A DNA stretch of 64,000 nucleotides from Acidimicrobiia bacterium (GTDB taxonomy: Bacteria > Actinomycetota > Acidimicrobiia > Acidimicrobiales > VFJN01), in assembly GCA_046537875.1 (NCBI GenBank), contig JBKHJZ010000001.1, positions 16,253 through 80,252 of the forward strand. Direction: 5' to 3'. The notes under the pieces were generated by a model. The model was not told the origin of the DNA, made no database searches, and saw nothing but the letters and a program-made list of their open reading frames with translations. Shown piece by piece: positions 1-64,000 of the stretch. The translations under genes and the position numbers were made by a program. Numbering within the stretch: position 1 is the first letter of the stretch; each line of letters starts with the position of its first letter.

Positions 1-426
<426 letters not shown>

Positions 427-442
427 GCATCCCGGGCGGCGG

Positions 443-1675
443 TCACCGCGTGTAGGCCTTGCCGCCCTTCATCACGAACCGCACCTGCTGCAGCGTCGTG
501 ATGTCGGTGAGCGGGTCGCCGTGCACGCCGACGATGTCGGCGAGCATGCCCGGCGCGATCCGGCCGAGGTCCGGGGCGTCGATGAGCTCGGCGCTGACCG
601 TGGTGGCGGCCCGGATGGCCTGGAGCGGGGTCATGCCCCGCTTGACCAGCACCACCAGCTCCTCGGCGTTGCGGCCGTGCCAGATGGCGGGCGCGTCGCT
701 GCCGGACGCGATCTTGACGCCGGCCTCGATGGCGTTCGACAGCGACTCCTGCGCCCTCGGGAACATCTCGGCCGCCTTGGCCTGCATGTGCGCCGGCTGC
801 GTCGAGATGTCCCAGTTCTCGGTGAGGGCGGTGGTCGACACGAGGAACGTGCCGGTGTCGACGAGGCGCTGGATGGTGTCGCCGGTGATCATGAACCCGT
901 GCTCGATGCAGTCGATGCCGGCGTCGATCGCCGCGTTGACGGCGTCGTCGCCGTGGCAGTGGGCGGCCACCTTCAGGCCCCGGCGGTGGGCCTCGTCGGC
1001 GATGGCGGCGAGCTCGTCGTCGGAGTACTGCTGGGCGCCGGGCGGGCCGAGCGTCACCACGCCGCCCGAGGCGCAGCACTTGACGAGCCGGGCGCCGTGC
1101 TTGACCTGGTAGCGGACGGCCCGGCGGACCTCGTCGACGCCGTCGGCGATGCCCTCCTCGACGCCCAGCGGCATCATGTGCGGCGCGAGCCCGCTCTGGG
1201 CGCTGGGATCGAGGTGGCCGCCGGTGGGGCAGATGGCATGGCCGGCCGGCACGATCCGCGGTCCGTCGACCCAGCCCCCCTCGACCGCCCGGCTCAGGGC
1301 CACGTCGAGCAGGTAGCCGCCGGTCTTCACGAACAGGCCGAGGTTCCGGACCGTGGTGAACCCCGCCCGCAGGGTCCGGCGGGCGTTGACCGTGGCCCGC
1401 AGGGTCATCGTCACCGGATCGGTCACGACCGGGTCGGTGAGGCCGGCCCCGGGGCCGCCGAGCACGAGATCGACCTCCATGTCCATGAGGCCGGGGACCA
1501 GGGTGAGCTCGGGCAGCTCGACCACCTCGTCGGCGTCGGAGGCGACGCTGCCGTCGGTGCCGACCGAGGCGATCCGATCGCCCTCCACGCAGACGTACCC
1601 GTCGTCGATCACGTCGCCGGTGTCGACATCGAGGATGCCGCGGGCGTGGAGGACGGTCATGGTGGGTGCGGCCAT
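443..1675 (-). CDS. Metal-dependent amidohydrolase (imidazolonepropionase / Xaa-Pro dipeptidase-like family)
   Basis: 410-aa ORF. N-terminal beta-sandwich-type sequence (ILDVDTG...DGYVCVEGDRI), HCHGDDAV and GSDAPAIWHG metal-ligand-like motifs. Confidence 0.8.
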   Translation of the reverse strand: MAAPTMTVLHARGILDVDTGDVIDDGYVCVEGDRIASVGTDGSVASDADEVVELPELTLVPGLMDMEVDLVLGGPGAGLTDPVVTDPVTMTLRATVNARRTLRAGFTTVRNLGLFVKTGGYLLDVALSRAVEGGWVDGPRIVPAGHAICPTGGHLDPSAQSGLAPHMMPLGVEEGIADGVDEVRRAVRYQVKHGARLVKCCASGGVVTLGPPGAQQYSDDELAAIADEAHRRGLKVAAHCHGDDAVNAAIDAGIDCIEHGFMITGDTIQRLVDTGTFLVSTTALTENWDISTQPAHMQAKAAEMFPRAQESLSNAIEAGVKIASGSDAPAIWHGRNAEELVVLVKRGMTPLQAIRAATTVSAELIDAPDLGRIAPGMLADIVGVHGDPLTDITTLQQVRFVMKGGKAYTR

Positions 1676-1729
1676 GGGGTCGGTCTAGCATCGCCCGATG
1701 CACCAGCAGCACGTCGCGGCGGTCGTACC

Positions 1730-2503
1730 GTGAGCGCTCTTCCCGCATGGTCCACCTCCCGCACCGCCGTCGTCACCGGCGGTGGACGGGGGATCGGGTT
1801 GGCGATCAGCCGCCGCCTGGCGCTGGAGGGCGCATCGGTCGCGGTGTTCGAGCGGGACGGGGAGAGCGGGCGGGCCGCCGCCCAGCAGATCGGGGCCGAC
1901 GGCGGCCGGGCCGTCGCCTACGCCCTCGACGTGTCCGACCGTGGCGGCGTGGACGCGGCCGTGGCCGAGGTGCGCGCCGAGCTCGGGCCGCCGACGATCC
2001 TCGTGAACAACGCCGGCCTCACGCCGTTCAAGAAGTTCCGCGAGATCACCCGGGACGACCTCGAGCGGGTGTTCGCGGTCAACGTCTACGGCGTGTTCGA
2101 CTGCTGCCAGGCCGTGCTGCCCGACATGGTCGACGCCGGCTGGGGCCGCATCGTGAACATCGCGTCGTCCAGCGCCCAGACCGGCAGCCCACTCCAGACG
2201 CACTACAGCGCCACGAAGGGCGCGGTCATCGCGCTGACCCGGTCGCTCGCCCGGGAGCTGGGCGCGAAGGGCATCACGGTCAACGCCGTGCCGCCGTCGT
2301 TCGTCGACACGCCGAGCCTGCGCGAGGCCGAGCGCAGCGGGTACCTCGGTCCGGGCGTCGAGACGCTGCTCCAGTCGATGCCGGTCAGGCGCGTCGGCGT
2401 GCCGGAGGACATCGCCGCCGCGGTCGCCTACCTCGTGCGCGACGAGGCGAGCTTCGTCACCGGCCAGGTGCTCGGCGTCAACGGCGGTCGTGTCATGGAC
2501 TGA
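1730..2503 (+). CDS. SDR family oxidoreductase (FabG-like 3-oxoacyl reductase type)
   Basis: GTG at 1730 is in frame. TGGGRGIG Rossmann motif, NNAG, and YSATKGA catalytic Tyr-x3-Lys. The long upstream part of ORF 521..2503 is antisense to the amidohydrolase and looks non-coding. Confidence 0.85.
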   Translation: MSALPAWSTSRTAVVTGGGRGIGLAISRRLALEGASVAVFERDGESGRAAAQQIGADGGRAVAYALDVSDRGGVDAAVAEVRAELGPPTILVNNAGLTPFKKFREITRDDLERVFAVNVYGVFDCCQAVLPDMVDAGWGRIVNIASSSAQTGSPLQTHYSATKGAVIALTRSLARELGAKGITVNAVPPSFVDTPSLREAERSGYLGPGVETLLQSMPVRRVGVPEDIAAAVAYLVRDEASFVTGQVLGVNGGRVMD

Positions 2504-2523
2504 CGCCGGACGCTCAGAAGCCG

Positions 2524-2645
2524 GAGCGGATAGGCGTGCACGTGGGCACCGAACAGTACGGGATTTGCCGCGTGAGCCCAGGCCACACAGCGAGGCTTCC
2601 GGCAACGCTGACCACCGTTTGCCGAGAGAACGTGCCTATCCGCTC
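2524..2645. repeat. Inverted-repeat-bounded 122-bp element between convergent genes
   Basis: GAGCGGATAGGC at 2524-2535 is the perfect reverse complement of GCCTATCCGCTC at 2634-2645. The interior is less GC-rich than its surroundings. It carries TTTGCCG (2564-2570), CCGGCAAC (2599-2606) and GTTTGCCG (2617-2624), which allow alternative pairings. Confidence 0.4.
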
Positions 2646-2651
2646 ATGTCC

Positions 2652-3338
2652 TCAGCGGCGTGACCCGAGGACGTCCCGGCCGGCGCCGAGCGTGCGGTCG
2701 CCGGCGATGGGAACCGCGGGCTGGTCCCAGCGGTCGAGGTCGACCACGTCGCCGAGCGGGCGCCGGCGCACCGGGCCGTGCCTGCCGCGCGGCCAGCCCA
2801 CCACGACGTGGCCGGCGAGCAGCCAGTCGTCGGGGATGCCGACGGCCTCCCGGAGCAGCTGCTCGCCGCCGTAGGAGGCCCAGCTGGTGACGCAGGCGCC
2901 GAGGCCCTGGGCACGCGCGGCGAGCAGGAAGTTCTGCATCGCCGGGTAGATCGACCCGCCGAGGAGGACCTCGGAGGCGGTGTCGTAGCGGAAGGTGGCG
3001 AAGAGCACGGAGGTCCGGTCGCCCGCACGGTCGTGGAGCTCGTAGGTGGCGCGGTTGTTGCGTGCCCGCCGGCTCCGGTCGTCGTCGCCGGGCCGGGTCA
3101 TCCCGTAGACGGGTTCGATCACCTCGAGGGCGCGGCGGGCCGCTTCGGCGACGGCGGCGCGCTGCTCGGGTGAGCGCAGCACGATGAAGCGCCAGGCCTG
3201 GGCGTTGGCGCCGTTCGGCGCCCAGGTCGCCGCCTCCAGGCAGCGCCGCAGGGTGGCGTCGTCGACCGGTTCGTCGGTGAACCGGCGGATGGTCCGGGCC
3301 GTGGACAGTACGTCCCAGACGTCGTTGGACGGCGGCAT
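2652..3338 (-). CDS. Nitroreductase family protein
   Basis: 228-aa ORF. N-terminal RTIRRFTDEPV and APNGANAQAWRF motifs typical of the FMN nitroreductase fold. It starts 9 nt downstream of the P450 stop, so the same operon is likely. Confidence 0.8.
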   Translation of the reverse strand: MPPSNDVWDVLSTARTIRRFTDEPVDDATLRRCLEAATWAPNGANAQAWRFIVLRSPEQRAAVAEAARRALEVIEPVYGMTRPGDDDRSRRARNNRATYELHDRAGDRTSVLFATFRYDTASEVLLGGSIYPAMQNFLLAARAQGLGACVTSWASYGGEQLLREAVGIPDDWLLAGHVVVGWPRGRHGPVRRRPLGDVVDLDRWDQPAVPIAGDRTLGAGRDVLGSRR

Positions 3339-3347
3339 GAGCGGCGG

Positions 3348-4547
3348 TCAGCGGATGATCAGCGGGAGGCTCTCCCAGCCGCGGACCGTCGAGGTCGGGG
3401 CGAGGCGGCTGCCCTCGTCGTCGACGTCCCACTCCGGGAACCGGTCGAGGAGCTCCTCGAGCGCGACCCGGCCCTCGAGGCGCGCGAGGTTGGCACCCAG
3501 GCAGAAGTGCAGCCCGTACCCGAAGGTCAGGTGCTGGCTGTCAGCACGGGTGACGTCGTAGGCGTCGGGGGCCTCGTAGCGGCGGGGGTCGCGGTTGGCC
3601 GACGCCAGCAGGAGGAGGATGGCGGTGCCGGCGGGGATCGTGGTGCCGTGGTACTCGACGTCGTGCATGACGTAGCGGGCGACGGCGTGGCCGGTGGGCT
3701 CGAAGCGCAGCGTCTCCTCGATGGCGTTGGGGATCAGCGACCGGTCGTCGAGCAGGACTCGCCGCTGGTCGGGGTGCTCGGCCAGCAGCTTGGCGAGCCA
3801 GCCGATGAGCCGGCCGGTGGTCTCGTTGCCGGCACCCGCGAGCACGGCCGTGTAGGTGAGCACCTCGCCGCGGGTGAGCTTGCGGATCTCGCCGTCCCGG
3901 TCCTCGAACTCGGCGTTGAGGAGGTGGGTCATGAGGTCGTCGGAGGGGTGCCGGGCCCGCCAGTCGATGTAGTCGGCGAACATGGCGCCGCTGGCGACCT
4001 CGTCCTGCCTGACGGCCATGGGCTGGCCGGGCTCGGTGCGGAGGTTGGCGTCGGTCTTGTCGCGGACGGCGATCTGGTCCTCCTCGGGGATGCCGAGGAG
4101 CATGCCGATCACCCGCATGGGCAGGATCGAGGCGAAGTCGCTGATGATGTCGAAGCGGTCGGCACCGACGAGCGGGTCGAGGCAGCGGACGCAGAAGTCG
4201 CGGATCTGGTCCTCGAGGGCGGCCATCCGCCGGGGGGTGAAGACCCGGGACATGAGCCCGCGGTGCATCGTGTGCACCGGTGGGTCCTCGAAGAGGATCA
4301 CCCCGGGCGGGAGCTCGACGCCGGATTTGATGATGTCGAGGATGTCGCTGCGGGTGTTCGAGAACGTCTTCCAGTCGACGAGCGCCTGCTGGACGTCCTC
4401 GTGGCGCGAGAGCGCCCAGAAGTCGTACCGCTCGTTGTGGTAGGCCGGTGCCTCCTCCCGCAGGAGGGCGTACACGGGGTACGGGTCGGCGTTGATCTCG
4501 ACGTCGTACGGGTCGTAGTAGACGTCCGTGGCGTTGGCGATCGTCAT
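3348..4547 (-). CDS. Cytochrome P450 (paralog 1)
   Basis: 399 aa. AGNETT I-helix motif, EETLRFE (ExxR), and heme-ligand loop FGYGLHFCLGANLAR. RBS GAGGAGGG lies upstream. Confidence 0.9.
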   Translation of the reverse strand: MTIANATDVYYDPYDVEINADPYPVYALLREEAPAYHNERYDFWALSRHEDVQQALVDWKTFSNTRSDILDIIKSGVELPPGVILFEDPPVHTMHRGLMSRVFTPRRMAALEDQIRDFCVRCLDPLVGADRFDIISDFASILPMRVIGMLLGIPEEDQIAVRDKTDANLRTEPGQPMAVRQDEVASGAMFADYIDWRARHPSDDLMTHLLNAEFEDRDGEIRKLTRGEVLTYTAVLAGAGNETTGRLIGWLAKLLAEHPDQRRVLLDDRSLIPNAIEETLRFEPTGHAVARYVMHDVEYHGTTIPAGTAILLLLASANRDPRRYEAPDAYDVTRADSQHLTFGYGLHFCLGANLARLEGRVALEELLDRFPEWDVDDEGSRLAPTSTVRGWESLPLIIR

Positions 4548-4573
4548 CCGGGCCCCCTCCTCACCGATCCTGG

Positions 4574-4591
4574 TTTGAACGACCGTTCTAA
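4574..4591. promoter_or_regulatory. Candidate operator: imperfect palindrome TTTGAACGACCGTTCTAA just upstream of P450 paralog 1
   Basis: Half-sites TTGAAC and GTTCTA are separated by 4 nt, about 27 nt upstream of the P450 start. The site sits in an unusually long (110-nt) spacer inside an otherwise tight operon. Confidence 0.3.
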
Positions 4592-4658
4592 CTGGGCTGT
4601 GGTGGGGCGTCCAGGGTGGGGACGTGGTGCTGCGGGAGAGAGCGTGCCTGCCACCACA

Positions 4659-5783
4659 TCAGAACGACTCGTACTCGACGACGACCCGGCGGCCGTGGGG
4701 GAGGGCCTGGCAGGTGAGCACCCAACCCTCGTCGACCTCCTCGGGCGTGAGAGCCTTGTTGGTGCGCATCGTGACGGAGCCCTCGTGGAGGAGGGCCATG
4801 CACGTGGCGCAGTCGCCGGCCTGGCAGGAGAACGGAGCCCGGAGGCCGCCGGCCCGGGCGGTCTGCAGGAGCGTGTCACCGGCGTGGTAGGCGACGTCGT
4901 GGCGCTGGCCCTTGAGGACGATGGTCACGGTCTCCGTGGCGTCGGGCTCGTCGCCGCCGCCGGGCGCCGCCTGGACGGACATGCCGGGTGCCGGGGACGG
5001 CTCCTCGGCTCGCGGGCCGGTCCGGTCGCCGAAGCGCTCGAGGAAGATGCGGTCCGTCGGGACCCCGGCGTCGAGCAGCGTGCGCTCGACCAGGTCCATG
5101 AACTCCGCCGGCCCGCACACGAAGAACAGCGCACCCTCGCCCGACGTCTCGGCGACGTCGCGGACCTCGTCCGGGGTCAGGTAGCCGCCGTCGCTGTCCA
5201 GGTGGTGGTGCACCGAGAGCTGCCCCGGGTGCTCGTGCCGGAGCCGGTCGAGGTCGTCCCGGAAGATCACCGCATCGGCGTCGCGGTTCGCGTACAGCAC
5301 CCGCACCGGCCGGTCGGACGACGCGAGGACGCTCTTGGTGATCGACATCACCGGCGTCACGCCGCTGCCCCCGCAGAACGCCACGACCGGCGCGTCGCCC
5401 TCGGGCACGCAGAACACGCCCGCCGGCCGGGTCGCCTCGAGCTCGTCGCCCGGTGCGACGTTGTCGAGGAGCCAGTTCGACACCACGCCGCCGGGGACCC
5501 GCTTGACGGTGACGGTCAGCGCCGGGTCGGTCTCCGGGGCGCTCGACATGGAGTAGGAGCGGAGCAGCTCCTCGCCGTCGAGGTGGACGCGGAAGGTGCA
5601 GAACTGGCCGGGCCGGTAGGCGAACAGGTTCCGGGCATCGGCGGGCACGTCGAGGACGAACGAGGACGTGTCGGCGGTCTCCCGCACGACCTCGCGGACG
5701 CGCAGCGGGTGGTACCCGTGGAGCCGTCGCACCTCGTCTCGGTCGGCCACGACGGCCACGCTACCCGCGCCGAGAAGCACCAA
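4659..5783 (-). CDS. Ferredoxin reductase with C-terminal plant-type 2Fe-2S domain (PDR / KshB / PaaE architecture)
   Basis: RSYSMSS flavin-binding motif, GGSGVTP NAD(P)-binding motif, and C-terminal CQAGDCATC...LTCQA 2Fe-2S cysteines. It lies directly upstream of the P450 on the same strand. Confidence 0.85.
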   Translation of the reverse strand: MVLLGAGSVAVVADRDEVRRLHGYHPLRVREVVRETADTSSFVLDVPADARNLFAYRPGQFCTFRVHLDGEELLRSYSMSSAPETDPALTVTVKRVPGGVVSNWLLDNVAPGDELEATRPAGVFCVPEGDAPVVAFCGGSGVTPVMSITKSVLASSDRPVRVLYANRDADAVIFRDDLDRLRHEHPGQLSVHHHLDSDGGYLTPDEVRDVAETSGEGALFFVCGPAEFMDLVERTLLDAGVPTDRIFLERFGDRTGPRAEEPSPAPGMSVQAAPGGGDEPDATETVTIVLKGQRHDVAYHAGDTLLQTARAGGLRAPFSCQAGDCATCMALLHEGSVTMRTNKALTPEEVDEGWVLTCQALPHGRRVVVEYESF

Positions 5784-5801
5784 CCCACATCGGGCAAAGC
5801 T

Positions 5802-5826
5802 GCATCATCATGAATGAGATTGATGC
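5802..5826. promoter_or_regulatory. Inverted repeat GCATCA-N13-TGATGC in an AT-richer divergent promoter region
   Basis: It lies in the 93-bp gap between the divergent reductase/P450 operon and the thiolase operon. This is the only AT-rich patch in the neighbourhood. Confidence 0.25.
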
Positions 5827-5876
5827 TCTCAGCACCGGCGTCCTACGCTCCTGCGAGCCGGACCCGGGAGGCACAC

Positions 5877-7055
5877 ATGACCGACGCCGTGATCGTCTCC
5901 ACCGCGAGGACGCCCATCGGCACGGCGGGGCGCGGGTCGCTGGTCGACGTCGACGCCCTCGAGCTCGGCACCCTCGCGCTGACCGAGGCCCTGGCGCGCG
6001 CCGGGGTCGACCCGTCGCTCGTCGACGACGTCGTCTTCGGCGAGTCGCTCTACGGCGGCGGCGACATCGCCCGGTACGCGGCCGTGCAGGCCGGCATGCC
6101 CCAGGTGCCCGGCGTGGCCCACAACCGGCACTGCGCCTCGGGCCTCGCCGCCGTCCAGACCGCCGCCGGCTCGATCCGCTCGGGCATGGACACGCTGGTG
6201 GTGGCCGGCGGGGTGCAGTCGAGCTCGACCATGCCCCGCACCACGCGCCGGGTGCCGGGGACCGACGAGTGGACCGACTGGTTCTCGCCGACCCACCCGG
6301 ACTCGCCCGAGGCGCCCAACATGGACATGTCCATCACGGTGGGGTGGAACGCCGCGACGAAGGCCGGGGTCACCCGTGAGGAGATGGACGCCTGGGCGCT
6401 GCGGTCGCACCGGCGCGCCGTGGCCTCCATCGACGACGGGCGTTTCCGGGACGAGGTCTTCCCCGTGGCGGTCACCCGGCGCGACGGCACGACCACCACC
6501 TTCGCCGTCGACGAGCACCCGCGTCGCGACACGAGCATGGAGAAGCTCGCCTCGCTGAAGCCCCTGCACCCGGAGATCGAGGGCTTCAGCATCACCGCCG
6601 GCAACGCCGCGGGCGCCAACGACGGCGCAGCGGCCATGGTCATCGCCTCCGATGCGCTCGCCGGCGAGCTGGGGTTGACGTCCCTGGCGTCGGTGCGGGG
6701 CTGGGCGTCGGTGGGCGTGCCGCCGGAGGACACCGGCCTGGCCCCGACCATCGCCATCCCGAAGGCGCTCGACCGGGTCGGCCTCCGGATCGACGACATC
6801 GACCTGTGGGAGATCAACGAGGCCTTCGCCTCCATGTGCGTCGCCACCACCCGGATCCTCGGCATCGACGAGGAGCTGGTGAACGTGCAGGGCAGCGGCT
6901 GCAGCCTCGGACACCCCGTCGCCATGACCGGCGCCCGCATGGTCATCTCCCTCGTGCACGAGCTCCGCCGCCGAGGCGGCGGCACCGGTGTCGCCGCCAT
7001 GTGCGCCGGCGGCGGCATGTCGTCGGCGGTCGTGCTCGACGTCCCGGCCGCCTGA
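5877..7055 (+). CDS. Acetyl-CoA C-acyltransferase (thiolase, catalytically complete)
   Basis: ATG at 5877 is preceded by GGGAGG. Nucleophile motif HCASGL, NVQGSGCSLGHPVAMTG and CAGGGM C-terminal motifs are present. Confidence 0.9.
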   Translation: MTDAVIVSTARTPIGTAGRGSLVDVDALELGTLALTEALARAGVDPSLVDDVVFGESLYGGGDIARYAAVQAGMPQVPGVAHNRHCASGLAAVQTAAGSIRSGMDTLVVAGGVQSSSTMPRTTRRVPGTDEWTDWFSPTHPDSPEAPNMDMSITVGWNAATKAGVTREEMDAWALRSHRRAVASIDDGRFRDEVFPVAVTRRDGTTTTFAVDEHPRRDTSMEKLASLKPLHPEIEGFSITAGNAAGANDGAAAMVIASDALAGELGLTSLASVRGWASVGVPPEDTGLAPTIAIPKALDRVGLRIDDIDLWEINEAFASMCVATTRILGIDEELVNVQGSGCSLGHPVAMTGARMVISLVHELRRRGGGTGVAAMCAGGGMSSAVVLDVPAA

Positions 7056-7068
7056 CCGCGGAGGAGCG

Positions 7069-8205
7069 ATGGACACCGCCGGGTTCCGGGACGCGCTGTC
7101 GGGCTGGCTCGAGTCGGCCGGGCTGCCACCGCCCATCGTGGACCCCGGCACGCTCGACGAGCAGGTGAGCCGCTACTTCACCGTGAAGCAGGCCCTGTGG
7201 GACGCCGACTTCGGGCGCTACGGGTGGCCCGAGGCCGTGGGCGGGCTCGGCGGCCCCCCGCTGCTGCGCGCGGTGGTCGGTGAGGAGGTGGCGGCCCGCC
7301 GGCTGGCCGACCCCAACTGCTGGTCGATGATCGAGGTCCTCGCCCCCACCGTCATCGACGTCGCCGGCCCGGAGCTGGCGGCCGAGGTGGTCCCGCCCCT
7401 GTTGCGGGGGGAGGAGCTCTGGTGCCAGGGCTTCTCGGAACCGGGCGCCGGCAGCGACCTCGCCTCGCTCACCTGCCGGGCCACCGAGACCGACGGCGGC
7501 TGGGTGGTCAACGGCCAGAAGGTGTGGACCAGCTTCGCCCAGTACGCCCGGCGGTGCGTCCTCCTCACCCGCACGGGTGCGCCGGGCAGTGCCCACCGCG
7601 GGATCACCGCCTTCCTCGTCGACATGAACAGCCCGGGCATCACCCACGCCCCGATCGAGACCCAGCACGGCCGGCCCGAGTTCGCCGAGGTGTTCTTCGA
7701 CGACGTGGTCGTGCCGGGCCATCGGGTGCTCGGCGGGGTCGGCCAGGGCTGGCAGGTGGCCATGGACATCCTGCCCTACGAGCGGTCCACCACGTTCTGG
7801 CACCGTGGCGCCCACCTGCTCCGACGCTGCGGCGACCTCGTGGCCGAAGTCTCCGCCGGCGGCGAGGCACCGCCGTCCGCCGCCGACGCGCTGGGCGCCG
7901 CGTACCAGGCCCTCGTCGCGTTCCGCATGCGCTCCCGGGGCACCCAGCACCGGCTGGCGGCGGGCGAGCGGCTCGGCGCCGAGACCTCCGTCGACAAGGT
8001 GCTGATCGCCACCGCCGAGCAGACGCTGCTCGAGACGGCCCGGGACCTCCTGCCCGGCGTGATCGAGCTCGACGACGACCCCGGGGCGGCGTCGTGGCGC
8101 GAGGACTACCTGTATGCGAAGGCCGCGACGATCTACGGAGGCACCGGCGAGATCCAGCGCAACATCATCGCCCGCCGGCTCCTCGACCTCGGGGCGGAGG
8201 CATGA
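7069..8205 (+). CDS. Acyl-CoA dehydrogenase, alpha-type subunit of pair 1
   Basis: ATG at 7069 follows GAGGAG. WCQGFSEPGAGSDLAS motif and C-terminal YGGTGEIQRNIIARRLL are present. Confidence 0.85.
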   Translation: MDTAGFRDALSGWLESAGLPPPIVDPGTLDEQVSRYFTVKQALWDADFGRYGWPEAVGGLGGPPLLRAVVGEEVAARRLADPNCWSMIEVLAPTVIDVAGPELAAEVVPPLLRGEELWCQGFSEPGAGSDLASLTCRATETDGGWVVNGQKVWTSFAQYARRCVLLTRTGAPGSAHRGITAFLVDMNSPGITHAPIETQHGRPEFAEVFFDDVVVPGHRVLGGVGQGWQVAMDILPYERSTTFWHRGAHLLRRCGDLVAEVSAGGEAPPSAADALGAAYQALVAFRMRSRGTQHRLAAGERLGAETSVDKVLIATAEQTLLETARDLLPGVIELDDDPGAASWREDYLYAKAATIYGGTGEIQRNIIARRLLDLGAEA

Positions 8206-9179
8206 CGGCCATCGACGCCGACGACCTGGCGATGCTGGCCGCCGGCTTCGACGGCGTGCTCCGCGACGCGGCGGACCCCGACGAGGCAGCGCGGGGCCTG
8301 TTCGAGCTCGGGTGGGACGAGCTGCTCGCCGCCTCGCCGGCGCAGGCCGTCGCCGCCGCGTTCGGTGCCCTGGGGGCCACGGGCGCGGCCGCGGGGATCC
8401 TCGACGACGTCCTCGCCCACGCCCTCGGGCTGGACCCGTCGATCGGGACGTGCATCGTCGCGCCGGCCCCCGGGGGCTCGACGCCACCCGGTCGCCGCAC
8501 CGGCGACCGCATCGTCGTCGACGGCACCGTGACGAGGCGCGCCGGGCGGGCCGAACGCATCATGGTGGTCGTGGGCGACGTCCCCGACGACGTGGAGGTC
8601 GTCGGGATCGACGCCTCACTCGTGGCCGTTCCCGACGGGGACACCATCGACCCCGAGGACGCGCACCGGCGGCTCAGGCTCGAGCTGCCGGCGGCCGATG
8701 CCACCCCGGTCGTCGCCACCGGCCGCTGGGGCGATGCGGTCGCCGCAGCTCGGGTGGCGCTCGCCCACCAGCTGCTCGGCGCCGCCCGCACCATGCTGGC
8801 CCAGGCTCGCGAGCACGCCCTCGACCGCGTGCAGTTCGGGCGGGCCATCGCGTCGTTCCAGGCCGTCCGGCACAAGCTGGCCGACGCGCTGGTGCAGATC
8901 GAGGGCGGGGCCGCCGTCGCCGGCGAGTGGCAGCCCGGCACCGACCCCCTGCTCGCCGCCCTGGCCAAGTCCCTCGCCGGCCGGGCCGCACGGACCACGG
9001 CGACCCACGCGCAGCAGGTCCTCGCGGGCATCGGCTTCACGACCGACCACCCGTTCCACCGCTGGCTGAAGCGGACCCTCGTGGTCGACGCCCTCTTCGG
9101 CTCCGCCAGCACGCTCCCCGGCGAGATCGGCGCCGAGCTGCTCGCACGGGGCGGCGCGCCCCGCCTGGTCGAGCTGTGA
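8202..9179 (+). CDS. Acyl-CoA dehydrogenase-fold protein, beta-type subunit of pair 1 (C-terminal catalytic motif lost)
   Basis: ATGA overlap with the upstream ACAD at 8202-8205. 325 aa. It keeps QFGRAIASFQAVRHKLAD, but the region that aligns to GGTxEIQRN reads FGSASTLPGEIGAELL. Confidence 0.75.
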   Translation: MTAIDADDLAMLAAGFDGVLRDAADPDEAARGLFELGWDELLAASPAQAVAAAFGALGATGAAAGILDDVLAHALGLDPSIGTCIVAPAPGGSTPPGRRTGDRIVVDGTVTRRAGRAERIMVVVGDVPDDVEVVGIDASLVAVPDGDTIDPEDAHRRLRLELPAADATPVVATGRWGDAVAAARVALAHQLLGAARTMLAQAREHALDRVQFGRAIASFQAVRHKLADALVQIEGGAAVAGEWQPGTDPLLAALAKSLAGRAARTTATHAQQVLAGIGFTTDHPFHRWLKRTLVVDALFGSASTLPGEIGAELLARGGAPRLVEL

Positions 9180-9210
9180 TCCACCGACCCGTTGAACCAG
9201 GAGGACTCCC

Positions 9211-10866
9211 TTGGGTACCAGGACCGAGCGCCGCCGCTGGCAGCTGCGGGACGTCCCAGCCGACCTGGTCGAGCGCTACGAGCGCGACGGGTGGTGGACC
9301 GAGGAGACGCTGAGCGGTCGCATCGCCGACTGGCTCGCCGGTGCGCCGGCCACCCCCGTGCACGTCCACTCCCGCACGCACGGCTGGGCGGGCACCTACG
9401 GGGCCGTCGACGACGAGGCCCGGCGCCTGGTCTCCCTGCTGCGCGACCACGGGCTCGAGGCCGGCGACGTGGTCGCCTTCCAGATCCCCAACTGGCGCGA
9501 GGCGATCGTCTCCTTCGCGGCCCTGGCGATGGGCGGCTACGTGCTGGTGCCGATCGTGCACATCTACGGCCGCAAGGAGGTGTCGTTCATCCTCGACGAG
9601 TGCGGGGCCGACGCCTACCTGTCGCCGGCGGCGTTCGGGCACGTCGACCACCTCGACATCATCGACACGCACCGGCCGGCCTCGCTGCGGCTGCACGTGG
9701 TCACCGGCGACGGCGCCGACCGCGAGCCGCCGGCCGGCGTGCGGCGCGTGGCGTGGGGTGAGGTCGAGCGCCACGAGCCCGCAACCGACCTGCCGGCGCC
9801 CGCGCCCGGCGACGTGGCCGTGCTCGCCTACACGTCGGGCACGACGAGCGACCCGAAGGGCGTCATCCACGACCACCGCACCATGCTGAGCGAGTTGCGG
9901 CACATGGACGCCTGGGTCACCGACAGGCCGAACCTCATGGGCTCGCCCGTCACCCACGCCACCGGGATGCTCGGCGCCGTGCTCGGCCCGCTGAAGCGTG
10001 GCGAGGCCATCCACGTCATCGACCGGTGGGACCCGGGGCACGCCCTCCAGGTCATGCGCGAGCACGGGATCGGTGGCGGCACGGGCGCGTCGGTCTTCCT
10101 CGCCACGCTGCTCGACCACCCCGATTTCACGCCGGAGCACGCCGCCACCATGGCGCGCGTCGGCCTCGGCGGGGCGCCCGTGCCGGTCGCCCTCGGGCGC
10201 CGCGCCCAGGCGCTGGGCATCAGCATCATCCGCGCCTACGGCTCCACCGAGCACCCCTCGATCACCGGCAGCCGGTTCGACGACCCCGCGGACGTGCGCC
10301 ACACCACCGACGGCGCGCCCATGCCCGGCGTCGAGATCCGCCTGGTGGATCTCGACGGCCACGAGGTCGGACCGGGCACGCCCGGCGAGATCGTGTCCCG
10401 CGGGCCCGAGCTGTGCCTCGGGTACACGAACCCGGCACTGAACGCCGCGTTCGACGGCGACGGCTGGTACCGCACCGGCGACATCGGCGTCCTCGACGAG
10501 GCCGGCAACCTCACGATCACCGACCGGGTCAGGGACATCATCATCCGCGGCGGGGAGAACCTGTCGGCCGCCGAGATCGAGCAGGCCATCGCCACGATGC
10601 CCGGTGTCGCCGAGGTGGCCGTGGTCGCCGTCCCCGACGACCGCCTCGGCGAGCGGGCCTGCGCGGTGGTGCGCATGGTCGACGGCCACGACGCCCCCGG
10701 CCTCCCCGACCTCGCCGCCCACCTCGAGGGTGTCGGCCTCGCCCGGCAGAAGTGGCCGGAGGAGCTGCGCGCCGTCGCCGACTTCCCTCGCACCGCGTCG
10801 GGCAAGGTCCGCAAGGTCGATCTCCGCGCCGGGCTCCGCGCGGAGCAGAGCGAAGGTGGGCGGTGA
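9211..10866 (+). CDS. AMP-dependent acyl-CoA synthetase/ligase
   Basis: TTG start 5 nt after AGGAGGA. YTSGTTSDPKGV, YGSTE, YRTGDIG and SGKVRK adenylate-forming motifs. Confidence 0.85.
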   Translation: MGTRTERRRWQLRDVPADLVERYERDGWWTEETLSGRIADWLAGAPATPVHVHSRTHGWAGTYGAVDDEARRLVSLLRDHGLEAGDVVAFQIPNWREAIVSFAALAMGGYVLVPIVHIYGRKEVSFILDECGADAYLSPAAFGHVDHLDIIDTHRPASLRLHVVTGDGADREPPAGVRRVAWGEVERHEPATDLPAPAPGDVAVLAYTSGTTSDPKGVIHDHRTMLSELRHMDAWVTDRPNLMGSPVTHATGMLGAVLGPLKRGEAIHVIDRWDPGHALQVMREHGIGGGTGASVFLATLLDHPDFTPEHAATMARVGLGGAPVPVALGRRAQALGISIIRAYGSTEHPSITGSRFDDPADVRHTTDGAPMPGVEIRLVDLDGHEVGPGTPGEIVSRGPELCLGYTNPALNAAFDGDGWYRTGDIGVLDEAGNLTITDRVRDIIIRGGENLSAAEIEQAIATMPGVAEVAVVAVPDDRLGERACAVVRMVDGHDAPGLPDLAAHLEGVGLARQKWPEELRAVADFPRTASGKVRKVDLRAGLRAEQSEGGR

Positions 10867-12032
10867 TGGACTTCAGCCGCTCCGACGATCACGAGGCCAT
10901 CCGCGAGGGCATCCGGCGGATCTGCGCCGACTTCCCGGACGAGTACTGGTCGGCCCGGGACGAAGCCCACGAGTTCCCGTGGGCGTTCTACGAGAAGCTC
11001 GCCGAGGGCGGCTGGGTGGGCATCGCCATCCCCGAGGAGCACGGCGGCGGCGGCATGGGCATCACCGAGGCGTCGATCATGCTCGAGGAGATCGCCGCCT
11101 CGGGCGCGGCGATGAACGGCTGCTCGGCCGTCCACCTCTCCATCTTCGGGATGGAGCCGGTGCGCCGCTACGGCTCGCCGGAGCTGGCGGCCCAGGTGCT
11201 CCCACGGGTCGCCACCGGCGAGCTGCACGTGGCCTTCGGCGTGACCGAGCCCGACGCCGGCACCGACACCACGTCGATCCGCACCCGGGCCGAGCGCGAC
11301 GGCGACGAGTACGTGGTCACCGGCGCCAAGGTCTGGACCACCAAGGCCCCGTACAGCGAGCTCTGCCTGCTGCTGGTGCGCACGACGCCCCGGGAGGAGT
11401 GCGAGAAGCCCACGCAGGGCATGACGCTGCTGCTGGTCGACCTTCAGGACCCCGCCGTCGACATCACCCCGATCCCGAAGCTCGGCCGCAACGCCGTGGT
11501 GTCCTGCGAGGTGCGCTACGAGGGGCTGCGCGTGCCGGTGACCCGGCGCGTCGGCGCGGAGGGCGAGGGGTTCCGCTACCTGCTCGACGGCCTCAACCCC
11601 GAGCGCATCCTGCTCGGCGCCGAGTCCCTCGGCATCGGCCGCGCCGCCATGGCCCGGGCCGTGCGGTACGGCAAGGAACGGGTGGTCTTCGGCCGTCCCA
11701 TCGGCCAGAACCAGGGCCTGGCGTTCCCGCTCGCCGAGGCGCACATGGCGCTCCACGCCGCCGAGCTCGCGGTGCGGGAGGCGTCGTGGCGCTTCGACGA
11801 GGGCCTGCCGTGCGGCGAGGCGGCGAACACGGCCAAGTACCTCGCCGCCGAGGCCGCGTTCTTCGCCTGCGACCGGGCCGTCCAGACCCACGGGGGCATG
11901 GGCTACGCGCGCGAGTACCACGTGGAGCGCTACTGGCGGGAGGCCCGGCTCATGAAGATCGCGCCGGTGAGCCAGGAGATGGTCTGCAACTACATCAGCA
12001 CGAACGTGTTGGGGCTGCCCAAGTCGTACTGA
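10866..12032 (+). CDS. Acyl-CoA dehydrogenase (stand-alone)
   Basis: The ATG shares 1 nt with the upstream TGA (GTGATG at 10863-10868). 388 aa. GVTEPDAGTDTTS, FGRPIGQNQGLAFPLAE and THGGMGYAREY motifs. Confidence 0.85.
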   Translation: MDFSRSDDHEAIREGIRRICADFPDEYWSARDEAHEFPWAFYEKLAEGGWVGIAIPEEHGGGGMGITEASIMLEEIAASGAAMNGCSAVHLSIFGMEPVRRYGSPELAAQVLPRVATGELHVAFGVTEPDAGTDTTSIRTRAERDGDEYVVTGAKVWTTKAPYSELCLLLVRTTPREECEKPTQGMTLLLVDLQDPAVDITPIPKLGRNAVVSCEVRYEGLRVPVTRRVGAEGEGFRYLLDGLNPERILLGAESLGIGRAAMARAVRYGKERVVFGRPIGQNQGLAFPLAEAHMALHAAELAVREASWRFDEGLPCGEAANTAKYLAAEAAFFACDRAVQTHGGMGYAREYHVERYWREARLMKIAPVSQEMVCNYISTNVLGLPKSY

Positions 12033-12051
12033 GCGCCGGGTGGGCGGCGGG

Positions 12052-12083
12052 GGTGCGGGCCGGCGGCGGACCGCCGGCGCACC
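12052..12083. terminator. GC-rich hairpin between convergent genes (possible bidirectional intrinsic terminator)
   Basis: GCCGGCGG (12059-12066) pairs with CCGCCGGC (12071-12078) across a 4-nt loop. The stem is extended by GGTGC/GCACC after a 2-nt bulge. No U-tract, as is common in high-GC actinobacteria. Confidence 0.4.
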
Positions 12084-12091
12084 GCCCGGGA

Positions 12092-13561
12092 TCAGCCGGC
12101 CGGCGTGGCCAGCAGCTTCATCTGCAGGAACTCCTCGAGCCCGGCGATGCCGTTCTCGCGGCCGAAGCCGGACTCCTTGTACCCGCCGAAGGGCGCGTCG
12201 GGGGCGTGCCACATGCCGCCGTTGACGCTGATGGTGCCGGTGCGGATCCGCTGGGCCACCTTCACGGCGCGGTCCTCGTCCTCGGCGACGACCCCGCCGG
12301 AGAGGCCGTAGCGCGAGTTGTTGGCGATGCGGATGGCGTCGTCGTCGCCGTCGTGGGGCTGCACCACGAGCACCGGGCCGAACACCTCGTTCTGGGCGAT
12401 CTCGCTGTCCTCGGCGGCGCCGACGACGAGCGTCGGCGTGTAGAAGAAGCCCTTCTCGTGGTCGGTCGACATGCCGCCGGTGACGACGGTGGCGCCGTCG
12501 GCCACGGCCCGGTCGACCATGCCCTGCACCTTCTCGCGCTGGCGCTGGTTGATGAGCGGTCCGAGGTAGGTGGAGGGGTCGAACGGGTCGCCCACCTGCA
12601 GGCTCTCGAGGACGGACCTGGCCGTCTCGACGGCCTGGTCGAGGTGGGTGCGCGGCACGACGAGCCGGGAGGTGATCGCGCAGCCCTGGCCGCTGTGCGA
12701 GCAGGTGGCCATGGCGGCCACGAACGCGCCCCCGTCGACGCTGGCCCCGTCGAGCACCACCATGGCGGACTTGCCGCCGAGCTCGAGGAACACCTTCTTC
12801 AGCGTGTCGCTGGCCGCCTTCATGATCGACTTGCCCACAGGTGTCGACCCGGTGAACGTGATCATGTCGACCCGGGGGTCGGTGGTCATCCGCACGCCGG
12901 GGTCGACCTCGCTCGAGGCCAGCACGTTCACCACCCCCGGCTCGATGTCCGTCCGGTTCGCGACGAGGTCGGCGAGGGCGAGGGTGATGAGCGGCGTGTC
13001 GGGCGCACCCTTCAGCACCGTGGTGCAGCCGGCGGCGAGGGACGGGCCCAGCTTCGCCAGGTTCAGCTGCGTGGGGTAGTTGTACGCCGAGATGGCGCTG
13101 ACCACGCCGACCGGCTCCCGCAGGATCCGGCGGCGGTGGAGGCTGCCGTAGGCCTCGTGGGTGCCGAGGTCGACCGTGCCGTCGTAGGACTCGGCGAGGT
13201 CGGCGTAGTAGTCGAGGATCCCGATGGGCCCCTCGAGCGCCGGGCCGCTGGTCATCGAGATCGGCACGCCGACCTCGTGCACGGTGAGGGCCCGCAGCTC
13301 CTCGAGGTCGTCGCGCATCGCCGCCGCCAGCTGGCGCAGGCAGGCGGCGCGGTGCTTGGGCTCGGTGGACCACGACGTCTCGTCGAACGCCCGCCGGGCG
13401 GCGCCGATGGCCCGGTCGACGTCGGCCACGGAGGCGTCCGCCGCCTCGCCGACGACCTCCTCGGTGGCCGGGTCGACGGAGGCGAACCGCCGGCCGCGCT
13501 CCGCGTCCACCAGCTCGCCGTCGATGAGCAGCCGGTCGTTCGGTCGTGCGGACAAGGCCAT
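12092..13561 (-). CDS. NAD(P)-dependent aldehyde dehydrogenase
   Basis: ELGGKS and GQGCAITSR (catalytic Cys) motifs. ATG at 13561 is preferred over the ORF-track start at 13609 because GGGGGACGGAAG precedes it. Confidence 0.85.
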   Translation of the reverse strand: MALSARPNDRLLIDGELVDAERGRRFASVDPATEEVVGEAADASVADVDRAIGAARRAFDETSWSTEPKHRAACLRQLAAAMRDDLEELRALTVHEVGVPISMTSGPALEGPIGILDYYADLAESYDGTVDLGTHEAYGSLHRRRILREPVGVVSAISAYNYPTQLNLAKLGPSLAAGCTTVLKGAPDTPLITLALADLVANRTDIEPGVVNVLASSEVDPGVRMTTDPRVDMITFTGSTPVGKSIMKAASDTLKKVFLELGGKSAMVVLDGASVDGGAFVAAMATCSHSGQGCAITSRLVVPRTHLDQAVETARSVLESLQVGDPFDPSTYLGPLINQRQREKVQGMVDRAVADGATVVTGGMSTDHEKGFFYTPTLVVGAAEDSEIAQNEVFGPVLVVQPHDGDDDAIRIANNSRYGLSGGVVAEDEDRAVKVAQRIRTGTISVNGGMWHAPDAPFGGYKESGFGRENGIAGLEEFLQMKLLATPAG

Positions 13562-13655
13562 CTTCCGTCCCCCTCGTCGGGCTGCGGCCACGTCCACATC
13601 AGTCGTCACCCGGTCGCCGCGGTGACGGGACGAGCATGGCAGCCGATCTGCAACT

Positions 13656-13680
13656 TGTACTCTCTCGCCGCGAGAGTACA
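13656..13680. promoter_or_regulatory. Candidate operator: TGTACTCTC-N7-GAGAGTACA perfect 9-bp inverted repeat
   Basis: It sits in the 307-bp divergent region between the aldehyde dehydrogenase and amidohydrolase genes, inside an AT-richer patch. Confidence 0.35.
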
Positions 13681-13868
13681 GTTTTCGCCCCGGTGCGGTC
13701 GTCGTCGGGAGCGGTCCCGGTCGACGGCACTGGCACCGCCGACGTCGACAGCGGTGCTGCGATCCGCGCGCTTGTGTCGCCGCTACCGCTCTGAGAGAAT
13801 GATGTTCTCAGGCGCGAGGCGTACCTTCTTCGGCGACGCCATCGCCGTACACGAGTGAGGGGACTTCG

Positions 13869-15089
13869 ATGAGCTCGCCATCCGGCATTCCCGTCTTCGA
13901 CGCCGACAACCACTTCTACGAGACGACGGAGTCCCTGACCCGCCACCTGCCCGACCGCTACCGGAGCGCCATCCAGTACGTGAAGCTGGAGAACGGGCGC
14001 ACCAAGCTGGCGGTGGGCGGCAAGATCAGCGAGTACATCCCCAACCCCACGTTCGACGTGGTGGCGCGCCCCGGCGCCCAGGAGGAGTACTACCGGGTCG
14101 GCAATCCCGAGGGGAAGAGCCGCCGCGAGCTGTTCGGCAAACCGATCAAGTCGCCGCCGGCGTTCCGGGCGCCCAAGCCCCGCCTCGAGCTGATGGACGA
14201 GCAGGGCCTCGACCGCACGCTCATGTTCCCGACCCTCGCCAGCGTCGTCGAGCAGCGCATGAAGGACGATCCGTTCTTCCTGCACGCCGCCATCCACGCG
14301 CTCAACCAGTGGATGTACGAGGAGTGGCAGTTCAACTACGAGGACCGGATCTTCTCGACGCCGGTCATCACGCTGCCCATCGTCGAGAAGGCGATCGAGG
14401 AGCTCGAGTGGGTGGTCGAGCGGGGCGCCAAGGTCGTGCTCATCCGGCCGGCGCCGGTGCCCGGCTTCCGCGGCACGCGCTCGTTCGCGCTGCCCGAGTT
14501 CGACCCGTTCTGGCGGCGCGTGGTGGAGCTCGACATCCTGGTCGCGCTGCACTCCTCCGACAGCGGCTACGACCAGATCGCCAACTGGTGGGAGGGCAGC
14601 GACCAGGAGATGCTGCCGTTCCAGCCTGCGGCGTTCCGGATGCTCTCCTCGTGGCGTCCCATCGAGGACTCGGTGGCGTCGCTGATCGCGCACGGAGCGC
14701 TCACCCGGCACCCGGAGCTGAGGATCGCGGTGGTCGAGAACGGCGCCTCGTGGGTCGAGCCGCTGCAGAAGGCGCTCAGGGACACCTACAAGAAGATGCC
14801 GCAGGACTTCCCCGAGGAGCCCATCGCCGCCATGCGGCGCTGCATCCACATCAGCCCGTTCTGGGAGGAGGACTACGGCTACCTCGCGGAGCTCCTCGGC
14901 GAGGACAACGTGCTGTTCGGGTCCGACTACCCGCACCCCGAGGGTCTGGCGAACCCGGTGTCGTACGTCGACGACCTCAGCCACCACACCGAGGAGCGGC
15001 TCCGCAAGTTCATGGGCGGCAACCTCGCCCGCCTCATGAACGTGGAGAACACCCCCGTCGCGTCGGCCCCGGTGGCCTCCGCCCGCTGA
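13869..15089 (+). CDS. Amidohydrolase-2 (PF04909-like) family protein, paralog A
   Basis: 406 aa. N-terminal FDADNHFYE and C-terminal GSDYPHPEG motifs are shared with the paralogs at 39733 and 54087. Confidence 0.8.
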   Translation: MSSPSGIPVFDADNHFYETTESLTRHLPDRYRSAIQYVKLENGRTKLAVGGKISEYIPNPTFDVVARPGAQEEYYRVGNPEGKSRRELFGKPIKSPPAFRAPKPRLELMDEQGLDRTLMFPTLASVVEQRMKDDPFFLHAAIHALNQWMYEEWQFNYEDRIFSTPVITLPIVEKAIEELEWVVERGAKVVLIRPAPVPGFRGTRSFALPEFDPFWRRVVELDILVALHSSDSGYDQIANWWEGSDQEMLPFQPAAFRMLSSWRPIEDSVASLIAHGALTRHPELRIAVVENGASWVEPLQKALRDTYKKMPQDFPEEPIAAMRRCIHISPFWEEDYGYLAELLGEDNVLFGSDYPHPEGLANPVSYVDDLSHHTEERLRKFMGGNLARLMNVENTPVASAPVASAR

Positions 15090-15118
15090 GCCCGGTGCCC
15101 TGAGCCCGTTCCCTGAGG

Positions 15119-15148
15119 GGGGCTGCCCGCGTTCGGGCGGGCAGCCCC
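15119..15148. terminator. Strong hairpin between convergent genes
   Basis: Perfect 12-bp stem, GGGGCTGCCCGC (15119-15130) with GCGGGCAGCCCC (15137-15148), and a 6-nt loop GTTCGG. Confidence 0.55.
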
Positions 15149-15172
15149 GTCCAGCCCCGTCCGACGGGCCCC

Positions 15173-15943
15173 TCAGCCCTTCTCGAGCGCCTTGTCCAGG
15201 AAGGCCCTGATCTCGTCGGTGCCGAACGACTCGTACTCGCCGGCGAGGGCGAAGTCGATGGTGGCCAGCACGGCCCGCTCCATGTGGATGTTCAGCACGC
15301 GCTTCGTGGTCTCGACCGCGTACTGCGGCAGCGTGGCGATCCGGCGGGCGCACGCCATCGCCCGGTCGACCACCTCCTCCGGCTCCACCACGTGGTTCAC
15401 CAGGCCGATCTCGCGGGCCCGCTCGGCGGGGATCCGCTCACCGGTGAAGGCGAACTCCTTCGCCAGCAGGAGGCTGGTGTGCAGGGGCCAGGTGATGGGG
15501 CCGCCGTCCGCCGCCACCAGCCCGACCACCACGTGCGGGTCGGCGAGGTGCGCCCGGCTGCTCATGAACACCACGTCGGACAGCGACACGAGGCTGCAGC
15601 CGAGGCCGACGGCCGGCCCGTTGACCGCCGTGACGACCGGGACCCGGCACTGGACCATGTTCATCACCAGGCGCCGGCCGGTGGCCAGCGAGGTGCGCCG
15701 CAGGTCGAGATCGGTGGTCTGCTCGCGGAGGTAGGTGAAGTCGCCGCCGGCGGAGAACGCACGCCCGTTGCCGGTCAGGACGACGGCCCGGGCCTCCCGG
15801 TCGCGGCTGATCTGCGGCCACAGGTCGGCGATGCCCTCGTGCAGCCCGTGGTTGAGAGCGTTGAGCTCGTCGGGCCGGTTCAGGCGGACGATCCGGATGG
15901 CGCCGTCGGCCTCGACCACGATCTCCTCGGGCACGTCGTACAC
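15173..15943 (-). CDS. Enoyl-CoA hydratase/isomerase family protein
   Basis: GTG at 15943 lies 6 nt after GAGGAGG. IVRLNRPDELNAL and FSAGGDF oxyanion-hole motif. The upstream part of ORF 15173..16222 is Arg/Pro-rich and not coding-like. Confidence 0.85.
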   Translation of the reverse strand: MYDVPEEIVVEADGAIRIVRLNRPDELNALNHGLHEGIADLWPQISRDREARAVVLTGNGRAFSAGGDFTYLREQTTDLDLRRTSLATGRRLVMNMVQCRVPVVTAVNGPAVGLGCSLVSLSDVVFMSSRAHLADPHVVVGLVAADGGPITWPLHTSLLLAKEFAFTGERIPAERAREIGLVNHVVEPEEVVDRAMACARRIATLPQYAVETTKRVLNIHMERAVLATIDFALAGEYESFGTDEIRAFLDKALEKG

Positions 15944-16007
15944 GGGTTCCTCCTCGGGTGCAGGGTGGCGAGGGCGGACCGGGGCCGGCGCAGCGGGGCC
16001 GGGCCGG

Positions 16008-16727
16008 TCACGCGCGGGCCCGGCGGCGGCGCGGGCCCGGCGACCGGGACGCCACGACGTCGTCCGGCGCGATGGCGTGCAGGCAGAACTCCCACATCTC
16101 CGCGGCCGTGATGGGCTGGCGGGCGCCGCCGCTGCGGCCGGCGGTCGTGGTGGCCGCCTGCAGCACCATCGCCGCCAACCGGCGGGGCGATCCCGGACGC
16201 AGGAGGCCGGCGGTGGCCGCATCGTCGAGCATGCCGGCCATGTGGTCGAACAGCGGGGTGTAGGCCCGCGAGACCTCGTCGGGATGGGTCAGCAGCAGGC
16301 GCTGGGCGAACTCGAAGAAGAGCGGCTGCTCGGGGGCCCGGCCGGGGCTGCACAGCTCGTAGAGGACGAGCACGGTCTGCTCGAGGCGGTCGAGGGGATC
16401 GCCCTCCTCCGTGGCCGCCCTGATGCGCTGCACGGCCTCGTTCATCTCCTCCTCGAACAGCGCAAGGAGCAGCTCGTGCTTGCCGTCGAAGTACTGGTAG
16501 AAGCTGCGCAACGACAGCTCCGAGCGGTCGACGACCTCCTGGACCGTGAACTCGACCGAGCTCTTCTCGGCGATGATCTCGCGGGCGGCGTTGAGGAACC
16601 GCTGCACGCGCCTGGCGGCACGCAGCCGGGCCCCGCGGGTGGACCGCTCGATCGCCCGCTCGCGCCAGGCCCCGTCGGCGACGTGGCCGACGGCGACCTC
16701 GCCCGCCTGCTGCTCTGCCTCTGCCAT
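16008..16727 (-). CDS. TetR/AcrR family transcriptional regulator
   Basis: Helix-turn-helix region FTVQEVVDRSELSLRSFYQYFDGKHELL. It is divergent from the ligase at 16901. Confidence 0.8.
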   Translation of the reverse strand: MAEAEQQAGEVAVGHVADGAWRERAIERSTRGARLRAARRVQRFLNAAREIIAEKSSVEFTVQEVVDRSELSLRSFYQYFDGKHELLLALFEEEMNEAVQRIRAATEEGDPLDRLEQTVLVLYELCSPGRAPEQPLFFEFAQRLLLTHPDEVSRAYTPLFDHMAGMLDDAATAGLLRPGSPRRLAAMVLQAATTTAGRSGGARQPITAAEMWEFCLHAIAPDDVVASRSPGPRRRRARA

Positions 16728-16900
16728 GGTCTCACCCTACTGGGGCTCGCATGGCGATCGCGATCTGCGCGAACCTCGTTCTGATTGCCCTCGCGGCACC
16801 CGAGAGCGCCGTTCGCGCCCAGGGACGCCGCATCGGCGTCACATACCTGCGGCCGCCTCCGTCGGTGGCGGCCCGTGCGGACCGTGGAGGCGAGCGAGCA

Positions 16901-18496
16901 GTGACCGACGTCGATCAGCAGTGGACCAGCATCCCGGCGATGGCCGCGGGCGCGGCGGAGCGGTCGGGCCCGCAGGCCGCGGTGGTCGAGGGCGATCGCC
17001 GGTGGAGCTACGCCGAGCTGCTCGCGGAGGCCACCGACGTCGGCGCCGCGCTGGTGTCCGCCGGTGTCGAGGCGGGCGATCGCGTCGCGATCTGGGCGCC
17101 CAACAGCGCCAGGTGGATCATCACCGCCCTGGGGCTGTGGCAGGCGGGTGCGGTGCTGGTGCCGATCAACACCCGCTTCAAGGGCCCCGAAGCAGCCGAC
17201 ATCCTCGGGCGCAGCCGCGCCCGCGTCCTGATCACGGTCACCGACTTCCTCGGGGCGGACCACGTGGCGATGCTGCGCACCGCCGGCGTCGACCTCCCGG
17301 ACCTCGCGACCACCGTGGTGGTCGAGGGGCCGGTGCCCCCCGGCGCCCGGTCCTGGGAGGACGTCGTCGCGGGGGCCGGCGGCGCCGCACGTGACGAGCT
17401 GGTGCGGCGGGCCGGCGCGGTGTCGGCCGACGACCCCTCCGACATCCTGTTCACCTCCGGGACCACCGGGCGGGCGAAGGGCGTGGTCCAGACCCACGCT
17501 CGCACGCTCCGCGTCGCCACCGACTGGGTGGCGATGACCGGCCTCACCGCCGGCGACCGGTACCTCATGGTGAACCCGTACTTCCACATGTTCGGGCTCA
17601 AGGCCGGCATCCTCGCCGCGGTCGCCGCCGGCGCCACCATGTACCCGGAGCCGGTCTTCGACGTCGACCGCGTGCTCGCCCGCGTCGCCGCGGAGGGCAT
17701 CACCGTCCTCCCCGGGGCGCCGACGATCTACCAGTCGATCCTCGACGCACCGGACCGTGACCGGTACGACCTGTCGAGCCTGCGGGTGGCCGTCACCGGT
17801 GCGGCCGACATCCCGGTGGAGCTCATCCGCCGGATCCACGAGGAGCTGCCGTTCTCCGTGGTGATCACGGGCTACGGGCTCACCGAGGGCGGGACGGCGT
17901 CGGCGACCACGCCCGGCGACGACCCCGAGACCGTGGCCACGACGGTGGGCACGCCCCGTCCCGGCTTCGAGGTGCGCATCGTCGGCCCCGGCGGCGAGGA
18001 CGTGCCGGCCGGCGAGCCGGGGGAGATCCTGCTGCGGGGCGGCAGCATCATGGCGCACTACCTGGACGACGAAAAGGCCACGGCTGCGGCGCTGTCGCCG
18101 GACGGCTGGCTCCGCACCGGCGACCTCGGCGTCATCGGCGACGACGGCCGCCTCCGCATCGTCGGCCGGTCGAAGGACATGTTCATCGTCGGCGGGTTCA
18201 ACGCCTATCCGGCCGAGATCGAGAACGCGCTGCTCGGCCACCCCGACATCGCCCAGGCCGCGGTGATCGGCATCCCCGATACCCGCCTCGGTGAGGTGGG
18301 CATGGCGTTCATCGTGCCGCGGCCCGGCGCAACGCCCTCGGAGCCCGACGTCATCGCGTGGAGCCGCGAGCGGATGGCGAACTACAAGGTGCCGCGGCGG
18401 GTGGCCGTGGTCGACGCGCTGCCGCTCAACGCGACGGGCAAGGTCGTGAAGGAGGAGCTGCGCGCCCTGGCCGCCGAGGGGCCGCGCGCGCTCTGA
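16901..18496 (+). CDS. AMP-dependent acyl-CoA synthetase/ligase
   Basis: GTG at 16901 follows GGAGG. FTSGTTGRAKGV, GYGLTE, LRTGDLG and TGKVVK motifs. Confidence 0.8.
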   Translation: MTDVDQQWTSIPAMAAGAAERSGPQAAVVEGDRRWSYAELLAEATDVGAALVSAGVEAGDRVAIWAPNSARWIITALGLWQAGAVLVPINTRFKGPEAADILGRSRARVLITVTDFLGADHVAMLRTAGVDLPDLATTVVVEGPVPPGARSWEDVVAGAGGAARDELVRRAGAVSADDPSDILFTSGTTGRAKGVVQTHARTLRVATDWVAMTGLTAGDRYLMVNPYFHMFGLKAGILAAVAAGATMYPEPVFDVDRVLARVAAEGITVLPGAPTIYQSILDAPDRDRYDLSSLRVAVTGAADIPVELIRRIHEELPFSVVITGYGLTEGGTASATTPGDDPETVATTVGTPRPGFEVRIVGPGGEDVPAGEPGEILLRGGSIMAHYLDDEKATAAALSPDGWLRTGDLGVIGDDGRLRIVGRSKDMFIVGGFNAYPAEIENALLGHPDIAQAAVIGIPDTRLGEVGMAFIVPRPGATPSEPDVIAWSRERMANYKVPRRVAVVDALPLNATGKVVKEELRALAAEGPRAL

Positions 18497-18503
18497 GCAG
18501 GGC

Positions 18504-19112
18504 TCAACGGCGTTCCCGCGCGGCGCGCGGTGGACGCGGGCCCTCGAGCTCGGTGAGGTACCGCTCGACCGCCTTCCGCGTCTCCGCGTGCCCGAGGCGC
18601 AGGCCCAGGCCGTCCTCCAGCGCGAGCACCCGGGTCACCGACGACAGCAGGACGAGCAGCACGATGGTCGGCACCGGCCCGGTGTCGACCCCGTAGCCCT
18701 CGAGGATGCGGGTCACCGCCTCGACCTCGCGGCGGCGGAACCGCTCGGCGTACTGCGCCACGTCGGCGCGGATCGCCGTGCGGTGGTTGGCCAGCGCCAT
18801 CAGCTCGACGGTGAACGCGGTGCCGGCCGGGTCGTTGCTGAACTCCCACAGGGCCCACAGCGGCTGCTCGGAGGCGAGCGCCCGGGCGTGGCGTTCGAGG
18901 TTCCGTTCCGCGCCGCGCCGGAAGAGGGCGAGGAGCAGGTCGTCCATGGTGCGGAAGTAGTAGTGCACCAGCTGCGGCTTGAGCCCCGCGCGCGCCGCGA
19001 CCTTGCGCGAGGTGACCGCCGCGTACCCGTCCTCGATCATCAGGGCGTGTGCGGCGTCGAGCAGCGCAGCCCTGGTCTCGGAGTCCTCGGCACCGATCCG
19101 GCGTCGGCTCAT
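18504..19112 (-). CDS. TetR family transcriptional regulator
   Basis: HTH region VTSRKVAARAGLKPQLVHYYFRTMDDLL. ATG at 19112 (GAGGA lies 9 nt upstream) is preferred over the ORF-track start at 19151, which has no RBS and overlaps a palindrome. Confidence 0.8.
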   Translation of the reverse strand: MSRRRIGAEDSETRAALLDAAHALMIEDGYAAVTSRKVAARAGLKPQLVHYYFRTMDDLLLALFRRGAERNLERHARALASEQPLWALWEFSNDPAGTAFTVELMALANHRTAIRADVAQYAERFRRREVEAVTRILEGYGVDTGPVPTIVLLVLLSSVTRVLALEDGLGLRLGHAETRKAVERYLTELEGPRPPRAARERR

Positions 19113-19136
19113 GGGTCGGACATCCTCGCGCGGGAC

Positions 19137-19150
19137 TGTCGAGAACGACA
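19137..19150. promoter_or_regulatory. Candidate operator palindrome TGTCGAGAACGACA
   Basis: 5+5-bp inverted repeat with a 4-bp centre, in the divergent gap between the TetR gene (18504..19112) and the ligase gene (19182). Confidence 0.3.
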
Positions 19151-19181
19151 TAGCCGGGAATGTTTGACGGCGCTCTCAGGA

Positions 19182-20720
19182 ATGCGAAGAATGCTTCCGA
19201 TGTCGGCGTCGCACCCGCTGCTGCACCACGGCCTGGCGCGGGCGGCGGCGCGCCGGGGTGACCACGTCGCCCTCCGCGCGGGCGACCGTGCCTGGTCCTT
19301 CGCCGAGCTGGACCGGTGCGCCCGTGGCTTCGCCAGGGTGCTCGCCGGGCGGGGCATCGGCCCGGGGCGGCGCGTGGCGGTGATGATGTCGAACCGGCCT
19401 GAGCTCGTCGTGGCGGTGCACGCCGTGAGCCGGGTCGGCGCAGCCGCCGTCCTGCTGAGCCCGGCGTGGAAGGAACGGGAGGTCGGGCACGCCCTCGACC
19501 TCACCGAGCCCGTCCACGCGGTCGCCGACGGCGACGCCACCTCGATGCTCGCGACGCGGCTCGGCCACGACGGCGTCACCGACGTCGACTCGCCGCCGTT
19601 GCTCGAGCGGGCGGCGTCGACCGCCGACGAGCCCGAGCCACCGGTCGACGACACGGCCGAGGCGGTGCTCGTCTTCAGCTCCGGCACCACCGGCATGCCG
19701 AAGGCCGTGCGCCACACCCACCGCTCGCTCGGCCACGCCACCGACCACTGGGTGGCGTCGCTCGGCCTCGGCCCCGACGACCGCTTCCAGGTGGCGACGC
19801 CGCCGTCCCACATCCTCGGGCTGCTCAACCTCCTCGCCGCGGCGTCGGCCGGCGCCACCGTCCGGCTGCACGCCCGGTTCGACCTCGACGAGGTGCTGCG
19901 CTGCATCGGTTCCGACCGGCTCACCCTCGAGATGGCGGTGGCGCCCATCGCCCTGGCGATGGCGAACCACCCCGACCTCGAGCGCCACGACCTCTCGTCG
20001 CTGCGGTACATCATGTGGGGGGCCACCCCGGTCACGCCGCAGGTCGCCGAGCGCGTCACCGAGCGGACCGGCGTGCGCTGGCTGCCGGCCTACGGCGCGA
20101 GCGAGCTGCCCGTCATCGCCTGCAACCCCGTCGACCGGCCCGGCGACTGGCGGCTGGACTCCGCCGGCCTCCCCCCGGCCGGCGTCGAGCTGCGCGTGGT
20201 CGACCTCGACACCGGCGCCGCGCTCGCGCCGGGCGAGGTCGGCGAGATCCAGGTGCGCAGCGCCTCGGCCATGGCCGGCTACCTGCCCGACGACGCCACC
20301 GCCGCCGCCTTCGACGACGGCTGGTTCCGGACCGGCGACGTCGGCTGGCTCGAGCCGGCGGGCTGGGTGCACCTCACCGACCGGTCGAAGGAGATGATCA
20401 AGGTCAAGGGCTTCCAGGTCGCCCCCGCCGAGATCGAGTCCGTGCTGCACGGTCACCCGGCCGTGCTCGACTGCGCCGTGTTCGGCGTCCCCGACGACGC
20501 GGCGGGCGAGGTGCCGGTCGCCGCGGTGCGGCTCGATCCCGGGCGGCCGGTGGCGGACGGTGAGCTCGCGCAGCTGGTCGCCGACTCCCTGGCCACCTAC
20601 AAGCGCCTGTCTCGCGTGATCGTCGTCGACCGCATCCCGCGGCTGCCGTCCGGCAAGGTGCTGCGGCGGGAGCTGCGCGCGGCGTGGACGCCGCTCGCCG
20701 GGGTGGAGGGAGACCGCTGA
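19182..20720 (+). CDS. AMP-dependent acyl-CoA ligase (4-coumarate-CoA-ligase-like)
   Basis: FSSGTTGMPKAV, YGASE, FRTGDVG, IKVKGFQVAPAEIE and SGKVLRR motifs. Three in-frame ATGs (19182, 19191, 19200) leave the start uncertain. Confidence 0.8.
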   Translation: MRRMLPMSASHPLLHHGLARAAARRGDHVALRAGDRAWSFAELDRCARGFARVLAGRGIGPGRRVAVMMSNRPELVVAVHAVSRVGAAAVLLSPAWKEREVGHALDLTEPVHAVADGDATSMLATRLGHDGVTDVDSPPLLERAASTADEPEPPVDDTAEAVLVFSSGTTGMPKAVRHTHRSLGHATDHWVASLGLGPDDRFQVATPPSHILGLLNLLAAASAGATVRLHARFDLDEVLRCIGSDRLTLEMAVAPIALAMANHPDLERHDLSSLRYIMWGATPVTPQVAERVTERTGVRWLPAYGASELPVIACNPVDRPGDWRLDSAGLPPAGVELRVVDLDTGAALAPGEVGEIQVRSASAMAGYLPDDATAAAFDDGWFRTGDVGWLEPAGWVHLTDRSKEMIKVKGFQVAPAEIESVLHGHPAVLDCAVFGVPDDAAGEVPVAAVRLDPGRPVADGELAQLVADSLATYKRLSRVIVVDRIPRLPSGKVLRRELRAAWTPLAGVEGDR

Positions 20721-21733
20721 TGGACGTCCGCCACTCACCCGAGCAGGTCGCGCTGGGAGACTCGGTGCGGCGGGTCGTCGAGCGCCTGGGTCCCGCGTCG
20801 GTCGGCCAGCTCGACGACGGCGAGCGGGCGGCCAAGCTCGACGCCGCGGTCGGGGACGCTGGTTGGCGCGAGCTGCGGAACCCCGTGGACGCCACCGGCG
20901 CTCCGTGGGCGTCCGCCGTGGAGGTGGCGATCGTGGCCGAGGCGTTGGCCCGGGGTCGCGCCGACGCCGCCTTCCTCGGTCCCGTCCTCGCCGCCGATCT
21001 GCGCCGGCTCGCCGGTGTGCCCGATGCGCTCGGGCCCGAGACCGTGGCGCTCGCCGCCGGCCTGGCCGCCCTCGCGGTCGTCGGCGACGACGCCGTCGCC
21101 CTCGATGCGTTCGGCGAGGGATCGGCGCTGCTGCTCGTGCCGGCCCCGGATGGCTGGTCGCTCGGCGCGGTGCCCGTCGCGGGTCGGGGGGACGGCGTCG
21201 ACCTCACCCGGCCGACGGCGCCGGTGCCGGTCGGTGCCGCGCGGGGCGTGGAGGGGGCGGGCGTCCTGGGCCCGACCGAGCTCGACCGCTGGACGGCCCT
21301 GGCCCTCGCCGTGACGGCTGCGGACCTGGTCGGCACGATGGCCGGGGCCGTCGCGCTCGCCGTCGACCACGCCGCCCAGCGGCACCAGTTCAGCCGGGCC
21401 ATCGGCTCCTTCCAGGCGGTGCAGCACCTCCTCGCGGACGCCGTGGTCCACACCGAGGGATCACGCAGCGCGGCACTGCACGCAGCCTGGGCGGTCGACG
21501 CCCTCCCGCCGGCCGAGGCGCTCGCCGCCGCCGCGCGGGCGAAGGCCTACGCCGCCCGTGCCGCGCGGACCGTGTGCGAGACCGCCATCCAGGTGCACGG
21601 CGGGATCGGCAACACCTGGGACTGCCTGGCGCACGTGCACCTGCGCCGGGCGCTGCTCTCCACCGACATCCTCGGCGGCGTCGGACCCAACCTGGCCCGG
21701 GTGCTCGCTCACGCCGGCGTCGGGGGTGGGTGA
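20720..21733 (+). CDS. ACAD-fold protein, beta-type subunit of pair 2
   Basis: The ATG shares 1 nt with the upstream TGA (20718-20722). It keeps QFSRAIGSFQAVQHLLAD, but its C-terminus (STDILGGVGPNLARVLA) lacks the GGTxxIQRN motif. Confidence 0.7.
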   Translation: MDVRHSPEQVALGDSVRRVVERLGPASVGQLDDGERAAKLDAAVGDAGWRELRNPVDATGAPWASAVEVAIVAEALARGRADAAFLGPVLAADLRRLAGVPDALGPETVALAAGLAALAVVGDDAVALDAFGEGSALLLVPAPDGWSLGAVPVAGRGDGVDLTRPTAPVPVGAARGVEGAGVLGPTELDRWTALALAVTAADLVGTMAGAVALAVDHAAQRHQFSRAIGSFQAVQHLLADAVVHTEGSRSAALHAAWAVDALPPAEALAAAARAKAYAARAARTVCETAIQVHGGIGNTWDCLAHVHLRRALLSTDILGGVGPNLARVLAHAGVGGG

Positions 21734-22863
21734 TGGACTTCGCGGACTCCCCCGAGGAGGCCGCCTTCCGCTCGCGCCTGCGCCGGTGGCTCGCCGGGCA
21801 CACCCCGAAGCTCGGCGCCTCGTCGACCAGCGACGAGTACTGGGAGGCCCAGCCCCGCTGGCACCGGTCGCTCTACCGGGCCGGCTGGTTCGGGCTGTCG
21901 TGGCCGGAGGAGTACGGGGGCCACGGCCTGCCGAGCGTCTACGACGTCATCCTCGACGACGAGCTGGCCAACGCCGGCGCACCGCCGCGGCCCAGCCTCG
22001 GCTACCTCGTGCAGGGCATCCTCCACCACGGGTCCGACGAGGTGAAGCGGCGGTTCCTGCCGGGGCTGATCAGCGGAGACGACCGGTGGTGCCAGGGCTT
22101 CAGCGAGCCCGACGCCGGCTCCGACCTCGCGTCCCTGCGCACGCGTGCCGAGCCCGACGGAGACGACTACGTCGTCACCGGCCACAAGGTCTGGACCAGC
22201 TACTCCGACCTCGCCGACTGGTGCCTCCTGCTGGCCCGCACCGACCCCGACGTGCCGAAGCACAAGGGCCTCTCCGCGTTCGCCATCCGCATGGACCAGG
22301 CGGGCGTCGAGCAACGGCCGCTGACGATGATCAACGGCGTCACCCGGGAGTTCGGCGAGGTGATCTTCGACGGCGCCCGGGTCCCGGCCGGGAACATGAT
22401 CGGCGCGCCCGGCGAGGGCTGGCCGCTGGCCATGACCATCGTCAGCCACGAGCGCGAACCGCACGAGCTCGGCTTCGCCAGCCGCTACCGCAAGACCGTC
22501 GGCGAGCTCACGACCCTCGTGCGCCGGCACCCGGAGCGCTACGGGGACGAGGAGCGACGCGAGCTCGCCTGGGCGATCGTCGAGGCCGACATGCTCCAGC
22601 GCCACGTCAGCCGGCGCCTGTCCGACCGCCTCGGGGGTGTGGCGCACGGCCCCGAGGGGTCGATCGACAAGCTGCTGATGACGTGGGTCGAGCAGGCGGT
22701 GGGCCACGCCGCGCTGGCCGTCGGCGGGTGCGCGCACGAGGGCGGGGACGACGCCCACCTGCGCACCTACCTCTACAGCCGGGCCCAGAGCGTGATGGGC
22801 GGCACCTCGCAGATCCAGCGGAACCTCGTGGCCCGGCGCATCCTCCGGTTGCCGGACGCGTGA
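21733..22863 (+). CDS. Acyl-CoA dehydrogenase, alpha-type subunit of pair 2
   Basis: The ATG shares 1 nt with the upstream TGA (21731-21735). WCQGFSEPDAGSDLAS motif, and a C-terminal MGGTSQIQRNLVARRIL with Gln at the MCAD-type Glu position. Confidence 0.85.
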   Translation: MDFADSPEEAAFRSRLRRWLAGHTPKLGASSTSDEYWEAQPRWHRSLYRAGWFGLSWPEEYGGHGLPSVYDVILDDELANAGAPPRPSLGYLVQGILHHGSDEVKRRFLPGLISGDDRWCQGFSEPDAGSDLASLRTRAEPDGDDYVVTGHKVWTSYSDLADWCLLLARTDPDVPKHKGLSAFAIRMDQAGVEQRPLTMINGVTREFGEVIFDGARVPAGNMIGAPGEGWPLAMTIVSHEREPHELGFASRYRKTVGELTTLVRRHPERYGDEERRELAWAIVEADMLQRHVSRRLSDRLGGVAHGPEGSIDKLLMTWVEQAVGHAALAVGGCAHEGGDDAHLRTYLYSRAQSVMGGTSQIQRNLVARRILRLPDA

Positions 22864-23016
22864 TGCCCGGCGACATCCGCGTCCTCTGCCGCCCGGTGGT
22901 GTCGGCCCGGTGCGCCCACGAAGTGGGCCGTGACGTCGTCCACGTCGACCAGACTCTGACAGCGGCGCCCGGGCCGACCGGCGCGCCGGGGCCGACACGA
23001 GAGGGGAGGGGGTCCG

Positions 23017-24318
23017 GTGTCGTGGGACTTCGAGACCGATCCTGAGTACCAGGCCAGGCTGGACTGGGCCGACCGGTTCGTGCGCGAGGAGGTCGAGCCG
23101 CTCGACCACCTCTTCCCGCACCAGCAGTTCGTCCCCCTCGACGGCGCCCGCCGCACGATCGTCGACCCGCTCAAGGACGAGGTCCGCCGCCAGGGCCTCT
23201 GGGCCACCCACCTCGGCCCCGAACTGGGAGGCCAGGGGTTCGGCCAGCTCAAGCTGGCGCTGCTGAACGAGATCCTCGGCCGGTCGTCGTGGGCGCCGGT
23301 CGTCTTCGGGACCCAGGCGCCCGACACCGGCAACGCCGAGATCCTCGCCCACTACGGCACCCCGGAGCAGAAGGACCGCTACCTGCAGCCGCTGCTCGAC
23401 GGCGAGTGCTTCTCGACCTTCTCGATGACCGAGCCCCACGCCGGCGCCGACCCGACCATGTTCCGGACCCGGGCGGTGAGGGACGGCGACGAGTGGGTCA
23501 TCAACGGCGACAAGTACTTCTCGTCGAACGCGCGCACCGCCTCGTTCCTCATCGTCATGGCGGTCACCGACCCCGACGTCAGCCCGTACACGGGCATGTC
23601 GATGTTCCTGGTCCCCACCGACACGCCGGGCATCGAGATCGAGCGCAACGTCGGGCTGTTCGGCGAGCCGATCGGCGAGGGCTCGCACGCGCTCATCCAC
23701 TACCGCGACGTCCGCGTGCCCGACTCGGCGATGCTCGGCGGGGAGGGGCAGGCGTTCGCCGTCGCCCAGACCCGCCTGGGCGGCGGGCGCATCCACCACG
23801 CCATGCGCACCGTCGGCCTCGCCCGCCAGGCGCTCGACATGATGTGCGAGCGGGCCCTCAGCCGCGAGACCCAGGGCAGCCTGCTCGCCGACAAGCAGTT
23901 CGTGCAGGGCTACATCGCCGACTCGTGGGCCCAGCTCGAGCAGTTCCGCCTGCTCGTGCTGCGCACGGCGTGGCGCATCGACACGTTCAACGACTACCGG
24001 AAGGTCCGCAAGGACATCGCCGCCGTGAAGGTCGTCATGCCCACGGTGCTGCACGACATCGCCTGGCGGGCGATGCAGGTGCACGGGGCGCTCGGCACCA
24101 CGAACGAGATGCCGTTCTTCGGCATGATCCTCGGCGCCGGGGTCATGGGCCTGGCCGACGGGCCCACCGAGGTCCACAAGGTCACGGTTGCCCGCCAGGT
24201 GCTGCGGGACCACCGGCCGGCCGAGGGCATGTGGCCCACCGGGTGGATCCCGGGGAAGATCGAGGCCGCCCGGGAGAAGTACGCCGCGCTGCTCGAGCTC
24301 GAGGAGGGGAACCTGTGA
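23017..24318 (+). CDS. Acyl-CoA dehydrogenase of the ACAD10/ACAD11/FadE2 type
   Basis: 433 aa. SMTEPHAGADPT, and a C-terminal LADGPTEVHKVTVARQVL (the DGPxEVH variant typical of the ACAD10/11 clade). Confidence 0.85.
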   Translation: MSWDFETDPEYQARLDWADRFVREEVEPLDHLFPHQQFVPLDGARRTIVDPLKDEVRRQGLWATHLGPELGGQGFGQLKLALLNEILGRSSWAPVVFGTQAPDTGNAEILAHYGTPEQKDRYLQPLLDGECFSTFSMTEPHAGADPTMFRTRAVRDGDEWVINGDKYFSSNARTASFLIVMAVTDPDVSPYTGMSMFLVPTDTPGIEIERNVGLFGEPIGEGSHALIHYRDVRVPDSAMLGGEGQAFAVAQTRLGGGRIHHAMRTVGLARQALDMMCERALSRETQGSLLADKQFVQGYIADSWAQLEQFRLLVLRTAWRIDTFNDYRKVRKDIAAVKVVMPTVLHDIAWRAMQVHGALGTTNEMPFFGMILGAGVMGLADGPTEVHKVTVARQVLRDHRPAEGMWPTGWIPGKIEAAREKYAALLELEEGNL

Positions 24319-25415
24319 CCGCGCCCGCCGCCGGATCCGACGCCGGACCCACCACCGGCGTGCCCGCCCTCGACGCCGGCCGGACCGGGCGCCTCGCCGC
24401 GTGGATGGACGCCGCTGGCCTGCCCGGCACGGGTGCGCCGCTCGAGTCGCGTTTCATCTCCGGGGGGAGCCAGAACGAGATCTACGAGCTGCGCCGGGGC
24501 GACCTGCGCTGCGCGATGCGCATCCCGCCGGCCACCGCGCCGGCCCCGCGCGACGACGGCATCGTGCGCGAGTGGCGGATCATCGAGGCCCTCGGGGGCA
24601 CCGACGTCCCCCACACCCACGCCGTCGCGCTGTGCACCGACCGGTCGGTGCTCGGGCGCACCTTCTACCTGATGGGCTTCGTCGACGGGTGGTCGCCGAT
24701 GGACCTCGAGCCCGGCCCGGACGGGCGCCGCTGGCCCGAGCCGTTCCACAGCGACCCGGCCGCCCGGCGCGGCCTCGCCTTCGAGCTGGTCGAGGGCATC
24801 GCCCGCCTGGGCAACGTCGACTGGCGCGCCCGCGGGCTCGACGACCTCGGGCGCCCCGACGGCTTCCACGACCGCCAGGTCGACCGCTGGACCGCCTTCC
24901 TCGACCGCATCAAGGGCCGCGAGCTGCCCGGCTTCGACGAGGCCGCGGCCTGGCTGCGAACCCACCGCCCGCTCGACTACGTGCCCGGGATCATGCACGG
25001 CGACTACCAGTTCGCCAACGTCATGTTCGAGCACGGCGCACCCGCCCGCCTCGCTGCGATCGTCGACTGGGAGATGGGCACCGTCGGCGACCCGAAGCTC
25101 GACCTGGGCTGGGTGGTGCACTCGTGGCCGGAGGAGACCGACACCGGTGACGGCTCGGTCGGCGGCTACGTCGACATGACGCACATGCCGAGCCGGTCCG
25201 ACGTGCTGGCCCGCTACGCCGAGGTGTCGGGCCGGCAGGTCGACGACATCGACTACTACTGCGTGCTCGCCAAGTGGAAGCTGGCGGTGGTGCTCGAGCA
25301 GGGCTACCAGCGGGCCACCGACGACACGCCGGCGCTCCAGGCCTTCGGGCCGATCGTGCTCGACCTCATGCGGGAGGCCGCCGAGCTGGCCGAGACCACC
25401 ACCTACGGCTCGTGA
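24315..25415 (+). CDS. Phosphotransferase (aminoglycoside-phosphotransferase-like kinase fold)
   Basis: GTGA overlap with the upstream ACAD (24315-24318). Catalytic loop IMHGDYQFANVMF and IVDWEMGTVGDPKLDL motif. Confidence 0.85.
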   Translation: MTAPAAGSDAGPTTGVPALDAGRTGRLAAWMDAAGLPGTGAPLESRFISGGSQNEIYELRRGDLRCAMRIPPATAPAPRDDGIVREWRIIEALGGTDVPHTHAVALCTDRSVLGRTFYLMGFVDGWSPMDLEPGPDGRRWPEPFHSDPAARRGLAFELVEGIARLGNVDWRARGLDDLGRPDGFHDRQVDRWTAFLDRIKGRELPGFDEAAAWLRTHRPLDYVPGIMHGDYQFANVMFEHGAPARLAAIVDWEMGTVGDPKLDLGWVVHSWPEETDTGDGSVGGYVDMTHMPSRSDVLARYAEVSGRQVDDIDYYCVLAKWKLAVVLEQGYQRATDDTPALQAFGPIVLDLMREAAELAETTTYGS

Positions 25416-25540
25416 GCGGCGACTCCCTCCTCGTCGAGGAGCGCCGGGGCCGGATCGTGGCCGTGTCCGGGAGCCGGGACGCCGTCGAGGGCGCCACCGC
25501 CTACGTGGAGAAGCGCGACCCGGTGTGGCAGGCCCGCTGA
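25412..25540 (+). pseudogene. 42-codon mini-ORF resembling the fused N- and C-termini of an enoyl-CoA hydratase (internal-deletion relic)
   Basis: GTGA overlap with the kinase stop (25412-25415). Its stop lies 1 nt before the next start (25542). SLLVEERRGRIVAV resembles a crotonase first strand, and DAVEGATAYVEKRDPVWQ resembles the crotonase C-terminal EG..AF.EKR.P motif. Confidence 0.4.
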
Positions 25541-25541
25541 C

Positions 25542-26528
25542 GTGCGCGCCGCCGTCTGCCCCGAGCTCGGTCCGCCCGAGGTCGTGCGCATCGAGGACCT
25601 GCCGTCGCCCGAGGTCGGCGACGGGCAGGTGCGGGTCGGCGTCGAGGTCGCCGCCCTGAACTTCCCGGACGTGCTCCTCGTCGCCGGGACGTACCAGATC
25701 CCGGCGGACCCGCCCTTCGTGCCGGGCAGCGAGCTGGCCGGCACCGTCCTCGAGGTCGGGGCCGGCGTCGGCCACGTCGCGGTCGGTGACCCGGTCGTCG
25801 GCACGGGGCTGGTCGGCGCCTTCGCCGAGGAGGTCGTGCTGGCTGCCCATGCCGTGCAGCGCCGGCCGCCGGGCGTCGACGCCGACGTCGGCGCCGCGTC
25901 GGGCGTCACCTACCGGACGGCGTGCCACGTCCTGCGCTCGGTCGCCCGCCTGGCCCCCGGCGACCAGCTGGTGGTGCTCGGCGCGGGTGGCGGCGTCGGC
26001 TCCGCGGCCGTGCAGCTGGGGGCCCAGATGGGCGCCACGGTCACGGCCGTGGCCTCGTCGCCGGCGAAGCTCGACGTGGCGCGGCACCTCGGGGCGACGC
26101 ACCTGGTCGAGCACCGCACGGTCGACCTCCGCCGGGCGCTGCGCGACCTGTTGCCCGACGGTGCCGATGTCGTGGTCGATCCGGTGGGCGGGGCCCTGTC
26201 GGAGCCGGCGCTGCGCTCGCTGCGCTGGGGCGGCCGGTTCGTGACGGTCGGGTTCGCCTCCGGGGAGATCCCCCGCATCCCGCTGAACCTCGTGCTGCTC
26301 AAGGGCGTCCAGGTTCTCGGGTTCCAGTTCGTCGATTTCGCCACCCACGCGCCCGACGACCTCGCCCGCAACGAGGCGGAGCTGGCCGAGCTGCTCGCCT
26401 CCGGCGCGGTCCGTCCCCACATCGGGGCGACCTACCCGCTCGAGCGCACCGCCGAGGCGCTCCGCCTCGTGGCCGACGGGCAGGCGGTCGGCAAGGTCCT
26501 GATCCGGGTCGCGGAGGGGGAGCGATGA
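25542..26528 (+). CDS. Medium-chain dehydrogenase/reductase, NADPH:quinone-oxidoreductase-like
   Basis: 328 aa. PGSELAGTV and VLGAGGGVGSAAVQLG nucleotide-binding motifs, with no structural-zinc Cys cluster. Confidence 0.85.
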   Translation: MRAAVCPELGPPEVVRIEDLPSPEVGDGQVRVGVEVAALNFPDVLLVAGTYQIPADPPFVPGSELAGTVLEVGAGVGHVAVGDPVVGTGLVGAFAEEVVLAAHAVQRRPPGVDADVGAASGVTYRTACHVLRSVARLAPGDQLVVLGAGGGVGSAAVQLGAQMGATVTAVASSPAKLDVARHLGATHLVEHRTVDLRRALRDLLPDGADVVVDPVGGALSEPALRSLRWGGRFVTVGFASGEIPRIPLNLVLLKGVQVLGFQFVDFATHAPDDLARNEAELAELLASGAVRPHIGATYPLERTAEALRLVADGQAVGKVLIRVAEGER

Positions 26529-27295
26529 CCAGCCCGGCCGAGCGGTTCGACCTCACGGGGAAGGTGGCGGTCGTCACGGGCGGCAGCCGCGGCATCGGCC
26601 GGGCGGTGGCCGAGGGGCTGGCCGCCGCCGGGGCCGACGTCGTCGTCGCCAGCCGGAAGCTCGACGCATGCGAGCGGGCCGCCGCCGAGATCGCGGCGAC
26701 CACCGGTCGCCGCGCCGTCCCGGTCGCCTTCCACGCCGGGCGCTGGGAGGACTGCGACCGCCTCGCCGAGGCGGTGTACGCCGAGCTCGGGCGGTGCGAC
26801 GTGCTGGTGAACAACGCCGGGATGTCGCCGCCCTACGAGAGCCTCGCCGACGTGACGCCGGAGCTGTACGACAAGGTCCACGCCGTGAACGCCCGGGGCC
26901 CGTTCCGGCTCGGCGTGCTGCTCGGCGCGCGGATGGCCGAGGCCGACGGCGGCTCGATCATCAACGTCAGCACCGCCGGGTCGCTGCGGCCCGGCGTCGG
27001 CGAGCTGCCCTACGCCATGGCCAAGGCCGGGCTCAACGCCCTCACGCTCGGCCTGGCGGGTGCGTGGGCGCCGAAGGTGCGGGCCAACCTCGTGCTGCCC
27101 GGCGCCTTCGACACCGACATCACCGACGCCTGGGGCCCGGACGTGAAGCGCCGGGCCGGCGCCATGAACCCGATGGGCCGCATCGGGCAGCCGGGGGACA
27201 TGGTGGGCGTGTGCCTGTTCCTGGCCAGCGATGCGTCGGCCTACGTCAACGGCGCGCAGATCCTCGTCGACGGTGGCCTGTACCGGACGCTGTGA
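26525..27295 (+). CDS. SDR family oxidoreductase
   Basis: ATGA overlap (26525-28). TGGSRGIG, NNAG and YAMAKAG motifs. Confidence 0.85.
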   Translation: MTSPAERFDLTGKVAVVTGGSRGIGRAVAEGLAAAGADVVVASRKLDACERAAAEIAATTGRRAVPVAFHAGRWEDCDRLAEAVYAELGRCDVLVNNAGMSPPYESLADVTPELYDKVHAVNARGPFRLGVLLGARMAEADGGSIINVSTAGSLRPGVGELPYAMAKAGLNALTLGLAGAWAPKVRANLVLPGAFDTDITDAWGPDVKRRAGAMNPMGRIGQPGDMVGVCLFLASDASAYVNGAQILVDGGLYRTL

Positions 27296-27317
27296 CCGAC
27301 CGCGAACGGAGGGGGAC

Positions 27318-28361
27318 ATGAACGCACCGGCACCGATCCGGGTCGTCCAGTGGGCGACCGGCAACATCGGGACCCGCTCGCTCCGGGCGGTGATCGAGCA
27401 CCCGCGCCTCGAGCTGGTCGGCGTGTGGGTGCACAGCCCGGGCAAGGTCGGCCGGGACGCCGCCGAGCTGTGCGGGCTCGACGCGCCCACCGGCGTGCCG
27501 GCCGCCTCCGACATCGACGAGATCGTCGCCCTCGACGCCGATGTCGTCCTCTACATGCCCCAGGGCTGCGACGTCGACGCCGTCGCCAGGTTGCTCGCGT
27601 CGGGCAAGGACGTCGTCACCACCCGCGGGGAGTTCCACCGCCCGGACAGCCTCGATCCCGACGTGCGGGCGCGCATCGACGCCGCGTGCGAGGCCGGGGG
27701 CAGCTCGATCCACAGCACCGGCAGCAGCCCCGGCTTCATCACCGAGGCGGTGCCGATCGTGCTCACGTCGCTGTCGCGCCGGCTCGACCGGCTCACGATC
27801 GAGGAGTACGCCGACATGTCGAGGCGGCCGTCGCCGCAGCTGATGTTCGACGTCATGGGCTTCGGGAAGCCGCCGGCCGAGCTGAAGCCGGGGCGTGCCC
27901 AGCACCTCCTCCACGCGTTCGGGCCGTCGCTCCAGGCGACCACGGAGGCGCTCGGGCTGTCGCTCGACGGCTTCGACGCCACCGAGCAGGTCGCCACCGC
28001 GAACTCGGACGTCGACGTGGCCGCCGGCACCATCCGGGCGGGCACGGTGGGTGGCATGCGCACCGTGATCACCGGGCTGCGGGGCGGCGAGGAGCTCATC
28101 CGGTTCGTCGCCACGTGGTGGTGCACGGACGACCTGGATACCGACTGGGACGTGCTGCCGACTGGCTGGCGCGTCCGGGTCGCGGGCGACGTCCCGATGG
28201 ACGTCCGGCTCGTGTTCGACGTTCCCGTCGAGCGCATGGCCGAGCACTCGCCCGGCTTCACCGCGCACCGGGCCGTGAACGCCGTGCCGGTCGTGCATGC
28301 CGCTCCGCCCGGCATCCGCACGACCGCCGACCTGCCCCAGATCATCGCCCAGCTCGGCTGA
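27318..28361 (+). CDS. NAD(P)-binding oxidoreductase of the dihydrodipicolinate-reductase-N-domain-like family (paralog 1)
   Basis: ATG at 27318 follows GGAGGGGGA. N-terminal IRVVQWATGNIGTRSL Rossmann-like start, which is shared with the gene at 28754..29812. Confidence 0.7.
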   Translation: MNAPAPIRVVQWATGNIGTRSLRAVIEHPRLELVGVWVHSPGKVGRDAAELCGLDAPTGVPAASDIDEIVALDADVVLYMPQGCDVDAVARLLASGKDVVTTRGEFHRPDSLDPDVRARIDAACEAGGSSIHSTGSSPGFITEAVPIVLTSLSRRLDRLTIEEYADMSRRPSPQLMFDVMGFGKPPAELKPGRAQHLLHAFGPSLQATTEALGLSLDGFDATEQVATANSDVDVAAGTIRAGTVGGMRTVITGLRGGEELIRFVATWWCTDDLDTDWDVLPTGWRVRVAGDVPMDVRLVFDVPVERMAEHSPGFTAHRAVNAVPVVHAAPPGIRTTADLPQIIAQLG

Positions 28362-28363
28362 GA

Positions 28364-28388
28364 GGCCGAGCGGTCACGGGGCTCGGCC
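28364..28388. terminator. Hairpin downstream of convergent genes
   Basis: GGCCGAGC (28364-28371) pairs with GCTCGGCC (28381-28388) across a 9-nt loop. Confidence 0.4.
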
Positions 28389-28416
28389 CGGCCGGCAGCG
28401 ACCCGACGTCCGGCGG

Positions 28417-28626
28417 CTACTTCGGCAGGCGCAGCGACATGAACAGGATGTGCTCGCGCTCGTACTCGTCGGCCATCTCCGGGTGCTTCTCCCGGAGGTG
28501 GGCGAAGGCGGTGTCGACGAGCTCGTCCTCGGTGTCGCCGGTCAGCGTGTCCCCGCACGGGCACCGGAGCACGTGGTGGTACTGGCGCGTCGACCTGGTG
28601 TCGTCGCTCCCGCTCATGGCCAGCAC
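28417..28626 (-). CDS. Small Cys/His protein (DUF1059-like pattern CxCG...DEDELV...H...H)
   Basis: 69-aa ORF (or 66 aa from the ATG at 28617). LRCPCGDTLTGDTEDELVDTAFAHLREKHPE. Codon usage is coding-like. Confidence 0.5.
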   Translation of the reverse strand: MLAMSGSDDTRSTRQYHHVLRCPCGDTLTGDTEDELVDTAFAHLREKHPEMADEYEREHILFMSLRLPK

Positions 28627-28753
28627 CGTAGCGGCCCCACCCGAGGCGCCTTCCGGTGCGCCGCCGGCGGACGACCCACACCCCTGCCCCGCGGCCGACG
28701 CGGCGGCGCGCCGCGGAGCGGTCCGGTCGGCCCCCGGTGTCCCGGATCCAGGA

Positions 28754-29812
28754 TCAGCACGTCGTCGGCACGTAGCCCCTCGGGAGCGGCAACGGCAGGT
28801 CGTTGTAGGTCGCGATGCCCGGTGGCGCCGCGACCACGGCCGGGACGGCGTTCACCGCAGGGAGCGCCGTCATGATCATGCCGAGGACCATGAAGTCGGC
28901 GAACGTCGTCGCCTCGAAGTCCGGTGGCGGCAGGTACTCGACCCGGGTCCGCACGGTGGGCCGGCCATCGATGGTGATGGTGTGGCCCTCGTCGATGGCC
29001 CAGTCGGGCTCGAGCGTCTGGCCCTTCTTCCAGCGCACGTTGAGCTCGACCACGGTGCGCCCGCCGACCCGTCCCTGCCAGCTCGCGGCCACGCCGGCGA
29101 CGTGCCCGGCGGGGATGGTCCAGGAGTCCATGACCACGTCCTCGGTGGTCCGGGCGTACTCCGGTTCGCAGACGATCTCGTCCAGCTCCACGCCGACGGC
29201 GTCGGCCACCATCGCCACCGCCTCTCCGAACACCGCCGTCCCCGCCGCAGCCATGGGCTCGAGGCCCGGGTCGTCGATCGGCCGGCCGAAGCCGCAGGGC
29301 CGTTCCGTCTCCGGTGAGTCGTACAGCGTGGTGTCGGACGCCTCGTCGACGACGACCTTGTCGATGCGGTCGCAGATGCCGGCGAGCATGATCGCGAGCG
29401 AGTCGATCCAGCCGGGGCTGATGCCGGTGCCGAAGATCGTGGCGCCGCCCCGCTCGCACGCCGTGGCGATCCGGTCCCGATCCGCGCCGAGCCGGTTCCC
29501 GTTGACGAACGCGGCGGTGCTGACCACGTTCACGCCGGCCTCGAGGATGCGGACGACCTCCCCGGTGTCGGGCCACATCGGCGTGTAGACGACGCAGTCC
29601 GGCTCGAGGGCGAGCAGGGCGTCGACGTCGTCGGTCGCCGCCACGCCGACCGGTCCGATCCCGCACAGCTCGCCGACGTCACGTCCCACCTTGCCGGCCG
29701 ACCAGGCGTAGCACCCCACCAGCTTCAGGTCGGGGCGTCCGACCACGGCGCGCACCGCGCGCCTGCCCACGTTGCCGGTGGTCCACTGCACCACCCGGAT
29801 CGCCATGACCAT
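28754..29812 (-). CDS. NAD(P)-binding oxidoreductase, dihydrodipicolinate-reductase-N-domain-like family (paralog 2)
   Basis: IRVVQWTTGNVGRRAV start. It is colinear, with clear similarity, to the gene at 27318..28361 along its full length. Confidence 0.7.
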   Translation of the reverse strand: MVMAIRVVQWTTGNVGRRAVRAVVGRPDLKLVGCYAWSAGKVGRDVGELCGIGPVGVAATDDVDALLALEPDCVVYTPMWPDTGEVVRILEAGVNVVSTAAFVNGNRLGADRDRIATACERGGATIFGTGISPGWIDSLAIMLAGICDRIDKVVVDEASDTTLYDSPETERPCGFGRPIDDPGLEPMAAAGTAVFGEAVAMVADAVGVELDEIVCEPEYARTTEDVVMDSWTIPAGHVAGVAASWQGRVGGRTVVELNVRWKKGQTLEPDWAIDEGHTITIDGRPTVRTRVEYLPPPDFEATTFADFMVLGMIMTALPAVNAVPAVVAAPPGIATYNDLPLPLPRGYVPTTC

Positions 29813-29871
29813 CCCCCTCTCCTCCGGCGCCTCGCACCCCGGATGCTGTGCGCTTGCTTAGCAGCCGTCGG

Positions 29872-31065
29872 TCAGCGGGGCAGCCCCAGGACCCGCTCGG
29901 CGATGATGTTGCGCTGGATCTGCGAGGTCCCCCCGGCGATGGTCCCGGCGAAGCTGCGCAGGTAGCGGTCGAACCAGCCCTCGCCGTGGGCCTCGCTGTC
30001 GAGGTGGTACGGGGGGATGGTGCGCTCGGTGTGGTCGAGGGCGTCGGGGCCGAGAGCCTCGAGCACCTGCAGCGTCGCGCGCTGGACGGCCTCCGAGCCG
30101 AACAGCTTCAGGATCGACTGCTCGGTGGCCACCATGCCCTTGCGGGCCTTGGCCAGCGTGCGGAAGCCGAGCAGGCGGATCGCCTCGGCGTCGACCACGA
30201 GCGAGCCGAACCAGTCGAGGACGGCGGCGTCGTCGGCCAGGCCGCGGTCGGCGAGCGCCCGCCCGCCGGTCCGCACCAGGTCGTCGAGCGTGTCGCTGTA
30301 GTTGAGCCACAGCATCGCCCGCTCGTGCCCGAGCGACCCGGTGGCCACGGTCCAACCCTCGTGGAGGCCACCGACGAGGTTCTCGGCCGGCACCTCCACG
30401 TCGTCGAAGAACACCTCGTTGAAATCGGTGTCGTCCGGGCTGATGAGCGAGCCGAACGGCCGGCGCGTCACGCCCGGCGTGTCGGTGGGGATCAGCAGGC
30501 AGCTGATGCCCCTGTGCTTGGGCGCGTCCGGGTCGGTGCGCACGAAGGCGAGGATGACGTCGGCGTGGTGCGCGCCGGAGGTCCACACCTTCTGGCCGTT
30601 GACGACGAAGCGGTCGCCGTCGAGCTCGGCCCGGGTGCGCAGGCCGGCGAGGTCGGAGCCGGCGTCGGGTTCGCTCATGCCGAGGGCGCCGGTGATCTCG
30701 GCGCGCAGGATCCGCTTCGCCCAGCGCTGCTTCTGCTCCCCGGTGCCGAAGGCGAGGATCGACGGAGCGATGATGGCGAGGCCCTGGGGGTTGAAGCTGG
30801 GGTAGATGTGGCGCCGGTGCAGCTCCTGCTGGTGCACGAACTGCTCGAGCACAGAGGCGTTGCGGCCGCCGTACTCCGGCGGGTTGCCGGGCACGAGCCA
30901 GCCGGCGTCGAACATCGTGCGCTGCCAGCGACGGGCCCACCCGGGGATGTGTGCGCTCGAGGTCGCCCGCTCGGTGGTCTCGGCCGGGTGGGGGGCGTTG
31001 GCCTCCAACCACTCGACGAACTCGGCGCGGAACGCCTCGGTCTGGTCGTCGAACCGGAGCCTCAT
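29872..31065 (-). CDS. Acyl-CoA dehydrogenase, alpha-type subunit of pair 3
   Basis: ATG at 31065 overlaps the upstream stop (ATGA, 31062-31065). GMSEPDAGSDLAG, and a C-terminal IAGGTSQIQRNIIAERVL. Confidence 0.85.
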   Translation of the reverse strand: MRLRFDDQTEAFRAEFVEWLEANAPHPAETTERATSSAHIPGWARRWQRTMFDAGWLVPGNPPEYGGRNASVLEQFVHQQELHRRHIYPSFNPQGLAIIAPSILAFGTGEQKQRWAKRILRAEITGALGMSEPDAGSDLAGLRTRAELDGDRFVVNGQKVWTSGAHHADVILAFVRTDPDAPKHRGISCLLIPTDTPGVTRRPFGSLISPDDTDFNEVFFDDVEVPAENLVGGLHEGWTVATGSLGHERAMLWLNYSDTLDDLVRTGGRALADRGLADDAAVLDWFGSLVVDAEAIRLLGFRTLAKARKGMVATEQSILKLFGSEAVQRATLQVLEALGPDALDHTERTIPPYHLDSEAHGEGWFDRYLRSFAGTIAGGTSQIQRNIIAERVLGLPR

Positions 31066-32138
31066 CGGGCCAGGACCTCCTTCGCCACACGCGCCCGGTG
31101 CTCCGCCGAGGTGCCGAGCAGCAGCTCGCCCACCTTCGCCCGGCGCACGAACAGGTGCAGGTCGTTCTCCCAGGTGAAACCCAGGCCGCCGAAGAACTGG
31201 ATGCCGTGCTGGACGGCGACGCGCTGGGCGTCGCCGGCCGCGGCCTTGGCCATGGAGGCGGCGAGGTGCCGGCGGTCGTCGGCCTCGTCGATGGCGAGCC
31301 CGGCGAACTGGCACACGGCCCGGGCCCGCTCGATGGCGATGTGCACGTCGGCCGCCATGTGCTTCAGCGCCTGGAACGAGCCGATCGGGACGCCGAACTG
31401 CCTTCGCTCCCGGATGTGGCCGAGGGCGAGGTCGAACGACCGCTGCGAGGCGCCGACCATCGTGGCGGCCAGCCCGGCGGTGGCGGTCGCCCGGGCGGTG
31501 GCCACGCCCTCGTCGCCACCGGCGAGCAGGGCCCGGCCGGCGTCGACCGGCACCCCGTCGAGCGTCACCTCGGCCACGTGGAGGGCCGCGTCGAAGGTGG
31601 TCTGCCGGGTGGCGGTCACGTCGGCTGCGGCGACCACGAAGGCCGCCGTGCCGTCGCCGGTGCGGGCGACCACGGCGAGCTCGTCGGCCCGGTCACCGTC
31701 GACGACGTTGCGGGCCGTCCCGCTGAGGCGCCACGACGCACCGTCGCGGCTGGCGGTGACGTCGCCGTCGAAGGCCGCCGCGCCGGTGCCGCCGGACAGG
31801 ACCGGTCCGAGCAGCGACGCCCGTTGGTCGTCGTCACCGCACCAGCGAACGAGCGGCGCGTACTGGCTGGTGGTGGCGAGGAACGGGGTGGGGTCGGCGA
31901 CCCGTCCCAGCTCCTCGAGCACGAGCACGAGCTCGACCGTGCCGAGGCCCATGCCGCCCAGCGCGCCGGGGACGACCAGGCTCGGCCAGTCGAGGCCGAC
32001 GTAGGTCTTCCACAGCGAGCCGCCGTCGCTGGTGCCGGCGATGACGGCCCGCACGAGGGCCGTGGGGCACTCCCGTTCGGCGACCTCGCGCACGACCTGC
32101 TGGAGCGCCAGCTGGTCGTCGGTGAGCTCGAAGTCCAC
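31062..32138 (-). CDS. ACAD-fold protein, beta-type subunit of pair 3
   Basis: QFGVPIGSFQALKHMAAD is kept. The C-terminus ELLLGTSAEHRARVAKEVL lacks the GGTxxIQRN motif. Confidence 0.75.
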   Translation of the reverse strand: MDFELTDDQLALQQVVREVAERECPTALVRAVIAGTSDGGSLWKTYVGLDWPSLVVPGALGGMGLGTVELVLVLEELGRVADPTPFLATTSQYAPLVRWCGDDDQRASLLGPVLSGGTGAAAFDGDVTASRDGASWRLSGTARNVVDGDRADELAVVARTGDGTAAFVVAAADVTATRQTTFDAALHVAEVTLDGVPVDAGRALLAGGDEGVATARATATAGLAATMVGASQRSFDLALGHIRERRQFGVPIGSFQALKHMAADVHIAIERARAVCQFAGLAIDEADDRRHLAASMAKAAAGDAQRVAVQHGIQFFGGLGFTWENDLHLFVRRAKVGELLLGTSAEHRARVAKEVLAR

Positions 32139-32296
32139 GCGCTACCCCTTCGATCGATGTGGCTGACGGGACGACGGAGGTGAGCGTCAGCTCACAGATG
32201 GCGGCATCGGCGACGGAAACGATGTTCGCGTCGACCGAGACTGTCATGCTCTATCATGGCACCGACGACGGACCGCTCGCACCCGAGGAGCACGCC

Positions 32297-33157
32297 ATGG
32301 CCTCCAGTCCGCCCGGCACGGCCCGTGGCTCCCTGACGGTGATCCCGGCGTCCGGCTCCGTCGGCGCCGAGATCGGCGGCGTCGACCTGAGCCGGGACCT
32401 CGACGACGACGTGGTGGCCGAGATCCGGCGCATCTGGCTCGCTCACGGGGTCGTGTTCTTCCGCGGCCAGGACCTGAGCCCGGAGCGGTTCCTGGCCTTC
32501 GCCCGGCGCATCGGCGAGCCGGCGGAGTACCCCTTCGTGCCCGGCATCGACGGCCACCCCGAGATCATCGCCGTCATCAAGCTGCCGCACGAGACCGTGA
32601 ACTTCGGCGGCATCTGGCACTCCGACACCACCTACCTCCAGCAGCCGCCCATGGCCACCATGCTGCTCGCGCGGGAGGTTCCGCCCGCGGGCGGCGACAC
32701 CCTGTACGCCGACCAGTACGCCGCCTACGAGGCGCTCTCGCCGGCCATGCGCGAGCTGCTCGATCCGTTGCGGGCGGTGAACAGCTCGGCTCTGGCGGAC
32801 GTGAGCAAGACCCGGGAGGACCGCCGGCGCGACGCCGGCACCGACGCCGACGACCGGGTCTACGAGGCCGTGCACCCGGTGGTGCGGACCCACCCGGAGA
32901 CCGGCCGCAGGGCGCTGTACGTGAACGTCGCCCACACGGTCCGTTTCGAGGGCATGACCGAGCAGGAGAGCCGGCCGCTGCTGCAGTTCCTCTTCCAGCA
33001 CCAGGTGAGGCCCGAGCTCACCTGCCGGTTCCGCTGGCAGGTCGGCTCCCTGGCGCTGTGGGACAACCGCTGCGTGCAGCACAACCCGGTGAACGACTAC
33101 CACGGCCACCGCCGGGTCATGCACCGCATCACCCTGCAGGGCGACACGCCGCGCTGA
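32297..33157 (+). CDS. TauD/TfdA-family Fe(II)/2-oxoglutarate dioxygenase
   Basis: ATG at 32297 follows GAGGAG. GIWHSDTTY (HxD), WDNRCVQHNPV (distal His) and HRVMHRITL motifs. Confidence 0.85.
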   Translation: MASSPPGTARGSLTVIPASGSVGAEIGGVDLSRDLDDDVVAEIRRIWLAHGVVFFRGQDLSPERFLAFARRIGEPAEYPFVPGIDGHPEIIAVIKLPHETVNFGGIWHSDTTYLQQPPMATMLLAREVPPAGGDTLYADQYAAYEALSPAMRELLDPLRAVNSSALADVSKTREDRRRDAGTDADDRVYEAVHPVVRTHPETGRRALYVNVAHTVRFEGMTEQESRPLLQFLFQHQVRPELTCRFRWQVGSLALWDNRCVQHNPVNDYHGHRRVMHRITLQGDTPR

Positions 33158-33185
33158 GCGGTTCCCGGCCTCCGGGGACGCACCG

Positions 33186-35375
33186 TCACAGATCGACCGG
33201 AGCGACCGCGGCCGACGGGTCGCCGGCGTGGTGACCCACCGAGATGCGGTGTCGCCCGGCGGGTGGGCGCCAGTCGTGCCGGTCGGGGTCGCGGGTCGCG
33301 AGCCGGTCGAACGGGACGCGCACGGCGAACGGTGTGGCCGCACCGGCGGGGACCTCCACCCGGGCGAAGCCGACGAGCCGCGCCGGGGCGTCGGCGTCGG
33401 GCAGCTCGGCGTAGACCTGCACGACATCGGCCCCGTCGCGCCGGCCGGTGTTCCGGACAACGCCCCGCACGTGGATGACGCCGTCCTCCGGGGTGGCGGC
33501 GCTCTCCGGGGAGACGGCGACCTCGTCGATCTCGAAGGTGGTGTACGAGAGGCCGAAGCCGAACGGGAACGCGGGTGTCCTGCCGGTGCGGGCGAGGTGC
33601 CACCAGCCGTGCCAGCGGTCGTAGCGGAACGACGTCGCGTCGCGGTCGAACGGCGGCAGGTCGGCCTCGTCGACGGGCACCGAGAACGGGAGGCGAGCCG
33701 ACGGGTTCACGGCGCCGGACAGGACGTCGGCGAGCCCGGGCCCGGCCTGCGAGCCGCCGTACCACGCCTGCACGACGGCCGGGACCTCGTCGGCCCAGTC
33801 GCTGACGACGACGGCGCTGCCGGCCTGGATGGCGACGATCGTGCGGGGGTTGGCGGCCGCGACGGCACGGATCAGGGCGACGTCGTCGTCCCGGAGCCGC
33901 AGCGTGTCGCGGTCGCCGCCGACGGCGAAGCCTCCCTCCCGGCCGGCCACGTGGCCCGGCTTCGTCGTCTCCGGCAGCGTCGCCACCCACGACTCGAAGC
34001 GCTCGACGACCTCCGGCTCGTCGGCCGGCGGGAACAGGGCCGCGAGCGACGGGTCGGTGGCGCCGATGTACTCGCCCTCGTCGAGGTACGTGTAGCCGAC
34101 GACGACCACGGCGACGTCGGCCTCGGCGGCGACGGCCGCCGCCCGGTCGCGGTCGGCGCCGTCGTCGTGGGTGGCGTCGCCGAAGGCGTCGCGCAGGCCG
34201 TCGAGCACGGTCCGGCACTCCAGGTCCCAGACGTCGCTCGAGCCGCCGTCGCCCACGTTGACCATGCCGGCCAACCGGCCGAGGACCGCGACCCGGGCGC
34301 TGGCGTCGAGGGGCAGCGCCGGCGCGCCGTCGACGGGCTCGTTGCGGAGCAGCACGACCGACCGGGCGGCGGCCTCCCGGGCCAGCGCCCGGTGCCCGTC
34401 GCTGCCGAGGACGTCGATCGACGGAGCGGGAGCCGACAGGACGTCGTCGAACCGGAGCAGCGTGGCGATCACCCGCTCGACGGCGCGGTCGACGTCGCCC
34501 CAGGACGCCTCGCCCCGCTCGAGCGCGCCAGGGAGGTGCCGGGCCCGCACCATCCGGTAGGGCATCTCGACGTCGAGGCCGGCGGCGATCGACGTGGCGG
34601 CGTCGCGCAGCCCGAGGATCCAGTCGCTGATGACGAAGCCCTCGAAGCCCCACTCGTCCCGCAGGACGTCGGTGAGCAGCTGGCGGTTCTGGCCGGCCCA
34701 CTCGCCGTTGACCGAGTTGTAGGCCGACATCACCGCCGCCACGCCCCCGTCGACGATCCGCTTGAAGTGCGGCAGGTACACCTCGTGCAGGGCCACCTCG
34801 TCGACCTCGATGTCGACGGAGAACCGGGCTTTCTCCATGGAGTTGCACGCGAAGTGCTTCACGCACGCGAGCACGTGGCGCTGGAGGCCTCGGGTGAGCG
34901 CGGCGCCCAGCTCGCCGACGTGGAACGGATCCTCGCCGTAGGTCTCCTGGGCGCGACCCCACGCCGGGTGGCGCAGGATGTTCACGCACACCGCACCGGT
35001 GAGGGTCGCGCCCGTGGCCCGCAGCTCGCGGCCGATGGCCTCCCCGACCCGCTCCTCGAGGTCCGGGTCCCACGTCGCGCCCCGGGCCATCGACACGGGG
35101 AAGCACGTGGCGTTGCGGGTGACGGCTCCACGCGGCCCGTCGCTGAAGCGCAGGCCGGGGATCCCGAGGCGCTCGACCTCGCCGGCCACGAACGGTGCCT
35201 GGTGGTAGCCGTCGTTGCCGAGGAACTCCAGCCCGGCCCAGGTGGGGGCGTCGCCGTCGACGCACCACAGGCGCTCCTCGGGTGTCATCGCGGCGACCAG
35301 CCCGCGGGCGGCGTCCACCGGCGCCGTTCCCCGCCGGACGGCCGCGCGGGCGTCGTCGAAGGTCGAGATGCTCAC
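33186..35375 (-). CDS. Glycoside hydrolase family 3 (beta-glucosidase-like); no signal peptide
   Basis: 729 aa. FSDGPRG, KHFACNS and the GFVISDW nucleophile motif, plus a C-terminal fibronectin-like domain sequence. Confidence 0.9.
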   Translation of the reverse strand: MSISTFDDARAAVRRGTAPVDAARGLVAAMTPEERLWCVDGDAPTWAGLEFLGNDGYHQAPFVAGEVERLGIPGLRFSDGPRGAVTRNATCFPVSMARGATWDPDLEERVGEAIGRELRATGATLTGAVCVNILRHPAWGRAQETYGEDPFHVGELGAALTRGLQRHVLACVKHFACNSMEKARFSVDIEVDEVALHEVYLPHFKRIVDGGVAAVMSAYNSVNGEWAGQNRQLLTDVLRDEWGFEGFVISDWILGLRDAATSIAAGLDVEMPYRMVRARHLPGALERGEASWGDVDRAVERVIATLLRFDDVLSAPAPSIDVLGSDGHRALAREAAARSVVLLRNEPVDGAPALPLDASARVAVLGRLAGMVNVGDGGSSDVWDLECRTVLDGLRDAFGDATHDDGADRDRAAAVAAEADVAVVVVGYTYLDEGEYIGATDPSLAALFPPADEPEVVERFESWVATLPETTKPGHVAGREGGFAVGGDRDTLRLRDDDVALIRAVAAANPRTIVAIQAGSAVVVSDWADEVPAVVQAWYGGSQAGPGLADVLSGAVNPSARLPFSVPVDEADLPPFDRDATSFRYDRWHGWWHLARTGRTPAFPFGFGLSYTTFEIDEVAVSPESAATPEDGVIHVRGVVRNTGRRDGADVVQVYAELPDADAPARLVGFARVEVPAGAATPFAVRVPFDRLATRDPDRHDWRPPAGRHRISVGHHAGDPSAAVAPVDL

Positions 35376-35509
35376 GTCGCCTCCTTCATGCGGCAGCTTC
35401 GGCGTAGCCGGCGCGGGAACCGCCGCTCGACGGGTACGAGGCCCGGCGGGCGTCCTGCGGGGCCGTCAGTCTCGATGCCGGCCAGTGTCGGAGCTCGTGA
35501 TGTCGTCGG

Positions 35510-36253
35510 TCAGGGGAGCCGGGCCGCGGTGCCGGCATCGATCGGGATGATGGCACCGGTCAGCAAGCTGGCCCGGTCCGAGGCGAGGAACGAGGCGAGC
35601 TCGGCGACCTCCTCGGGGCGGCCCGCACGCTTCAGGGCCGACCACTCGATGAGCTGGGGGAAGTGCTTCGCGGAGCCCGGTCCACCCGTCAGCTCGGTCT
35701 CGACGAAGCCGGGGCAGATCGCGTTGGCGCGGATGCCCTTCGCCCCGTACTCGATGGCCGCCGACTTCGTCAGCGAGATCACGCCGGCCTTCGAGATGCT
35801 GTAGACGCTCGTCCCGATCGACGCGTTCATGCCTCCGATCGAGGACCAGTTCACGATCGAGCCGCCACCGGTGGGCAGCATCGCCCGGATCCCGTGCTTG
35901 GTTCCCAACAGCACGCCGGTGAGGTTGACGTCCATGATCCGCTGGTAGTCCTCGAGGGTTGTGTCGGCGAACATGCCGCCGGCGCCGATGCCCGCGACGT
36001 TGAGCACTGCGTCGACCCGGCCGAGCTCGTCGACGGCGCGGGCGAACATCGCCTCGACGTCGGCCTCCTCGCGCACGTCGCAGCGGCACGGGATCACAGC
36101 ATCGCCGAGGGTGGCGGCCGTCTCCTCCTCGCGGCCCGTGATGTCGGCGGCGACCACCTTCGCGCCCTCCCGTACGAACACCCCGGCGGTGGCCCGGCCC
36201 ATCCCGGATCCCGCGCCGGTGATCACCGCCACCTTGCCGTCGAGCTCACCCAC
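35510..36253 (-). CDS. SDR family oxidoreductase
   Basis: GTG at 36253 lies 5 nt after GGGGGAGGA. TGAGSGMG and YSISKAG motifs. Confidence 0.85.
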   Translation of the reverse strand: MGELDGKVAVITGAGSGMGRATAGVFVREGAKVVAADITGREEETAATLGDAVIPCRCDVREEADVEAMFARAVDELGRVDAVLNVAGIGAGGMFADTTLEDYQRIMDVNLTGVLLGTKHGIRAMLPTGGGSIVNWSSIGGMNASIGTSVYSISKAGVISLTKSAAIEYGAKGIRANAICPGFVETELTGGPGSAKHFPQLIEWSALKRAGRPEEVAELASFLASDRASLLTGAIIPIDAGTAARLP

Positions 36254-36353
36254 GTGCGTCCTCCCCCTGCCAGTGCGCGCCCCCCTCGGCGCGTTGACGG
36301 GCACACCGTAGGGCTGTGCGACTGCTCAGCACCACTCCGGCGGCGGCGGTGGT

Positions 36354-36433
36354 GGCTACCGGATGGCCTAGTGGCCATGCAGCGTGGCGTCGGCGCTGGC
36401 TACCGGATCGCCCCGTCGCCGTGCAGCGTGGCG
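36354..36433. repeat. 44-bp-period direct repeat: a degenerate copy of the ligase gene's 3' end placed just beyond its stop codon
   Basis: 36354-36389 and 36398-36433 match at 31 of 36 positions. The second copy encodes the last 11 codons plus the TAG of the ligase (36400..37977). The first copy is intergenic and contains in-frame stops. Confidence 0.6.
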
Positions 36434-37977
36434 CCGGGCTCGGCTGTGGCCCGCAGCTCCCGCTTGAGGACCTTGCCGGAGGGGTTGCGGGGCAGGGCGT
36501 CGAGGAACGTGACGTCCTTCGGCACCTTGAACCCGGCGAGCTGGCCGCGGCAGTGCTCGATCAACTCCTCGGCGGTGGCCGCCGCACCGGGGCGGAGGAC
36601 CACGTGGGCCACGGGCACCTCGCCCCAGCGCTCGTCGGGGCGCCCCACCACCGCGACCTCGAGGACCGCCGGGTGGTCGTACAGCACCCGCTCGACCTCG
36701 GAGCCCGCGATGTTCTCGCCGCCGGAGACGATCATGTCCTTCAATCGGTCGACGATCCAGAGGTAGCCGTCCTCGTCGCGCACGCCGATGTCGCCGGTGT
36801 GGAACCAGCCCCCGGCGAACGCGGTGGCCGTGGCCTCAGGGTCGCGCCAGTAGCCCGTGAACACCTTGGGTCCGCGCAGGACGATCTCGCCCTTCCCGCC
36901 CGGCGCGACCGATCGCCCCTCCTCGTCCCAGACGTCGAGCTCGAGGTGCAGGCAGGGACGCCCGACGCTGCCCAGCTTGGTGATGATGCTGTCCCGGTCG
37001 AGGAAGGTGTCGCCGGAGACGGTCTCGGTGAGGCCGTAGGCGTCGGCGAACCACGCCGAGGGGAACGTGCGCTGGATCCGCTCGATCAGCGGGATCGGCA
37101 TCTTCTCGCCGCCGTTGATGATCACCCGCACCGACGACAGGTCGCGCGACCCGATGTCGGGCAGCGCCATGATGGCGTTGACCATGGCGGGGGCCAGCCA
37201 GACGGTGGTGACCCGGGAGCGCTCGAGCTCGTCGACGACGGCGGCGGCGTCGAAGGCCCGGTGGATGATGGTGGTGGCGCCGGCGGCGACGAGCGTGGTG
37301 GTGGTGAGGTCGAGCGCGCCCACGTGGTAGAGCGGTCCGCAGGCGAGGCCGAGGTCGTCGCGCGTGAAGCCGAACTCGACGATGTGGGCCAGGTTCTTCC
37401 ACGCCAGGTTCCCGTGGGTGAGCATGACACCCTTCGGCCGTCCGGTCGTGCCCGACGTGTACATGAGCCGGTGCACGTCGTCGGGCCCGGCGGGCACCAG
37501 CGCCGGGGCGCCGCCCTGGCCGCGCAGCTCGGCGAGCGACGTCCAACCCTCGGGGGCCTTGGTCACCGTGCAGGCCCGGGCGATCTCGATGCCCGTGCCG
37601 GCGAGGGCCTCGTCGGCCAGCGGCGCCAGCGCGTCGTCGCAGACGACGGCCTTGGCCTGCGAGTGCTCGAGGATGTAGCCGACCTCGGGCGCGGCGAGCC
37701 GCCAGTTGATCGGCATCGCGATGGCCCCGAGGTGGTTGGCGGCGAAGATGGTCTCGAGCAGTTCGGGGCAGTTGTACGCGAGCAGGGCCACCACGTCGCC
37801 CCGTCCGATCCCGCGTGACCGCAGGCCACCGGCGAGCGCCGCCGACCGGGCGGCCATCTCGGCGTAGGTGAGGGTCTCGCCCTCGAACACGGTGATGGGC
37901 CGCCCGGGAGACCGGGTGGCGTGGTGGGAGAGCACGCCGGCCCAGTTCACGTCCACCGGCATCGTCGCGTCGGGCAT
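36400..37977 (-). CDS. Long-chain-type AMP-dependent acyl-CoA synthetase
   Basis: 525 aa. YTSGTTGRPKGV, YGLTE, FHTGDIG and SGKVLKRELR motifs. Confidence 0.9.
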   Translation of the reverse strand: MPDATMPVDVNWAGVLSHHATRSPGRPITVFEGETLTYAEMAARSAALAGGLRSRGIGRGDVVALLAYNCPELLETIFAANHLGAIAMPINWRLAAPEVGYILEHSQAKAVVCDDALAPLADEALAGTGIEIARACTVTKAPEGWTSLAELRGQGGAPALVPAGPDDVHRLMYTSGTTGRPKGVMLTHGNLAWKNLAHIVEFGFTRDDLGLACGPLYHVGALDLTTTTLVAAGATTIIHRAFDAAAVVDELERSRVTTVWLAPAMVNAIMALPDIGSRDLSSVRVIINGGEKMPIPLIERIQRTFPSAWFADAYGLTETVSGDTFLDRDSIITKLGSVGRPCLHLELDVWDEEGRSVAPGGKGEIVLRGPKVFTGYWRDPEATATAFAGGWFHTGDIGVRDEDGYLWIVDRLKDMIVSGGENIAGSEVERVLYDHPAVLEVAVVGRPDERWGEVPVAHVVLRPGAAATAEELIEHCRGQLAGFKVPKDVTFLDALPRNPSGKVLKRELRATAEPGATLHGDGAIR

Positions 37978-38003
37978 CGGCGTGGCCCCCTCCCCACTTG
38001 CCG

Positions 38004-38021
38004 TTGTACCGACCGGTCATC
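38004..38021. promoter_or_regulatory. Operator-like site A: TTGTACCGACCGGTCATC
   Basis: It sits in the divergent gap between the ligase (start 37977) and the TetR gene (start 38066). It belongs to a 4-member motif family (see sites at 38770, 41041, 45526). Confidence 0.5.
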
Positions 38022-38065
38022 CTATCGACCCGACCCGCACCGGGGGGCCGGTAGCCTGCGGGTCC

Positions 38066-38707
38066 ATGCCGTGGGCCGATCCGAGCGACGACTCCAGTCG
38101 CAGCGACCGGTGGCGGGCCCGCCGCGCCGCCATCGTCGACACGTCGGCCCGCCTGTTCGCTGCGCACGGCTACCACGCCACGGGCATCAACGAGCTGTGC
38201 GACGCCAACGACCTCGGCAAGGGCGCGCTGTACCACTACATCGGCTCGAAGGAGCACCTGCTCGCCGCCATCCACGACCGGGTGATGGACGAGGTCCTCC
38301 GGGGCGCCGACCGGGTCGCCGAGGCCGGCGGGTCCCCGCCCGCGCAGCTCGCCATGCTCGGCGAGGAGCTCCTCGACGTCATCCACCGCTTCCCCGACCA
38401 CGTCTGGGTGTTCCTGCACGAGTTTCCCGCCCTCACCGGTGAGCGGGCCGAGCGCTTCCGGGCGCGCCGCCGGGAGTACGAGCGGCGGGTCGAGGCGGTG
38501 CTCCGGGCCGGCGTGGCGTCGGGGGAGTTCCGCGAGATCGACCCGTGGCTCACCGCCCGGGCGTGGCTGGGCATGCACAACTACACGTACCTGTGGCTGA
38601 AGCCCGGGCACCGCCTGTCGGCGAGGGACGTGGCCGAGCCGTTCGCCACCATCTTCCTGCGGGGCATCCAGGGGTCGCTTCCCCTCGGCTCCGGCCGCCC
38701 TGGTTGA
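38066..38707 (+). CDS. TetR family transcriptional regulator
   Basis: HTH GINELCDANDLGKGALYHYIGSKEHLL. ATG at 38066. Confidence 0.8.
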   Translation: MPWADPSDDSSRSDRWRARRAAIVDTSARLFAAHGYHATGINELCDANDLGKGALYHYIGSKEHLLAAIHDRVMDEVLRGADRVAEAGGSPPAQLAMLGEELLDVIHRFPDHVWVFLHEFPALTGERAERFRARRREYERRVEAVLRAGVASGEFREIDPWLTARAWLGMHNYTYLWLKPGHRLSARDVAEPFATIFLRGIQGSLPLGSGRPG

Positions 38708-38769
38708 CGCCGGCACCCCAGCCGCCGTCGTACCGCTCGGCGCTCCATGGCCGCGACGAAGTGATCCTA

Positions 38770-38787
38770 TTGGACCGACCGGTAGAG
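38770..38787. promoter_or_regulatory. Operator-like site B: TTGGACCGACCGGTAGAG
   Basis: It has the same core, ACCGACCGGT, as site A. It is located between the convergent 3' ends of the TetR gene and the SDR gene, which is an unusual position for an operator. Confidence 0.35.
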
Positions 38788-38804
38788 GCGGGTGGTCGCC
38801 CGGG

Positions 38805-39698
38805 TCAGTCGGGGTCGAGGTGCGAGAGGAACCGGGCCGACCAGTCCGTGAGGCTGGCCGGCACCGTGTAGCCGGCCTCGTCGTTGATCGCCGCCCAGTG
38901 CGCGGCGACGTCCTCGATCGTCGCGGCGCCGCCCTCGTCGACCCAGCCCGGGGTGGACGCGATGAACAGGCGGGCGAAGCGGCCGGCGCCGGCCGTGTAG
39001 ATCTCCCCGCTGACCCGGCACGCCTCGTGGGCGAGGTAGGCGACCATCGGGGCCACCCGCTCCGGCGGCATGTCCGGCCCGCCGCCGGCGGCCATCCGGG
39101 TCGACGCCGCCGGGGCGATGCAGTTCGCGGTGACCCCGTGCCGGGCGCCCGCCGTCGCGAGGCTCCGGGCCAGGCCGATGACCCCGCCCTTGGCCACGGC
39201 GTACGCCGTGTTGCCGGGAAGCCCGAGCATCCCCGTGGAGGTGGTGAGGACCACCCGCCCGTAGCCCCGGTCGACGAAGTGGGGCCAGGCCGCGCGCGCC
39301 GCGAAGAACGATCCACCGAGGTGCACCGCGAGGTGGGCCTCGTAGTCGTCGGTGGGCACGTCGGGGAACGGCGCCCACCGCATGATCCCCGCGTTGGCGA
39401 CGAGCACGTCGACGCGGCCGAACGCTCGAGCGGCGGCGCCGACGAGTGCCTCGGCGCCGGGCTCGGTGGCCACGTCGGAGGTGTCGGCGATCGCCGTCCC
39501 GCCGGCGTCCGTGATCTCGGCGGCGACTGCGGCGGCCGGCCCGGCGTCGGCGCCTTCGCCGGCCATCGATCCGCCGAGGTCGTTGACCACGACCGCGGCG
39601 CCCCGCTCGGCGAGCAGGCGCGCGTAGGCCCGGCCGAGGCCGCGGCCGGCGCCGGTGACGACGGCGACGCGCCCGTCGAAGCGGAGGTGCTCGCTCAT
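38805..39698 (-). CDS. SDR, multifunctional-enzyme-2 / 17-beta-hydroxysteroid-dehydrogenase-4-like (3-hydroxyacyl-CoA dehydrogenase type)
   Basis: TGAGRGLGRAYA...VVVNDLG, NAGI and YAVAKGG motifs. The C-terminal extension is typical of this SDR subgroup. Confidence 0.85.
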   Translation of the reverse strand: MSEHLRFDGRVAVVTGAGRGLGRAYARLLAERGAAVVVNDLGGSMAGEGADAGPAAAVAAEITDAGGTAIADTSDVATEPGAEALVGAAARAFGRVDVLVANAGIMRWAPFPDVPTDDYEAHLAVHLGGSFFAARAAWPHFVDRGYGRVVLTTSTGMLGLPGNTAYAVAKGGVIGLARSLATAGARHGVTANCIAPAASTRMAAGGGPDMPPERVAPMVAYLAHEACRVSGEIYTAGAGRFARLFIASTPGWVDEGGAATIEDVAAHWAAINDEAGYTVPASLTDWSARFLSHLDPD

Positions 39699-39732
39699 GG
39701 CCGGTCGGCGGATCGGCGCCGGCGCGGGCGGC

Positions 39733-40977
39733 TCAGGCCGGCACCGGTGCCAGGCCGAGGACGTTCGCGAGCGTGCCGCCCAGGATCGCCTTGCGCTCGT
39801 CGTCGGGAAGGCCGGCGAGCTGCGTGGCGATCAGCTCGCGGCTGCCACGGAAGGTGCCCTCGGCATGCGGGTAGTCGTTGCCCCACACGATGGTCGAGAG
39901 GCCGGTGATGTGCCGGCAGGCCACCGCCACCGGGTCGTCCTGGAACTGCACGTGGAACTGGCGCCGGACGTACTCGCTCGGCATCAGCGGGTACGGCCAC
40001 TTCTCGTTCAGGCGGAACAGCTGCGCCATGTCGGGCTGGTCGTGGGCCGGCCGGCTGTCGTCCCAGCGGCCGAGCCACCAGTCGGGGTCCTGGCCGGTGC
40101 CGGTGATCCAGCACTTGTCGAGGCCGCCGACGAGCGACGACAGCCAGTGGGCGTTGAACTCGATCAGGCAGAAGTGCAGGTCGGGGTAGCGCTCGGGCAC
40201 GCCGGCCCCGATGAGGTGGCAGATCAGCTGTTGCGGGACGATGGTGCCGTAGACGGCCTGGGTGACCATCCGCTTCGCCGCCGCCTTCCCGGTCATCGGC
40301 TGGTTGACCTGGGCGGCGTTCTCCAGCACCACCTTCAGCGTGGTGGCCTCGGCGTCGTCGACCTTCACGCCGCCGGTCTGGGTGTGGAAGAAGGGTTGCA
40401 CGCCGTTGGCCTGCGCCGCCGCCCACACCGGGTCGAGCTCGTGTGTGTGGTAGTTCCGCGGCGGCGTCGCCGGCAGGAGGATCGCCCGGAAGCCGTTCCC
40501 GGCCACCCGCTCGATCTCGGTGACGGCGTCGTCGACGTCGGTGATGGGGATCGGTGCCGTGAATACCAGGCGGTCGAAGTACGGCGCGAACCGCTCGACG
40601 ATGTAGTCGTTGTAGACCCGGGCGTGGGCCATCGACAGCTCGTGGTCGTCGGAGTAGAGGCCGAACAGCGACAGGTTCGGGTGCATGACCTGGACGTCGA
40701 CCCCGTCCAGGTCCATGTCCTCGAGGATGCACTCCGGGTCGCCCTCGGGCATGCGGCCGCCGGTCTGGCGGTAGCGGGAGATGGTCCAGCCCTCGTAGCC
40801 GGCGGTGTGCAGCCGGCGGAACTTGCGGGCGCCGCCCTCCACCCAGGGCTCGTCGAGCTCGAAGTCCTCCTCCCACACCGCGCGGTCGCGGAGGTGCCTC
40901 GGGAGGCGGGTCTTGAACAGGTCGGTCGGCTCGAGGACGTGCCCGTCCCCCGAGACGACGAAGTCCTTCTCAACCAT
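39733..40977 (-). CDS. Amidohydrolase-2 (PF04909-like) family protein, paralog B
   Basis: VSGDGHVLEP N-terminal motif and WGNDYPHAEG C-terminal motif. Confidence 0.8.
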   Translation of the reverse strand: MVEKDFVVSGDGHVLEPTDLFKTRLPRHLRDRAVWEEDFELDEPWVEGGARKFRRLHTAGYEGWTISRYRQTGGRMPEGDPECILEDMDLDGVDVQVMHPNLSLFGLYSDDHELSMAHARVYNDYIVERFAPYFDRLVFTAPIPITDVDDAVTEIERVAGNGFRAILLPATPPRNYHTHELDPVWAAAQANGVQPFFHTQTGGVKVDDAEATTLKVVLENAAQVNQPMTGKAAAKRMVTQAVYGTIVPQQLICHLIGAGVPERYPDLHFCLIEFNAHWLSSLVGGLDKCWITGTGQDPDWWLGRWDDSRPAHDQPDMAQLFRLNEKWPYPLMPSEYVRRQFHVQFQDDPVAVACRHITGLSTIVWGNDYPHAEGTFRGSRELIATQLAGLPDDERKAILGGTLANVLGLAPVPA

Positions 40978-41040
40978 CGTGCTCTACCTTCCCGAGCATG
41001 AAAATTGCGTTGTCGTCGTGCGCGAAAGCCCGTCCCCAAA

Positions 41041-41058
41041 GTAGACCGATCGGTACAA
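41041..41058. promoter_or_regulatory. Operator-like site C: GTAGACCGATCGGTACAA (reverse complement identical to site D)
   Basis: It lies 23 nt upstream of the cyclase start and 64 nt upstream of the divergent amidohydrolase start. The core ACCGATCGGT is a perfect palindrome. Confidence 0.5.
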
Positions 41059-41080
41059 CCCCGGCAACGAGGAGGACGAC

Positions 41081-42118
41081 GTGACGTCACGGTGGAGGCA
41101 GCGCCCACCGGGGTCGACCTGGGGGGACTGGGGTGACGACGACGAGCTGGGCCGGATCAACCTGCTCACCCCCGAGAAGGTGCTCCACGGGGTGCGCGAG
41201 GTGGAGCACGGCCTCTCGTTCTGCCTGAGCCTGCCGCTCGACCTGCCCGGCGGCACCGTGCTCAACCAGCGCCGCCGCCCGCCCCGCGTCGCTCCGACCG
41301 AGGACATGGAGGGCACCCCGGCCACCTTCTACAACGTCCACATGAGCGAGATGCCCGGCTTCGGCGACCCCAAGTACGTCGATGTCTGGGCCGACGACGT
41401 GGTCACCCTGGCGCTGCAGTACTCCACGCAGTGGGACTCGCTCGCCCACGTCGGCGCCGAGTTCGACGCCGACGGCGACGGGGTCGACGAGGCCGTCTAC
41501 TACAACGGCTACCGGGCCGGGGTCGATCTCGAGGGCCCCACCGCCGACGGCCGCTGCGTCGCCCACCACCTCGGCCTCGAGCACATGGCCGTCCACGGCG
41601 TGCAGGGCCGCGGCGTCCTCGTCGACCTCGAGGCCCACCTCGGCCGCGAGTGGCGGGCCGTCGACCTGGCCACCCTGCAGGCGATCATGGACGCCGACGG
41701 CGTGGTGGTGGAGCCCGGCGACGTCCTGCTCCTCCACACCGGCTTCGCCACCCAGCTCGTGGAGTGGGGCGGGGCGCCCGACCCGCGCACGGTCTTCACG
41801 ACGGGCAGCTACCTCGACGCCCACGACCAGGCGCTGCTCGAGTGGATCGCCGACAGCGGGATCGCCGCGCTCGCGGCCGACAACTACGCGGTGGAGGGGC
41901 TGCTCGGGAAGGACCGGGATCCCGCCCGCCACTCGTTCCTGCCCATCCACCACCTGTGCCTGTTCAAGCTCGGGGTGCCCCTCGGCGAGCTGTGGTACCT
42001 GCGCGACCTGGCCGCCTGGCTGCGGGAGCACGGCCGCAGCCGGTTCCTGCTCACGGCGCCGCCGCTCCGCCTGCCCGGCATCGTCGGCTCACCCGTCACC
42101 CCGATCGCGACCGTGTGA
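41081..42118 (+). CDS. Cyclase-family protein (kynurenine-formamidase fold) with a degenerate metal motif
   Basis: GTG at 41081 follows GGAGGA. The overall pattern is that of the putative-cyclase family, but the usual HxGTHxDxPxH region reads YSTQWDSLAH. Confidence 0.75.
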   Translation: MTSRWRQRPPGSTWGDWGDDDELGRINLLTPEKVLHGVREVEHGLSFCLSLPLDLPGGTVLNQRRRPPRVAPTEDMEGTPATFYNVHMSEMPGFGDPKYVDVWADDVVTLALQYSTQWDSLAHVGAEFDADGDGVDEAVYYNGYRAGVDLEGPTADGRCVAHHLGLEHMAVHGVQGRGVLVDLEAHLGREWRAVDLATLQAIMDADGVVVEPGDVLLLHTGFATQLVEWGGAPDPRTVFTTGSYLDAHDQALLEWIADSGIAALAADNYAVEGLLGKDRDPARHSFLPIHHLCLFKLGVPLGELWYLRDLAAWLREHGRSRFLLTAPPLRLPGIVGSPVTPIATV

Positions 42119-42351
42119 CCTCGGCCGATCGCGCGGTCGCTCGTTGCTCGATCGTGCCGGGTCCGGTGAGACCCTCACCATCATCACCGGTCGCCCCGCC
42201 ATCATGCTCGCTCCCTCGGACCACGTTCGGGGACCGCACGTGCTGCCGGAGAGCGTGCCGTTCGATCGGGCTGCCTTCAGCGGTGTGGCGGCACGCTTCA
42301 CGACGTATGATGGCTGCGGTCGGAGGCTGTCACTGACGGGGGGAGTGTGAC

Positions 42352-43878
42352 GTGCCTGTTCGTCGTCGCGACCTGCTGAGGGGCGGCCTCGCCGCCGGTG
42401 CCATGGTGGCGCTCGGCCCGAGGGCTGCGCTGAGCGCGCCACTCGTGACCCCTCGGGGTCGGGGCGCGCAGCGGCGTTCGGCGCTCTTTCCGGGCGTCCG
42501 CCTCGTCCATGCCGACCTCCACAACCACAGCCACCTGTCCGACGGTGCCGGTGACCCGTCCGCCTTCCACGCCATGATGCGGCGGGAGGGGTTGGACATA
42601 GCGGCGCTGACCGACCACACCGTCGCGGGTTTCGGGCGCCGGGACTTCTGTGCTCCGGTGCCCGACGTCGTGGGTGAGGCGAACCCGTGCCGCTCGATCC
42701 TCGGCATGACGGACGCGGGCTGGCAGACCACGCGCCGGCTCGCGGACGACGCCGACGCCCCGGCCCGGTACGCGGCGCTGCCCGGCTTCGAGTGGTCGAG
42801 CCCGCATCTCGGGCACATGAACGTCTGGTTCAGCGAGGACTGGATGGATGCGCTGCGGACCGGCGGCGTCACCGCCGACGGGCTGGCCCAGGTCGGCCTC
42901 CCGATCGAGCTGCTGGAGCTGCTGCTGCGGACGGAGTTCGGCGAGCTGATGACCGAAGCCGAGATCGCCGAGCTGCTCACCGCCATCCGCGACCAGGACC
43001 CGGTGGGCATGCGGCTCTTCTACGACTGGCTGCTGCGCCGGCCCGGCGACGGCGAGCTGGGCGGCGGTGCCGACGGGCTGACGGGGTTCAACCACCCGAA
43101 CCGTGAACCGGCGGTGTTCGACGACTTCGCCTTCGACGAGCGCATCGCCGACCGCATGGTGTCTCTGGAGCTGTTCAACCGGCGCGAGGACTACCTGTTC
43201 AAGAACCTGGCGGCCGGCATGCCCTCGCCCCTCGTGGCCTGCCTCAACGCCGGCTGGCGGGTGGGGATCATCGGCACCACCGACGAGCACGGCGTGCAGT
43301 GGGGCGTCGAGCAGGGCAAGGGTCGGACGGGGCTGTGGCTGCGAGGGCTGCAACGACGTGGTGTGCGCGACGCCCTGCTCGCACGTCGCGTGTTCGGTAC
43401 CCGGGAGGCGGGGTTGCGCCTCGCCGCAACCGCCGACCGTGTGCCCATGGGTGGCAGCCTCCCCGGACGTGCGGGCCGCACGAGATTCGCGGTCGATCTC
43501 GACCTGGGACCCGAGCGCGCCGGAATGCCCGTCGCGGTGCAGGTTCTGCGACCGGGCACCGAGGTGCCCCAGGTCGCCGACGTGATCACGGCCGAGTCCG
43601 CGCAGCCGCACGGGCGGCCCGGCGCCCGGCCGATCACCTTCGATGTGCACCTGGACCCTGACGACGGTGACTGGGTCGTGCTCCGCGTTGCGGATCCGGC
43701 GACGCCGAGCGACGCACCCGCGCCATTCGACCACCCGTGCAACGACTGGGCACTCGCCTACACCAGCCCGTGGTGGCTCGGTGCGCCGCCGCCGGCAGGC
43801 CGCCGGGGTTCCACGACCCTCGCACCCCGGGGGCGGGCTGCGCCCGCCGAGCCGAGATGGTGGGTCCACGATCACTGA
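42352..43878 (+). CDS. Tat-signal PHP-domain metallo-phosphoesterase-like protein
   Basis: The N-terminal RRRDLLRGGLAAGAMVALGP twin-arginine signal is followed by a HADLHNHSHLSDG PHP-type motif. GTG start follows GGGGGGA. Confidence 0.7.
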   Translation: MPVRRRDLLRGGLAAGAMVALGPRAALSAPLVTPRGRGAQRRSALFPGVRLVHADLHNHSHLSDGAGDPSAFHAMMRREGLDIAALTDHTVAGFGRRDFCAPVPDVVGEANPCRSILGMTDAGWQTTRRLADDADAPARYAALPGFEWSSPHLGHMNVWFSEDWMDALRTGGVTADGLAQVGLPIELLELLLRTEFGELMTEAEIAELLTAIRDQDPVGMRLFYDWLLRRPGDGELGGGADGLTGFNHPNREPAVFDDFAFDERIADRMVSLELFNRREDYLFKNLAAGMPSPLVACLNAGWRVGIIGTTDEHGVQWGVEQGKGRTGLWLRGLQRRGVRDALLARRVFGTREAGLRLAATADRVPMGGSLPGRAGRTRFAVDLDLGPERAGMPVAVQVLRPGTEVPQVADVITAESAQPHGRPGARPITFDVHLDPDDGDWVVLRVADPATPSDAPAPFDHPCNDWALAYTSPWWLGAPPPAGRRGSTTLAPRGRAAPAEPRWWVHDH

Positions 43879-43882
43879 ACGT

Positions 43883-45556
43883 TCAGGCGGAGCGTGCCGT
43901 GGCGCCCACGCGTGACCGGCGGAACGCCGCGTAGCCGGTGGCCTTCACCCGGGCGATCTCCTTGTGGAGCTTGGGGCGCCCGCCGGCGTTGAGGAGGTAG
44001 CGCTTCGGCTTGCCCGGGATGTTGCCGCCGACGTACTGGCCGATCGTCCCGAACGGTGTCTCGGCGGCGGCCCGGTCGACCATGTCGGTCCAGCGCCGCT
44101 CGGCCTCGGGCGTCACCTCGACGACGCCGTAGCCCTGTGCGCGTGCGTCGACGAGCACGTCGGTCACGAAGTCGACCTGGTCGCCGTTGTAGCGGGGGTT
44201 GTTGCCGGCGGCGGCGTGCGGGCCGCCCGGGAAGAACAGGTTCGGGAAGCCGGCGGTCTGGATGCCGAGGAACGTCGAGGGCCCCTCGGCCCAGTGGTCG
44301 GTGAGGGCGAGGGCGTCGCGGCCGACGATGCCCATGCGGGTCATGGCGCCGGTGCCGAAGTCGAACCCGGTGGCCCACACGATGACGTCGTGCTCGCGGC
44401 GGGTCGCGGTGGTCCGGATGCCGGACTCCGTGACCCGCACCATCGGCTCCTCCCTGAGGTCGACGAGCGACACGTGCGGCTCGTTGAACGCCTCGAAGAA
44501 GCCGGCCACGTACGGCGGGCGCTTCTCGCCGTAGCGGTGGTCGTTCGGGATCAGCTTCTCGGCCGTCTCCGGGTCGTGCACGATGCTGCGGATCTTGCCG
44601 GCGATGAACTCGCACCACTCCCGGTTGGCCTCGCCGTTGGTGAGGATGTCCGCGTAGTTGCTGGTGAACTTCATGAACCCGGGGCTCGCCCACATCCGCT
44701 CGAAGAACGCCTGCCGTTCCTCGGGGGTGTCGTCGAACGCCGAGCGCGGGTTCGGCGGGTGGTGGAACCCGTGGACGGAGCGGTCCACCAGATCGCACAG
44801 CTCCTCGAAGCCCGCTCGGAGCTCCGCCTGCTCCGCCGGGGTGATCGGCCGGTTGTTCAGCGGGGTGCACCAGTTGGCGCTGCGCTGGTACACGGTGAGC
44901 TCGGCGACCTCGTCCACCACCGCCGCCACCACCTGCACGCCGGACGACGAGGTGCCCACGACGGCGACCCGCTGTCCGGCGAGGTCCACGGGCTCGGCGG
45001 GCCACCGGCCGGTGTGGTGCTGCACACCGCCGAAATCGCCCCGTCCGGGGATGTCGGGGACGTAGGGCACGGACAGCACGCCGGTCGCAGCGACGAGGAA
45101 CCGCGCCCGGCTGGCGCCGCCGTCGTCGGTGGCGACCAGCCACGTGCCCGTCGCCTCGTTCCACCGCGCGGACGTGACCCGGGCGCCGAAGCACATGTGC
45201 CGGCGAAGGTCGAAGCGGTCGACGACGTGGTTGAGGTAGCGCTCGATCTCGGGCTGGGTGGCGAAGTGCTCCTGCCACTCCCACTCCTCGAACAGCTCCT
45301 TCGAGAACAGGTAGCCGTACGTGTAGCTCTCCGAATCGAACCGGGCGCCCGGGTAGCGGTTCCAGAACCACGTGCCGCCCACGCCGTCGCCGGCCTCGAC
45401 GAGCCGGGCGGTGAAGCCCTCCTCGAGGGCCCGGTGCAGCTGGTGGATGCCGGTGATGCCGGCGCCCACGACGAGCACGTCGACGTCTGCCGGCGGCGGT
45501 GGGGTGATGCGAGCGGTTCCCGATTTTGTACCGATCGGTCTACTGTAGGCAGCCAC
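43883..45556 (-). CDS. Baeyer-Villiger (type I flavin) monooxygenase
   Basis: DVDVLVVGAGITG FAD motif, BVMO fingerprint FGGVQHHTGRWP, and a second Rossmann motif VAVVGTSSSG. The start is uncertain: GTG at 45556 is the only standard start upstream of the conserved DVDV. Confidence 0.8.
   Translation of the reverse strand: MAAYSRPIGTKSGTARITPPPPADVDVLVVGAGITGIHQLHRALEEGFTARLVEAGDGVGGTWFWNRYPGARFDSESYTYGYLFSKELFEEWEWQEHFATQPEIERYLNHVVDRFDLRRHMCFGARVTSARWNEATGTWLVATDDGGASRARFLVAATGVLSVPYVPDIPGRGDFGGVQHHTGRWPAEPVDLAGQRVAVVGTSSSGVQVVAAVVDEVAELTVYQRSANWCTPLNNRPITPAEQAELRAGFEELCDLVDRSVHGFHHPPNPRSAFDDTPEERQAFFERMWASPGFMKFTSNYADILTNGEANREWCEFIAGKIRSIVHDPETAEKLIPNDHRYGEKRPPYVAGFFEAFNEPHVSLVDLREEPMVRVTESGIRTTATRREHDVIVWATGFDFGTGAMTRMGIVGRDALALTDHWAEGPSTFLGIQTAGFPNLFFPGGPHAAAGNNPRYNGDQVDFVTDVLVDARAQGYGVVEVTPEAERRWTDMVDRAAAETPFGTIGQYVGGNIPGKPKRYLLNAGGRPKLHKEIARVKATGYAAFRRSRVGATARSA
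45526..45543. promoter_or_regulatory. Operator-like site D: TTGTACCGATCGGTCTAC
   Basis: It is identical to the reverse complement of site C. It lies 41 nt upstream of the Rieske ATG, and inside the first ~10 codons of the BVMO if that gene starts at 45556. Confidence 0.5.
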
Positions 45557-45583
45557 GTGCCGTCGAGCCAGGAGAAGAGCGCC

Positions 45584-46939
45584 ATGGCGCCGGACCACCG
45601 GTCGCTCCCGGTCCCGTTCGCGGTCGAGGTGCCCGACCGCGTGGCCACGCAGCGCTACCACGACCCGGCGTTCTTCGCGCTGGAGACCGAGCTTCTCTGG
45701 CCCCGCGTGTGGCAGATGGCGTGCCGGCTCGAGCAGATCCCGGACCCCGGCGACTACGCCGAGTACACGATCCTCGACGACTCGGTCATCGTCGTCCGGG
45801 GTGACGACGGTGAGGTGCGCGCCTTCCAGAACGCCTGCCGACACCGGGGCGTCCGCCTGGTGGAGGGCCCCGGCCGCTGCGAGTCCGGCTTCACCTGCCC
45901 GTTCCACGGCTGGTGCTACGGCACCGACGGGCGCAACACCTTCGTCTCCCGCAGGCGCACCTTCTCCGAGCACAACCTCCGGGACGGCGACATCGACCTC
46001 GTTCCGGTCCGCTGCGAGACCTGGGGCGGCTGCGCCTGGATCAACCTCGACCCCGGCGCTCCACCCCTGCGGGACAGCATCGAGCCGTTCGCCACCGTCA
46101 TGGACGCCTGGCAGCTGCAGACACTGCACGCCGAGTGGTGGTACGCCTTCCGGCTCCCCGTGAACTGGAAGCTCGCCGAGGAGGCGTTCATGGAGCAGTA
46201 CCACGTGCTCGAGACCCACCCGCAGCTCCGCATCCCCGGCCGCTACCCGGCCAAGGACGGCTCCTTCGACCCGACGACGTTCCTCGAGTCCGAGCTGCAC
46301 TACCTGCGCGTGATGAGCGAGGGCATGTCCGGGATGGTCCACGCGCACGACGTGGCCGTGGCGGAGCAGCTCGCCCCCACCGTCGAGCTACCGGCCGACC
46401 CGGTGCTCGCCCGCCGGCACTGGGAGAGCGCCTTCAGCGATGCGGTCGTGGCATGGCACCGCCAGCGCGGCGCACCCATCCCCGACCTCGACGAGCTCGA
46501 GGCCGGCGGCCTGAACGAGCCGATGGGGTACTGCTTCCCCCACTTCTTCGTGCTCCCGATGTACAGCAGCGCCTCCTCGTACCGCTTCCGTCCGCTCGGC
46601 CCGGAGGAGACGCTCATGGAGATCTGGTCGCTCACGCGCTTCCCCGTGGGGGAGGAGCCCGGCCCGCTCCCGGTGCCGGAGGCGTGGGCGCACGACGACC
46701 CCCGGGTGCCGCCGATCCCGGTGCAGGACTTCTCGAACCTGCCGCGGCAGCAGCGGGGGCTGCGCACGAGGGGGTTCGAGTACATGCGGCTGTCCGAGCA
46801 GATCGAGGGGCACATCTCGAACTACCACCGGCTGATCGACGGCTACCTGGCCGGCTCGAGCCACGAGCAGCTCGCTCCCGCCCTGGAGCACGTCAACGTG
46901 AACCCGCTCGACCGGTCGATGGTGGACATCGGGCTGTGA
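45584..46939 (+). CDS. Rieske (2Fe-2S) non-heme-iron oxygenase, alpha-subunit type
   Basis: ATG follows GGAGAAG. Rieske motif CRHRG...CPFHGW, and a C-terminal catalytic-domain-like region with EQYHVLETH. Confidence 0.85.
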   Translation: MAPDHRSLPVPFAVEVPDRVATQRYHDPAFFALETELLWPRVWQMACRLEQIPDPGDYAEYTILDDSVIVVRGDDGEVRAFQNACRHRGVRLVEGPGRCESGFTCPFHGWCYGTDGRNTFVSRRRTFSEHNLRDGDIDLVPVRCETWGGCAWINLDPGAPPLRDSIEPFATVMDAWQLQTLHAEWWYAFRLPVNWKLAEEAFMEQYHVLETHPQLRIPGRYPAKDGSFDPTTFLESELHYLRVMSEGMSGMVHAHDVAVAEQLAPTVELPADPVLARRHWESAFSDAVVAWHRQRGAPIPDLDELEAGGLNEPMGYCFPHFFVLPMYSSASSYRFRPLGPEETLMEIWSLTRFPVGEEPGPLPVPEAWAHDDPRVPPIPVQDFSNLPRQQRGLRTRGFEYMRLSEQIEGHISNYHRLIDGYLAGSSHEQLAPALEHVNVNPLDRSMVDIGL

Positions 46940-47340
46940 GCGGGCCGACCCTCGCCGACGTCGACGCCGGGGTGCGCCGGACGCTCGCCGCCTACACCCA
47001 GGCCCTCGACGACGGCCGCGCCGCCGACGTGGTCGCCACCTTCTGCCCCGACGGTGTGGTCGACATCCCCGGGATGGGCACCCACGAGGGCCACGAGGCC
47101 CTGCTCGCGGCGTACACCGGCTGGGCGCCGCAGCGCCCGCAGCGCCACCTCGTGCTCAACACGCACATCACGCGCTGGGACGAGCACGAGGCCGAGGCGG
47201 TGAGCGACATCGTCCTCCTGCTCCTCGGGGAGAGGGGTTGGAAGGTCCAGCTGGTCGGTCGCTACGAGGACCTGCTCCACCACGACGACGGCACGTGGCG
47301 ATTCCGTCGCCGCCGGGCCACTTTCGTGACGGGCGGGTGA
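46936..47340 (+). CDS. NTF2-fold (SnoaL-like) protein, possibly a beta-subunit-like partner of the Rieske oxygenase
   Basis: GTGA overlap with the Rieske gene (46936-46939). 134 aa. RHLVLNTHI...GRYEDLLHHDDGTWRFRRR pattern of SnoaL_4/NTF2-like proteins. Confidence 0.75.
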   Translation: MSGPTLADVDAGVRRTLAAYTQALDDGRAADVVATFCPDGVVDIPGMGTHEGHEALLAAYTGWAPQRPQRHLVLNTHITRWDEHEAEAVSDIVLLLLGERGWKVQLVGRYEDLLHHDDGTWRFRRRRATFVTGG

Positions 47341-47347
47341 GGAGAGC

Positions 47348-48175
47348 TCAGCCCGTGTGCTCGGGCAGCACCTCGCGCACGAAGGCCTCGACCTGGGCGG
47401 CCCCGGCACCGGGCCACCCACACACCAGGTACCCGTAGCCGGCCTCCTGCCAGCCCTCCAGGTGCTTGGCGGCCTTGTCGAGGTCGTCGAGCGAGAGCGA
47501 CCCGGCTCGCACGATGTCGGAGGGGTCGCGGCCCACCTCGGTCGCCAGCTCGTCGACGCGCCGGTTCGCGTCGGCGAGCGACCTCGGCGTGCCCCATGCG
47601 TGCCACACGTCGGCGTACCGGGCGACCAGCGGCAGGGTCCGGCGCGGGCCGGTGCCGCCGATCCAGATCGGCGGGCGCGGCTGCTGGACCGGCACCGGTC
47701 GGAGCCGGGCGTCTCGGAGTGACACCACCGCGCCGTCGTACGACACCACCTCGCCGGTGAACAGGCGGGTGACGATCTCCAGCGCGTCCTCGAGCAGGTC
47801 GAACCTCTCGCCGAGCGGGGGGAACGGGATGCCCAGCTCGTGGTGCTCCCTGTCGTACCAGGCGGCACCCAGCGACAGCTCGAGCCGGCCGTGCGAGGCG
47901 TGGTCGATGGTGAGCGCCTGCGCGGCGAGCACCGACGGGTGCCGGTAGGTCACGCCGGTGACGAGCAGCCCGAGCCGGATGCGCGACGTCCGGCCGGCCA
48001 GCGCCGCCAGCGTGGTCACGCCCTCGAAGGTCTCCCCCGGGCCCTCGCCGTACATCGGTTGGAAGTGGTCGAACCCCCACGCGCCGTCGAAGCCGAGTTC
48101 CTCGGCGAGCTGCACCCGCCGCACGAGCTCGTCCCAGGACACGCGCTGCTGGGCCACGTCGAGTCCGAAACGCAT
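47348..48175 (-). CDS. LLM-class (luciferase-like) F420-dependent oxidoreductase
   Basis: ATG at 48175 (MRFGLDV...). GFDGAWGFDHF and GRLELSLGAAW motifs. 275 aa. Confidence 0.8.
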   Translation of the reverse strand: MRFGLDVAQQRVSWDELVRRVQLAEELGFDGAWGFDHFQPMYGEGPGETFEGVTTLAALAGRTSRIRLGLLVTGVTYRHPSVLAAQALTIDHASHGRLELSLGAAWYDREHHELGIPFPPLGERFDLLEDALEIVTRLFTGEVVSYDGAVVSLRDARLRPVPVQQPRPPIWIGGTGPRRTLPLVARYADVWHAWGTPRSLADANRRVDELATEVGRDPSDIVRAGSLSLDDLDKAAKHLEGWQEAGYGYLVCGWPGAGAAQVEAFVREVLPEHTG

Positions 48176-48261
48176 GGCCGCAGACCTTGGCACACCGCGC
48201 GGCATCTGTCCCATGGCCGTGCCCGCGTGGAGGTCGACGGCCCGGCACAGGGCCGCACGCG

Positions 48262-49095
48262 CTAGAGCCCGCCGCCGGCCTTCGGGTCGCGGGGGCGGAT
48301 CATGGCGTCCTGGACGAAGGAGGCCACCAGCCGGCCAGCCGCGTCGAACACGTCGGCGGTGCCGTACGAGCGGCCCCGGCCGGCGTAGGGGCTGCGGTGG
48401 GACAGCAGGTTCCACGCCCCGGCGTCGACCGGCTCGTGGAAGGTGATCGTGTGCGAGATCACCCCGGTGGACAGCGACCGGTGGGCCTGGGCCTGCCCCA
48501 CGCCCTCGTGCGGGCGCATCGCCGTGCCGATGAGGAACCCGTCGGTGGCGAACGCGAGGAGCGCCTGGTTCAGCGCCGGGTCGTCGGGAGCGCCGGCGAA
48601 GCGCGTCCAGACGTCGAGCTCGGCGGGGCCGACGGCGTCCGGGTCGTCGATGTCGACGTCGCCCACGATGTGCACGGCCCACTCGGCGGGCGCATCGGCG
48701 TCGTCGCCCGGCGCGGCCACGGTCGGCGCGGGTGCGGCGTGGCGGATGCAGTCGGGCTCGTCGGCGCTCTGCAGCACCTGGGCGCGCACGCAGGTGCGGT
48801 CGCCCTGGCGCAGCGTGACCGTGCTGCTCGCGAACGTGCGCCCGCCGTGCACCGGCTCGACCTCGATGTCGAGGCCGGCGTCCGGCGAGGCGCCCCGGGC
48901 GAACACGGCGTGCAGGGTCTTCACCGGCATCCCGGGGTGGGCGGCGCCGGCGGCCAGCAGTGCCTGGCCGAGCAGCTGGCCGCCGAAGACCACGCCGTGG
49001 GTCGACCGGGCGTTGCCGGCCCGGAACCGGCCCGCGCCGACCGGCTCGAGGTCGTAGGCGGCGAGGATGTCGGCGGTGGCCGTGCCGGTGCTCAC
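48262..49095 (-). CDS. tesB: Acyl-CoA thioesterase II (double hotdog)
   Basis: GTGA overlap with the upstream SDR (49092-49095). VFGGQLLGQALLAA and C-terminal GRGRSYGTADVFDAAGRLVASFVQDAMIR align with the TesB pattern. Confidence 0.8.
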   Translation of the reverse strand: MSTGTATADILAAYDLEPVGAGRFRAGNARSTHGVVFGGQLLGQALLAAGAAHPGMPVKTLHAVFARGASPDAGLDIEVEPVHGGRTFASSTVTLRQGDRTCVRAQVLQSADEPDCIRHAAPAPTVAAPGDDADAPAEWAVHIVGDVDIDDPDAVGPAELDVWTRFAGAPDDPALNQALLAFATDGFLIGTAMRPHEGVGQAQAHRSLSTGVISHTITFHEPVDAGAWNLLSHRSPYAGRGRSYGTADVFDAAGRLVASFVQDAMIRPRDPKAGGGL

Positions 49096-49862
49096 TTGGG
49101 CGGGAAGCGCAGGGCACCGTCGAGGCGGATGTTCTCGCCGTTCAGGTAGGGGTTCCGCACGATGCTCTCCACGAGGAGCGCGAACTCCTCCGGGCGGCCC
49201 ATGCGCCTGGGGAAGACGATGCTCTGGGTGAGCTTGGCCTGCAGTTCCTCGGGGGTGCTCAGCATGAGCGGCGTGCCCATCGTGCCGGGCGCGATCCCGC
49301 ACACCCGGATGCCCACCACGGCGAGGTCGCGGGCGAGCGGCAGGGTCATGCCGAGGATCGCGGCCTTGGCTGCCGCGTAGGCGACCTGGCCGGTCTGGCC
49401 CTCCATGCCGGCGATCGAGCCGGTGTTCACGACGACGCCCCGCTGGCCGTCCGCATCCGGATCGTTGGCGGCCATGGCGGCCGCGGCGAGCCGGGTCACG
49501 TTGAAGGTCCCGAACGCGTTCATCCCCATGGTGTCGATGAACACGTCCTTGCCGGCGGGGTTGCCCTCGCGGTCGAGGGTGCGGCCGCCACCGGTGGCGC
49601 CGCCGGCCACGTTGACCACGATCGACAGCGTGCCGAGCCGCTGGGCGGCCTCGATGGCCGACCGCACGGCGTCGTCGTCGTTCACGTCGCCGCCGGCGGC
49701 CGCGGCGTCGTCCCCCAGCTCCTTCGCGAGCGTCTCGGCCCTGGACAGGTCGAGGTCGTAGACGACCGTGCGCACGCCCTGCGCCACCAGGTGGCGCACG
49801 GTCGCCGCGCCCAGCCCGCCGGCGCCGCCGGTCACGATCGCAGAACGTCCAGTCAGGTCCAC
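49092..49862 (-). CDS. SDR, 3-hydroxyacyl-CoA dehydrogenase type 2 (HSD10-like)
   Basis: TGGAGGLG and YAAAKAA motifs. The internal insertion and C-terminus YLNGENIRLDGALR are typical of this subgroup. GTG start follows GGAGGAGC. Confidence 0.85.
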   Translation of the reverse strand: MDLTGRSAIVTGGAGGLGAATVRHLVAQGVRTVVYDLDLSRAETLAKELGDDAAAAGGDVNDDDAVRSAIEAAQRLGTLSIVVNVAGGATGGGRTLDREGNPAGKDVFIDTMGMNAFGTFNVTRLAAAAMAANDPDADGQRGVVVNTGSIAGMEGQTGQVAYAAAKAAILGMTLPLARDLAVVGIRVCGIAPGTMGTPLMLSTPEELQAKLTQSIVFPRRMGRPEEFALLVESIVRNPYLNGENIRLDGALRFPPK

Positions 49863-49904
49863 GGGTGCTCCTCCAGTCGAGCCGGTGGCCGGACGCTAGA
49901 AGGA

Positions 49905-49920
49905 TCTGACAGTCGGGTCA
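49905..49920. promoter_or_regulatory. Operator-like site TCTGACAGTCGGGTCA (TGAC-N6-GTCA)
   Basis: It lies between the double-TetR stop (which it overlaps) and the start of the SDR-tesB-LLM genes. It matches the site at 52231-52246 at 14 of 16 positions (that site read on the opposite strand). Confidence 0.4.
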
Positions 49921-51228
49921 ATCGCCGGTGCGGGCACCGAAGAAGCCCCGCTGCAGCACGAGCGCCGCCGTGTCGAGCTCCGACGGCGTCCGCTCGCGCC
50001 CGCCGAGGGAGGACAGGAAGGCCAGCAGGACGGCGGCCTCCAGGTCGACGTCCCCGAAGCCGCGCTCGGCCAGCCGGCGGGAGAGCCGGCGGCGGCCCCA
50101 GTCCAGCGTCGGCGCGATCTCGCGCACCGGATCGCCGGCGTTCCGGAGCGCGTCCGACCACACCCGGATCATCGCCGTCGCGCCCGCCTGCGCCTGGTTG
50201 TAGTCGGCCAGCCAGCGCCGCACCGCCGCCCGGCTGGCGGTGCCGTCCTGCACGTCGGGCAGGCGCTGCAGCGTGTCGGCGGCGGCACGCATGGCGTCGA
50301 GCGCCAGCACCTGGGCGACGTGGTCCTTGCCGTGGAAGTACGTGTAGAGCGTCCCGTGCGAGAGCCCGGCCCTCTCGGCGATCGCGTCGATGCGGGTCCC
50401 GTGGTACCCGTGGCGCAGGAACCCGGTGCGGGCGGCGTCCAGCAGGGCAGCCCGGGTGGCGCGGTCGCCGCCGGTGCGCCCGTCGTGCTCCATGCCGGAG
50501 CGGACGAGCGGACCGAACGGCAGCCGCGGCGGTGCGGGAAGGTCGTGCTCGTGGACGTTCACCGCCGGATCGAGGGAGAACAGGGCCCGGTGCACGACGT
50601 CGGTCAGGGCGTCGAGTGTCGCCCCGCGGGGGAACGCGCCGGGCACGGCGCGGCGCAGCATGCCGATGTCCTCGAAGGCCCGGGGAAAGCTCACGAGGAA
50701 CAGGTCGACCGTGCCGTCGACGGCGGCCTGTGCCAGGTCGCTGTTGCGGACCCGGGCGGCGATCGCGCTCACGAAGCGCGACCGGGCCCGGGTGGCGTCC
50801 TCGGCGAAGGTGGCGTCGGTCTCGAGCATGACCGGGAAGGCGTCGAACACCGGCTGGTGCCGCTCGTGGATCTCGCCCCAGCGCTCCACCAGGTCACGCA
50901 GGGATGCCCATCCCTCGGCGTCCGGCGTGACCGGACGCAGCCAGGCCACCGCGGCGTCGAGCTGGAGCGTGAGCTGGGCGGCGAGGTGCCGGAGCAGGTC
51001 GTCCTTGTCGGCGAAGTACTGGTACAGGGCGGCCCGGGAGCAGCCGGCCTCCTTCGCGATCCGCTCGACGCTGCCGTGGTACAGCCCGACATCCCCGAAG
51101 ACCCGCAGGGCGGCGTCGAGGATGCGGTGCCGGGTCCGCTGGCCACGCGCCCCGACGTGGGGGTTGGCGCCGAACGGTGCCCGGCGGACGGCGTCGGCGG
51201 GACCGTTCGCGGCGACGCGGTCGGTCAC
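49918..51228 (-). CDS. Tandem (double) TetR-family regulator: two complete TetR modules in one polypeptide
   Basis: 436 aa from the GTG at 51228, 8 nt after the upstream hydratase stop. First HTH: SVERIAKEAGCSRAALYQYFADKDDLL. Second HTH: RIDAIAERAGLSHGTLYTYFHGKDHV. Each is followed by about 150 aa of ligand-domain-like sequence. Confidence 0.75.
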   Translation of the reverse strand: MTDRVAANGPADAVRRAPFGANPHVGARGQRTRHRILDAALRVFGDVGLYHGSVERIAKEAGCSRAALYQYFADKDDLLRHLAAQLTLQLDAAVAWLRPVTPDAEGWASLRDLVERWGEIHERHQPVFDAFPVMLETDATFAEDATRARSRFVSAIAARVRNSDLAQAAVDGTVDLFLVSFPRAFEDIGMLRRAVPGAFPRGATLDALTDVVHRALFSLDPAVNVHEHDLPAPPRLPFGPLVRSGMEHDGRTGGDRATRAALLDAARTGFLRHGYHGTRIDAIAERAGLSHGTLYTYFHGKDHVAQVLALDAMRAAADTLQRLPDVQDGTASRAAVRRWLADYNQAQAGATAMIRVWSDALRNAGDPVREIAPTLDWGRRRLSRRLAERGFGDVDLEAAVLLAFLSSLGGRERTPSELDTAALVLQRGFFGARTGD

Positions 51229-51236
51229 GGGATCGG

Positions 51237-52145
51237 CTACTCCGCGGCCCGGACCCGGTCCTTGGCGGCCCGCACGATGGGCGGCGCCTGCTTCCAGTTG
51301 GGGATGCCGTCCTCCTCGAGCGCCACGGGGTACTTGTTCTCGTGCACCTGCGCCCAGTGCGAGTGGTTCAGCTCGTGGATCGTGAAGGAGGCGTTCAGGG
51401 CGTTGTAGAAGCCCATCATGTCCTGTGACTGGTTCACCGACTCCTTGATGAGCAGCGCCGGCATGGTGGGCACCTCCGCGATGCGGCGGGCGAAGTCGAT
51501 CGTGCGCTCCTCGAGCTCGTCCTCCGGGAAGAGCTTGCTGACCATGCCGAGCCGGTACGCGTCCTCGGCGGTCAGGGCGTCGCCGGTGAGCAGCAGCTCC
51601 TTGGCCTTCCGGGGGCCGAGCTCCCAGGGGTGGGCGAAGTACTCGACGCCGCACATGCCGAGGCGGGTGCCGACCACGTCCGCGAAGCGGGCCGTGTCGG
51701 CGGCGACGATCAGGTCGCACGCCCACAGGAGCATGAGCCCGGCGGCGTACACGTCGCCGTGGGCCTGACCGATGGTGATCTTGCGCAGGTTCCGCCAGCG
51801 GCGGGTGTTGTCGAAGAAGTAGTGCCACTCCTGGAGCATCAGGCGCTCGGCGCCCTCGCGGGTGCCGCCGTTGGTCCGCCAGCTCGGGTGCTGGTCCGGG
51901 CCGGGCGCCATCTCGGCCAGCGACTGCTTGGAGCCCATGTCGTGCCCCGAGGAGAACATCGGCCCGGTCCCGCCGAGGATGACGACGCGCACCCGGTCGT
52001 CGGCCTCCGCCTCCATGAAGGCGTCGTGCAGGTCGACGAGCAGGCCCCGGTTCTGGGCGTTGCGGGCCTCGGGCCGGTTGAGCATGATCCGGACGATCCG
52101 ACCGTCGTCGATCGGCTCGTAGAGGACGTAGCGGTACTCGGACAT
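51237..52145 (-). CDS. Enoyl-CoA hydratase/isomerase family protein (long form)
   Basis: IVRIMLNRPEARNA and FSSGHDMG motifs. 302 aa. Confidence 0.85.
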   Translation of the reverse strand: MSEYRYVLYEPIDDGRIVRIMLNRPEARNAQNRGLLVDLHDAFMEAEADDRVRVVILGGTGPMFSSGHDMGSKQSLAEMAPGPDQHPSWRTNGGTREGAERLMLQEWHYFFDNTRRWRNLRKITIGQAHGDVYAAGLMLLWACDLIVAADTARFADVVGTRLGMCGVEYFAHPWELGPRKAKELLLTGDALTAEDAYRLGMVSKLFPEDELEERTIDFARRIAEVPTMPALLIKESVNQSQDMMGFYNALNASFTIHELNHSHWAQVHENKYPVALEEDGIPNWKQAPPIVRAAKDRVRAAE

Positions 52146-52164
52146 CGGCGTCTCCTGGCTCGGT

Positions 52165-52226
52165 CGGACAGTCTCGGACAGGGTCGGACGGGAAGCGGCG
52201 GACGGGAAGTGTCGGACGGATCGGAC
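52165..52226. repeat. Array of six direct (T/G)CGGAC repeats in a divergent promoter region
   Basis: CGGAC starts at 52165, 52175, 52185, 52199, 52213 and 52222 (spacings 10, 10, 14, 14, 9). Longer units TCGGACAG x2 and CGGACGGGAAG x2 are visible. Confidence 0.45.
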
Positions 52227-52230
52227 CAGC

Positions 52231-52246
52231 TGACTCTACTGTCAGA
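52231..52246. promoter_or_regulatory. Operator-like site TGACTCTACTGTCAGA (TGAC-N6-GTCA)
   Basis: It sits in the 132-bp divergent gap between the hydratase/double-TetR operon and the small-ORF/ligase operon. It is the partner of the site at 49905. Confidence 0.4.
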
Positions 52247-52277
52247 TTTGGGCGGGCGTCGTCTACCATCAGGCGTC

Positions 52278-52583
52278 ATGCGCCTGCGACCCGGGATGAA
52301 GCTGTACAGCACCGTCTGCGACGCGCAGGTCGTCGTCGTGAAGGCGCCGGCCGACGACGTCGCGGTCGCCTGCGGCGGCGCACCCATGGTGCCGGACGAC
52401 CCGGGCGGCACGTCCGGCACGCCGGATGCCTCGCTCGGCGAGGGCCCGGCCATCGGCAAGCGCTACGCCGGCGACGAGCTGGGCATCGAGCTGCTGTGCA
52501 GCCGGGCCGGCAGGGGTGCGCTCACGGTGAACGGCGAGCCGCTCCTGCTGAAGGGCGCCAAGCCGCTGCCCTCCTCGGACTGA
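52278..52583 (+). CDS. Hypothetical small protein (about 100 aa) with an internally repeated Cys-containing motif
   Basis: Coding-like composition, ending 14 nt before the ligase start. VCDAQVVVVKAP...ACGGAPM and ELLCSRAGRGALTVNGEPL look like two related half-motifs. An alternative start is at 52296. Confidence 0.5.
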   Translation: MRLRPGMKLYSTVCDAQVVVVKAPADDVAVACGGAPMVPDDPGGTSGTPDASLGEGPAIGKRYAGDELGIELLCSRAGRGALTVNGEPLLLKGAKPLPSSD

Positions 52584-52597
52584 GAGGCCGGGCCAGC

Positions 52598-54079
52598 ATG
52601 AACCTGCTGCTCCTGCTGGACATGGCCGCCGCGGCCCGGGGCGACGCCACCGCCGTGCAGGCGGCGGACCGGGCCCTGTCGGCGAGCGAGCTGCTCGCCG
52701 GGGCGTGGGCCGGCGCCGACCTCGTCGCCGGGCGGGACGCCGTCGCGTACGTGGGCACGAACGGCCTCGGCGTCCCGGTCGCCCTCTTCTCGGCCGCGGC
52801 GGCGGGTGTGCCGTTCGTCCCGCTGAACTACCGCCTCGCCGTCGACCAGCTCGAGTCGATGCTCCAGCCGCTGGGCGACGTCGTGGTCGTGGGGGAGGGC
52901 AGCGCCCACGACGCCCTCGCCGGGCGCGGCCACCCGGCCATCGCCGCGGGCGAGATGGTCGCCGGGGGCACGTCCGGGGACGCATCCGGCGACGTGCCGG
53001 TCGACGCCGACGGCCCCGCGGTCCTCCTGTACACCAGCGGCACGACCTCGGCCCCGAAGGCCGCCGTGCTGCGCCACCGGAACCTGTCGGCCTACGTCAT
53101 CGGCACGGTCGAGTTCGGTGGCGCCGGCCCGGACGAGGCCGTGCTGGTGAGCGTCCCGCCGTACCACGTCGCCGGCCTGGCCAACCTGCTGAGCAACCTC
53201 TACGCGGGGCGCCGCATCGTCTACCTGCCCCAGTTCGACGCCCGGGCCTGGGTCGACTCCGTGCGCCGGGAGGGCATCACCCACGCCATGGTCGTGCCCA
53301 CCATGCTCGCCCGCATCGCGGACGTGCTCGAGGCCGACGGTGCGGGCCTGCCCAGCCTCCGCACGCTCTCCTACGGCGGCGCCCGCACGCCCACCACCGT
53401 GCTGCGGCGGATCATGGACCTGCTCCCGGACGTCGACCTCACCAACGCCTACGGCCTCACCGAGACCAGCTCCACCATCGCCGTGCTCGGCCCCGACGAC
53501 CACCGGGCCGCCCGAGGTGGCGACCCCGTCGCCGTGTCCCGCCTCGCGTCAGCCGGCCGGGTGCTCCCCACCGTGGAGGTGGAGGTGCGCGACGAGACGG
53601 GCCGGCCTGCGCCCGCCGGCGGGCCCGGCGAGATCTTCGTGCGCGGCGAGCAGGTGTCGGGCGAGTACGCCACCGGCGCCGTGGTCGACGGCGACGGCTG
53701 GTTCCCGACGCGGGACCGCGGGTGGCTCGACGCCGACGGCTACCTGTTCATCGAGGGGCGCAACGACGACACGATCATCCGCGGCGGTGAGAACGTCGCC
53801 CCGGCCGAGATCGAGGAGGTCCTCCTCCGCCACCCCGGCATCGCCGAGTGCGCGGTGGTGGGTGTGCCCGACGACGAGTGGGGGCAGCGCATCGCCGTGG
53901 CCGTGGTGGCCCGCCCCGGGGCCGGCCTCGACGCGGAGGCGGTGCGCGCGTTCGCCCGCCGGTCGCTGCGCAGCTCCAAGACGCCCGACGTGGTGTCGTT
54001 CGTCGACGCGCTGCCGTACACCGAGACCGGCAAGCTGCTCCGCCGGGTCGTCGAGGCCGACCTCCGGGCGCGCGCCTGA
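52598..54079 (+). CDS. AMP-dependent acyl-CoA synthetase/ligase
   Basis: YTSGTTSAPKAA, YGLTE, FPTRDRG and TGKLLRR motifs. Confidence 0.85.
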   Translation: MNLLLLLDMAAAARGDATAVQAADRALSASELLAGAWAGADLVAGRDAVAYVGTNGLGVPVALFSAAAAGVPFVPLNYRLAVDQLESMLQPLGDVVVVGEGSAHDALAGRGHPAIAAGEMVAGGTSGDASGDVPVDADGPAVLLYTSGTTSAPKAAVLRHRNLSAYVIGTVEFGGAGPDEAVLVSVPPYHVAGLANLLSNLYAGRRIVYLPQFDARAWVDSVRREGITHAMVVPTMLARIADVLEADGAGLPSLRTLSYGGARTPTTVLRRIMDLLPDVDLTNAYGLTETSSTIAVLGPDDHRAARGGDPVAVSRLASAGRVLPTVEVEVRDETGRPAPAGGPGEIFVRGEQVSGEYATGAVVDGDGWFPTRDRGWLDADGYLFIEGRNDDTIIRGGENVAPAEIEEVLLRHPGIAECAVVGVPDDEWGQRIAVAVVARPGAGLDAEAVRAFARRSLRSSKTPDVVSFVDALPYTETGKLLRRVVEADLRARA

Positions 54080-54086
54080 CGCGAGG

Positions 54087-55358
54087 CTAGAAGACGCCGA
54101 TCCCGGCGGCCTCGTTGCGTGCCTTCCACTCGGCGCGGGTCATGCGGGTGGTGTCCACGTCGGTGGCCCGGGACCGCAGCGCGCCGACCGTGGCGTCCTC
54201 CCTGGCGGTGTGCCGGAACGGGTCCCAGTCGAAGAACCGGCAGGCGTTCTCCCACGTGATCCTGTGGATCTCGTCGTCGGTGCAGCCGGCGGCCTGGAGC
54301 TCGTTCCAGGAGAACTCGGGCGACTCCGGCCACGTCGTGTCGGTGTGCGGGTAGTCGCACTCCCAGGCGATGATGTCCATGCCGATGCGGTGGCGCAGCT
54401 CGAGCCCGGACGGGTCGGTGATGTAGCACGCCAGGAAGTGGTCGCGGAAGACCTCCGACGGGAGCTTGCCGCCGAACTCGTCGCCGCCGTGCAGCCAGGT
54501 CTGGTTGGTCCAGTGGCGGTCGATGCGGTCGAGGTAGAAGGGCACCCAGCCGATGCCCCCCTCCGACAGCGCCACCCGGAGGTCCGGGAACTTCTGGAAC
54601 ACGCCGCCGAACAGCAGGTCCTGGGCGGTGATGGCCGCGATCTGGGTGGCCAGCACCATGAGGTGGTCGATCGGCGCCTCGGCGGGCCGGCGGATGACCT
54701 CGAACCCGGCGCCGATGTGCAGCGAGAGCACCATGTTCTCGTCGCAGATCGCCTTCAGCATCGGGTCCCAGTGGCCGGACAGGAAGCTCGGCAGGCCGTA
54801 CACGTGGGGCGTCTCGAGGAAGCTGATCGACCGGCAGCCCTTCCGGCCGATGCGGTGGATCTCCTCGGCGGCGAGCTCCGGGTCCCAGTTCGGCACCATG
54901 CCGAGCGGGATGAAGCGCCCGGGGTACTCGGCGCACCACTCGTCGAGGACCCAGTCGTTGTAGCCCCGGAGCATGACGTGGGCGATCTCCTTGTCCTCGC
55001 CCTCGTTGAAGGTGCGGGCGCTGTAGCCGGCCATGGTGGGGAAGTTCATCGACGCGAGCACGCCGTTGGCGTCCATGTCCCGCACGCGCTGGTGCACGTC
55101 GAAGCAGCCGGGCCGCAGCTCCTGGTACGAGCCGGGGTTGAAGCCCCACTCCTCGCGGGGCCAGCCCACGGTGGCGGCCATGCCGAACGGGGTGGAGGTT
55201 GCGGAGCCCTGGAAGTGCCACTCGTCGACGCCCTTGTCGTTGCGCACGACCTTCGGCATGTCGGCCTTCCACTTCTCCGGCACGTGGTTCTCGAACAGGT
55301 TCGGCGGCTCGATCATGTGGTCGTCGATGCTGACCAGGATCATGTCGTCCATCTGCAT
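54087..55358 (-). CDS. Amidohydrolase-2 (PF04909-like) family protein, paralog C
   Basis: VSIDDHMIEP N-terminal motif and WECDYPHTDT C-terminal motif. It starts 16 nt after the P450 stop. Confidence 0.8.
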   Translation of the reverse strand: MQMDDMILVSIDDHMIEPPNLFENHVPEKWKADMPKVVRNDKGVDEWHFQGSATSTPFGMAATVGWPREEWGFNPGSYQELRPGCFDVHQRVRDMDANGVLASMNFPTMAGYSARTFNEGEDKEIAHVMLRGYNDWVLDEWCAEYPGRFIPLGMVPNWDPELAAEEIHRIGRKGCRSISFLETPHVYGLPSFLSGHWDPMLKAICDENMVLSLHIGAGFEVIRRPAEAPIDHLMVLATQIAAITAQDLLFGGVFQKFPDLRVALSEGGIGWVPFYLDRIDRHWTNQTWLHGGDEFGGKLPSEVFRDHFLACYITDPSGLELRHRIGMDIIAWECDYPHTDTTWPESPEFSWNELQAAGCTDDEIHRITWENACRFFDWDPFRHTAREDATVGALRSRATDVDTTRMTRAEWKARNEAAGIGVF

Positions 55359-55374
55359 GGCGGTGGTGCTCCTC

Positions 55375-56577
55375 TCAGGACGTGAAGACGGGGAGGCGTT
55401 CCCAACCCCGCACGGTCGATGTGCGCGCCTGCTTGGCGTTGTCCCAGTCGACCTCCCAGTCGGGCCAGCGCTCGAGCACCTCCTCGAGCGCGACCCGGCC
55501 CTCGAGGCGGGCCAGCGCGGCGCCGAGGCAGAAGTGGACCCCGTAGCCGAAGCTCAGGTGGTGGTCGACGTGCCGGTGGATGTCGAAGCTGTCCCCGTCG
55601 GGGAACCTGCGGTCGTCCCGGTTCGCCGAGCCGTTGATCAGCAACATGGCGCTGCCGGCGGGCACGACCTCGCCGTGGAGCTCCACGTCGGTGGTCACGT
55701 AGCGGGCCTGCACGGGTGACGGCGCCTCGAAGCGCAGGATCTCCTCGATGGCCTGGGGGATGAGGTCCGGCTCCTCGGCCAGCTCCCGACGCTGGTCGGG
55801 GTGCTCGGCCAGCACCTTGCCCGTCCAGCCGATCAGCCGCGTGGTGGTCTCGTTGCCGGCGCCGGCCAGGAGGTTGATGTAGTTGAGGACCTCGTCCCGG
55901 GTGAGGCGCCGGAGCGTGCCCGACTCGTCCTCGAACTCCGCCTGGAGGAGCTGGGTCATGAGGTCGTCGGAGGGGTTCTGCGCCCGCCAGTCGATGTAGT
56001 CGGCGAACACCTCGTGCTGGCCGCGGCCGGCCAGCATCTCGCCGGTGGGCATCTCGGCCTCCTCCAGGCGCAGGCCCTCGTCGATGCGGTCGCGGATCGC
56101 CTCCTGGTCGGCCTCGGGGATGCCGAGGAGCATGCCGATGGTGCGCATCGGCATCTGGGCGCCCAGGTCGCGGATGAAGTCGAACCCGCCGCTTCCGACC
56201 AGCGGATCGAGGCTTCCGACGGTGAACTCCCGCACCTTGTCCTCGATGGCGTTCATCCGCCGGGGCGTGAAGACCCGGGACAGGACGCTGCGGTGCCGGT
56301 CGTGGCCGGGCGGGTCCTCGAAGATGAACGTGCCCGGGGGCATCTCGACGTCGGCCTTGATCAGCTCGAGCAGCGTGCCCCTGGCCGAGCTGTAGGTCTT
56401 CCAGTCCTTCAGGCCCGCTTCGACGTCGTCCCACCGGGTCAGCGCCCAGAAGTCGTACCGCCCGTTCCGGTACAGCGGCGCCTCGTCGCGCATGCGCCGC
56501 CAGAGCGGGTACGGGTCGGTGTCGATCTCGAAGTCGTAGGGGTCGTAGTAGATCCCCGGATCGCTGGTGACGGTCAC
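55375..56577 (-). CDS. Cytochrome P450 (paralog 2)
   Basis: A GTG at 56577 gives an N-terminus (V)TVTSDPGIYYDPYDFEI colinear with paralog 1 (MTIANATDVYYDPYDVEI). AGNETT, EEILRFE and FGYGVHFCLGAALAR motifs. Confidence 0.9.
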   Translation of the reverse strand: MTVTSDPGIYYDPYDFEIDTDPYPLWRRMRDEAPLYRNGRYDFWALTRWDDVEAGLKDWKTYSSARGTLLELIKADVEMPPGTFIFEDPPGHDRHRSVLSRVFTPRRMNAIEDKVREFTVGSLDPLVGSGGFDFIRDLGAQMPMRTIGMLLGIPEADQEAIRDRIDEGLRLEEAEMPTGEMLAGRGQHEVFADYIDWRAQNPSDDLMTQLLQAEFEDESGTLRRLTRDEVLNYINLLAGAGNETTTRLIGWTGKVLAEHPDQRRELAEEPDLIPQAIEEILRFEAPSPVQARYVTTDVELHGEVVPAGSAMLLINGSANRDDRRFPDGDSFDIHRHVDHHLSFGYGVHFCLGAALARLEGRVALEEVLERWPDWEVDWDNAKQARTSTVRGWERLPVFTS

Positions 56578-56892
56578 GATCCGGCCAGCCCGTCGATCGC
56601 CCGCGTGCGGAGCGGGTTCGGGCGCTGGGCCCGGTCGGTGGGCCACGCCGTGTCGACGAGCGGCGCGTCGACGGGCTCCGGGGTCGTGCCCTGGACGGTC
56701 GGTGTGTCGGTCACCCGGTTCCCCCCTCTGGTCCCTTCAGCGGCCGCGGTCGGCTCGCGACGTGACCGTACAACAGCCGCGCCCGTGCGTGCTGACCGAA
56801 CCGTTAGAAAGCGTTACAGTCCGCGCCATGCCTCGCACGTGGGCCCCTCGGCGCCGGGTCGAGGACGTCCACGCAGTCCTGAGGGGGGACCG

Positions 56893-58110
56893 ATGACCGC
56901 CATCCTGAACGGCGTCCGCATCCTCGAGGTCGCCGAGCACACCTTCGTGCCGGCCGCCTCGGCAGTCCTGGCCGACCTCGGTGCCGAGGTGGTCAAGATC
57001 GAGCACGTCGAGCGCGGCGACGCCATGCGCGGCCTCGCGTCCACCGGGGTGGCCGCCGTGCCCATGGATGTCCACGCGCTGCTCGAGCACTCGAACCGGG
57101 GGAAGAAGAGCCTGGCGCTCGACCTCACCGATCCCGAGGGGCTCGAGATCCTCGGCAAGCTGGCGGCCACGTCCGACGTGTTCCTCACCAACAAGCTGCC
57201 CAGCATCCGGACAAAGCTGAAGATCGACGTGCCCGACATCCGGGCGCACAACCCGGACATCGTCTACGTCCGGGGCACGGGCCAGGGCGAGCGCGGTCCC
57301 GACGCCGACAAGGGCTCCTACGACTCGCTGGCGTTCTGGGCCCGGGCGGGTGTCGCCATCGGCGCCAGGCGACCCGAGTACGACCTGCTGCCCGTGCCGC
57401 CGGCGCCCGGCTTCGGCGACTCCATCGGCGCCATGACCATCGCCGGGGGGATCATGGGGGCGCTGTTCCACCGCGAGCGCACCGGCGAGGCCACCGAGGT
57501 CGATGTCTCGCTCCTCGGCACCGGCCTCTGGTCGATGGGCCAGGCCATGGCCCTGTCGCTCGTGCTCGGCATGCCCTGGCAGGCGCCGCCGGCCGACCGC
57601 ATGGGCGGGAACCCGCTCACCGGCAACTACACGACCAAGGACGGGCGGCACGTCGCCCTCACCTGCCTCCAGGCGGCGAAGTACTGGCCGACGCTGTGCG
57701 ACGCCATCGGCCGACCCGACCTCAGGGACGACCCCCGGTTCGCCGACCAGGCGTCCCTTCTGGAGCACAACGAGGAGGCCACCGCGCTCCTCACCGAGGC
57801 CTTCGCCTCCGCCACGGCCGACGAGTGGCGGGCGCGGCTGGCCGACTTCGACGGCCAGTGGACCATGGTCCAGGACACCCTCGAGGCGGCCGAGGACCCG
57901 CAGACGGTGGCCAACGGCTACCTGCAGGAGTGCGAGACCGCCGCCGGGAAGCCGTTCAAGCTCGTCGCGGTGCCGGTCCAGTACGACGGCCAACCGGCCC
58001 GGCCCGCCCGTGCCCCCGAGTTCAACGAGCACGGCGATGCGATCCTCGCCGAGCTGGGCCTCGACTGGGACGCGATCGTCGACCTCAAGGTCCGCGGCAT
58101 CACCGCCTGA
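56893..58110 (+). CDS. Type III (CaiB/BaiF-family) CoA-transferase
   Basis: ATG follows GAGGGGGG. GVRILEVAEHTFVPAASAVLADLGAEVVKIE N-terminal signature, and a GDSIG region with the conserved Asp. Confidence 0.9.
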   Translation: MTAILNGVRILEVAEHTFVPAASAVLADLGAEVVKIEHVERGDAMRGLASTGVAAVPMDVHALLEHSNRGKKSLALDLTDPEGLEILGKLAATSDVFLTNKLPSIRTKLKIDVPDIRAHNPDIVYVRGTGQGERGPDADKGSYDSLAFWARAGVAIGARRPEYDLLPVPPAPGFGDSIGAMTIAGGIMGALFHRERTGEATEVDVSLLGTGLWSMGQAMALSLVLGMPWQAPPADRMGGNPLTGNYTTKDGRHVALTCLQAAKYWPTLCDAIGRPDLRDDPRFADQASLLEHNEEATALLTEAFASATADEWRARLADFDGQWTMVQDTLEAAEDPQTVANGYLQECETAAGKPFKLVAVPVQYDGQPARPARAPEFNEHGDAILAELGLDWDAIVDLKVRGITA

Positions 58111-58136
58111 GCCCACAACACCACAGGAGACCCACC

Positions 58137-58967
58137 ATGTCGCTGTTCGATGCCTTCCGGTTCGACGGCAAGCGCGTGCTCGTCGTCGGCGGCGCCACCG
58201 GGATGGGCGCCGCCGCCGCCGAGCTGGCGCTCGACGCCGGGGCCGAGGTCGTGGTCATGGACCACGCCGACGTCACCCTGGACGGGGTGAAGGCCGTCAA
58301 GCTCAACCTGGCCGAGCGGGGCTCGATCGACGCCGCGCTCGGCGATGTCGGCGGCCCCGTCCACGCCCTCCTCGCCTGCGCCGGCGTCGCCGACGGCACG
58401 CCGGGACTCGAGCGCATCAACTTCATCGGCCACCGCTACCTGATCGAGACGATGCTCGAGGCCGGCAACCTGCCGCGCGGCTCGGCCATCGGCTTCATCT
58501 CCTCGGCGGCCGGGCTCGGCTGGGAGTCGAACCTGGAGAAGATCACGGAGGTGCTGGCCATCTCCGACTGGGACGAGGCCGTCGCCTGGTGCCAGGAGAA
58601 CGGCTACGCCGACTACTTCCACACCAAGCAGATCATCTGCGCCTACGTGGCCAGCAGGGCGCACGAGCTGATCAAGCAGGGGGTCCGCATCAACGCCATC
58701 TGCCCCGGGCCCACGGAGACGCCGCTGGCCAGGGCCAACGCCGAGATGTGGCTCGGCTTCGGTGCCGACTGGCGTGAGGAGGTGGGCATCGACGCCTCGA
58801 CGCCGCTCGAGCAGGCCTACCCGCTGCTGTTCCTGTGCAGCGAGGCCGCCCGGGCGATCAACGGCATCACGCTGATCACCGACGAGGGCTACATGATGGC
58901 CGGCCTCACCAACGCCTACGAGCCGGCCCGCGACGCCGCCCGGTTCCTCATGGGTCGCCTGTCCTGA
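58137..58967 (+). CDS. SDR-family oxidoreductase (atypical, coniferyl-alcohol / 3-alpha-HSD-like subgroup)
   Basis: ATG follows AGGAGA. VVGGATGMG glycine motif, a YFHTKQ putative Tyr/Lys, and ICPGPTETPL. Confidence 0.75.
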   Translation: MSLFDAFRFDGKRVLVVGGATGMGAAAAELALDAGAEVVVMDHADVTLDGVKAVKLNLAERGSIDAALGDVGGPVHALLACAGVADGTPGLERINFIGHRYLIETMLEAGNLPRGSAIGFISSAAGLGWESNLEKITEVLAISDWDEAVAWCQENGYADYFHTKQIICAYVASRAHELIKQGVRINAICPGPTETPLARANAEMWLGFGADWREEVGIDASTPLEQAYPLLFLCSEAARAINGITLITDEGYMMAGLTNAYEPARDAARFLMGRLS

Positions 58968-58970
58968 TCG

Positions 58971-60590
58971 ATGCGTCTGCTCCCGCAACTGACCCCGGAG
59001 AACGAGTGGTTCTGGACCTCGGGCGCCGACGGGCGCCTGCGCGTCCAGGGCTGCCGTGACTGCTCGACGCTCGTGCACCCACCCGCTCCGGTCTGCCCGG
59101 CCTGCCGGAGCAGCAGCCGGGAGCCGACGCCGGTCTCCGGGCGGGCGACCGTGGCGGGCTACACGGTCAACTCGCACCCGTGGATCCCCGGGTTCGACCC
59201 GCCATACGTCATCGCGGTCGTGGCGCTGGAGGAATCGCCCGACGTCCGGCTGACCACGAACATCGTCGGCTGCGACCCCGACGACGTGCACATCGGCCAG
59301 GAGGTCGCGGTGCGGTTCGAGGAGCACGACGGCGTGTTCCTCCCGCTGTTCGAGCCGACCGGGGCGACCCACGAGAACCCGGTTCCCGAGCCGAAGCTGC
59401 CGGCGCCCCGGCCCGCGGCGAGCACCGACCGGTTCGAGCACCGGGCCGTGCTCTCGGGCATCGGCCGCTCGGCGATCGGCCGCCGGCTCATGGTCGACCC
59501 GCTGTCGCTCACCGTCGACGCCTGCCTCGCGGCCATCGACGACGCCGGCCTGCGGCCCGACGACATCGACGGCCTGTCGACCTACCCGGGCGCGGTGGGG
59601 ATGGGCATGAGCGAGGGCGGCGTCACCGCCGTGGAGGAGGCGCTGCGCCTCCATCCCACGTGGATCAACGGCGGCATGGACATCCCCGGGCCGGGCGGCG
59701 CGGTGATGAATGCCATGCTCGCCGTGTCGGCGGGCCTGTGCCGCCACGTCCTGTGCTTCCGGACGGTGTGGGAGACCACCTTCGCTGCCCGCGGCGGCAC
59801 GGGTGCCACGGGCGGCGGCGGAGGGCCGGACTGGATGCAGTGGCGCCTGCCGTTCGGCGCGGCGTCGGCGGCGACCTGGATCGGCATGAACGCCAACCAG
59901 TACCTGCACCGCTACGGCGCCACCCGGGAGCTGTTCGGGCGCATCGCCGTGAACGCCCGCGCCAACGCCGGCCGGAACCCGCTGGCGATCTACCGCGAGC
60001 CGATGACGATGGACGACTACTTCGGCGCCCGGCCCATCACGAGCCCCTTCGGGCTCTACGACTGCGACGTGCCCTGCGATGCGTCGATCGCCGTCATCGT
60101 GTCCGCGGCCGACGTCGCCGACGACCTGCCGCAGCCGGCGGTGCACGTCGAGGCGGTCGGCACGCAGGTCCTCGAGCGGATCTCGTGGGACCAGGGCACG
60201 CTCACCCACGAACCGCAGGTTCTCGGCCAGTCCGCCCACCTCTGGACCCGCACCGACCTCCGCCCGGACGACGTCGACGTGGCCCTGCTCTACGACGGCT
60301 TCACCTTCAACTGCGTGAGCTGGCTCGAGGGCCTCGGCTTCTGCGGCCTCGGCGAGGCGAAGGACTTCGTCGGCGACGGCAGCCGCATCGCCCTCGACGG
60401 TGAGCTGCCGCTGAACCCCCACGGGGGGCAGCTGTCCGAGGGTCGCACCCACGGCTTCGGGTTCGTCCACGAGGCCGTGCTCCAGCTGCGCCACGCGGCC
60501 GGGGAGCGCCAGGTGGCCGACGCGTCCACCGCCGTGGTGGCCACCGGCGGTGGCACGCCCTCCGGCGTGATGCTGCTGCGGAGCGCGTGA
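58971..60590 (+). CDS. Fusion protein: N-terminal DUF35 (zinc-ribbon + OB-fold) and C-terminal SCP-x/Ltp-type thiolase-like domain lacking the thiolase catalytic residues
   Basis: CRDCSTLVHPPAPVCPAC zinc ribbon plus OB-fold (~aa 1-125). The thiolase-like part has NPHGGQLSEGRTHGFG, but GPGG sits where the nucleophile C(A/S)SG is expected, and ATGGG where the C-terminal CxGGG is expected. Confidence 0.8.
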   Translation: MRLLPQLTPENEWFWTSGADGRLRVQGCRDCSTLVHPPAPVCPACRSSSREPTPVSGRATVAGYTVNSHPWIPGFDPPYVIAVVALEESPDVRLTTNIVGCDPDDVHIGQEVAVRFEEHDGVFLPLFEPTGATHENPVPEPKLPAPRPAASTDRFEHRAVLSGIGRSAIGRRLMVDPLSLTVDACLAAIDDAGLRPDDIDGLSTYPGAVGMGMSEGGVTAVEEALRLHPTWINGGMDIPGPGGAVMNAMLAVSAGLCRHVLCFRTVWETTFAARGGTGATGGGGGPDWMQWRLPFGAASAATWIGMNANQYLHRYGATRELFGRIAVNARANAGRNPLAIYREPMTMDDYFGARPITSPFGLYDCDVPCDASIAVIVSAADVADDLPQPAVHVEAVGTQVLERISWDQGTLTHEPQVLGQSAHLWTRTDLRPDDVDVALLYDGFTFNCVSWLEGLGFCGLGEAKDFVGDGSRIALDGELPLNPHGGQLSEGRTHGFGFVHEAVLQLRHAAGERQVADASTAVVATGGGTPSGVMLLRSA

Positions 60591-60648
60591 CCGGTCGTCG
60601 TCGACCCGGCGGGGCGGGGGATCGCACATCACGAAGGGGGGAGCTCAG

Positions 60649-62106
60649 GTGGACGACCAGACCACCATCGTCCAGCGCATCGCGACGCTGGCCCGGGAAC
60701 AGGCCGACACGGTGGCGTTCACGCACGTCGGCGAGGACGGCGCCGAGCGCACGCTCCGCTGGGCCGAGCTCGACCGGTGGTCCGGCCAGCTCGCCGGCGA
60801 GCTCGCCGCGCGTGGCCTGGGGCACGGGCGGCGACTGGCCGTCGGGCTGCGCAACTCGCCGGAGCTCGTGTGTGCCGCCGTGGCCGCGTGGAAGCTGGGC
60901 GCCACCCCCGTCCCCGTCCGCTGGGACCTGCCGGCGTGGGAGCTGGAGCGGGTGCTCGACGTGATCGACCCGGCGGTCGCGCTGCGCGACGAGGACCTGT
61001 GCTGGATCGCCGCGACCACCGAGCGACCGGTGCCCGAGCTGCCCGACGTGCTCGCACCCCACCTGCAGGGCATCTGCAGCAGCGGCTCGACCGGCACGCC
61101 GAAGATCATCCTCAGCTCCGTGCCGGCGGTGTTCCACCCGATCTACTCGACGCCGATGGCGGAGCAGTGGCGGCCGGTCCCGAGGCCGCAGACCGTGCTC
61201 GTCCTGGCGCCGATGTACCACATCAACGCCTTCGCCACGCTGCAGAACATGCTGTCCGGCGACCGGCTCGTCGTCCTCGAGAGGTTCGACGCCGCACGCG
61301 CGGTGGACGCCATCGAGCGGCACCGGGCGACGACGTTCACCGCGACGCCGACCATGCTCCAGCGCATCGCCGACCTCCCCGGCCTCCACGCCCGGGACCT
61401 CAGCAGCCTGGTGTGGGTGCTGCAGGGCGCCGCACCGATGCCGCCGTCGCTCGCCCGGCGGTGGATCGAGCTGATCGGCGCGGACAAGCTGTACATGGCC
61501 TACGGGATGACCGAGGCCATCGGCATCACGGCGCTCGACGGCGAGGAGTGGCTGGCCCACGAGGGGAGCGTCGGGCGTGGGCAGCGCGGCACCGAGATCC
61601 GGGTGCTCGGCGAGGACGGGGCCGATCTCCCACCTGGTGACGTGGGCGAGATCTTCATGCGCGCCCCGGCCTACGGCGGCTCCACCTACCTCGGCGAGGC
61701 ACCGCGGCTGCGGACCACGGACGACGGCTTCGCGAGCGTCGGCGACATGGGCCATCTCGACGACGACGGCTACCTGTACGTCGTCGACCGGCGCGTCGAT
61801 CTCATCGTCACCGGCGGTGCCAACGTCTTCCCCGCCGAGGTCGAGGCCGCGCTGATCGACCACCCGAAGGCCGCGGACGTGGTCGTCATCGGCCTGCGCG
61901 ACCCCGAGTGGGGGCGGCGCGTGCACGCGATCATCGAGCCCGCCACGCGGGACGACCCGCCCACGCTCGACGAGGTGCGCGCCTACGCGAGGTCCCGCCT
62001 CGCCGCCTACAAGATCCCGAAGAGCGTCGAGATCGTCGAGGCGATGCCGCGCAGCGCCGCCACCAAGGTCAACCGCGGACGGCTGGTCGCAGAGCGCGGC
62101 GGCTGA
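60649..62106 (+). CDS. AMP-dependent acyl-CoA ligase (short form)
   Basis: GTG follows GGGGGGA. SSGSTGTPK, YGMTE, VGDMG and ATKVNR motifs. Confidence 0.85.
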   Translation: MDDQTTIVQRIATLAREQADTVAFTHVGEDGAERTLRWAELDRWSGQLAGELAARGLGHGRRLAVGLRNSPELVCAAVAAWKLGATPVPVRWDLPAWELERVLDVIDPAVALRDEDLCWIAATTERPVPELPDVLAPHLQGICSSGSTGTPKIILSSVPAVFHPIYSTPMAEQWRPVPRPQTVLVLAPMYHINAFATLQNMLSGDRLVVLERFDAARAVDAIERHRATTFTATPTMLQRIADLPGLHARDLSSLVWVLQGAAPMPPSLARRWIELIGADKLYMAYGMTEAIGITALDGEEWLAHEGSVGRGQRGTEIRVLGEDGADLPPGDVGEIFMRAPAYGGSTYLGEAPRLRTTDDGFASVGDMGHLDDDGYLYVVDRRVDLIVTGGANVFPAEVEAALIDHPKAADVVVIGLRDPEWGRRVHAIIEPATRDDPPTLDEVRAYARSRLAAYKIPKSVEIVEAMPRSAATKVNRGRLVAERGG

Positions 62107-62144
62107 CGGCCCCTCGGCTGACGGGCCCGGTTCGAGCTCGCTCT

Positions 62145-62354
62145 GTCAGACCGGACGGAGCAGCATCTCCTGGGCGACCGAGACGATGATGCGGCCGTCG
62201 GGGTCGCGGACCACGCCGCGCAGCGTCCCCCGGCGTTCACCCACGACGGTGTGCGAGCCACCAACACCCCGTCGTCCCGCTCGTCGAGCGTGAGGTGCTC
62301 GACGGTCTCGGCGATGGCGGTGGCGACGTCGCGCTCGCGGTCGGCCGCCGTCAC
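62145..62354 (-). pseudogene. Remnant of a hotdog-fold thioesterase gene (5'-truncated and frameshifted)
   Basis: Reading from 62354, one frame gives ...AIAETVEHLTLDERDDGVLVA. After about 62260 the coding-like frame shifts and gives HTVVGERRGTLRGVVRDPDGRIIVSVAQEMLLRPV*, which resembles a thioesterase C-terminus. The ORF-track continuation into the ligase gene is Ser/Arg-rich junk. Confidence 0.35.
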
Positions 62355-62382
62355 GACGAGGTCAGTCGTCCGTCGGGCGCGA

Positions 62383-62413
62383 CGGGGCGCCCGGCCGGTC
62401 GACCGGGCGCCCC
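62383..62413. terminator. Strong hairpin downstream of the L,D-transpeptidase gene
   Basis: Perfect 11-bp stem, GGGGCGCCCGG (62383-62393) with CCGGGCGCCCC (62403-62413), and a 9-nt loop. It lies about 40 nt after the stop at 62455. Confidence 0.5.
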
Positions 62414-62454
62414 CTCGGGTGCGTGGTCACGATCTCCCACCACCCTGCATCTCA

Positions 62455-63204
62455 TCACGTGATCGTGACCGGTGTCCCGAGATTGACGATCTCGGCCAGG
62501 CGGGCGGCGATGTCGTTGGGCACCCGGATGCAGCCGTGGGACACGGCCCGGCCGATGCTGGCGGGGTCGTTGGTGCCGTGGATGCCCACCTGGCCGTCGC
62601 CGCCGGCGAACTCGGTGAGCGACTCGGAGTGGGCCGAGAGCCCGTAGGCGAACTGCCCGTAGGCGCCGCCCGGGTCGCCGGTGTCGAGCTTGTCGACCAC
62701 GTAGTACCGGCCGGTGGGGGTGGGGTTGGTGTCGGTGCCGACCGCGACCGGGGTGGTGAGCACCTCGTCGCCCCCGGCATAGAGGGTCAGGGTCCGGGCC
62801 GCGAGGTCGATCTCGATGGCCTCGTCGAGCTCGCGGAGCTCGACCGCCGCCCGGGGGATCCACCCCGTGGAGCCGTTGGGCCGCACCGGCAGCGCCACCT
62901 GCAGCCACTCGCCGTCGGTGTCCACCACCTGCAGGGCCCGGGGCGAGCCGAACTCGGTGGTCGCCGGCAACACGCTGGCCGGGGTGGCATCACCGGGGGA
63001 TGCGTAGACCTCCAGGTCGCCGTGGGTGCGGGCGACGACGCTGCCCTGCTCGCCGGCGGGCCCGGAGGCCCGGGCGGTGGAGGACGTCGCCGTGGTCTCG
63101 GGCGCCGGGGAGGACTCCTCGGCGGCGGGCCCGCCGCCGCAGCCGGTCACGAGGACCACGGCCACGGCGGCGAGCGTTGCGGTGATCCGCCGCACGACCA
63201 TCAC
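62455..63204 (-). CDS. L,D-transpeptidase lipoprotein (YkuD domain)
   Basis: Signal peptide with lipobox LVTGC. Catalytic motif SHGCIRV. The start overlaps the upstream stop (GTGATG at 63199-63204). Confidence 0.85.
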   Translation of the reverse strand: MMVVRRITATLAAVAVVLVTGCGGGPAAEESSPAPETTATSSTARASGPAGEQGSVVARTHGDLEVYASPGDATPASVLPATTEFGSPRALQVVDTDGEWLQVALPVRPNGSTGWIPRAAVELRELDEAIEIDLAARTLTLYAGGDEVLTTPVAVGTDTNPTPTGRYYVVDKLDTGDPGGAYGQFAYGLSAHSESLTEFAGGDGQVGIHGTNDPASIGRAVSHGCIRVPNDIAARLAEIVNLGTPVTIT

Positions 63205-63632
63205 CCGGTGAAGTTCGGGGTGGCGAGCACGGGCGGGTCGACGGTCGCCTCGGGCACGGGCTCGGGCTCGGGATCCGGCTCCGGCTCTTCCTCGCCGCCG
63301 CCGGGCTCGCCGTCGCAGTCCTCCGGCGGGTCCTCACCCTCGCACGGGTCCTCGGGCTCGCAGTCCTCCGGCGGGTCCTCGCTCTCGCAGGGATCCTCCG
63401 GCACCGGGCACGGCACGATCACGTCGTCGCACGGCTGGGGGATGCCGACCTCGTCGCCGGGGAACGTCGGGCCGGGGGCGGCGGTCGGGGACTCGACCAG
63501 TGGCCCCTCCACGATCGCCGACGCCCCGGCAGCCGCGGGGCTCACCAGGCCCATCGCCGCGACGGCGCCGACGAGCAGGATGTTCCGCAGGCTCGCACTG
63601 CGGCCGGCTCGCTGCTGCGTGTGCTGGTTCAT
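63201..63632 (-). CDS. Secreted acidic Cys/Pro/Glu/Asp-repeat protein (function unknown)
   Basis: ATG at 63632 follows AGGAGG. N-terminal signal-like LLVGAVAAMGLVSPAAAGASA. The mature part is dominated by EDPCE(S/G)EDPPEDC repeats and a PEPDPEPEP tail. Confidence 0.6.
   Translation of the reverse strand: MNQHTQQRAGRSASLRNILLVGAVAAMGLVSPAAAGASAIVEGPLVESPTAAPGPTFPGDEVGIPQPCDDVIVPCPVPEDPCESEDPPEDCEPEDPCEGEDPPEDCDGEPGGGEEEPEPDPEPEPVPEATVDPPVLATPNFTG
63313..63402. repeat. 2 x 45-bp in-frame tandem repeat inside the acidic protein gene
   Basis: 63313-63357 and 63358-63402 match at 40 of 45 positions. Each unit encodes a 15-aa EDPCExEDPPEDCxx unit. Confidence 0.8.
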
Positions 63633-63762
63633 CGGTTCCTCCTGTGGTCCACCGCCCGGGCTCTCCGGCCGGTGCCACCCGTCCTGACCGACCACCCCCA
63701 CCCCTCTTACGCGGTGCGGGGAGATTTCTTCGGCGGCGCACCGTCGGCGAGAATCGGCCACC

Positions 63763-64000
63763 GTGAAGGTGCACGAGCTCACCACGACCGACGGGTTCAT
63801 CGTCTTCGACCTCGACGCGGCCACCACGTCGGTCGGCGTGGTGCGGGCCGCACCCAAGGTCCTCCGCGACGGCGCCGTCATGCTGGCCAGGTCGGTCACG
63901 TACGCGTTCGCCTCGTTCGGGGTCGGCGGCCACGGCGGTGCATCGGCGGCGGTGAACGCGGCGCCCGACGCCCGCGACGACGCCCTCAAGGCGTTCGTGA
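63763..64000 (+). CDS. Possible Glu/Leu/Phe/Val-dehydrogenase-like protein; N-terminal fragment running off the window
   Basis: Open frame from the GTG at 63763 to the window end. LARSVTYAFASFGVGGHGGASAAV aligns loosely with the LARxMTxKxAxxxxxxGGxKxxI region of this family, but the Lys is absent. Confidence 0.35.
   Translation, partial: MKVHELTTTDGFIVFDLDAATTSVGVVRAAPKVLRDGAVMLARSVTYAFASFGVGGHGGASAAVNAAPDARDDALKAFV

Follow-up and report, generated by a model that had tools for sequence, protein, structure and literature searches.

A stretch of ~60 kb from an uncultured soil Acidimicrobiia, which a preliminary description read as steroid-like beta-oxidation hardware lacking the steroid core and perhaps serving a different polycyclic or branched lipid, raises the question of what its genes break down. 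Genes were called by GC3 frame plot in the window (the whole 64,000-nucleotide stretch analysed, part of an 81-kb source contig), followed by Pfam scans of the whole window. This resulted in 56 genes, 51 of which (g4–g54) lie within positions 2652–62106, between a CoxS-like gene at the left and a YkuD gene at the right.

Gene content and steroid-type genes

The gene classes listed earlier were recovered in the Pfam scans: FadE-type pairs, P450s, ligases, a Baeyer-Villiger monooxygenase (BVMO), a Rieske/NTF2 pair, an F420-LLM, a kinase/ACAD pair, TauD and GH3. The window encodes six AMP-ligases (g10, g16, g18, g33, g48, g54), eight ACADs, two P450s (g5 and g50, sharing 59% identity), four TetR regulators (g15, g17, g34 and g45, the last with two TetR domains) and three PF04909 proteins with a D-x-H motif (g13, g36, g49). 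Three adjacent ACAD pairs each share a 4-nt coding overlap (g8/g9, 7069–9179; g19/g20, 20720–22863; g28/g29, 29872–32138), with one partner per pair lacking the middle domain or matching the C-terminal ACAD domain only; g11 and g21 are two more ACADs. In the following list, core and module 2 are the gene groups conserved in relatives, and ARO denotes a predicted amidohydrolase-related dinuclear oxygenase.

2652–3338, minus: g4, nitroreductase family (PF00881); orthologue adjoins g13-type ARO in related locus L088
3348–4547, minus: g5, cytochrome P450, paralogue of g50 (Pfam, comparison)
4573–4592: palindrome GTTTGAACGACCGTTCTAAC between g5 and g6
4659–5759, minus: g6, FNR-type reductase with C-terminal 2Fe-2S ferredoxin domain, PaaE/KshB domain order
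5877–7055, plus: g7, thiolase; 66% homologue in ARO cluster of a Streptomyces plasmid
7069–9179, plus: g8/g9, ACAD pair, alpha-like and degenerate beta-like
9211–10866, plus: g10, acyl-CoA ligase (Pfam)
10863–12032, plus: g11, ACAD with all three domains (Pfam)
12092–13555, minus: g12, aldehyde dehydrogenase, divergent to g13; divergent ALDH-ARO also on a Streptomyces plasmid
13656–13680: palindrome TGTACTCTCTCG-c-CGCGAGAGTACA, g12/g13 divergent gap
13869–15089, plus: g13, ARO, module 2 anchor; DNH at residue 13, DYPHPE at residue 353
15173–15943, minus: g14, enoyl-CoA hydratase, module 2
16008–16727, minus: g15, TetR regulator
16771–16781: inverted repeat GAACCTCGTTC, g15/g16 gap; kept in related locus L086
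16901–18496, plus: g16, acyl-CoA ligase, module 2
18504–19112, minus: g17, TetR regulator (Pfam)
19191–22863, plus: g18 ligase, g19 beta-like ACAD, g20 alpha-like ACAD; module 2
23017–25415, plus: g21, ACAD11-like ACAD, and g22, APH-family kinase (8v3v, 2.6e-100)
25542–28361, plus: g23 Zn-ADH/quinone oxidoreductase, g24 SDR, g25 DapB_N/DAP_DH_C-type dehydrogenase
28417–32138, minus: g26 (69 aa), g27 DapB_N/DAP_DH_C-type dehydrogenase, g28/g29 ACAD pair
32339–33157, plus: g30, TauD/TfdA-family Fe/2-oxoglutarate dioxygenase; 76–78% orthologues beside core in L008, L063, L068
33186–35375, minus: g31, GH3 glycosidase (Pfam)
35510–36253, minus: g32, SDR (Pfam)
36400–37977, minus: g33, acyl-CoA ligase, divergent to g34; passes NF004837
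38005–38021, plus: operator copy TGTACCGACCGGTCATC (3 mismatches), g33/g34 gap
38066–38707, plus: g34, TetR (TetR_C_24 type), proposed core repressor
38805–39698, minus: g35, SDR, core (55/65 loci)
39733–40977, minus: g36, ARO, PtmU3-like, core (55/65 loci); DGH at residue 11, DYPHAE at residue 368
41041–41057, minus: exact operator TGTACCGATCGGTCTAC, g36/g37 divergent gap
41081–42118, plus: g37, cyclase-fold protein (PF04199), degenerate metal motif LQYSTQWDSLAH, core (57/65 loci)
42352–43878, plus: g38, CehA/McbA-like PHP metallohydrolase, Tat signal
43883–45478, minus: g39, type I BVMO, core (54/65 loci)
45527–45543, plus: exact operator TGTACCGATCGGTCTAC, g39/g40 divergent gap
45584–46939, plus: g40, Rieske alpha subunit, core anchor; C94-x-H...C-x2-H117, H216-x4-H221
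46936–47340, plus: g41, NTF2/SnoaL_4, probable beta subunit with translational coupling to g40, core (60/78 loci)
47348–48175, minus: g42, F420-dependent LLM oxidoreductase, above the TIGR03560 cut-off, facultative core member
48262–52145, minus: g43 acyl-CoA thioesterase II, g44 SDR, g45 double-TetR, g46 enoyl-CoA hydratase; order as in related locus L003
52230–52245: palindrome CTGAC-N6-GTCAG, g46/g47 divergent gap; kept in L003
52278–54079, plus: g47 (101 aa, no family) and g48 acyl-CoA ligase; Streptomyces plasmid pair at 49% and 56% identity
54087–55358, minus: g49, ARO, close DitZ homologue; DDH at residue 12, DYPHTD at residue 335
55375–56577, minus: g50, cytochrome P450; 75% orthologue divergent to g13-type ARO in relatives
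56893–58967, plus: g51, family III CoA-transferase/racemase-type protein, and g52, SDR
58971–60590, plus: g53, DUF35 (Cys4 zinc ribbon) fused to Ltp2-like thiolase-fold domain
60649–62106, plus: g54, acyl-CoA ligase, right-hand end of island

No protein in the window matched the Pfam domains of KstD (FAD_binding_2), HsaC (extradiol/glyoxalase), HsaD (alpha/beta hydrolase), HsaB (flavin reductase) or KshA (KshA_C), and the domain of g40 is Ring_hydroxyl_A, not the KshA catalytic domain; the reported lack of KstD-, HsaA-D- and KshA-typical genes is thereby confirmed for the window. The same holds for the regulatory boxes, as a scan of the window returned no exact KstR box TnnAACnnGTTnnA, four one-mismatch sites against 1.8 expected, and no KstR2 box at up to one mismatch. 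The earlier view that this is no canonical steroid-nucleus cluster or KstR regulon is supported. The scores for all steroid-specific NCBIfam models (IpdE2, CasG, FadD3) were far under their cut-offs. The reductase g6, described as KshB-type, has that domain order (FAD_binding_6, NAD_binding_1, Fer2), but its best NCBIfam model is PaaE, under whose cut-off it falls. Similarity of g53 to Ltp2 and its fusion to DUF35 were likewise upheld (best PDB matches TcLtp2, 1.4e-59, and ChsH2-DUF35, 2e-22), whereas its description as an Ltp2-like lyase is weakened by the loss of two of the three Ltp2 catalytic/oxyanion residues, His296 and Tyr344: g53 carries YDGF and Arg492 where Ltp2 has YDHF and Tyr344. 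The Pfam scan of the window found no MaoC hydratase partner for g53, which we regard as a candidate retro-aldolase.

A variant sterol or bile-acid pathway that attacks the side chain, possibly together with the C/D rings, could keep its ring A/B genes (KstD, KshA, HsaA-D) and KstR boxes at another genomic site or on the ~17 kb of contig beyond the window. Such a pathway would fit the heteromeric ACAD pairs, the DUF35-fused Ltp2-like protein, the P450s, the racemase-type CoA-transferase and the many ligases, as well as the weak similarity of TetR g34 to KstR2 (3e-11) and that of BVMO g39, with intact fingerprint motifs, to steroid monooxygenase (~1e-127), which is as near as PAMO (~1e-131). We nevertheless judge it improbable: beside the missing genes and boxes, the low model scores and the altered g53, the P450s are no nearer CYP125/142 than CYP107/130, the immediate flanks are the CoxS-like and YkuD genes, and the AROs discussed below indicate diterpenoid-type chemistry.

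Conserved modules and their regulation

Relatives were compared in Rieske- and ARO-anchored sets of 80 loci each (160 together); at least 580 relatives of the Rieske anchor g40 occur in species-representative genomes, most of them from soil Acidimicrobiales, and Aquihabitans sp. McL0605 is an isolate that carries the core. Only two gene groups proved syntenic. The 6–7-gene core (SDR, ARO, cyclase-fold protein, BVMO, Rieske alpha and NTF2; 64–80% identity) is whole in 49 of 65 informative loci and is joined by the F420 LLM in about one third (26/73), and the 8–10-gene module 2 (P450, ARO, ligase, ligase, ACAD pair, ECH) was found in 12–13 of 17 long loci. The two co-occur in none of the 80 ARO-anchored loci. 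The closest relatives diverge on both flanks, with gene order lost beyond 6–10 genes even where the anchors (g40 Rieske or g13 ARO) are 83–92% identical, and the 60 kb therefore does not hold as one conserved island. Counterparts of g31 (GH3) and of g38, which sits inside the core, are missing throughout the 160 related loci; both genes look like unrelated passengers, g31 probably so and g38 apparently as a lineage-specific insertion. The preliminary description did not list g38.

The 17-nt operator TGTACCGATCGGTCTAC occurs three times in the window (two exact copies, one with three mismatches) against 0.06 expected, and several relatives have operator-like sites 60–100 bp upstream of their Rieske genes; the operator is predicted to connect TetR g34 to the core promoters. 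That the modules are separately regulated and separately inherited is supported by these comparisons. Earlier counts were at least three such modules, and at least three palindromic motifs accompanying four TetR genes; this analysis found two or more conserved modules, two or more operator types and the four TetR genes.

Beside the core, 29 further window genes have orthologues (55–87% identity) in varied combinations, while g1, g31, g38, g55 and g56 (passengers or genes outside the island) and 15 other island genes never stand there in the relatives' loci. The toolkit surrounding the AROs also occurs on plasmids of Streptomyces, Rhodococcus, Massilia, Caulobacter, Sphingopyxis and Sphingobium. 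ACAD and kinase pairs lie near AROs on three of these (Massilia, Caulobacter, Streptomyces), directly adjacent only in Caulobacter. In Massilia, the gene immediately after the DitZ-like ARO encodes a g53-like thiolase-fold protein (51% identity) that retains YDGF and Arg; ARO and g53-type genes adjoin in only 1–2 loci per set of 80.

Pile-ups of paralogous catabolic operons are common in high-GC actinobacteria, and the island may be a chance one, in which small lipid or xenobiotic operons with separate substrates are the sole functional units. The loss of order, four TetR genes with several operator types, the evidently unrelated GH3 and CehA-like insertions, and the separate distribution of core and module 2 all speak for this. 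One orthologous set, however, regroups round the core and the AROs across phyla and on plasmids, which is not expected of random neighbours, and we consider a chance pile-up possible but on the unlikely side.

The company of the core allows another reading, in which it is a pathway of its own for some small molecule other than a terpenoid (for example a quaternary amine, an N-heterocycle, or a ketone of alkyl or alicyclic type) and its beta-oxidation neighbours are incidental. Most relatives place the core with a class II aldolase and a fused E1 TPP enzyme, with an ACAD, and with CMD, ABM and TauD, rather than with CoA ligase and TetR; the nearest characterised relatives of g40 are HcaE, CntA and GbcA, aligned over the N-terminal half alone, and a homologue bears the annotation 'glycine betaine catabolism A'. 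Against this, the core ARO g36 is PtmU3-like, an ACAD accompanies it in 42 loci, a ligase plus a TetR of acyl-CoA type (as g33 and g34) adjoins the core in 12/80, and four to five redox enzymes would be unusual for a single small molecule, so that we find this reading distinctly unlikely.

Predicted oxygenases and a possible terpenoid-acid route

All three PF04909 proteins carry both D-x-H and D-x-P-H-x-D/E, the signature that defines AROs (PMC13154177). Because these motifs are present, g13, g36 and g49 are classed as PtmU3/DitZ-family metal oxygenases; the 'three DxH-type amidohydrolases' noted previously thus keep their family and motif but are predicted oxygenases, not hydrolases. Over its full length, g49 matches the diterpenoid hydroxylase DitZ (8uyr, E 3.6e-144), g36 matches PtmU3 (E 1.2e-36) and retains its C-terminal motif in 56/56 orthologues, and g13 matches 4dzi (5e-87). 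Characterised members of the family hydroxylate diterpenoids, and these AROs therefore point to plant terpenoid acids over steroids, the direction in which the suggestion of a different polycyclic or branched lipid had led. DitZ-like genes (77–81% identity) also occur in Actinomadura and Pseudofrankia without the remaining toolkit, and a DitZ homologue alone is therefore no proof of a diterpenoid pathway.

A PtmU3-like ARO, the weakly PtlE-like BVMO g39 and the cyclase-fold protein g37 could also belong to a tailoring cluster for a platensimycin-like terpenoid natural product. This is hardly credible, as Pfam found no terpene synthase, prenyltransferase, PKS, NRPS or resistance/export genes in the window, and the complete beta-oxidation set, with eight ACADs and six ligases, favours catabolism.

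The best reading, by inference from the sequences, is that the island serves the CoA-dependent breakdown of polycyclic terpenoid acids with quaternary carbons. More broadly, we give an even chance to a mosaic island for CoA-thioester breakdown of alicyclic or branched isoprenoid-type acids (labdane, abietane, kaurane-like or other quaternary-carbon terpenoids) other than the steroid nucleus. P450s (g5 and g50, with g6) and alcohol and aldehyde dehydrogenases (g23, g12) would convert a methyl group to a carboxylate, from which one of the six ligases would form the CoA ester. If ACAD-dependent beta-oxidation is blocked by a quaternary alpha-carbon, one of the AROs (g13, g36 or g49) would hydroxylate the adjacent C-H directly, and g53, as thiolase-fold retro-aldolase, could open the ring at the resulting beta-hydroxyacyl-CoA. 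Heteromeric ACAD pairs, crotonases, SDRs, the CoA-transferase g51 and thiolase g7 would then shorten the chain. 4-Hydroxyacyl-CoAs are phosphorylated by ACAD10/11, which also eliminate the phosphate (PMC12440821, PMC11342911), and g22 and g21, a kinase and ACAD11-like pair, are a candidate entry system for such intermediates. The core may attack the leftover saturated ring, by hydroxylation (Rieske g40/g41 or ARO g36), oxidation to a ketone by SDR g35 and oxygen insertion by BVMO g39, the ester being opened by g37 or another enzyme. TetR g34 would bind the operator TGTACCGAyCGGTC and so repress the core, with an acyl-CoA as the probable releasing ligand, and the remaining modules would be under TetR regulators of their own.

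Neither a transporter nor a regulator specific for terpenoids was evident in the window. Counted against the terpenoid reading were also the aldolase/E1 TPP/ACAD company of the core, which would fit a small non-terpenoid substrate as well, the rare ARO/g53 adjacency, the separation of core and module 2, the residue losses of g53 and the missing dit hallmarks.

Comparison with known terpenoid pathways

The island is missing the hallmark dit genes, having no extradiol dioxygenase. In ambrox/labdanoid catabolism, C4-methyl oxidation and CoA ligation are followed by hydroxylation at C5-H, a retro-aldol step that opens ring A, and beta-oxidation, with neither the hydroxylase nor the aldolase assigned to an enzyme (PMC13599519). 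PtmU3 is cited in that work for the equivalent hydroxylation in platensimycin biosynthesis, and P. abietaniphila accumulates 5-hydroxy-dehydroabietic acid (PMC13063091).

Gene content and oxygenase complement

The GC content is 70–77% and uniform across the whole window; at this GC the raw list of open reading frames consisted mostly of spurious frames, and genes were therefore called by third-position GC. This procedure resulted in 56 genes (g1–g56) separated by short gaps, in agreement with independent calls on Logan contigs from the same organism wherever such calls exist. Scans of the window found no tRNA genes, Rfam families, transposases, mobile-element hallmarks, or compositional breaks. 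As there are no RNA genes and no mobile-element hallmarks and the GC content is uniform, a recent acquisition of the island (g4–g54, positions 2652–62106) is not suggested.

Pfam scans of all 56 proteins bore out the gene inventory of the preliminary description. Eight acyl-CoA dehydrogenases (ACADs) were found, among them three adjacent overlapping pairs with one degenerate partner each (g8/g9, g19/g20, and g28/g29); g9 and g19 match Acyl-CoA_dh_1 only and g29 is without the middle domain, which is the pattern of heterotetrameric alpha2-beta2 ACADs. This type includes ChsE, FadE26-27, IpdE1-E2, and PimCD, and the best NCBIfam matches of the pairs were pimC_large, pimD_small, and IpdE2, all far under cut-off. 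The island also encodes six AMP-ligases, two crotonases, one thiolase, five short-chain dehydrogenases (SDRs), two P450s that are 59% identical to each other, an FNR-ferredoxin reductase, a TauD-type protein, a GH3 protein, an aldehyde dehydrogenase (ALDH), a cyclase-fold protein, three PF04909 proteins, and four TetR regulators. The only proteins to pass an NCBIfam cut-off were g42, an F420 luciferase-like (LLM) protein (TIGR03560), and a ligase in a generic subfamily; no equivalog scored over cut-off for the ACADs, the reductase, the kinase, the PF04909 proteins, the cyclase-fold protein, the Rieske protein, or the Baeyer–Villiger monooxygenase (BVMO). Nothing was inferred about the family of the P450s from PDB matches, as CYP107, CYP130, Vdh, and a CYP125 ancestor are equally distant (~1e-61 to 1e-65). 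Several further features were recorded, including a pair of paralogues absent from the preliminary description:

1–426 (+): 3' end of a CoxS-type [2Fe-2S] subunit gene (Fer2_2); looks unrelated to the island
27318–28361 (+): g25, DapB_N/DAP_DH_C protein resembling 2,4-diaminopentanoate dehydrogenase
28754–29812 (-): g27, paralogue of g25 (38% identical), with the same resemblance
36353–36445: 44-nt tandem repeat, 2.1 copies with 84% matches, covering the stop codon of ligase g33 and the downstream gap
62455–63899 (-): YkuD L,D-transpeptidase with a lipoprotein-like N-terminus, and a 232-aa protein holding 45-nt repeats (63279–63402); both look unrelated to the island

The three PF04909 proteins (g13, 6.9e-23; g36, 2.1e-19; g49, 1.3e-33) had been read as amidohydrolases, and this assignment had to be corrected. 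Amidohydrolase-related dinuclear oxygenases (AROs), a class defined by PtmU3, DitZ, AibH2, and SfbO, are recognized by an N-terminal D-x-H and a C-terminal D-x-P-H-x-D/E motif, the latter being absent in PF04909 hydrolases and decarboxylases (PMC13154177). All three window proteins carry both motifs, with DNH at residue 13 and DYPHPE at 353 in g13, DGH at 11 and DYPHAE at 368 in g36, and DDH at 12 and DYPHTD at 335 in g49, and both are kept in 56 of 56 g36 orthologues from related loci. Among solved structures, g36 comes closest to PtmU3 (1.2e-36) and DitZ; g49 aligns with DitZ over its full length (8uyr_A, E 3.6e-144, 485 bits, residues 1–416 against 1–419 of 423), and the best structure match of g13 is an uncharacterized mycobacterial protein (4dzi, 5e-87). 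By their motifs the three proteins are oxygenases, with a predicted dinuclear Fe/Mn cofactor and predicted O2-dependent C–H hydroxylation activity. Since both motifs occur in all three, the predicted oxygenases of the island add up to eight: besides the three AROs, there are two P450s, one Rieske enzyme, one BVMO, and one enzyme of the TauD type. The F420 LLM comes in addition. Source annotations label these AROs "amidohydrolase" or "metal-dependent hydrolase", and more than 6000 relatives of g49 bear such hydrolase names or none, so that annotation pipelines would be misreading a whole oxygenase layer in soil carbon cycling. Homologues of g49 at 77–81% identity were also found in unrelated contexts, away from the other genes of the toolkit.

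The conserved core and the toolkit around it

A search of species-representative genomes with the Rieske alpha subunit g40 resulted in at least 580 relatives, most of them in uncultured Acidimicrobiales of soil and peat; the best 80 were used as loci. Nearly all of these best 80 come from soil or peat Acidimicrobiales and Acidimicrobiaceae MAGs; a handful are MAGs from Mycobacteriales and Frankiaceae, and a single isolate, Aquihabitans sp. McL0605, is included. All 56 window proteins were run by tblastn against the 80 loci, with the loci that have sufficient flank as denominators. A sharply bounded core emerged, with median identities of 64–80%; any other window gene has an orthologue in 12 loci or fewer, and the GH3 gene (g31) in 0 of 80.

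Table. Orthologues of core genes in loci related to the window
g35, SDR: 55/65
g36, ARO: 55/65
g37, cyclase-fold protein: 57/65
g39, BVMO: 54/65
g35, g36, g37, and g39 jointly: 49/65
g41, NTF2-type protein: 60/78
g42, F420 LLM: 26/73

The enzymes of the core could be described further from their motifs. In g40 (Pfam Rieske and Ring_hydroxyl_A) the Rieske cluster and the iron ligands are intact (CRH...CPFH at residues 94–117 and H216-x4-H221). Its gene overlaps that of g41 by 4 nt, and the two occur together in the 60 of 78 loci; g41, a candidate NTF2-fold beta subunit, matches SnoaL_4 (2.6e-20) and, weakly, Ring_hydroxyl_B (3.9e-4). Type I BVMOs have the fingerprints FxGxxxHxxxW[P/D], [A/G]GxWxxxx[F/Y]P[G/M]xxxD, and a Rossmann GxGxxG, and all are intact in g39, with FGGVQHHTGRWP at residue 149, GGTWFWNRYPGARFD at residue 34, and GAGITG at residue 5; g39 matches PAMO at 1e-131. 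Two further genes lie between the ARO g36 and this BVMO:

41081–42118 (+): g37, cyclase-fold protein
42352–43878 (+): g38, CehA/McbA-family PHP-type metallohydrolase (79 bits against a cut-off of 80)

In g37, residues 112–123 (LQYSTQWDSLAH) replace the kynurenine-formamidase metal motif HxGTHxDxPxH, and 56 of the 59 sequences in the alignment (g37 and 58 orthologues) have the segment unaltered. The sole solved relative is the uncharacterized 5ibz (2.5e-38), and g37 may not be a zinc hydrolase. When translated from the GTG at 42352, g38 begins with a twin-arginine signal (VPVRRRDLLRGG). Its gene sits between the cyclase-fold gene and the BVMO gene here, has a counterpart in 0 of 80 related loci, and is an insertion into an otherwise conserved core.

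Most relatives have the core next to a class II aldolase (43 loci), an ACAD (42), and a TPP-dependent dehydrogenase of the fused E1 alpha-beta kind (40), as in L005, L026, L031, L073, and about 40 more, with CMD, ABM, P450, and TauD genes variably present. None of these aldolase, ACAD, and E1 partners is present in this window, which has a ligase and a TetR gene instead. Several Mycobacteriales and Frankiaceae MAGs (L007, L010, L012, L014, and L020) hold a Rieske protein with about 70% identity to g40 and have no BVMO; L007 at least also has no other core gene at a 48% identity threshold. This indicates that the Rieske enzyme is older or more mobile than the core.

A second unit, module 2, was defined by a metagenome scan anchored on the ARO g13, in which 17 loci span at least 12 kb. 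In 12–13 of the 17, a P450 like g50 (75%) is divergent from g13 and is followed by the ligases g16 and g18, the ACAD pair g19/g20, and the enoyl-CoA hydratase (ECH) g14, often with g29/g28. As g51/g52 adjoin this module in 4–5 loci, genes that are 14–23 kb and 55–59 kb into the window are neighbours elsewhere. The closest of these loci, L086 (g13 90% identical), has only g13–g20 in common with the window and differs on both sides, and a close relative by Rieske identity, L003 (82–83%), keeps the order g39–g53 without g41, g42, and g50. The 60-kb island is not one conserved unit: only the core is sharply conserved, module 2 is separate from it, and the flanks differ.

Orthologues (55–87% identical) of 29 non-core window genes adjoin the core in one or another relative, in shuffled order, and the same toolkit surrounds ARO genes on annotated plasmids across phyla. 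The genes judged unrelated (g1, g31, g38, g55, and g56) are never beside the core in the relatives. Orthologues of the DapB_N/DAP_DH_C pair adjoin the core as well (g27 in L008, L066, and L075; g25 in L031), and g25 adjoins a g13-type ARO in L088.

Table. Examples of window-type genes re-associated in relatives and on plasmids
L063 and L068: g49, g30, and a P450 beside the core
L044: g53, g51, g13, and g44 beside the core
L019: g13, g52, g23, and g22 beside the core
L053 (Aquihabitans): g28, g29, g6, and g43 beside the core, which has no BVMO orthologue within the flank sampled
Streptomyces plasmid: thiolase (66% to g7), then ALDH divergent from ARO (61% to g36); next LLM, ECH, g47-like gene with g48-like ligase, kinase, and SDR; then ACAD (64% to g21), CoA-transferase, P450, second ACAD, another ligase, and MaoC
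Massilia plasmid: ACAD (63% to g21) and kinase, ligase, Ltp, and MaoC genes, ECH; ARO (47% to g49) followed directly by a g53-like thiolase-fold gene (51%); second ARO (47% to g13) divergent
Caulobacter plasmid: ARO adjoining kinase, ACAD, SDR, and TetR
Rhodococcus DK17 pDK3: ALDH, ligase, TetR, SDRs, ARO, P450, ECH, DUF35 protein, and ACAD
Sphingobium plasmid: Rieske alpha (45% to g40), TauD, more Rieske alphas, FAD oxidoreductase, and ARO (41% to g49)

This recurrent re-association of parts argues that the modules serve related chemistry; a single pathway is not thereby shown.

Predicted regulators and operators

The preliminary description had proposed several operator types in the island, which is reasonable, as one is well supported and one or two are moderately so. 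The best supported is a 17-mer, TGTACCGATCGGTCTAC, that is exact in both divergent gaps of the core:

38005–38021: copy of the 17-mer with three mismatches, g33/g34 gap
41041–41057: exact copy, g36/g37 gap
45527–45543: exact copy, g39/g40 gap
52230–52245: CTGAC-N6-GTCAG palindrome, g46/g47 gap, upstream of the double-TetR g45 operon

Three sites of the 17-mer type were observed against 0.06 expected, and several distant relatives have similar sites 60–100 bp upstream of their Rieske gene. The regulator g34 is of the TetR_C_24 type and shows distant similarity to KstR2 (3e-11) and other TetR-family structures, including one labelled a fatty acid metabolism regulator. We infer that g34 represses g33, g35–g36, g37(–g38), g39, and g40–g41 through the predicted operator. 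There are three further candidate sites: the CTGAC-N6-GTCAG palindrome, conserved in L003; GAACCTCGTTC of the g15/g16 gap, conserved in L086; and a palindrome with 12-nt arms between g12 and g13.

TCGGAC repeats in the g46/g47 gap were also considered as an operator and were set aside in favour of CTGAC-N6-GTCAG, since they are neither conserved in L003 nor enriched window-wide. The TCGGAC-containing repeat run spans 52160–52225, includes a 14-nt unit in 2.5 tandem copies (52185–52219), and is not kept in L003 (83% identity), unlike the CTGAC-N6-GTCAG palindrome next to it. GAAC-N2-5-GTTC inverted repeats number 12 in the whole window against 1.6 expected from shuffles, and only two are intergenic; examples are at 4577–4588, 16771–16781, 5622–5631, 44234–44243, and 55293–55302, and GAACAGGTTC occurs three times within coding regions. 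Codon usage could account for these repeats, or they could be KstR-like half-sites whose spacing is non-canonical.

The canonical steroid operators are absent from the window, as previously described: the KstR box TnnAACnnGTTnnA has no exact match, its one-mismatch matches are at chance level, and the KstR2 box AnCAAGnnCTTGnT has no match with up to one mismatch. A one-mismatch KstR site at 56805–56818 in the g50/g51 gap was rejected, being asymmetric and of a kind that occurs at chance frequency. The reported absence of steroid-core genes likewise held within the window, with no KstD, KshA/KshB, or HsaA–D architecture found by Pfam among the 56 proteins of these 64 kb (about 17 kb of the source contig lies beyond).

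Substrate class and relation to known systems

The protein closest to steroid side-chain chemistry is the DUF35-fused Ltp2-like protein g53 (58971–60590, +), which matches 6ok1_A (1.4e-59) and 6ok1_B (2.3e-22) in one polypeptide and aligns with TcLtp2 over residues 8–387; the fused DUF35 Cys4 ribbon is intact (C-x2-C...C-x2-C from residue 28). Catalysis by Ltp2 involves Tyr294 (base) and His296 (oxyanion hole) of a YDHF motif, plus Tyr344, the corresponding motifs being YDCY in Sal and HDCF in SCP2 thiolases (PMC12329534). The motif of g53 is YDGF (residues 441–444), which keeps the Tyr and replaces the His by Gly, and Arg492 aligns with the catalytic acid Tyr344. YDGF and the Arg are conserved in four complete g53 orthologues and in the Massilia plasmid homologue (51%), which is without the DUF35 fusion, and Pfam found no MaoC hydratase partner of the ChsH1-ChsH2 type in the window. 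Going by these residues, g53 is not a strict Ltp2 and belongs to a distinct subfamily, whose putative active-site type would be the third after those of Ltp2 and Sal. Since it retains the Tyr base, g53 may plausibly act as an aldolase. The window, L003, and the Massilia plasmid each have adjoining ARO and g53-type genes. With only 1–2 cases in each set of 80 loci, this adjacency was dropped as a general rule and kept as a hypothesis.

To our knowledge, the bacterial breakdown of saturated polycyclic terpenoids (resin acids, labdanoids, and hopanoid-like skeletons) is largely unknown. A 2026 study of Ambrox established the chemistry without finding either the C5-hydroxylase or the retro-aldolase (PMC13599519). 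In this Ambrox/labdanoid scheme from Sphingomonas, a P450 takes the C4 methyl to the acid, which is ligated to CoA, the angular C5–H is hydroxylated by a monooxygenase unidentified there, ring A is opened by a retro-aldol reaction whose aldolase is also unidentified there, and beta-oxidation is followed by a retro-Dieckmann ring opening (PMC13599519). PtmU3 is noted there as the enzyme of the equivalent hydroxylation in platensimycin biosynthesis (PMC13599519), and P. abietaniphila forms 5-hydroxy-dehydroabietic acid (PMC13063091). Every enzyme class needed by the scheme is present in the window, and their linkage recurs.

ACAD10/11 enzymes phosphorylate 4-hydroxyacyl-CoAs and then eliminate the phosphate, which admits them to beta-oxidation (PMC12440821, PMC11342911). 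Adjacent genes in the window encode a candidate pair for this chemistry, with g21 matching 8v3v (2.6e-100, ACAD11-like) and g22 matching 3dxp and 9o56 (~1e-41, APH-family kinase). An ACAD11-like ACAD and an APH kinase lie 0 to 12 kb from AROs on NZ_CP033873 (Caulobacter), NZ_CP019037 (Massilia), and NZ_CP108236 (Streptomyces). Because it recurs on plasmids, this placement suggests that a g21/g22-type 4-hydroxyacyl-CoA system may process oxygenase-made hydroxyacyl-CoAs, a role for which we found no earlier description in the literature.

With confidence evenly balanced, we favour CoA-dependent catabolism of quaternary-carbon polycyclic terpenoid acids, as the window holds the enzyme classes of the Ambrox scheme, the kinase and ACAD11-like pair, and the core. 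The pair would admit 4-hydroxyacyl-CoAs to beta-oxidation, and the hydroxylase, dehydrogenase, and BVMO of the core would attack the remaining saturated ring. The weak points of this terpenoid reading are that DitZ-like genes also occur alone, that ARO and g53-type genes are rarely adjacent, that the core and module 2 are distributed independently, and that the usual partners of the core (class II aldolase, E1, and ACAD) would also fit a smaller substrate. We think it rather unlikely, yet worth stating, that the core is ring-cleavage machinery, not described before, that acts on saturated polycyclic terpenoids with quaternary carbons, with an ARO and YDGF pair as the missing hydroxylase and retro-aldolase of A-ring catabolism; candidates for the pair are g49 and g53 here and the directly adjacent ARO and YDGF-type thiolase-fold proteins of Massilia. 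If true, soil Acidimicrobiia would have a major role in plant-terpenoid carbon turnover. The window and its relatives provide clustered candidates for both steps (the AROs and the YDGF-type DUF35-thiolase-fold protein), and a conserved, uncharacterized multi-oxygenase core with a predicted repressor and operator. Few of the abundant Acidimicrobiia are in culture, so that a defined substrate class could aid their isolation.

The closest known systems are the PtmU3/Ambrox logic of opening ring A in C4-carboxy polycyclic terpenoids, with PtmU3 from platensimycin and platencin biosynthesis, the dit cluster with DitZ, steroid side-chain degradation, the alicyclic-ketone BVMO routes, and the ACAD10/11 system. 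With the Ambrox logic (PMC13599519) the window shares the classes for P450 methyl oxidation, CoA ligation, hydroxylation of the angular C–H beside a quaternary carbon, retro-aldol cleavage, and beta-oxidation, as well as a PtmU3-like ARO (g36) and two more AROs. It differs in that the Sphingomonas genes are unclustered whereas the candidates here are clustered and in an actinobacterial lineage, that the match of g36 to PtmU3 is only 1.2e-36, and that the Rieske/BVMO core has no counterpart there. With the dit clusters for abietane diterpenoids in Pseudomonas abietaniphila BKME-9 and Burkholderia xenovorans LB400, the window shares a full-length homologue (g49) of DitZ (8uyr, a diiron diterpenoid hydroxylase), P450s, a Rieske oxygenase, CoA ligases, SDRs, and a thiolase-fold protein. 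The dit hallmarks are the DitA Rieske dioxygenase, the DitC extradiol dioxygenase, and the DitQ P450, and the setting of g49 is not of this type: regulators and gene order differ, and Pfam found no extradiol ring-cleavage dioxygenase in the window, which has a BVMO instead, so that its route would not proceed via an aromatized C ring. Actinobacterial cholesterol and cholate side-chain systems (ChsE, ChsH1-ChsH2, Ltp2, FadD19, and Mcr) resemble the window in their heteromeric ACAD pairs, DUF35-associated thiolase-fold aldolase candidate, racemase-family CoA-transferase, P450s, and KstR2-like (TetR_C_24) regulator. In contrast to them, the window is without nucleus genes, KstR/KstR2 boxes, and a MaoC hydratase, an oxygenase rather than hydration would make the tertiary alcohol, and the aldolase motif is YDGF with Arg instead of YDHF with Tyr344. 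The alicyclic ketone routes (cyclohexanol chn, camphor OTEMO, and monoterpene ketone monooxygenase) share with the core a hydroxylase (Rieske or ARO), an SDR, and a type I BVMO (g39 against PAMO, OTEMO, and CHMO, 1e-116 to 1e-131); unlike them, the window has a cyclase-fold protein with a degenerate metal motif in place of an alpha/beta-hydrolase lactonase, as well as two extra oxygenases and the F420 LLM. As for ACAD10/11 and the bacterial LvaA/LvaC 4-hydroxyacyl-CoA system, g21 resembles the ACAD11 dehydrogenase domain and adjoins the kinase g22; as separate genes, the two form a split version of the fused mammalian enzyme. As a system the window belongs to none of these, since it is without the dit extradiol route, without KstR nucleus genes and operators, and without the Ltp2 catalytic residues. 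We rate it as a CoA-dependent alicyclic or terpenoid catabolic cluster that contains an uncharacterized, widely conserved multi-oxygenase core.

Follow-up and report, generated by a model that had tools for sequence, protein, structure and literature searches.

The phospho-elimination route for 4-hydroxy acids was reportedly defined in 2017 in Pseudomonas and in 2024-2025 in mammals. According to the published biochemistry, this chemistry is performed by LvaA/LvaC, by their B. pseudomallei orthologues and by ACAD10/11. In mammalian ACAD10/ACAD11 a kinase and an acyl-CoA dehydrogenase (ACAD) form one polypeptide. In the P. putida lva operon they are separate genes (LvaA kinase and LvaC ACAD), with the 12-kDa LvaB encoded between them and an SDR (LvaD) and a ligase (LvaE) in the same cluster, and the regulator is the sigma-54-dependent LvaR. 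Homologues of lvaABCD have been reported from Alpha-, Beta- and Gammaproteobacteria. Mutagenesis and cryo-EM of ACAD11 assigned 4-phosphate binding and catalysis to R626, H634, R637 and D753, the first three being on the helix beside the catalytic base, and the pocket accepts plain 4-phosphoacyl chains; ACAD10/11 are without activity on unsubstituted acyl-CoAs (PMC12440821). In the kinase domain, R176 and the Arg beside the alpha-C Glu were modelled as CoA contacts, and the ATP-dependent kinase activity is directed at 4-hydroxyacyl-CoA and not at the free acid (PMC12440821). 1-O-alkylglycerol kinase activity has also been described for the kinase domain of ACAD10 and for several homologues from prokaryotes; the prokaryotic enzymes phosphorylate chimyl alcohol, some of them in an acetyl-CoA-dependent manner, and the Lys of HYDxK is essential in the C. 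thermarum kinase (preprint PMC13596139).

The 64-kb stretch of acidimicrobial DNA analysed here, referred to as the window, carries on its forward strand a gene for a 433-aa ACAD of the ACAD10/11/LvaC type (23017..24318), followed by a gene for a 366-aa APH-fold kinase of the ACAD10/11-kinase/LvaA family (24315..25415). Both genes start with GTG and were delimited by GC3 frame plot, translation and Pfam. A Shine-Dalgarno-like GGAGGGGG (23005..23012, +), read directly from the sequence, lies 4 nt 5' of the ACAD start. As the first-pass annotation had noted, the kinase start overlaps the ACAD stop by GTGA (24315..24318, +; 4 nt, within ...AAC CTG TGA CC...), an arrangement indicative of translational coupling. 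Public annotation gives 'acyl-CoA dehydrogenase family protein' and 'phosphotransferase family protein' and nothing more specific. No NCBIfam model reached its curated cut-off for either protein, the kinase giving weak capreomycin/viomycin phosphotransferase matches only. We consider it probable that the pair is a split bacterial ACAD10/ACAD11 (LvaA/LvaC) system for 4-hydroxyacyl-CoA phospho-elimination. This was the proposal of the first-pass annotation, and the defining residues, score gap, phylogeny, synteny and co-divergence presented below all point to it.

The ACAD has Acyl-CoA_dh_N, Acyl-CoA_dh_M and Acyl-CoA_dh_1 domains (Pfam). The DGPTEVH C-terminal variant seen at first pass is present as LADGPTEVH (aa 379-387) and contains the catalytic Asp381. 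This residue aligned with ACAD11 D753, the column being fixed by the D753N mutant chain 8v3v; the conventional 5ol2 has Glu there. In a residue-column comparison the predicted phosphate-binding residues R253, H261 and R264 corresponded to ACAD11 R626, H634 and R637. All three fall within TRLGGGRIHHAMR, a motif invariant in 66 of the 68 ACAD orthologues, and conventional ACADs have T, I, Q or gaps in these columns. The Arg/His/Arg cluster plus catalytic Asp was absent from all six conventional ACADs compared, four of which came from the window. The general Arg of the window ACAD is R258. The protein carries all the residues defining the ACAD10/11/LvaC subfamily: it matches mammalian ACAD10/ACAD11 (8V3U, 8V3V, 2WBI) in the Arg/His/Arg cluster and in the catalytic Asp of LADGPxEVH, and it has the residues reported as uniquely shared by LvaC and ACAD10/11. 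Its top matches among solved structures (phmmer against PDB) were 4hr3 (262 bits) and ACAD11 (251-260 bits), with conventional ACADs at 152 bits or less, a gap of more than 100 bits. Identity was 42% to ACAD11 and 22-30% to conventional ACADs. A homologue search gave at least 8000 matches, all with E < 1e-30 and with other ACAD subfamilies included; the best 120 of these were full-length orthologues, 81-91% identical.

The kinase matched Pfam APH with 1.1e-27. Both motifs reported for it at first pass, HGDYQFAN and DWE...GDP, were found, the former at aa 228-235 (D230, N235) and the latter as DWEMGTVGDP at aa 251-260 (D251-W-E). The D230 column is fixed by the ACAD11 D220A mutant chain 8v3u, and N235 is the equivalent of ACAD11 N225; the catalytic Asp, the Asn and DWE were invariant in 81 of 81 orthologues. 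The beta-3 Arg69, R85-E86 of helix alpha-C and the CoA-contact R187 (ACAD11 R176) are also kept; the alpha-C Arg is offset by 2 residues from the published 'R86' label, its equivalence being defined by its position beside the Glu. The ACAD10/ACAD11 kinase domain thus shares with the window kinase the APH fold, catalytic Asp/Asn, DWE, beta-3 Arg and CoA-contact Arg. R187 and R85-E86 were common to all ACAD-linked kinases compared, and in the unlinked APH Rv3168 these positions are occupied by His, His and Gln. The highest PDB matches were 3dxp and 9o56 (148 bits each), and the ACAD11 kinase domain, to which the window kinase is 27% identical, scored 82-85 bits. Gln232, after the catalytic Asp, is invariant in the 81 orthologues and replaces a Lys found in ACAD11 and in the C. 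thermarum kinase. ACAD-linked kinases vary at this position (Q, H, K or R), and the Lys-to-Gln change was rejected as an argument against family membership.

Among the matched structures, 4HR3 (a putative ACAD of Mycobacterium abscessus) has the same Arg/His/Arg/Asp residues as the window ACAD and groups with ACAD11, Deinococcus and Bosea, outside the window subclade. 3DXP, an APH-fold Cupriavidus protein named 'putative acyl-CoA dehydrogenase', has the catalytic and Arg residues of the window kinase and groups with the ACAD11 kinase domain. To our knowledge, both are structural-genomics entries that are functionally uncharacterised. 9O56 is presumably the ACAD10-like 1-O-alkylglycerol kinase of Caldalkalibacillus thermarum. 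The C. thermarum kinase resembles the window kinase in its APH fold, beta-3 Arg, alpha-C Glu, catalytic Asp/Asn and DWE, but belongs to another kinase subclade, with Deinococcus (100% bootstrap), and the Lys of its HYDxK is Gln (HGDYQ) in the window kinase.

In a neighbour-joining tree the window ACAD fell in the ACAD10/11-like clade (91% bootstrap), in agreement with the first-pass assignment, and the window kinase grouped with ACAD-linked kinases. Placement relative to LvaA/LvaC was by published identities and by the residues reported as shared by LvaC and ACAD11. Because LvaC is reported to be 56-62% identical to ACAD11/10, compared with 42% for the window ACAD and ACAD11, the window ACAD was assigned to a subclade apart from LvaC. 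This subclade comprised the same five taxa in the neighbour-joining trees of the ACAD (92% bootstrap) and of the kinase (95%), and the two proteins co-diverge. An ACAD gene adjoined the kinase gene in 66 of 77 related loci, the 4-nt overlap was kept in at least 38 of 67, and the motifs showed little or no variation across 81 kinase and 68 ACAD orthologues. Because of this motif conservation, adjacency and retention of the overlap across orthologous loci, the arrangement is not attributable to chance. A phosphotransferase gene was also found within about 3.5 kb of an ACAD homologue in replicons of Rhodococcus, Streptomyces, Massilia, Deinococcus and Bosea, being directly adjacent in four of them. 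Fusion proteins were found that join SDR and kinase (P0157), kinase and hydratase, and ACAD and kinase. The ACAD-kinase-MDR trio was present in 44 of 68 loci. The conserved module is ACAD-kinase-MDR reductase, with SDR and enoyl-CoA hydratase as recurrent partners. The whole 8-gene stretch was rejected as a conserved operon, the FadD-like ligase, two-subunit ACAD and DapB-like genes being syntenic in few loci.

Compared with the single kinase-ACAD polypeptide of ACAD10/ACAD11, the window has two genes that overlap, with the ACAD gene first, and no HAD domain. The ACAD is extended at its C-terminus by about 35 aa (aa ~398-433), a tail that an alignment showed to be specific to its subclade, and in the kinase a Gln replaces the Lys that comes after the catalytic Asp. 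The likeness to the lva operon lies in the separate kinase and ACAD genes of one cluster; an SDR (26525-27295) and a FadD-like ligase (19182-20720), candidate counterparts of LvaD and LvaE, are on the same strand as the pair. The lva order, kinase-(LvaB)-ACAD, is however reversed, and the overlap leaves no ORF between the two genes, where lva encodes LvaB. No LvaB-like small partner was identified near the window pair; LvaB is missing from the P. citronellolis cluster as well. The MDR reductase and, ancestrally, the hydratase are additions relative to lva. The nearest regulator is a divergent TetR, in contrast to LvaR, and a scan of 53 window genes detected no sigma-54 activator domain. Unlike the proteobacterial carriers of lvaABCD reported so far, the host is an actinobacterium.

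The short gap between kinase and MDR genes was considered as a site for LvaB and rejected; the small ORF there is an in-frame relic of a crotonase-type enoyl-CoA hydratase (25412..25540, +; 42 codons), whose translation comprises 16 N-terminal and 26 C-terminal residues. The GTG of the relic overlaps the TGA of the kinase gene, and 1 nt separates its own TGA from the MDR start. A full-length hydratase (~260 aa) occupies this position in 11 related loci, and the relic was 60-62% identical to it at both ends of the alignment. The MDR gene (25542..26528, +) encodes a 328-aa zinc-less protein of the quinone-oxidoreductase/enoyl-reductase type (Pfam, NCBIfam), with PDB matches to QORs, MECR and PKS ER domains. 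No other neighbour of the pair is as conserved: the MDR gene lies 3' of the kinase gene in 49 of 71 loci, and the protein is 49% identical to the QOR beside the ACAD-kinase pair of Rhodococcus DK17. The next gene (26525..27295, +), which shares its first 4 nt with the stop end of the MDR gene, encodes a classical SDR of 256 aa (Pfam), a candidate LvaD-like 4-oxoacyl-CoA reductase. It was 51-52% identical (229-249 bits) to the pair-adjacent SDRs of Massilia and Streptomyces, and the other window SDRs scored 99 bits or less. As judged from sequence, the SDR and MDR genes found repeatedly beside the ACAD-kinase pair are orthologous, and the SDR orthologues span other phyla. A 347-aa DapB_N/DAP_DH_C oxidoreductase follows (27318..28361, +; Pfam, NCBIfam; PDB matches 7xdu, 6g1h and 6g1m), from a protein family assigned to the native amine dehydrogenase/2,4-diaminopentanoate dehydrogenase superfamily (PMC11164908). 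The first-pass annotation had placed the MDR, SDR and DapB-like genes in one operon with the pair. They do share a strand and are tightly spaced, and the MDR and, within the subclade, the SDR are recurrent partners; the DapB-like gene is rarely syntenic, a homologue with more than 50% identity being nearby in 7 of 80 related loci only.

By homology, the kinase would transfer phosphate from ATP to the 4-hydroxyl group of a 4-hydroxyacyl-CoA, recognising the CoA moiety through the conserved arginines. The resulting 4-phosphoacyl-CoA would be bound by the Arg/His/Arg cluster of the ACAD, with Asp381 as the base. FAD would take part in a net redox-neutral cycle in which the alpha-beta bond is oxidised, phosphate is eliminated and the intermediate is re-reduced, so that a 2-enoyl-CoA could pass to ordinary beta-oxidation. 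Gene structure, overlap, defining residues, subfamily placement, synteny and co-divergence were observed directly; this chemistry, the chain length of the substrate and what the reductases do are inferred. It is a weaker suggestion that the SDR, and probably also the MDR, make the 4-hydroxyacyl-CoA from 4-oxo and/or 2-enoyl precursors, with the SDR in the role of LvaD and the MDR reducing the C=C bond. Enzymes of the MDR class usually reduce C=C bonds or quinones, and the part played by the MDR in the pathway is therefore not obvious, which counts against the main reading. So do the low identities to ACAD11 (42% for the ACAD, 27% for the kinase), Gln232 at the position of the Lys essential in C. 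thermarum, the failure to identify an LvaB-like partner, the reversed gene order and the TetR in place of LvaR. The dedicated hydratase may originally have hydrated the product before it decayed to the relic, and hydratases elsewhere in the window may have taken over its role.

The generic public names, the absence of curated NCBIfam matches, the weak likeness of the kinase to capreomycin/viomycin phosphotransferases and the presence of at least seven further ACAD genes in the window would all fit an ordinary FAD-dependent acyl-CoA desaturase lying by chance beside an unrelated small-molecule or antibiotic phosphotransferase. This is extremely improbable given the change of the catalytic Glu to Asp, an Arg/His/Arg cluster absent from every conventional ACAD compared, the gap of over 100 bits to such enzymes and the inactivity of ACAD10/11 on unsubstituted acyl-CoAs (PMC12440821), and the conserved synteny, overlap and co-divergence argue the same way. 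It also seems very unlikely that the kinase is a 1-O-alkylglycerol kinase of ether-lipid salvage, its linkage to the ACAD reflecting a different or additional role. Prokaryotic ACAD10-kinase homologues do act on chimyl alcohol (PMC13596139), 9o56 was matched with 148 bits, and equivalents of its R61, E78, D214, N219 and DWE are present in the window kinase. However, all 81 orthologues have Gln in place of the HYDxK Lys, translational coupling and co-divergence tie the gene to an ACAD equipped for phospho-acyl-CoA, and every recurrent partner acts on CoA esters. A scan of 53 genes in the 64-kb window yielded neither an AGPS-like nor any other ether-lipid gene, which within that scope also counts against this role.

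A further alternative retains the phospho-elimination chemistry but assigns it to a substrate class other than simple 4-hydroxy fatty acyl-CoAs, with the MDR and SDR as subclade-specific entry steps. The candidates would be 4-hydroxy/4-oxo 2-enoyl-CoAs produced by lipid peroxidation, CoA esters formed when lactone or terpenoid rings are opened, and chains with hydroxyls elsewhere. The separate, well-supported subclade (92% and 95% bootstrap), which has an MDR, an SDR and a hydratase as partners of its own and a C-terminal ACAD tail unique to it, is consistent with such a substrate, as are the C=C-reducing type of the MDR and the abundance in the region of oxygenases, ligases and ACADs for unusual lipids. 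Against this, the phosphate-binding residues and catalytic Asp are identical to those of ACAD11, whose pocket takes plain 4-phosphoacyl chains, no sequence feature specifies a substituted substrate, and the partner genes differ among loci. We regard this alternative as unlikely.

The split ACAD10/ACAD11 reading soundly annotates a pathway that was discovered only recently and does not establish a new kind of system; the window pair leaves the understanding of the mechanism unchanged. As annotation pipelines still give generic labels, the residue signature together with the gene coupling provides a simple annotation rule. Both are conserved in abundant soil Acidimicrobiia and in other actinobacteria, which extends the reported range beyond Proteobacteria. 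The MDR reductase, SDR and hydratase are nominated as candidate accessory enzymes that would help feed gamma-oxygenated acids into bacterial beta-oxidation. The subclade is marked by the ACAD C-terminal tail, the kinase-loop Gln and the MDR/SDR/hydratase partners, and its taxa are Acidimicrobiia, Streptomyces, Rhodococcus and some Betaproteobacteria. No biochemically characterised member of it was found in the literature, nor anything relevant on actinobacterial characterisation (FadE2, FadE36, Rhodococcus levulinate). We tentatively raise the idea, which is doubtful at present, that the pair represents a distinct uncharacterised ACAD10/11-LvaAC subclade specialised for a different entry route. 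Such a route could be NADPH-dependent C=C and 4-oxo reduction of 4-oxo/4-hydroxy 2-enoyl-CoAs arising from lipid peroxidation or oxygenases, or rescue by the MDR of 2,4-dienoyl-CoA that escapes the redox-neutral cycle of the ACAD. If true, it would constitute a soil-bacterial detoxification and assimilation route for gamma-oxygenated lipids outside the lva paradigm.

A Baeyer-Villiger monooxygenase (BVMO) about 20 kb away had been suggested at first pass as a source of hydroxy acids. The flavoprotein (43883-45556, -) is indeed a BVMO, of type I and with both fingerprints. It lies about 18.5-19 kb from the pair on the opposite strand, with a GH3 glycosidase, a TauD dioxygenase and TetR regulators between them, and on these grounds it was rejected as evidence for a lactone-to-hydroxy-acid supply. 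Related loci were compared over 10-kb flanks, a reach that the BVMO distance exceeds.

Upstream of the pair on the same strand are genes for a FadD-like acyl-CoA ligase (19182-20720) and for the small (20720-21733) and large, pimC-like (21733-22863) subunits of a probable two-subunit ACAD (all by Pfam and NCBIfam). These genes (19182..22863) may share a transcription unit with the pair; they were syntenic 5' of it in one related locus (L077) only. With consensus models that are poorly suited to high-GC actinobacteria, the terminator scan found no terminator, and the promoter scan gave a single sigma-70-like site (19164-19192), a weak lead. A divergent TetR-family regulator (18504..19112, -; Pfam TetR_N) is, by its position and orientation, a candidate for repressing the set of genes between 19.2 and 28.4 kb.

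The window had a G+C content of approximately 73%, at which raw ORF lists are unreliable, and genes were called by third-position GC periodicity. The ACAD (acyl-CoA dehydrogenase) gene (23017-24318, + strand) encodes 433 aa from a GTG start preceded by GGAGGGGG at 23005-23012. The kinase gene (24315-25415, + strand) encodes 366 aa, and its own GTG start overlaps the TGA of the ACAD gene (...CTGTGACC...). The same two gene calls were obtained on an identical 3.9-kb contig of a public read-set assembly. The closest relatives of the window were metagenome-assembled genomes of Acidimicrobiales and Acidimicrobiaceae, and in the nearest of them, L080, the ACAD was 93% and the kinase 89% identical. 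By Pfam, the ACAD has Acyl-CoA_dh_N/M/1 domains and the kinase an APH domain, in agreement with the first-pass annotation, and the motifs which that annotation had reported, DGPTEVH (within LADGPTEVH) in the ACAD and HGDYQFAN and DWE...GDP (as DWEMGTVGDP) in the kinase, were all found where it had placed them. No NCBIfam model reached its curated cut-off for either protein, and homologues carry no public name more specific than 'acyl-CoA dehydrogenase family protein' or 'phosphotransferase family protein'.

In a search against all PDB sequences, the best match of the ACAD was 4hr3 from M. abscessus (262 bits), with mouse ACAD11 at 258-260 bits and human ACAD11 at 251 bits, whereas the top conventional ACAD scored 152 bits. 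Cryo-EM and mutagenesis of ACAD11 identified the aspartate D753 as the catalytic base of the subfamily and the cluster R626, H634 and R637 as the binding site of the 4-phosphate; these residues are reported to be uniquely common to ACAD10/11 and LvaC, and their substitution abolishes ACAD-domain activity, with build-up of the phospho-intermediate (PMC12440821). In pairwise and multiple alignments they correspond to R253, H261, R264 and D381 of the window ACAD, the D753 column being fixed unambiguously by a deposited D753N mutant chain which has Asn exactly at that column. All 11 ACAD10/11-like sequences compared shared these residues and the six conventional ACADs, four of them encoded elsewhere in the window, lacked them. 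Among the 68 ACAD orthologues, TRLGGGRIHHAMR was conserved in 66 and LADGPTEVH in 65.

The best solved matches of the kinase included 3dxp, an APH-fold protein from Cupriavidus mislabelled as an ACAD, and 9o56, which is probably the ACAD10-like kinase of Caldalkalibacillus thermarum, as its IHYDYK fits the HYDxK motif of PMC13596139. The ACAD11 kinase domain matched the window kinase with 82-85 bits. The catalytic Asp is D230, in a column fixed by the D220A mutant chain, and N235, the D251-W-E motif, the beta-3 arginine R69, the Arg-Glu pair of helix alpha-C (R85-E86) and R187, the equivalent of the ACAD11 R176 that is modelled to hold CoA, were conserved. Rv3168, an unlinked mycobacterial APH protein, lacks R85, E86 and R187. 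The sole deviation was Gln232, which is Lys in ACAD11 and C. thermarum; this position is Q, H, K or R across ACAD-linked kinases, and the Gln was unchanged in all 81 close kinase orthologues.

In the published mechanism, the kinase places a phosphate on the 4-hydroxyl of a 4-hydroxyacyl-CoA, and the ACAD oxidises the alpha-beta bond, after which phosphate is eliminated and the intermediate re-reduced. This yields a 2-enoyl-CoA in a cycle that is redox-neutral overall and needs a redox-active FAD. Residues, scores, trees and synteny support the first-pass reading of the two genes as a putative 4-hydroxyacyl-CoA module of an ACAD10/11-type ACAD and an APH-like kinase, and on this sequence evidence it is likely that the window pair uses the published mechanism. 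The residue and score evidence effectively excludes a conventional ACAD lying beside an unrelated antibiotic kinase. A preprint reports that ACAD10-type kinases, prokaryotic ones included, can phosphorylate 1-O-alkylglycerols (PMC13596139), but the probability that the window kinase does so is rated as low because the essential Lys is replaced by Gln, the gene is coupled to an ACAD of the phospho-acyl-CoA type, and ether-lipid genes were not found among the 53 window genes scanned. Alternatively, the same chemistry may serve a different substrate class.

In neighbour-joining trees (200 bootstraps), the window ACAD fell inside the ACAD10/11-like clade (91%), apart from the other ACADs of the window, and grouped with those of Streptomyces, Rhodococcus DK17, Massilia and Rhodococcus ZPP in a subclade (92%) that excluded ACAD11, 4hr3 and the Deinococcus, Bosea and R. 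opacus PD630 homologues. The kinases neighbouring these same five subclade ACADs formed an equivalent clade (95%), and this congruence indicates that the two genes evolved together. The window ACAD was 42% identical to ACAD11, whereas LvaC is reported to share 56-62% identity with ACAD11 and ACAD10, and the B. pseudomallei orthologues that have been assayed to be even closer to ACAD10 than LvaC; from this we infer that the characterised members all lie outside the subclade of the window, LvaC being compared by published identities only. The pair belongs to an uncharacterised subclade of the ACAD10/11-LvaAC system and comes from a host group that the literature searched does not highlight. Its value lies chiefly in annotation and in the nomination of accessory enzymes. 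The ACADs of the subclade also share a C-terminal tail of 25-35 residues (window 24208-24315, + strand, aa ~398-433) with the motif RP..W/F-P-T/S..I-P..AA. ACAD11, 4hr3, conventional ACADs and the homologues from Deinococcus and Bosea all lack this tail, which could serve as a dock for the separate kinase.

Conservation of the gene order was assessed in 80 GTDB loci fetched with the kinase. An ACAD gene lay directly upstream of the kinase in 66 of the 77 loci with room for it, and the 4-nt stop/start overlap was kept in at least 38 of 67. An MDR gene lay downstream of the kinase in 49/71 loci, and the full trio of ACAD, kinase and MDR was present in 44/68. Other neighbours were rarer: an SDR was near the kinase in 9/80 loci and a DapB-like homologue of >50% identity in 7/80, and the FadD-like ligase and two-subunit ACAD were syntenic with the pair in very few. 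The linkage of kinase and ACAD is not universal, since in three Acidimicrobiaceae MAGs (L005, L007 and L023) no ACAD10/11-like gene was found within 10 kb of the kinase. The kinases of these MAGs were 78-79% identical to that of the window, and also carried HGDYQFAN; directly downstream of them came the SDR orthologue (77-80% identical) and a DapB-like gene.

Downstream of the window pair, Pfam identified on the same strand the three genes that the first-pass annotation had named: a zinc-less MDR (25542-26528, +), an SDR overlapping it by 4 nt (26525-27295, +) and a DapB_N/DAP_DH_C protein (27318-28361, +). The ACAD homologues on annotated replicons of other phyla likewise had a phosphotransferase gene within approximately 3.5 kb, directly adjacent in four. 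The partners there were an NADPH:quinone oxidoreductase in Rhodococcus DK17, an SDR and a hydratase in Massilia, an SDR between the ACAD and phosphotransferase genes in Streptomyces, and an SDR and a histidine phosphatase in Deinococcus. The window SDR was 51-52% identical to the Massilia and Streptomyces SDRs (229-249 bits, versus ≤99 bits to the other SDRs of the window), and the MDR was 49% identical to the Rhodococcus DK17 oxidoreductase; as these matches lie beside the pair elsewhere, both reductases are recurrent partners of the subclade. The MDR belongs to the C=C/quinone-reducing branch, with PDB matches to quinone oxidoreductases, mitochondrial enoyl-thioester reductase and PKS ER domains. 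More tentatively, the SDR would plausibly take the LvaD role, converting 4-oxo to 4-hydroxy intermediates, and the MDR may reduce a 2-enoyl precursor to the saturated form or else rescue a dienoyl intermediate. In Deinococcus aquaticus pDATS01, a histidine phosphatase family gene lies directly 3' of the kinase (7409-9243 of locus L086), and one is also reported after the kinase in a Pseudomonas citronellolis lva-like cluster without LvaB; such a phosphatase may recur as an alternative accessory gene.

When the whole library was searched with the kinase, 568 clusters were returned at E ≤ 1e-30, and the long matches included a complete SDR-kinase fusion, a kinase-hydratase fusion and an ACAD-kinase fusion. 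In four metagenomic representatives (P0157, P0128, P0146 and P0129), the kinase family was fused to a complete SDR, an enoyl-CoA hydratase, an ACAD C-terminal domain and the start of an SDR, the same partner set as in the gene neighbourhoods. Frameshifts introduced in metagenome assembly may account for some of these fusions.

The 126-nt gap between kinase and MDR holds a 42-codon ORF (25412-25540, +), whose GTG overlaps the kinase TGA (GTGA) and whose TGA ends 1 nt 5' of the MDR GTG. At the same position, 11 related loci carry a full-length crotonase-type gene of approximately 260 aa, to which the ORF aligns only over the first 16 and last 26 residues (60-62% identity), and it is therefore a relic of an enoyl-CoA hydratase left by an in-frame internal deletion. 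This suggests an ancestral order of ACAD-kinase-hydratase-MDR, and a hydratase fits a pathway with a 2-enoyl-CoA product. The relic may persist by preserving translational coupling.

Between 18.3 and 29 kb, the only sigma-70-like site was at 19164-19192 (+), just 5' of the FadD-like gene and opposite a divergent TetR gene, and no intrinsic terminator was detected. On this basis the eight co-directional genes at 19.2-28.4 kb may form one unit, although such evidence is weak in a high-GC actinobacterium. The site overlaps the first possible starts of the FadD-like gene (19182 and 19191), which points to a start codon further downstream or to a transcript without a leader, under putative control of the divergent TetR (18504-19112, -).

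The DapB-like gene at 27318-28361 (+) has a convergent paralogue at 28754-29812 (-), and both belong to the native amine dehydrogenase/2,4-diaminopentanoate dehydrogenase superfamily (PMC11164908). The enzymes of this superfamily that have been characterised work at C4 of pentanoates, on the carbonyl or the amine, and levulinate amination has been engineered into one of them. This hints at a tie to gamma-substituted acids, although similarity was weak (64-66 bits) and synteny with the pair rare. Between the two genes, a 69-codon ORF (28417-28626, -) showed a strong GC3 coding signal and no Pfam match.

The BVMO (43883-45556, -) proposed in the first-pass annotation as a supplier of the module is a true type-I enzyme, with both fingerprints, FGGVQHHTGRWP and GGTWFWNRYPGARFD. 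Its link to the pair is circumstantial, as it lies on the other strand approximately 18.5 kb away, and the genes in between include a GH3 glycosidase, a TauD dioxygenase and TetR regulators. It is flanked by genes for a Rieske ring-hydroxylating alpha subunit, a SnoaL-like protein and a luciferase-like monooxygenase (45443-48175) and, on the other side, by a 477-aa ORF without a Pfam match (42445-43878). The window is a dense region of lipid and xenobiotic catabolism, with at least eight ACAD genes, five acyl-CoA ligases, two P450s, a Rieske oxygenase, a luciferase-like monooxygenase, a thiolase, hydratases and a CoA-transferase. Three ACAD pairs (6988-9179, +; 20720-22863, +; 29872-32138, -) each combine a full-length ACAD with an adjoining ACAD-family gene with partial Pfam domain matches; NCBIfam matches, to pimC/pimD and IpdE2, were below the cut-offs. 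They look like alpha/beta heteromeric ACADs, as for bulky or ring-derived acyl-CoAs. A 436-aa regulator (49918-51228, -), adjoining a hydratase and an SDR, contains two TetR_N domains and represents a duplicated, pseudo-dimeric TetR.
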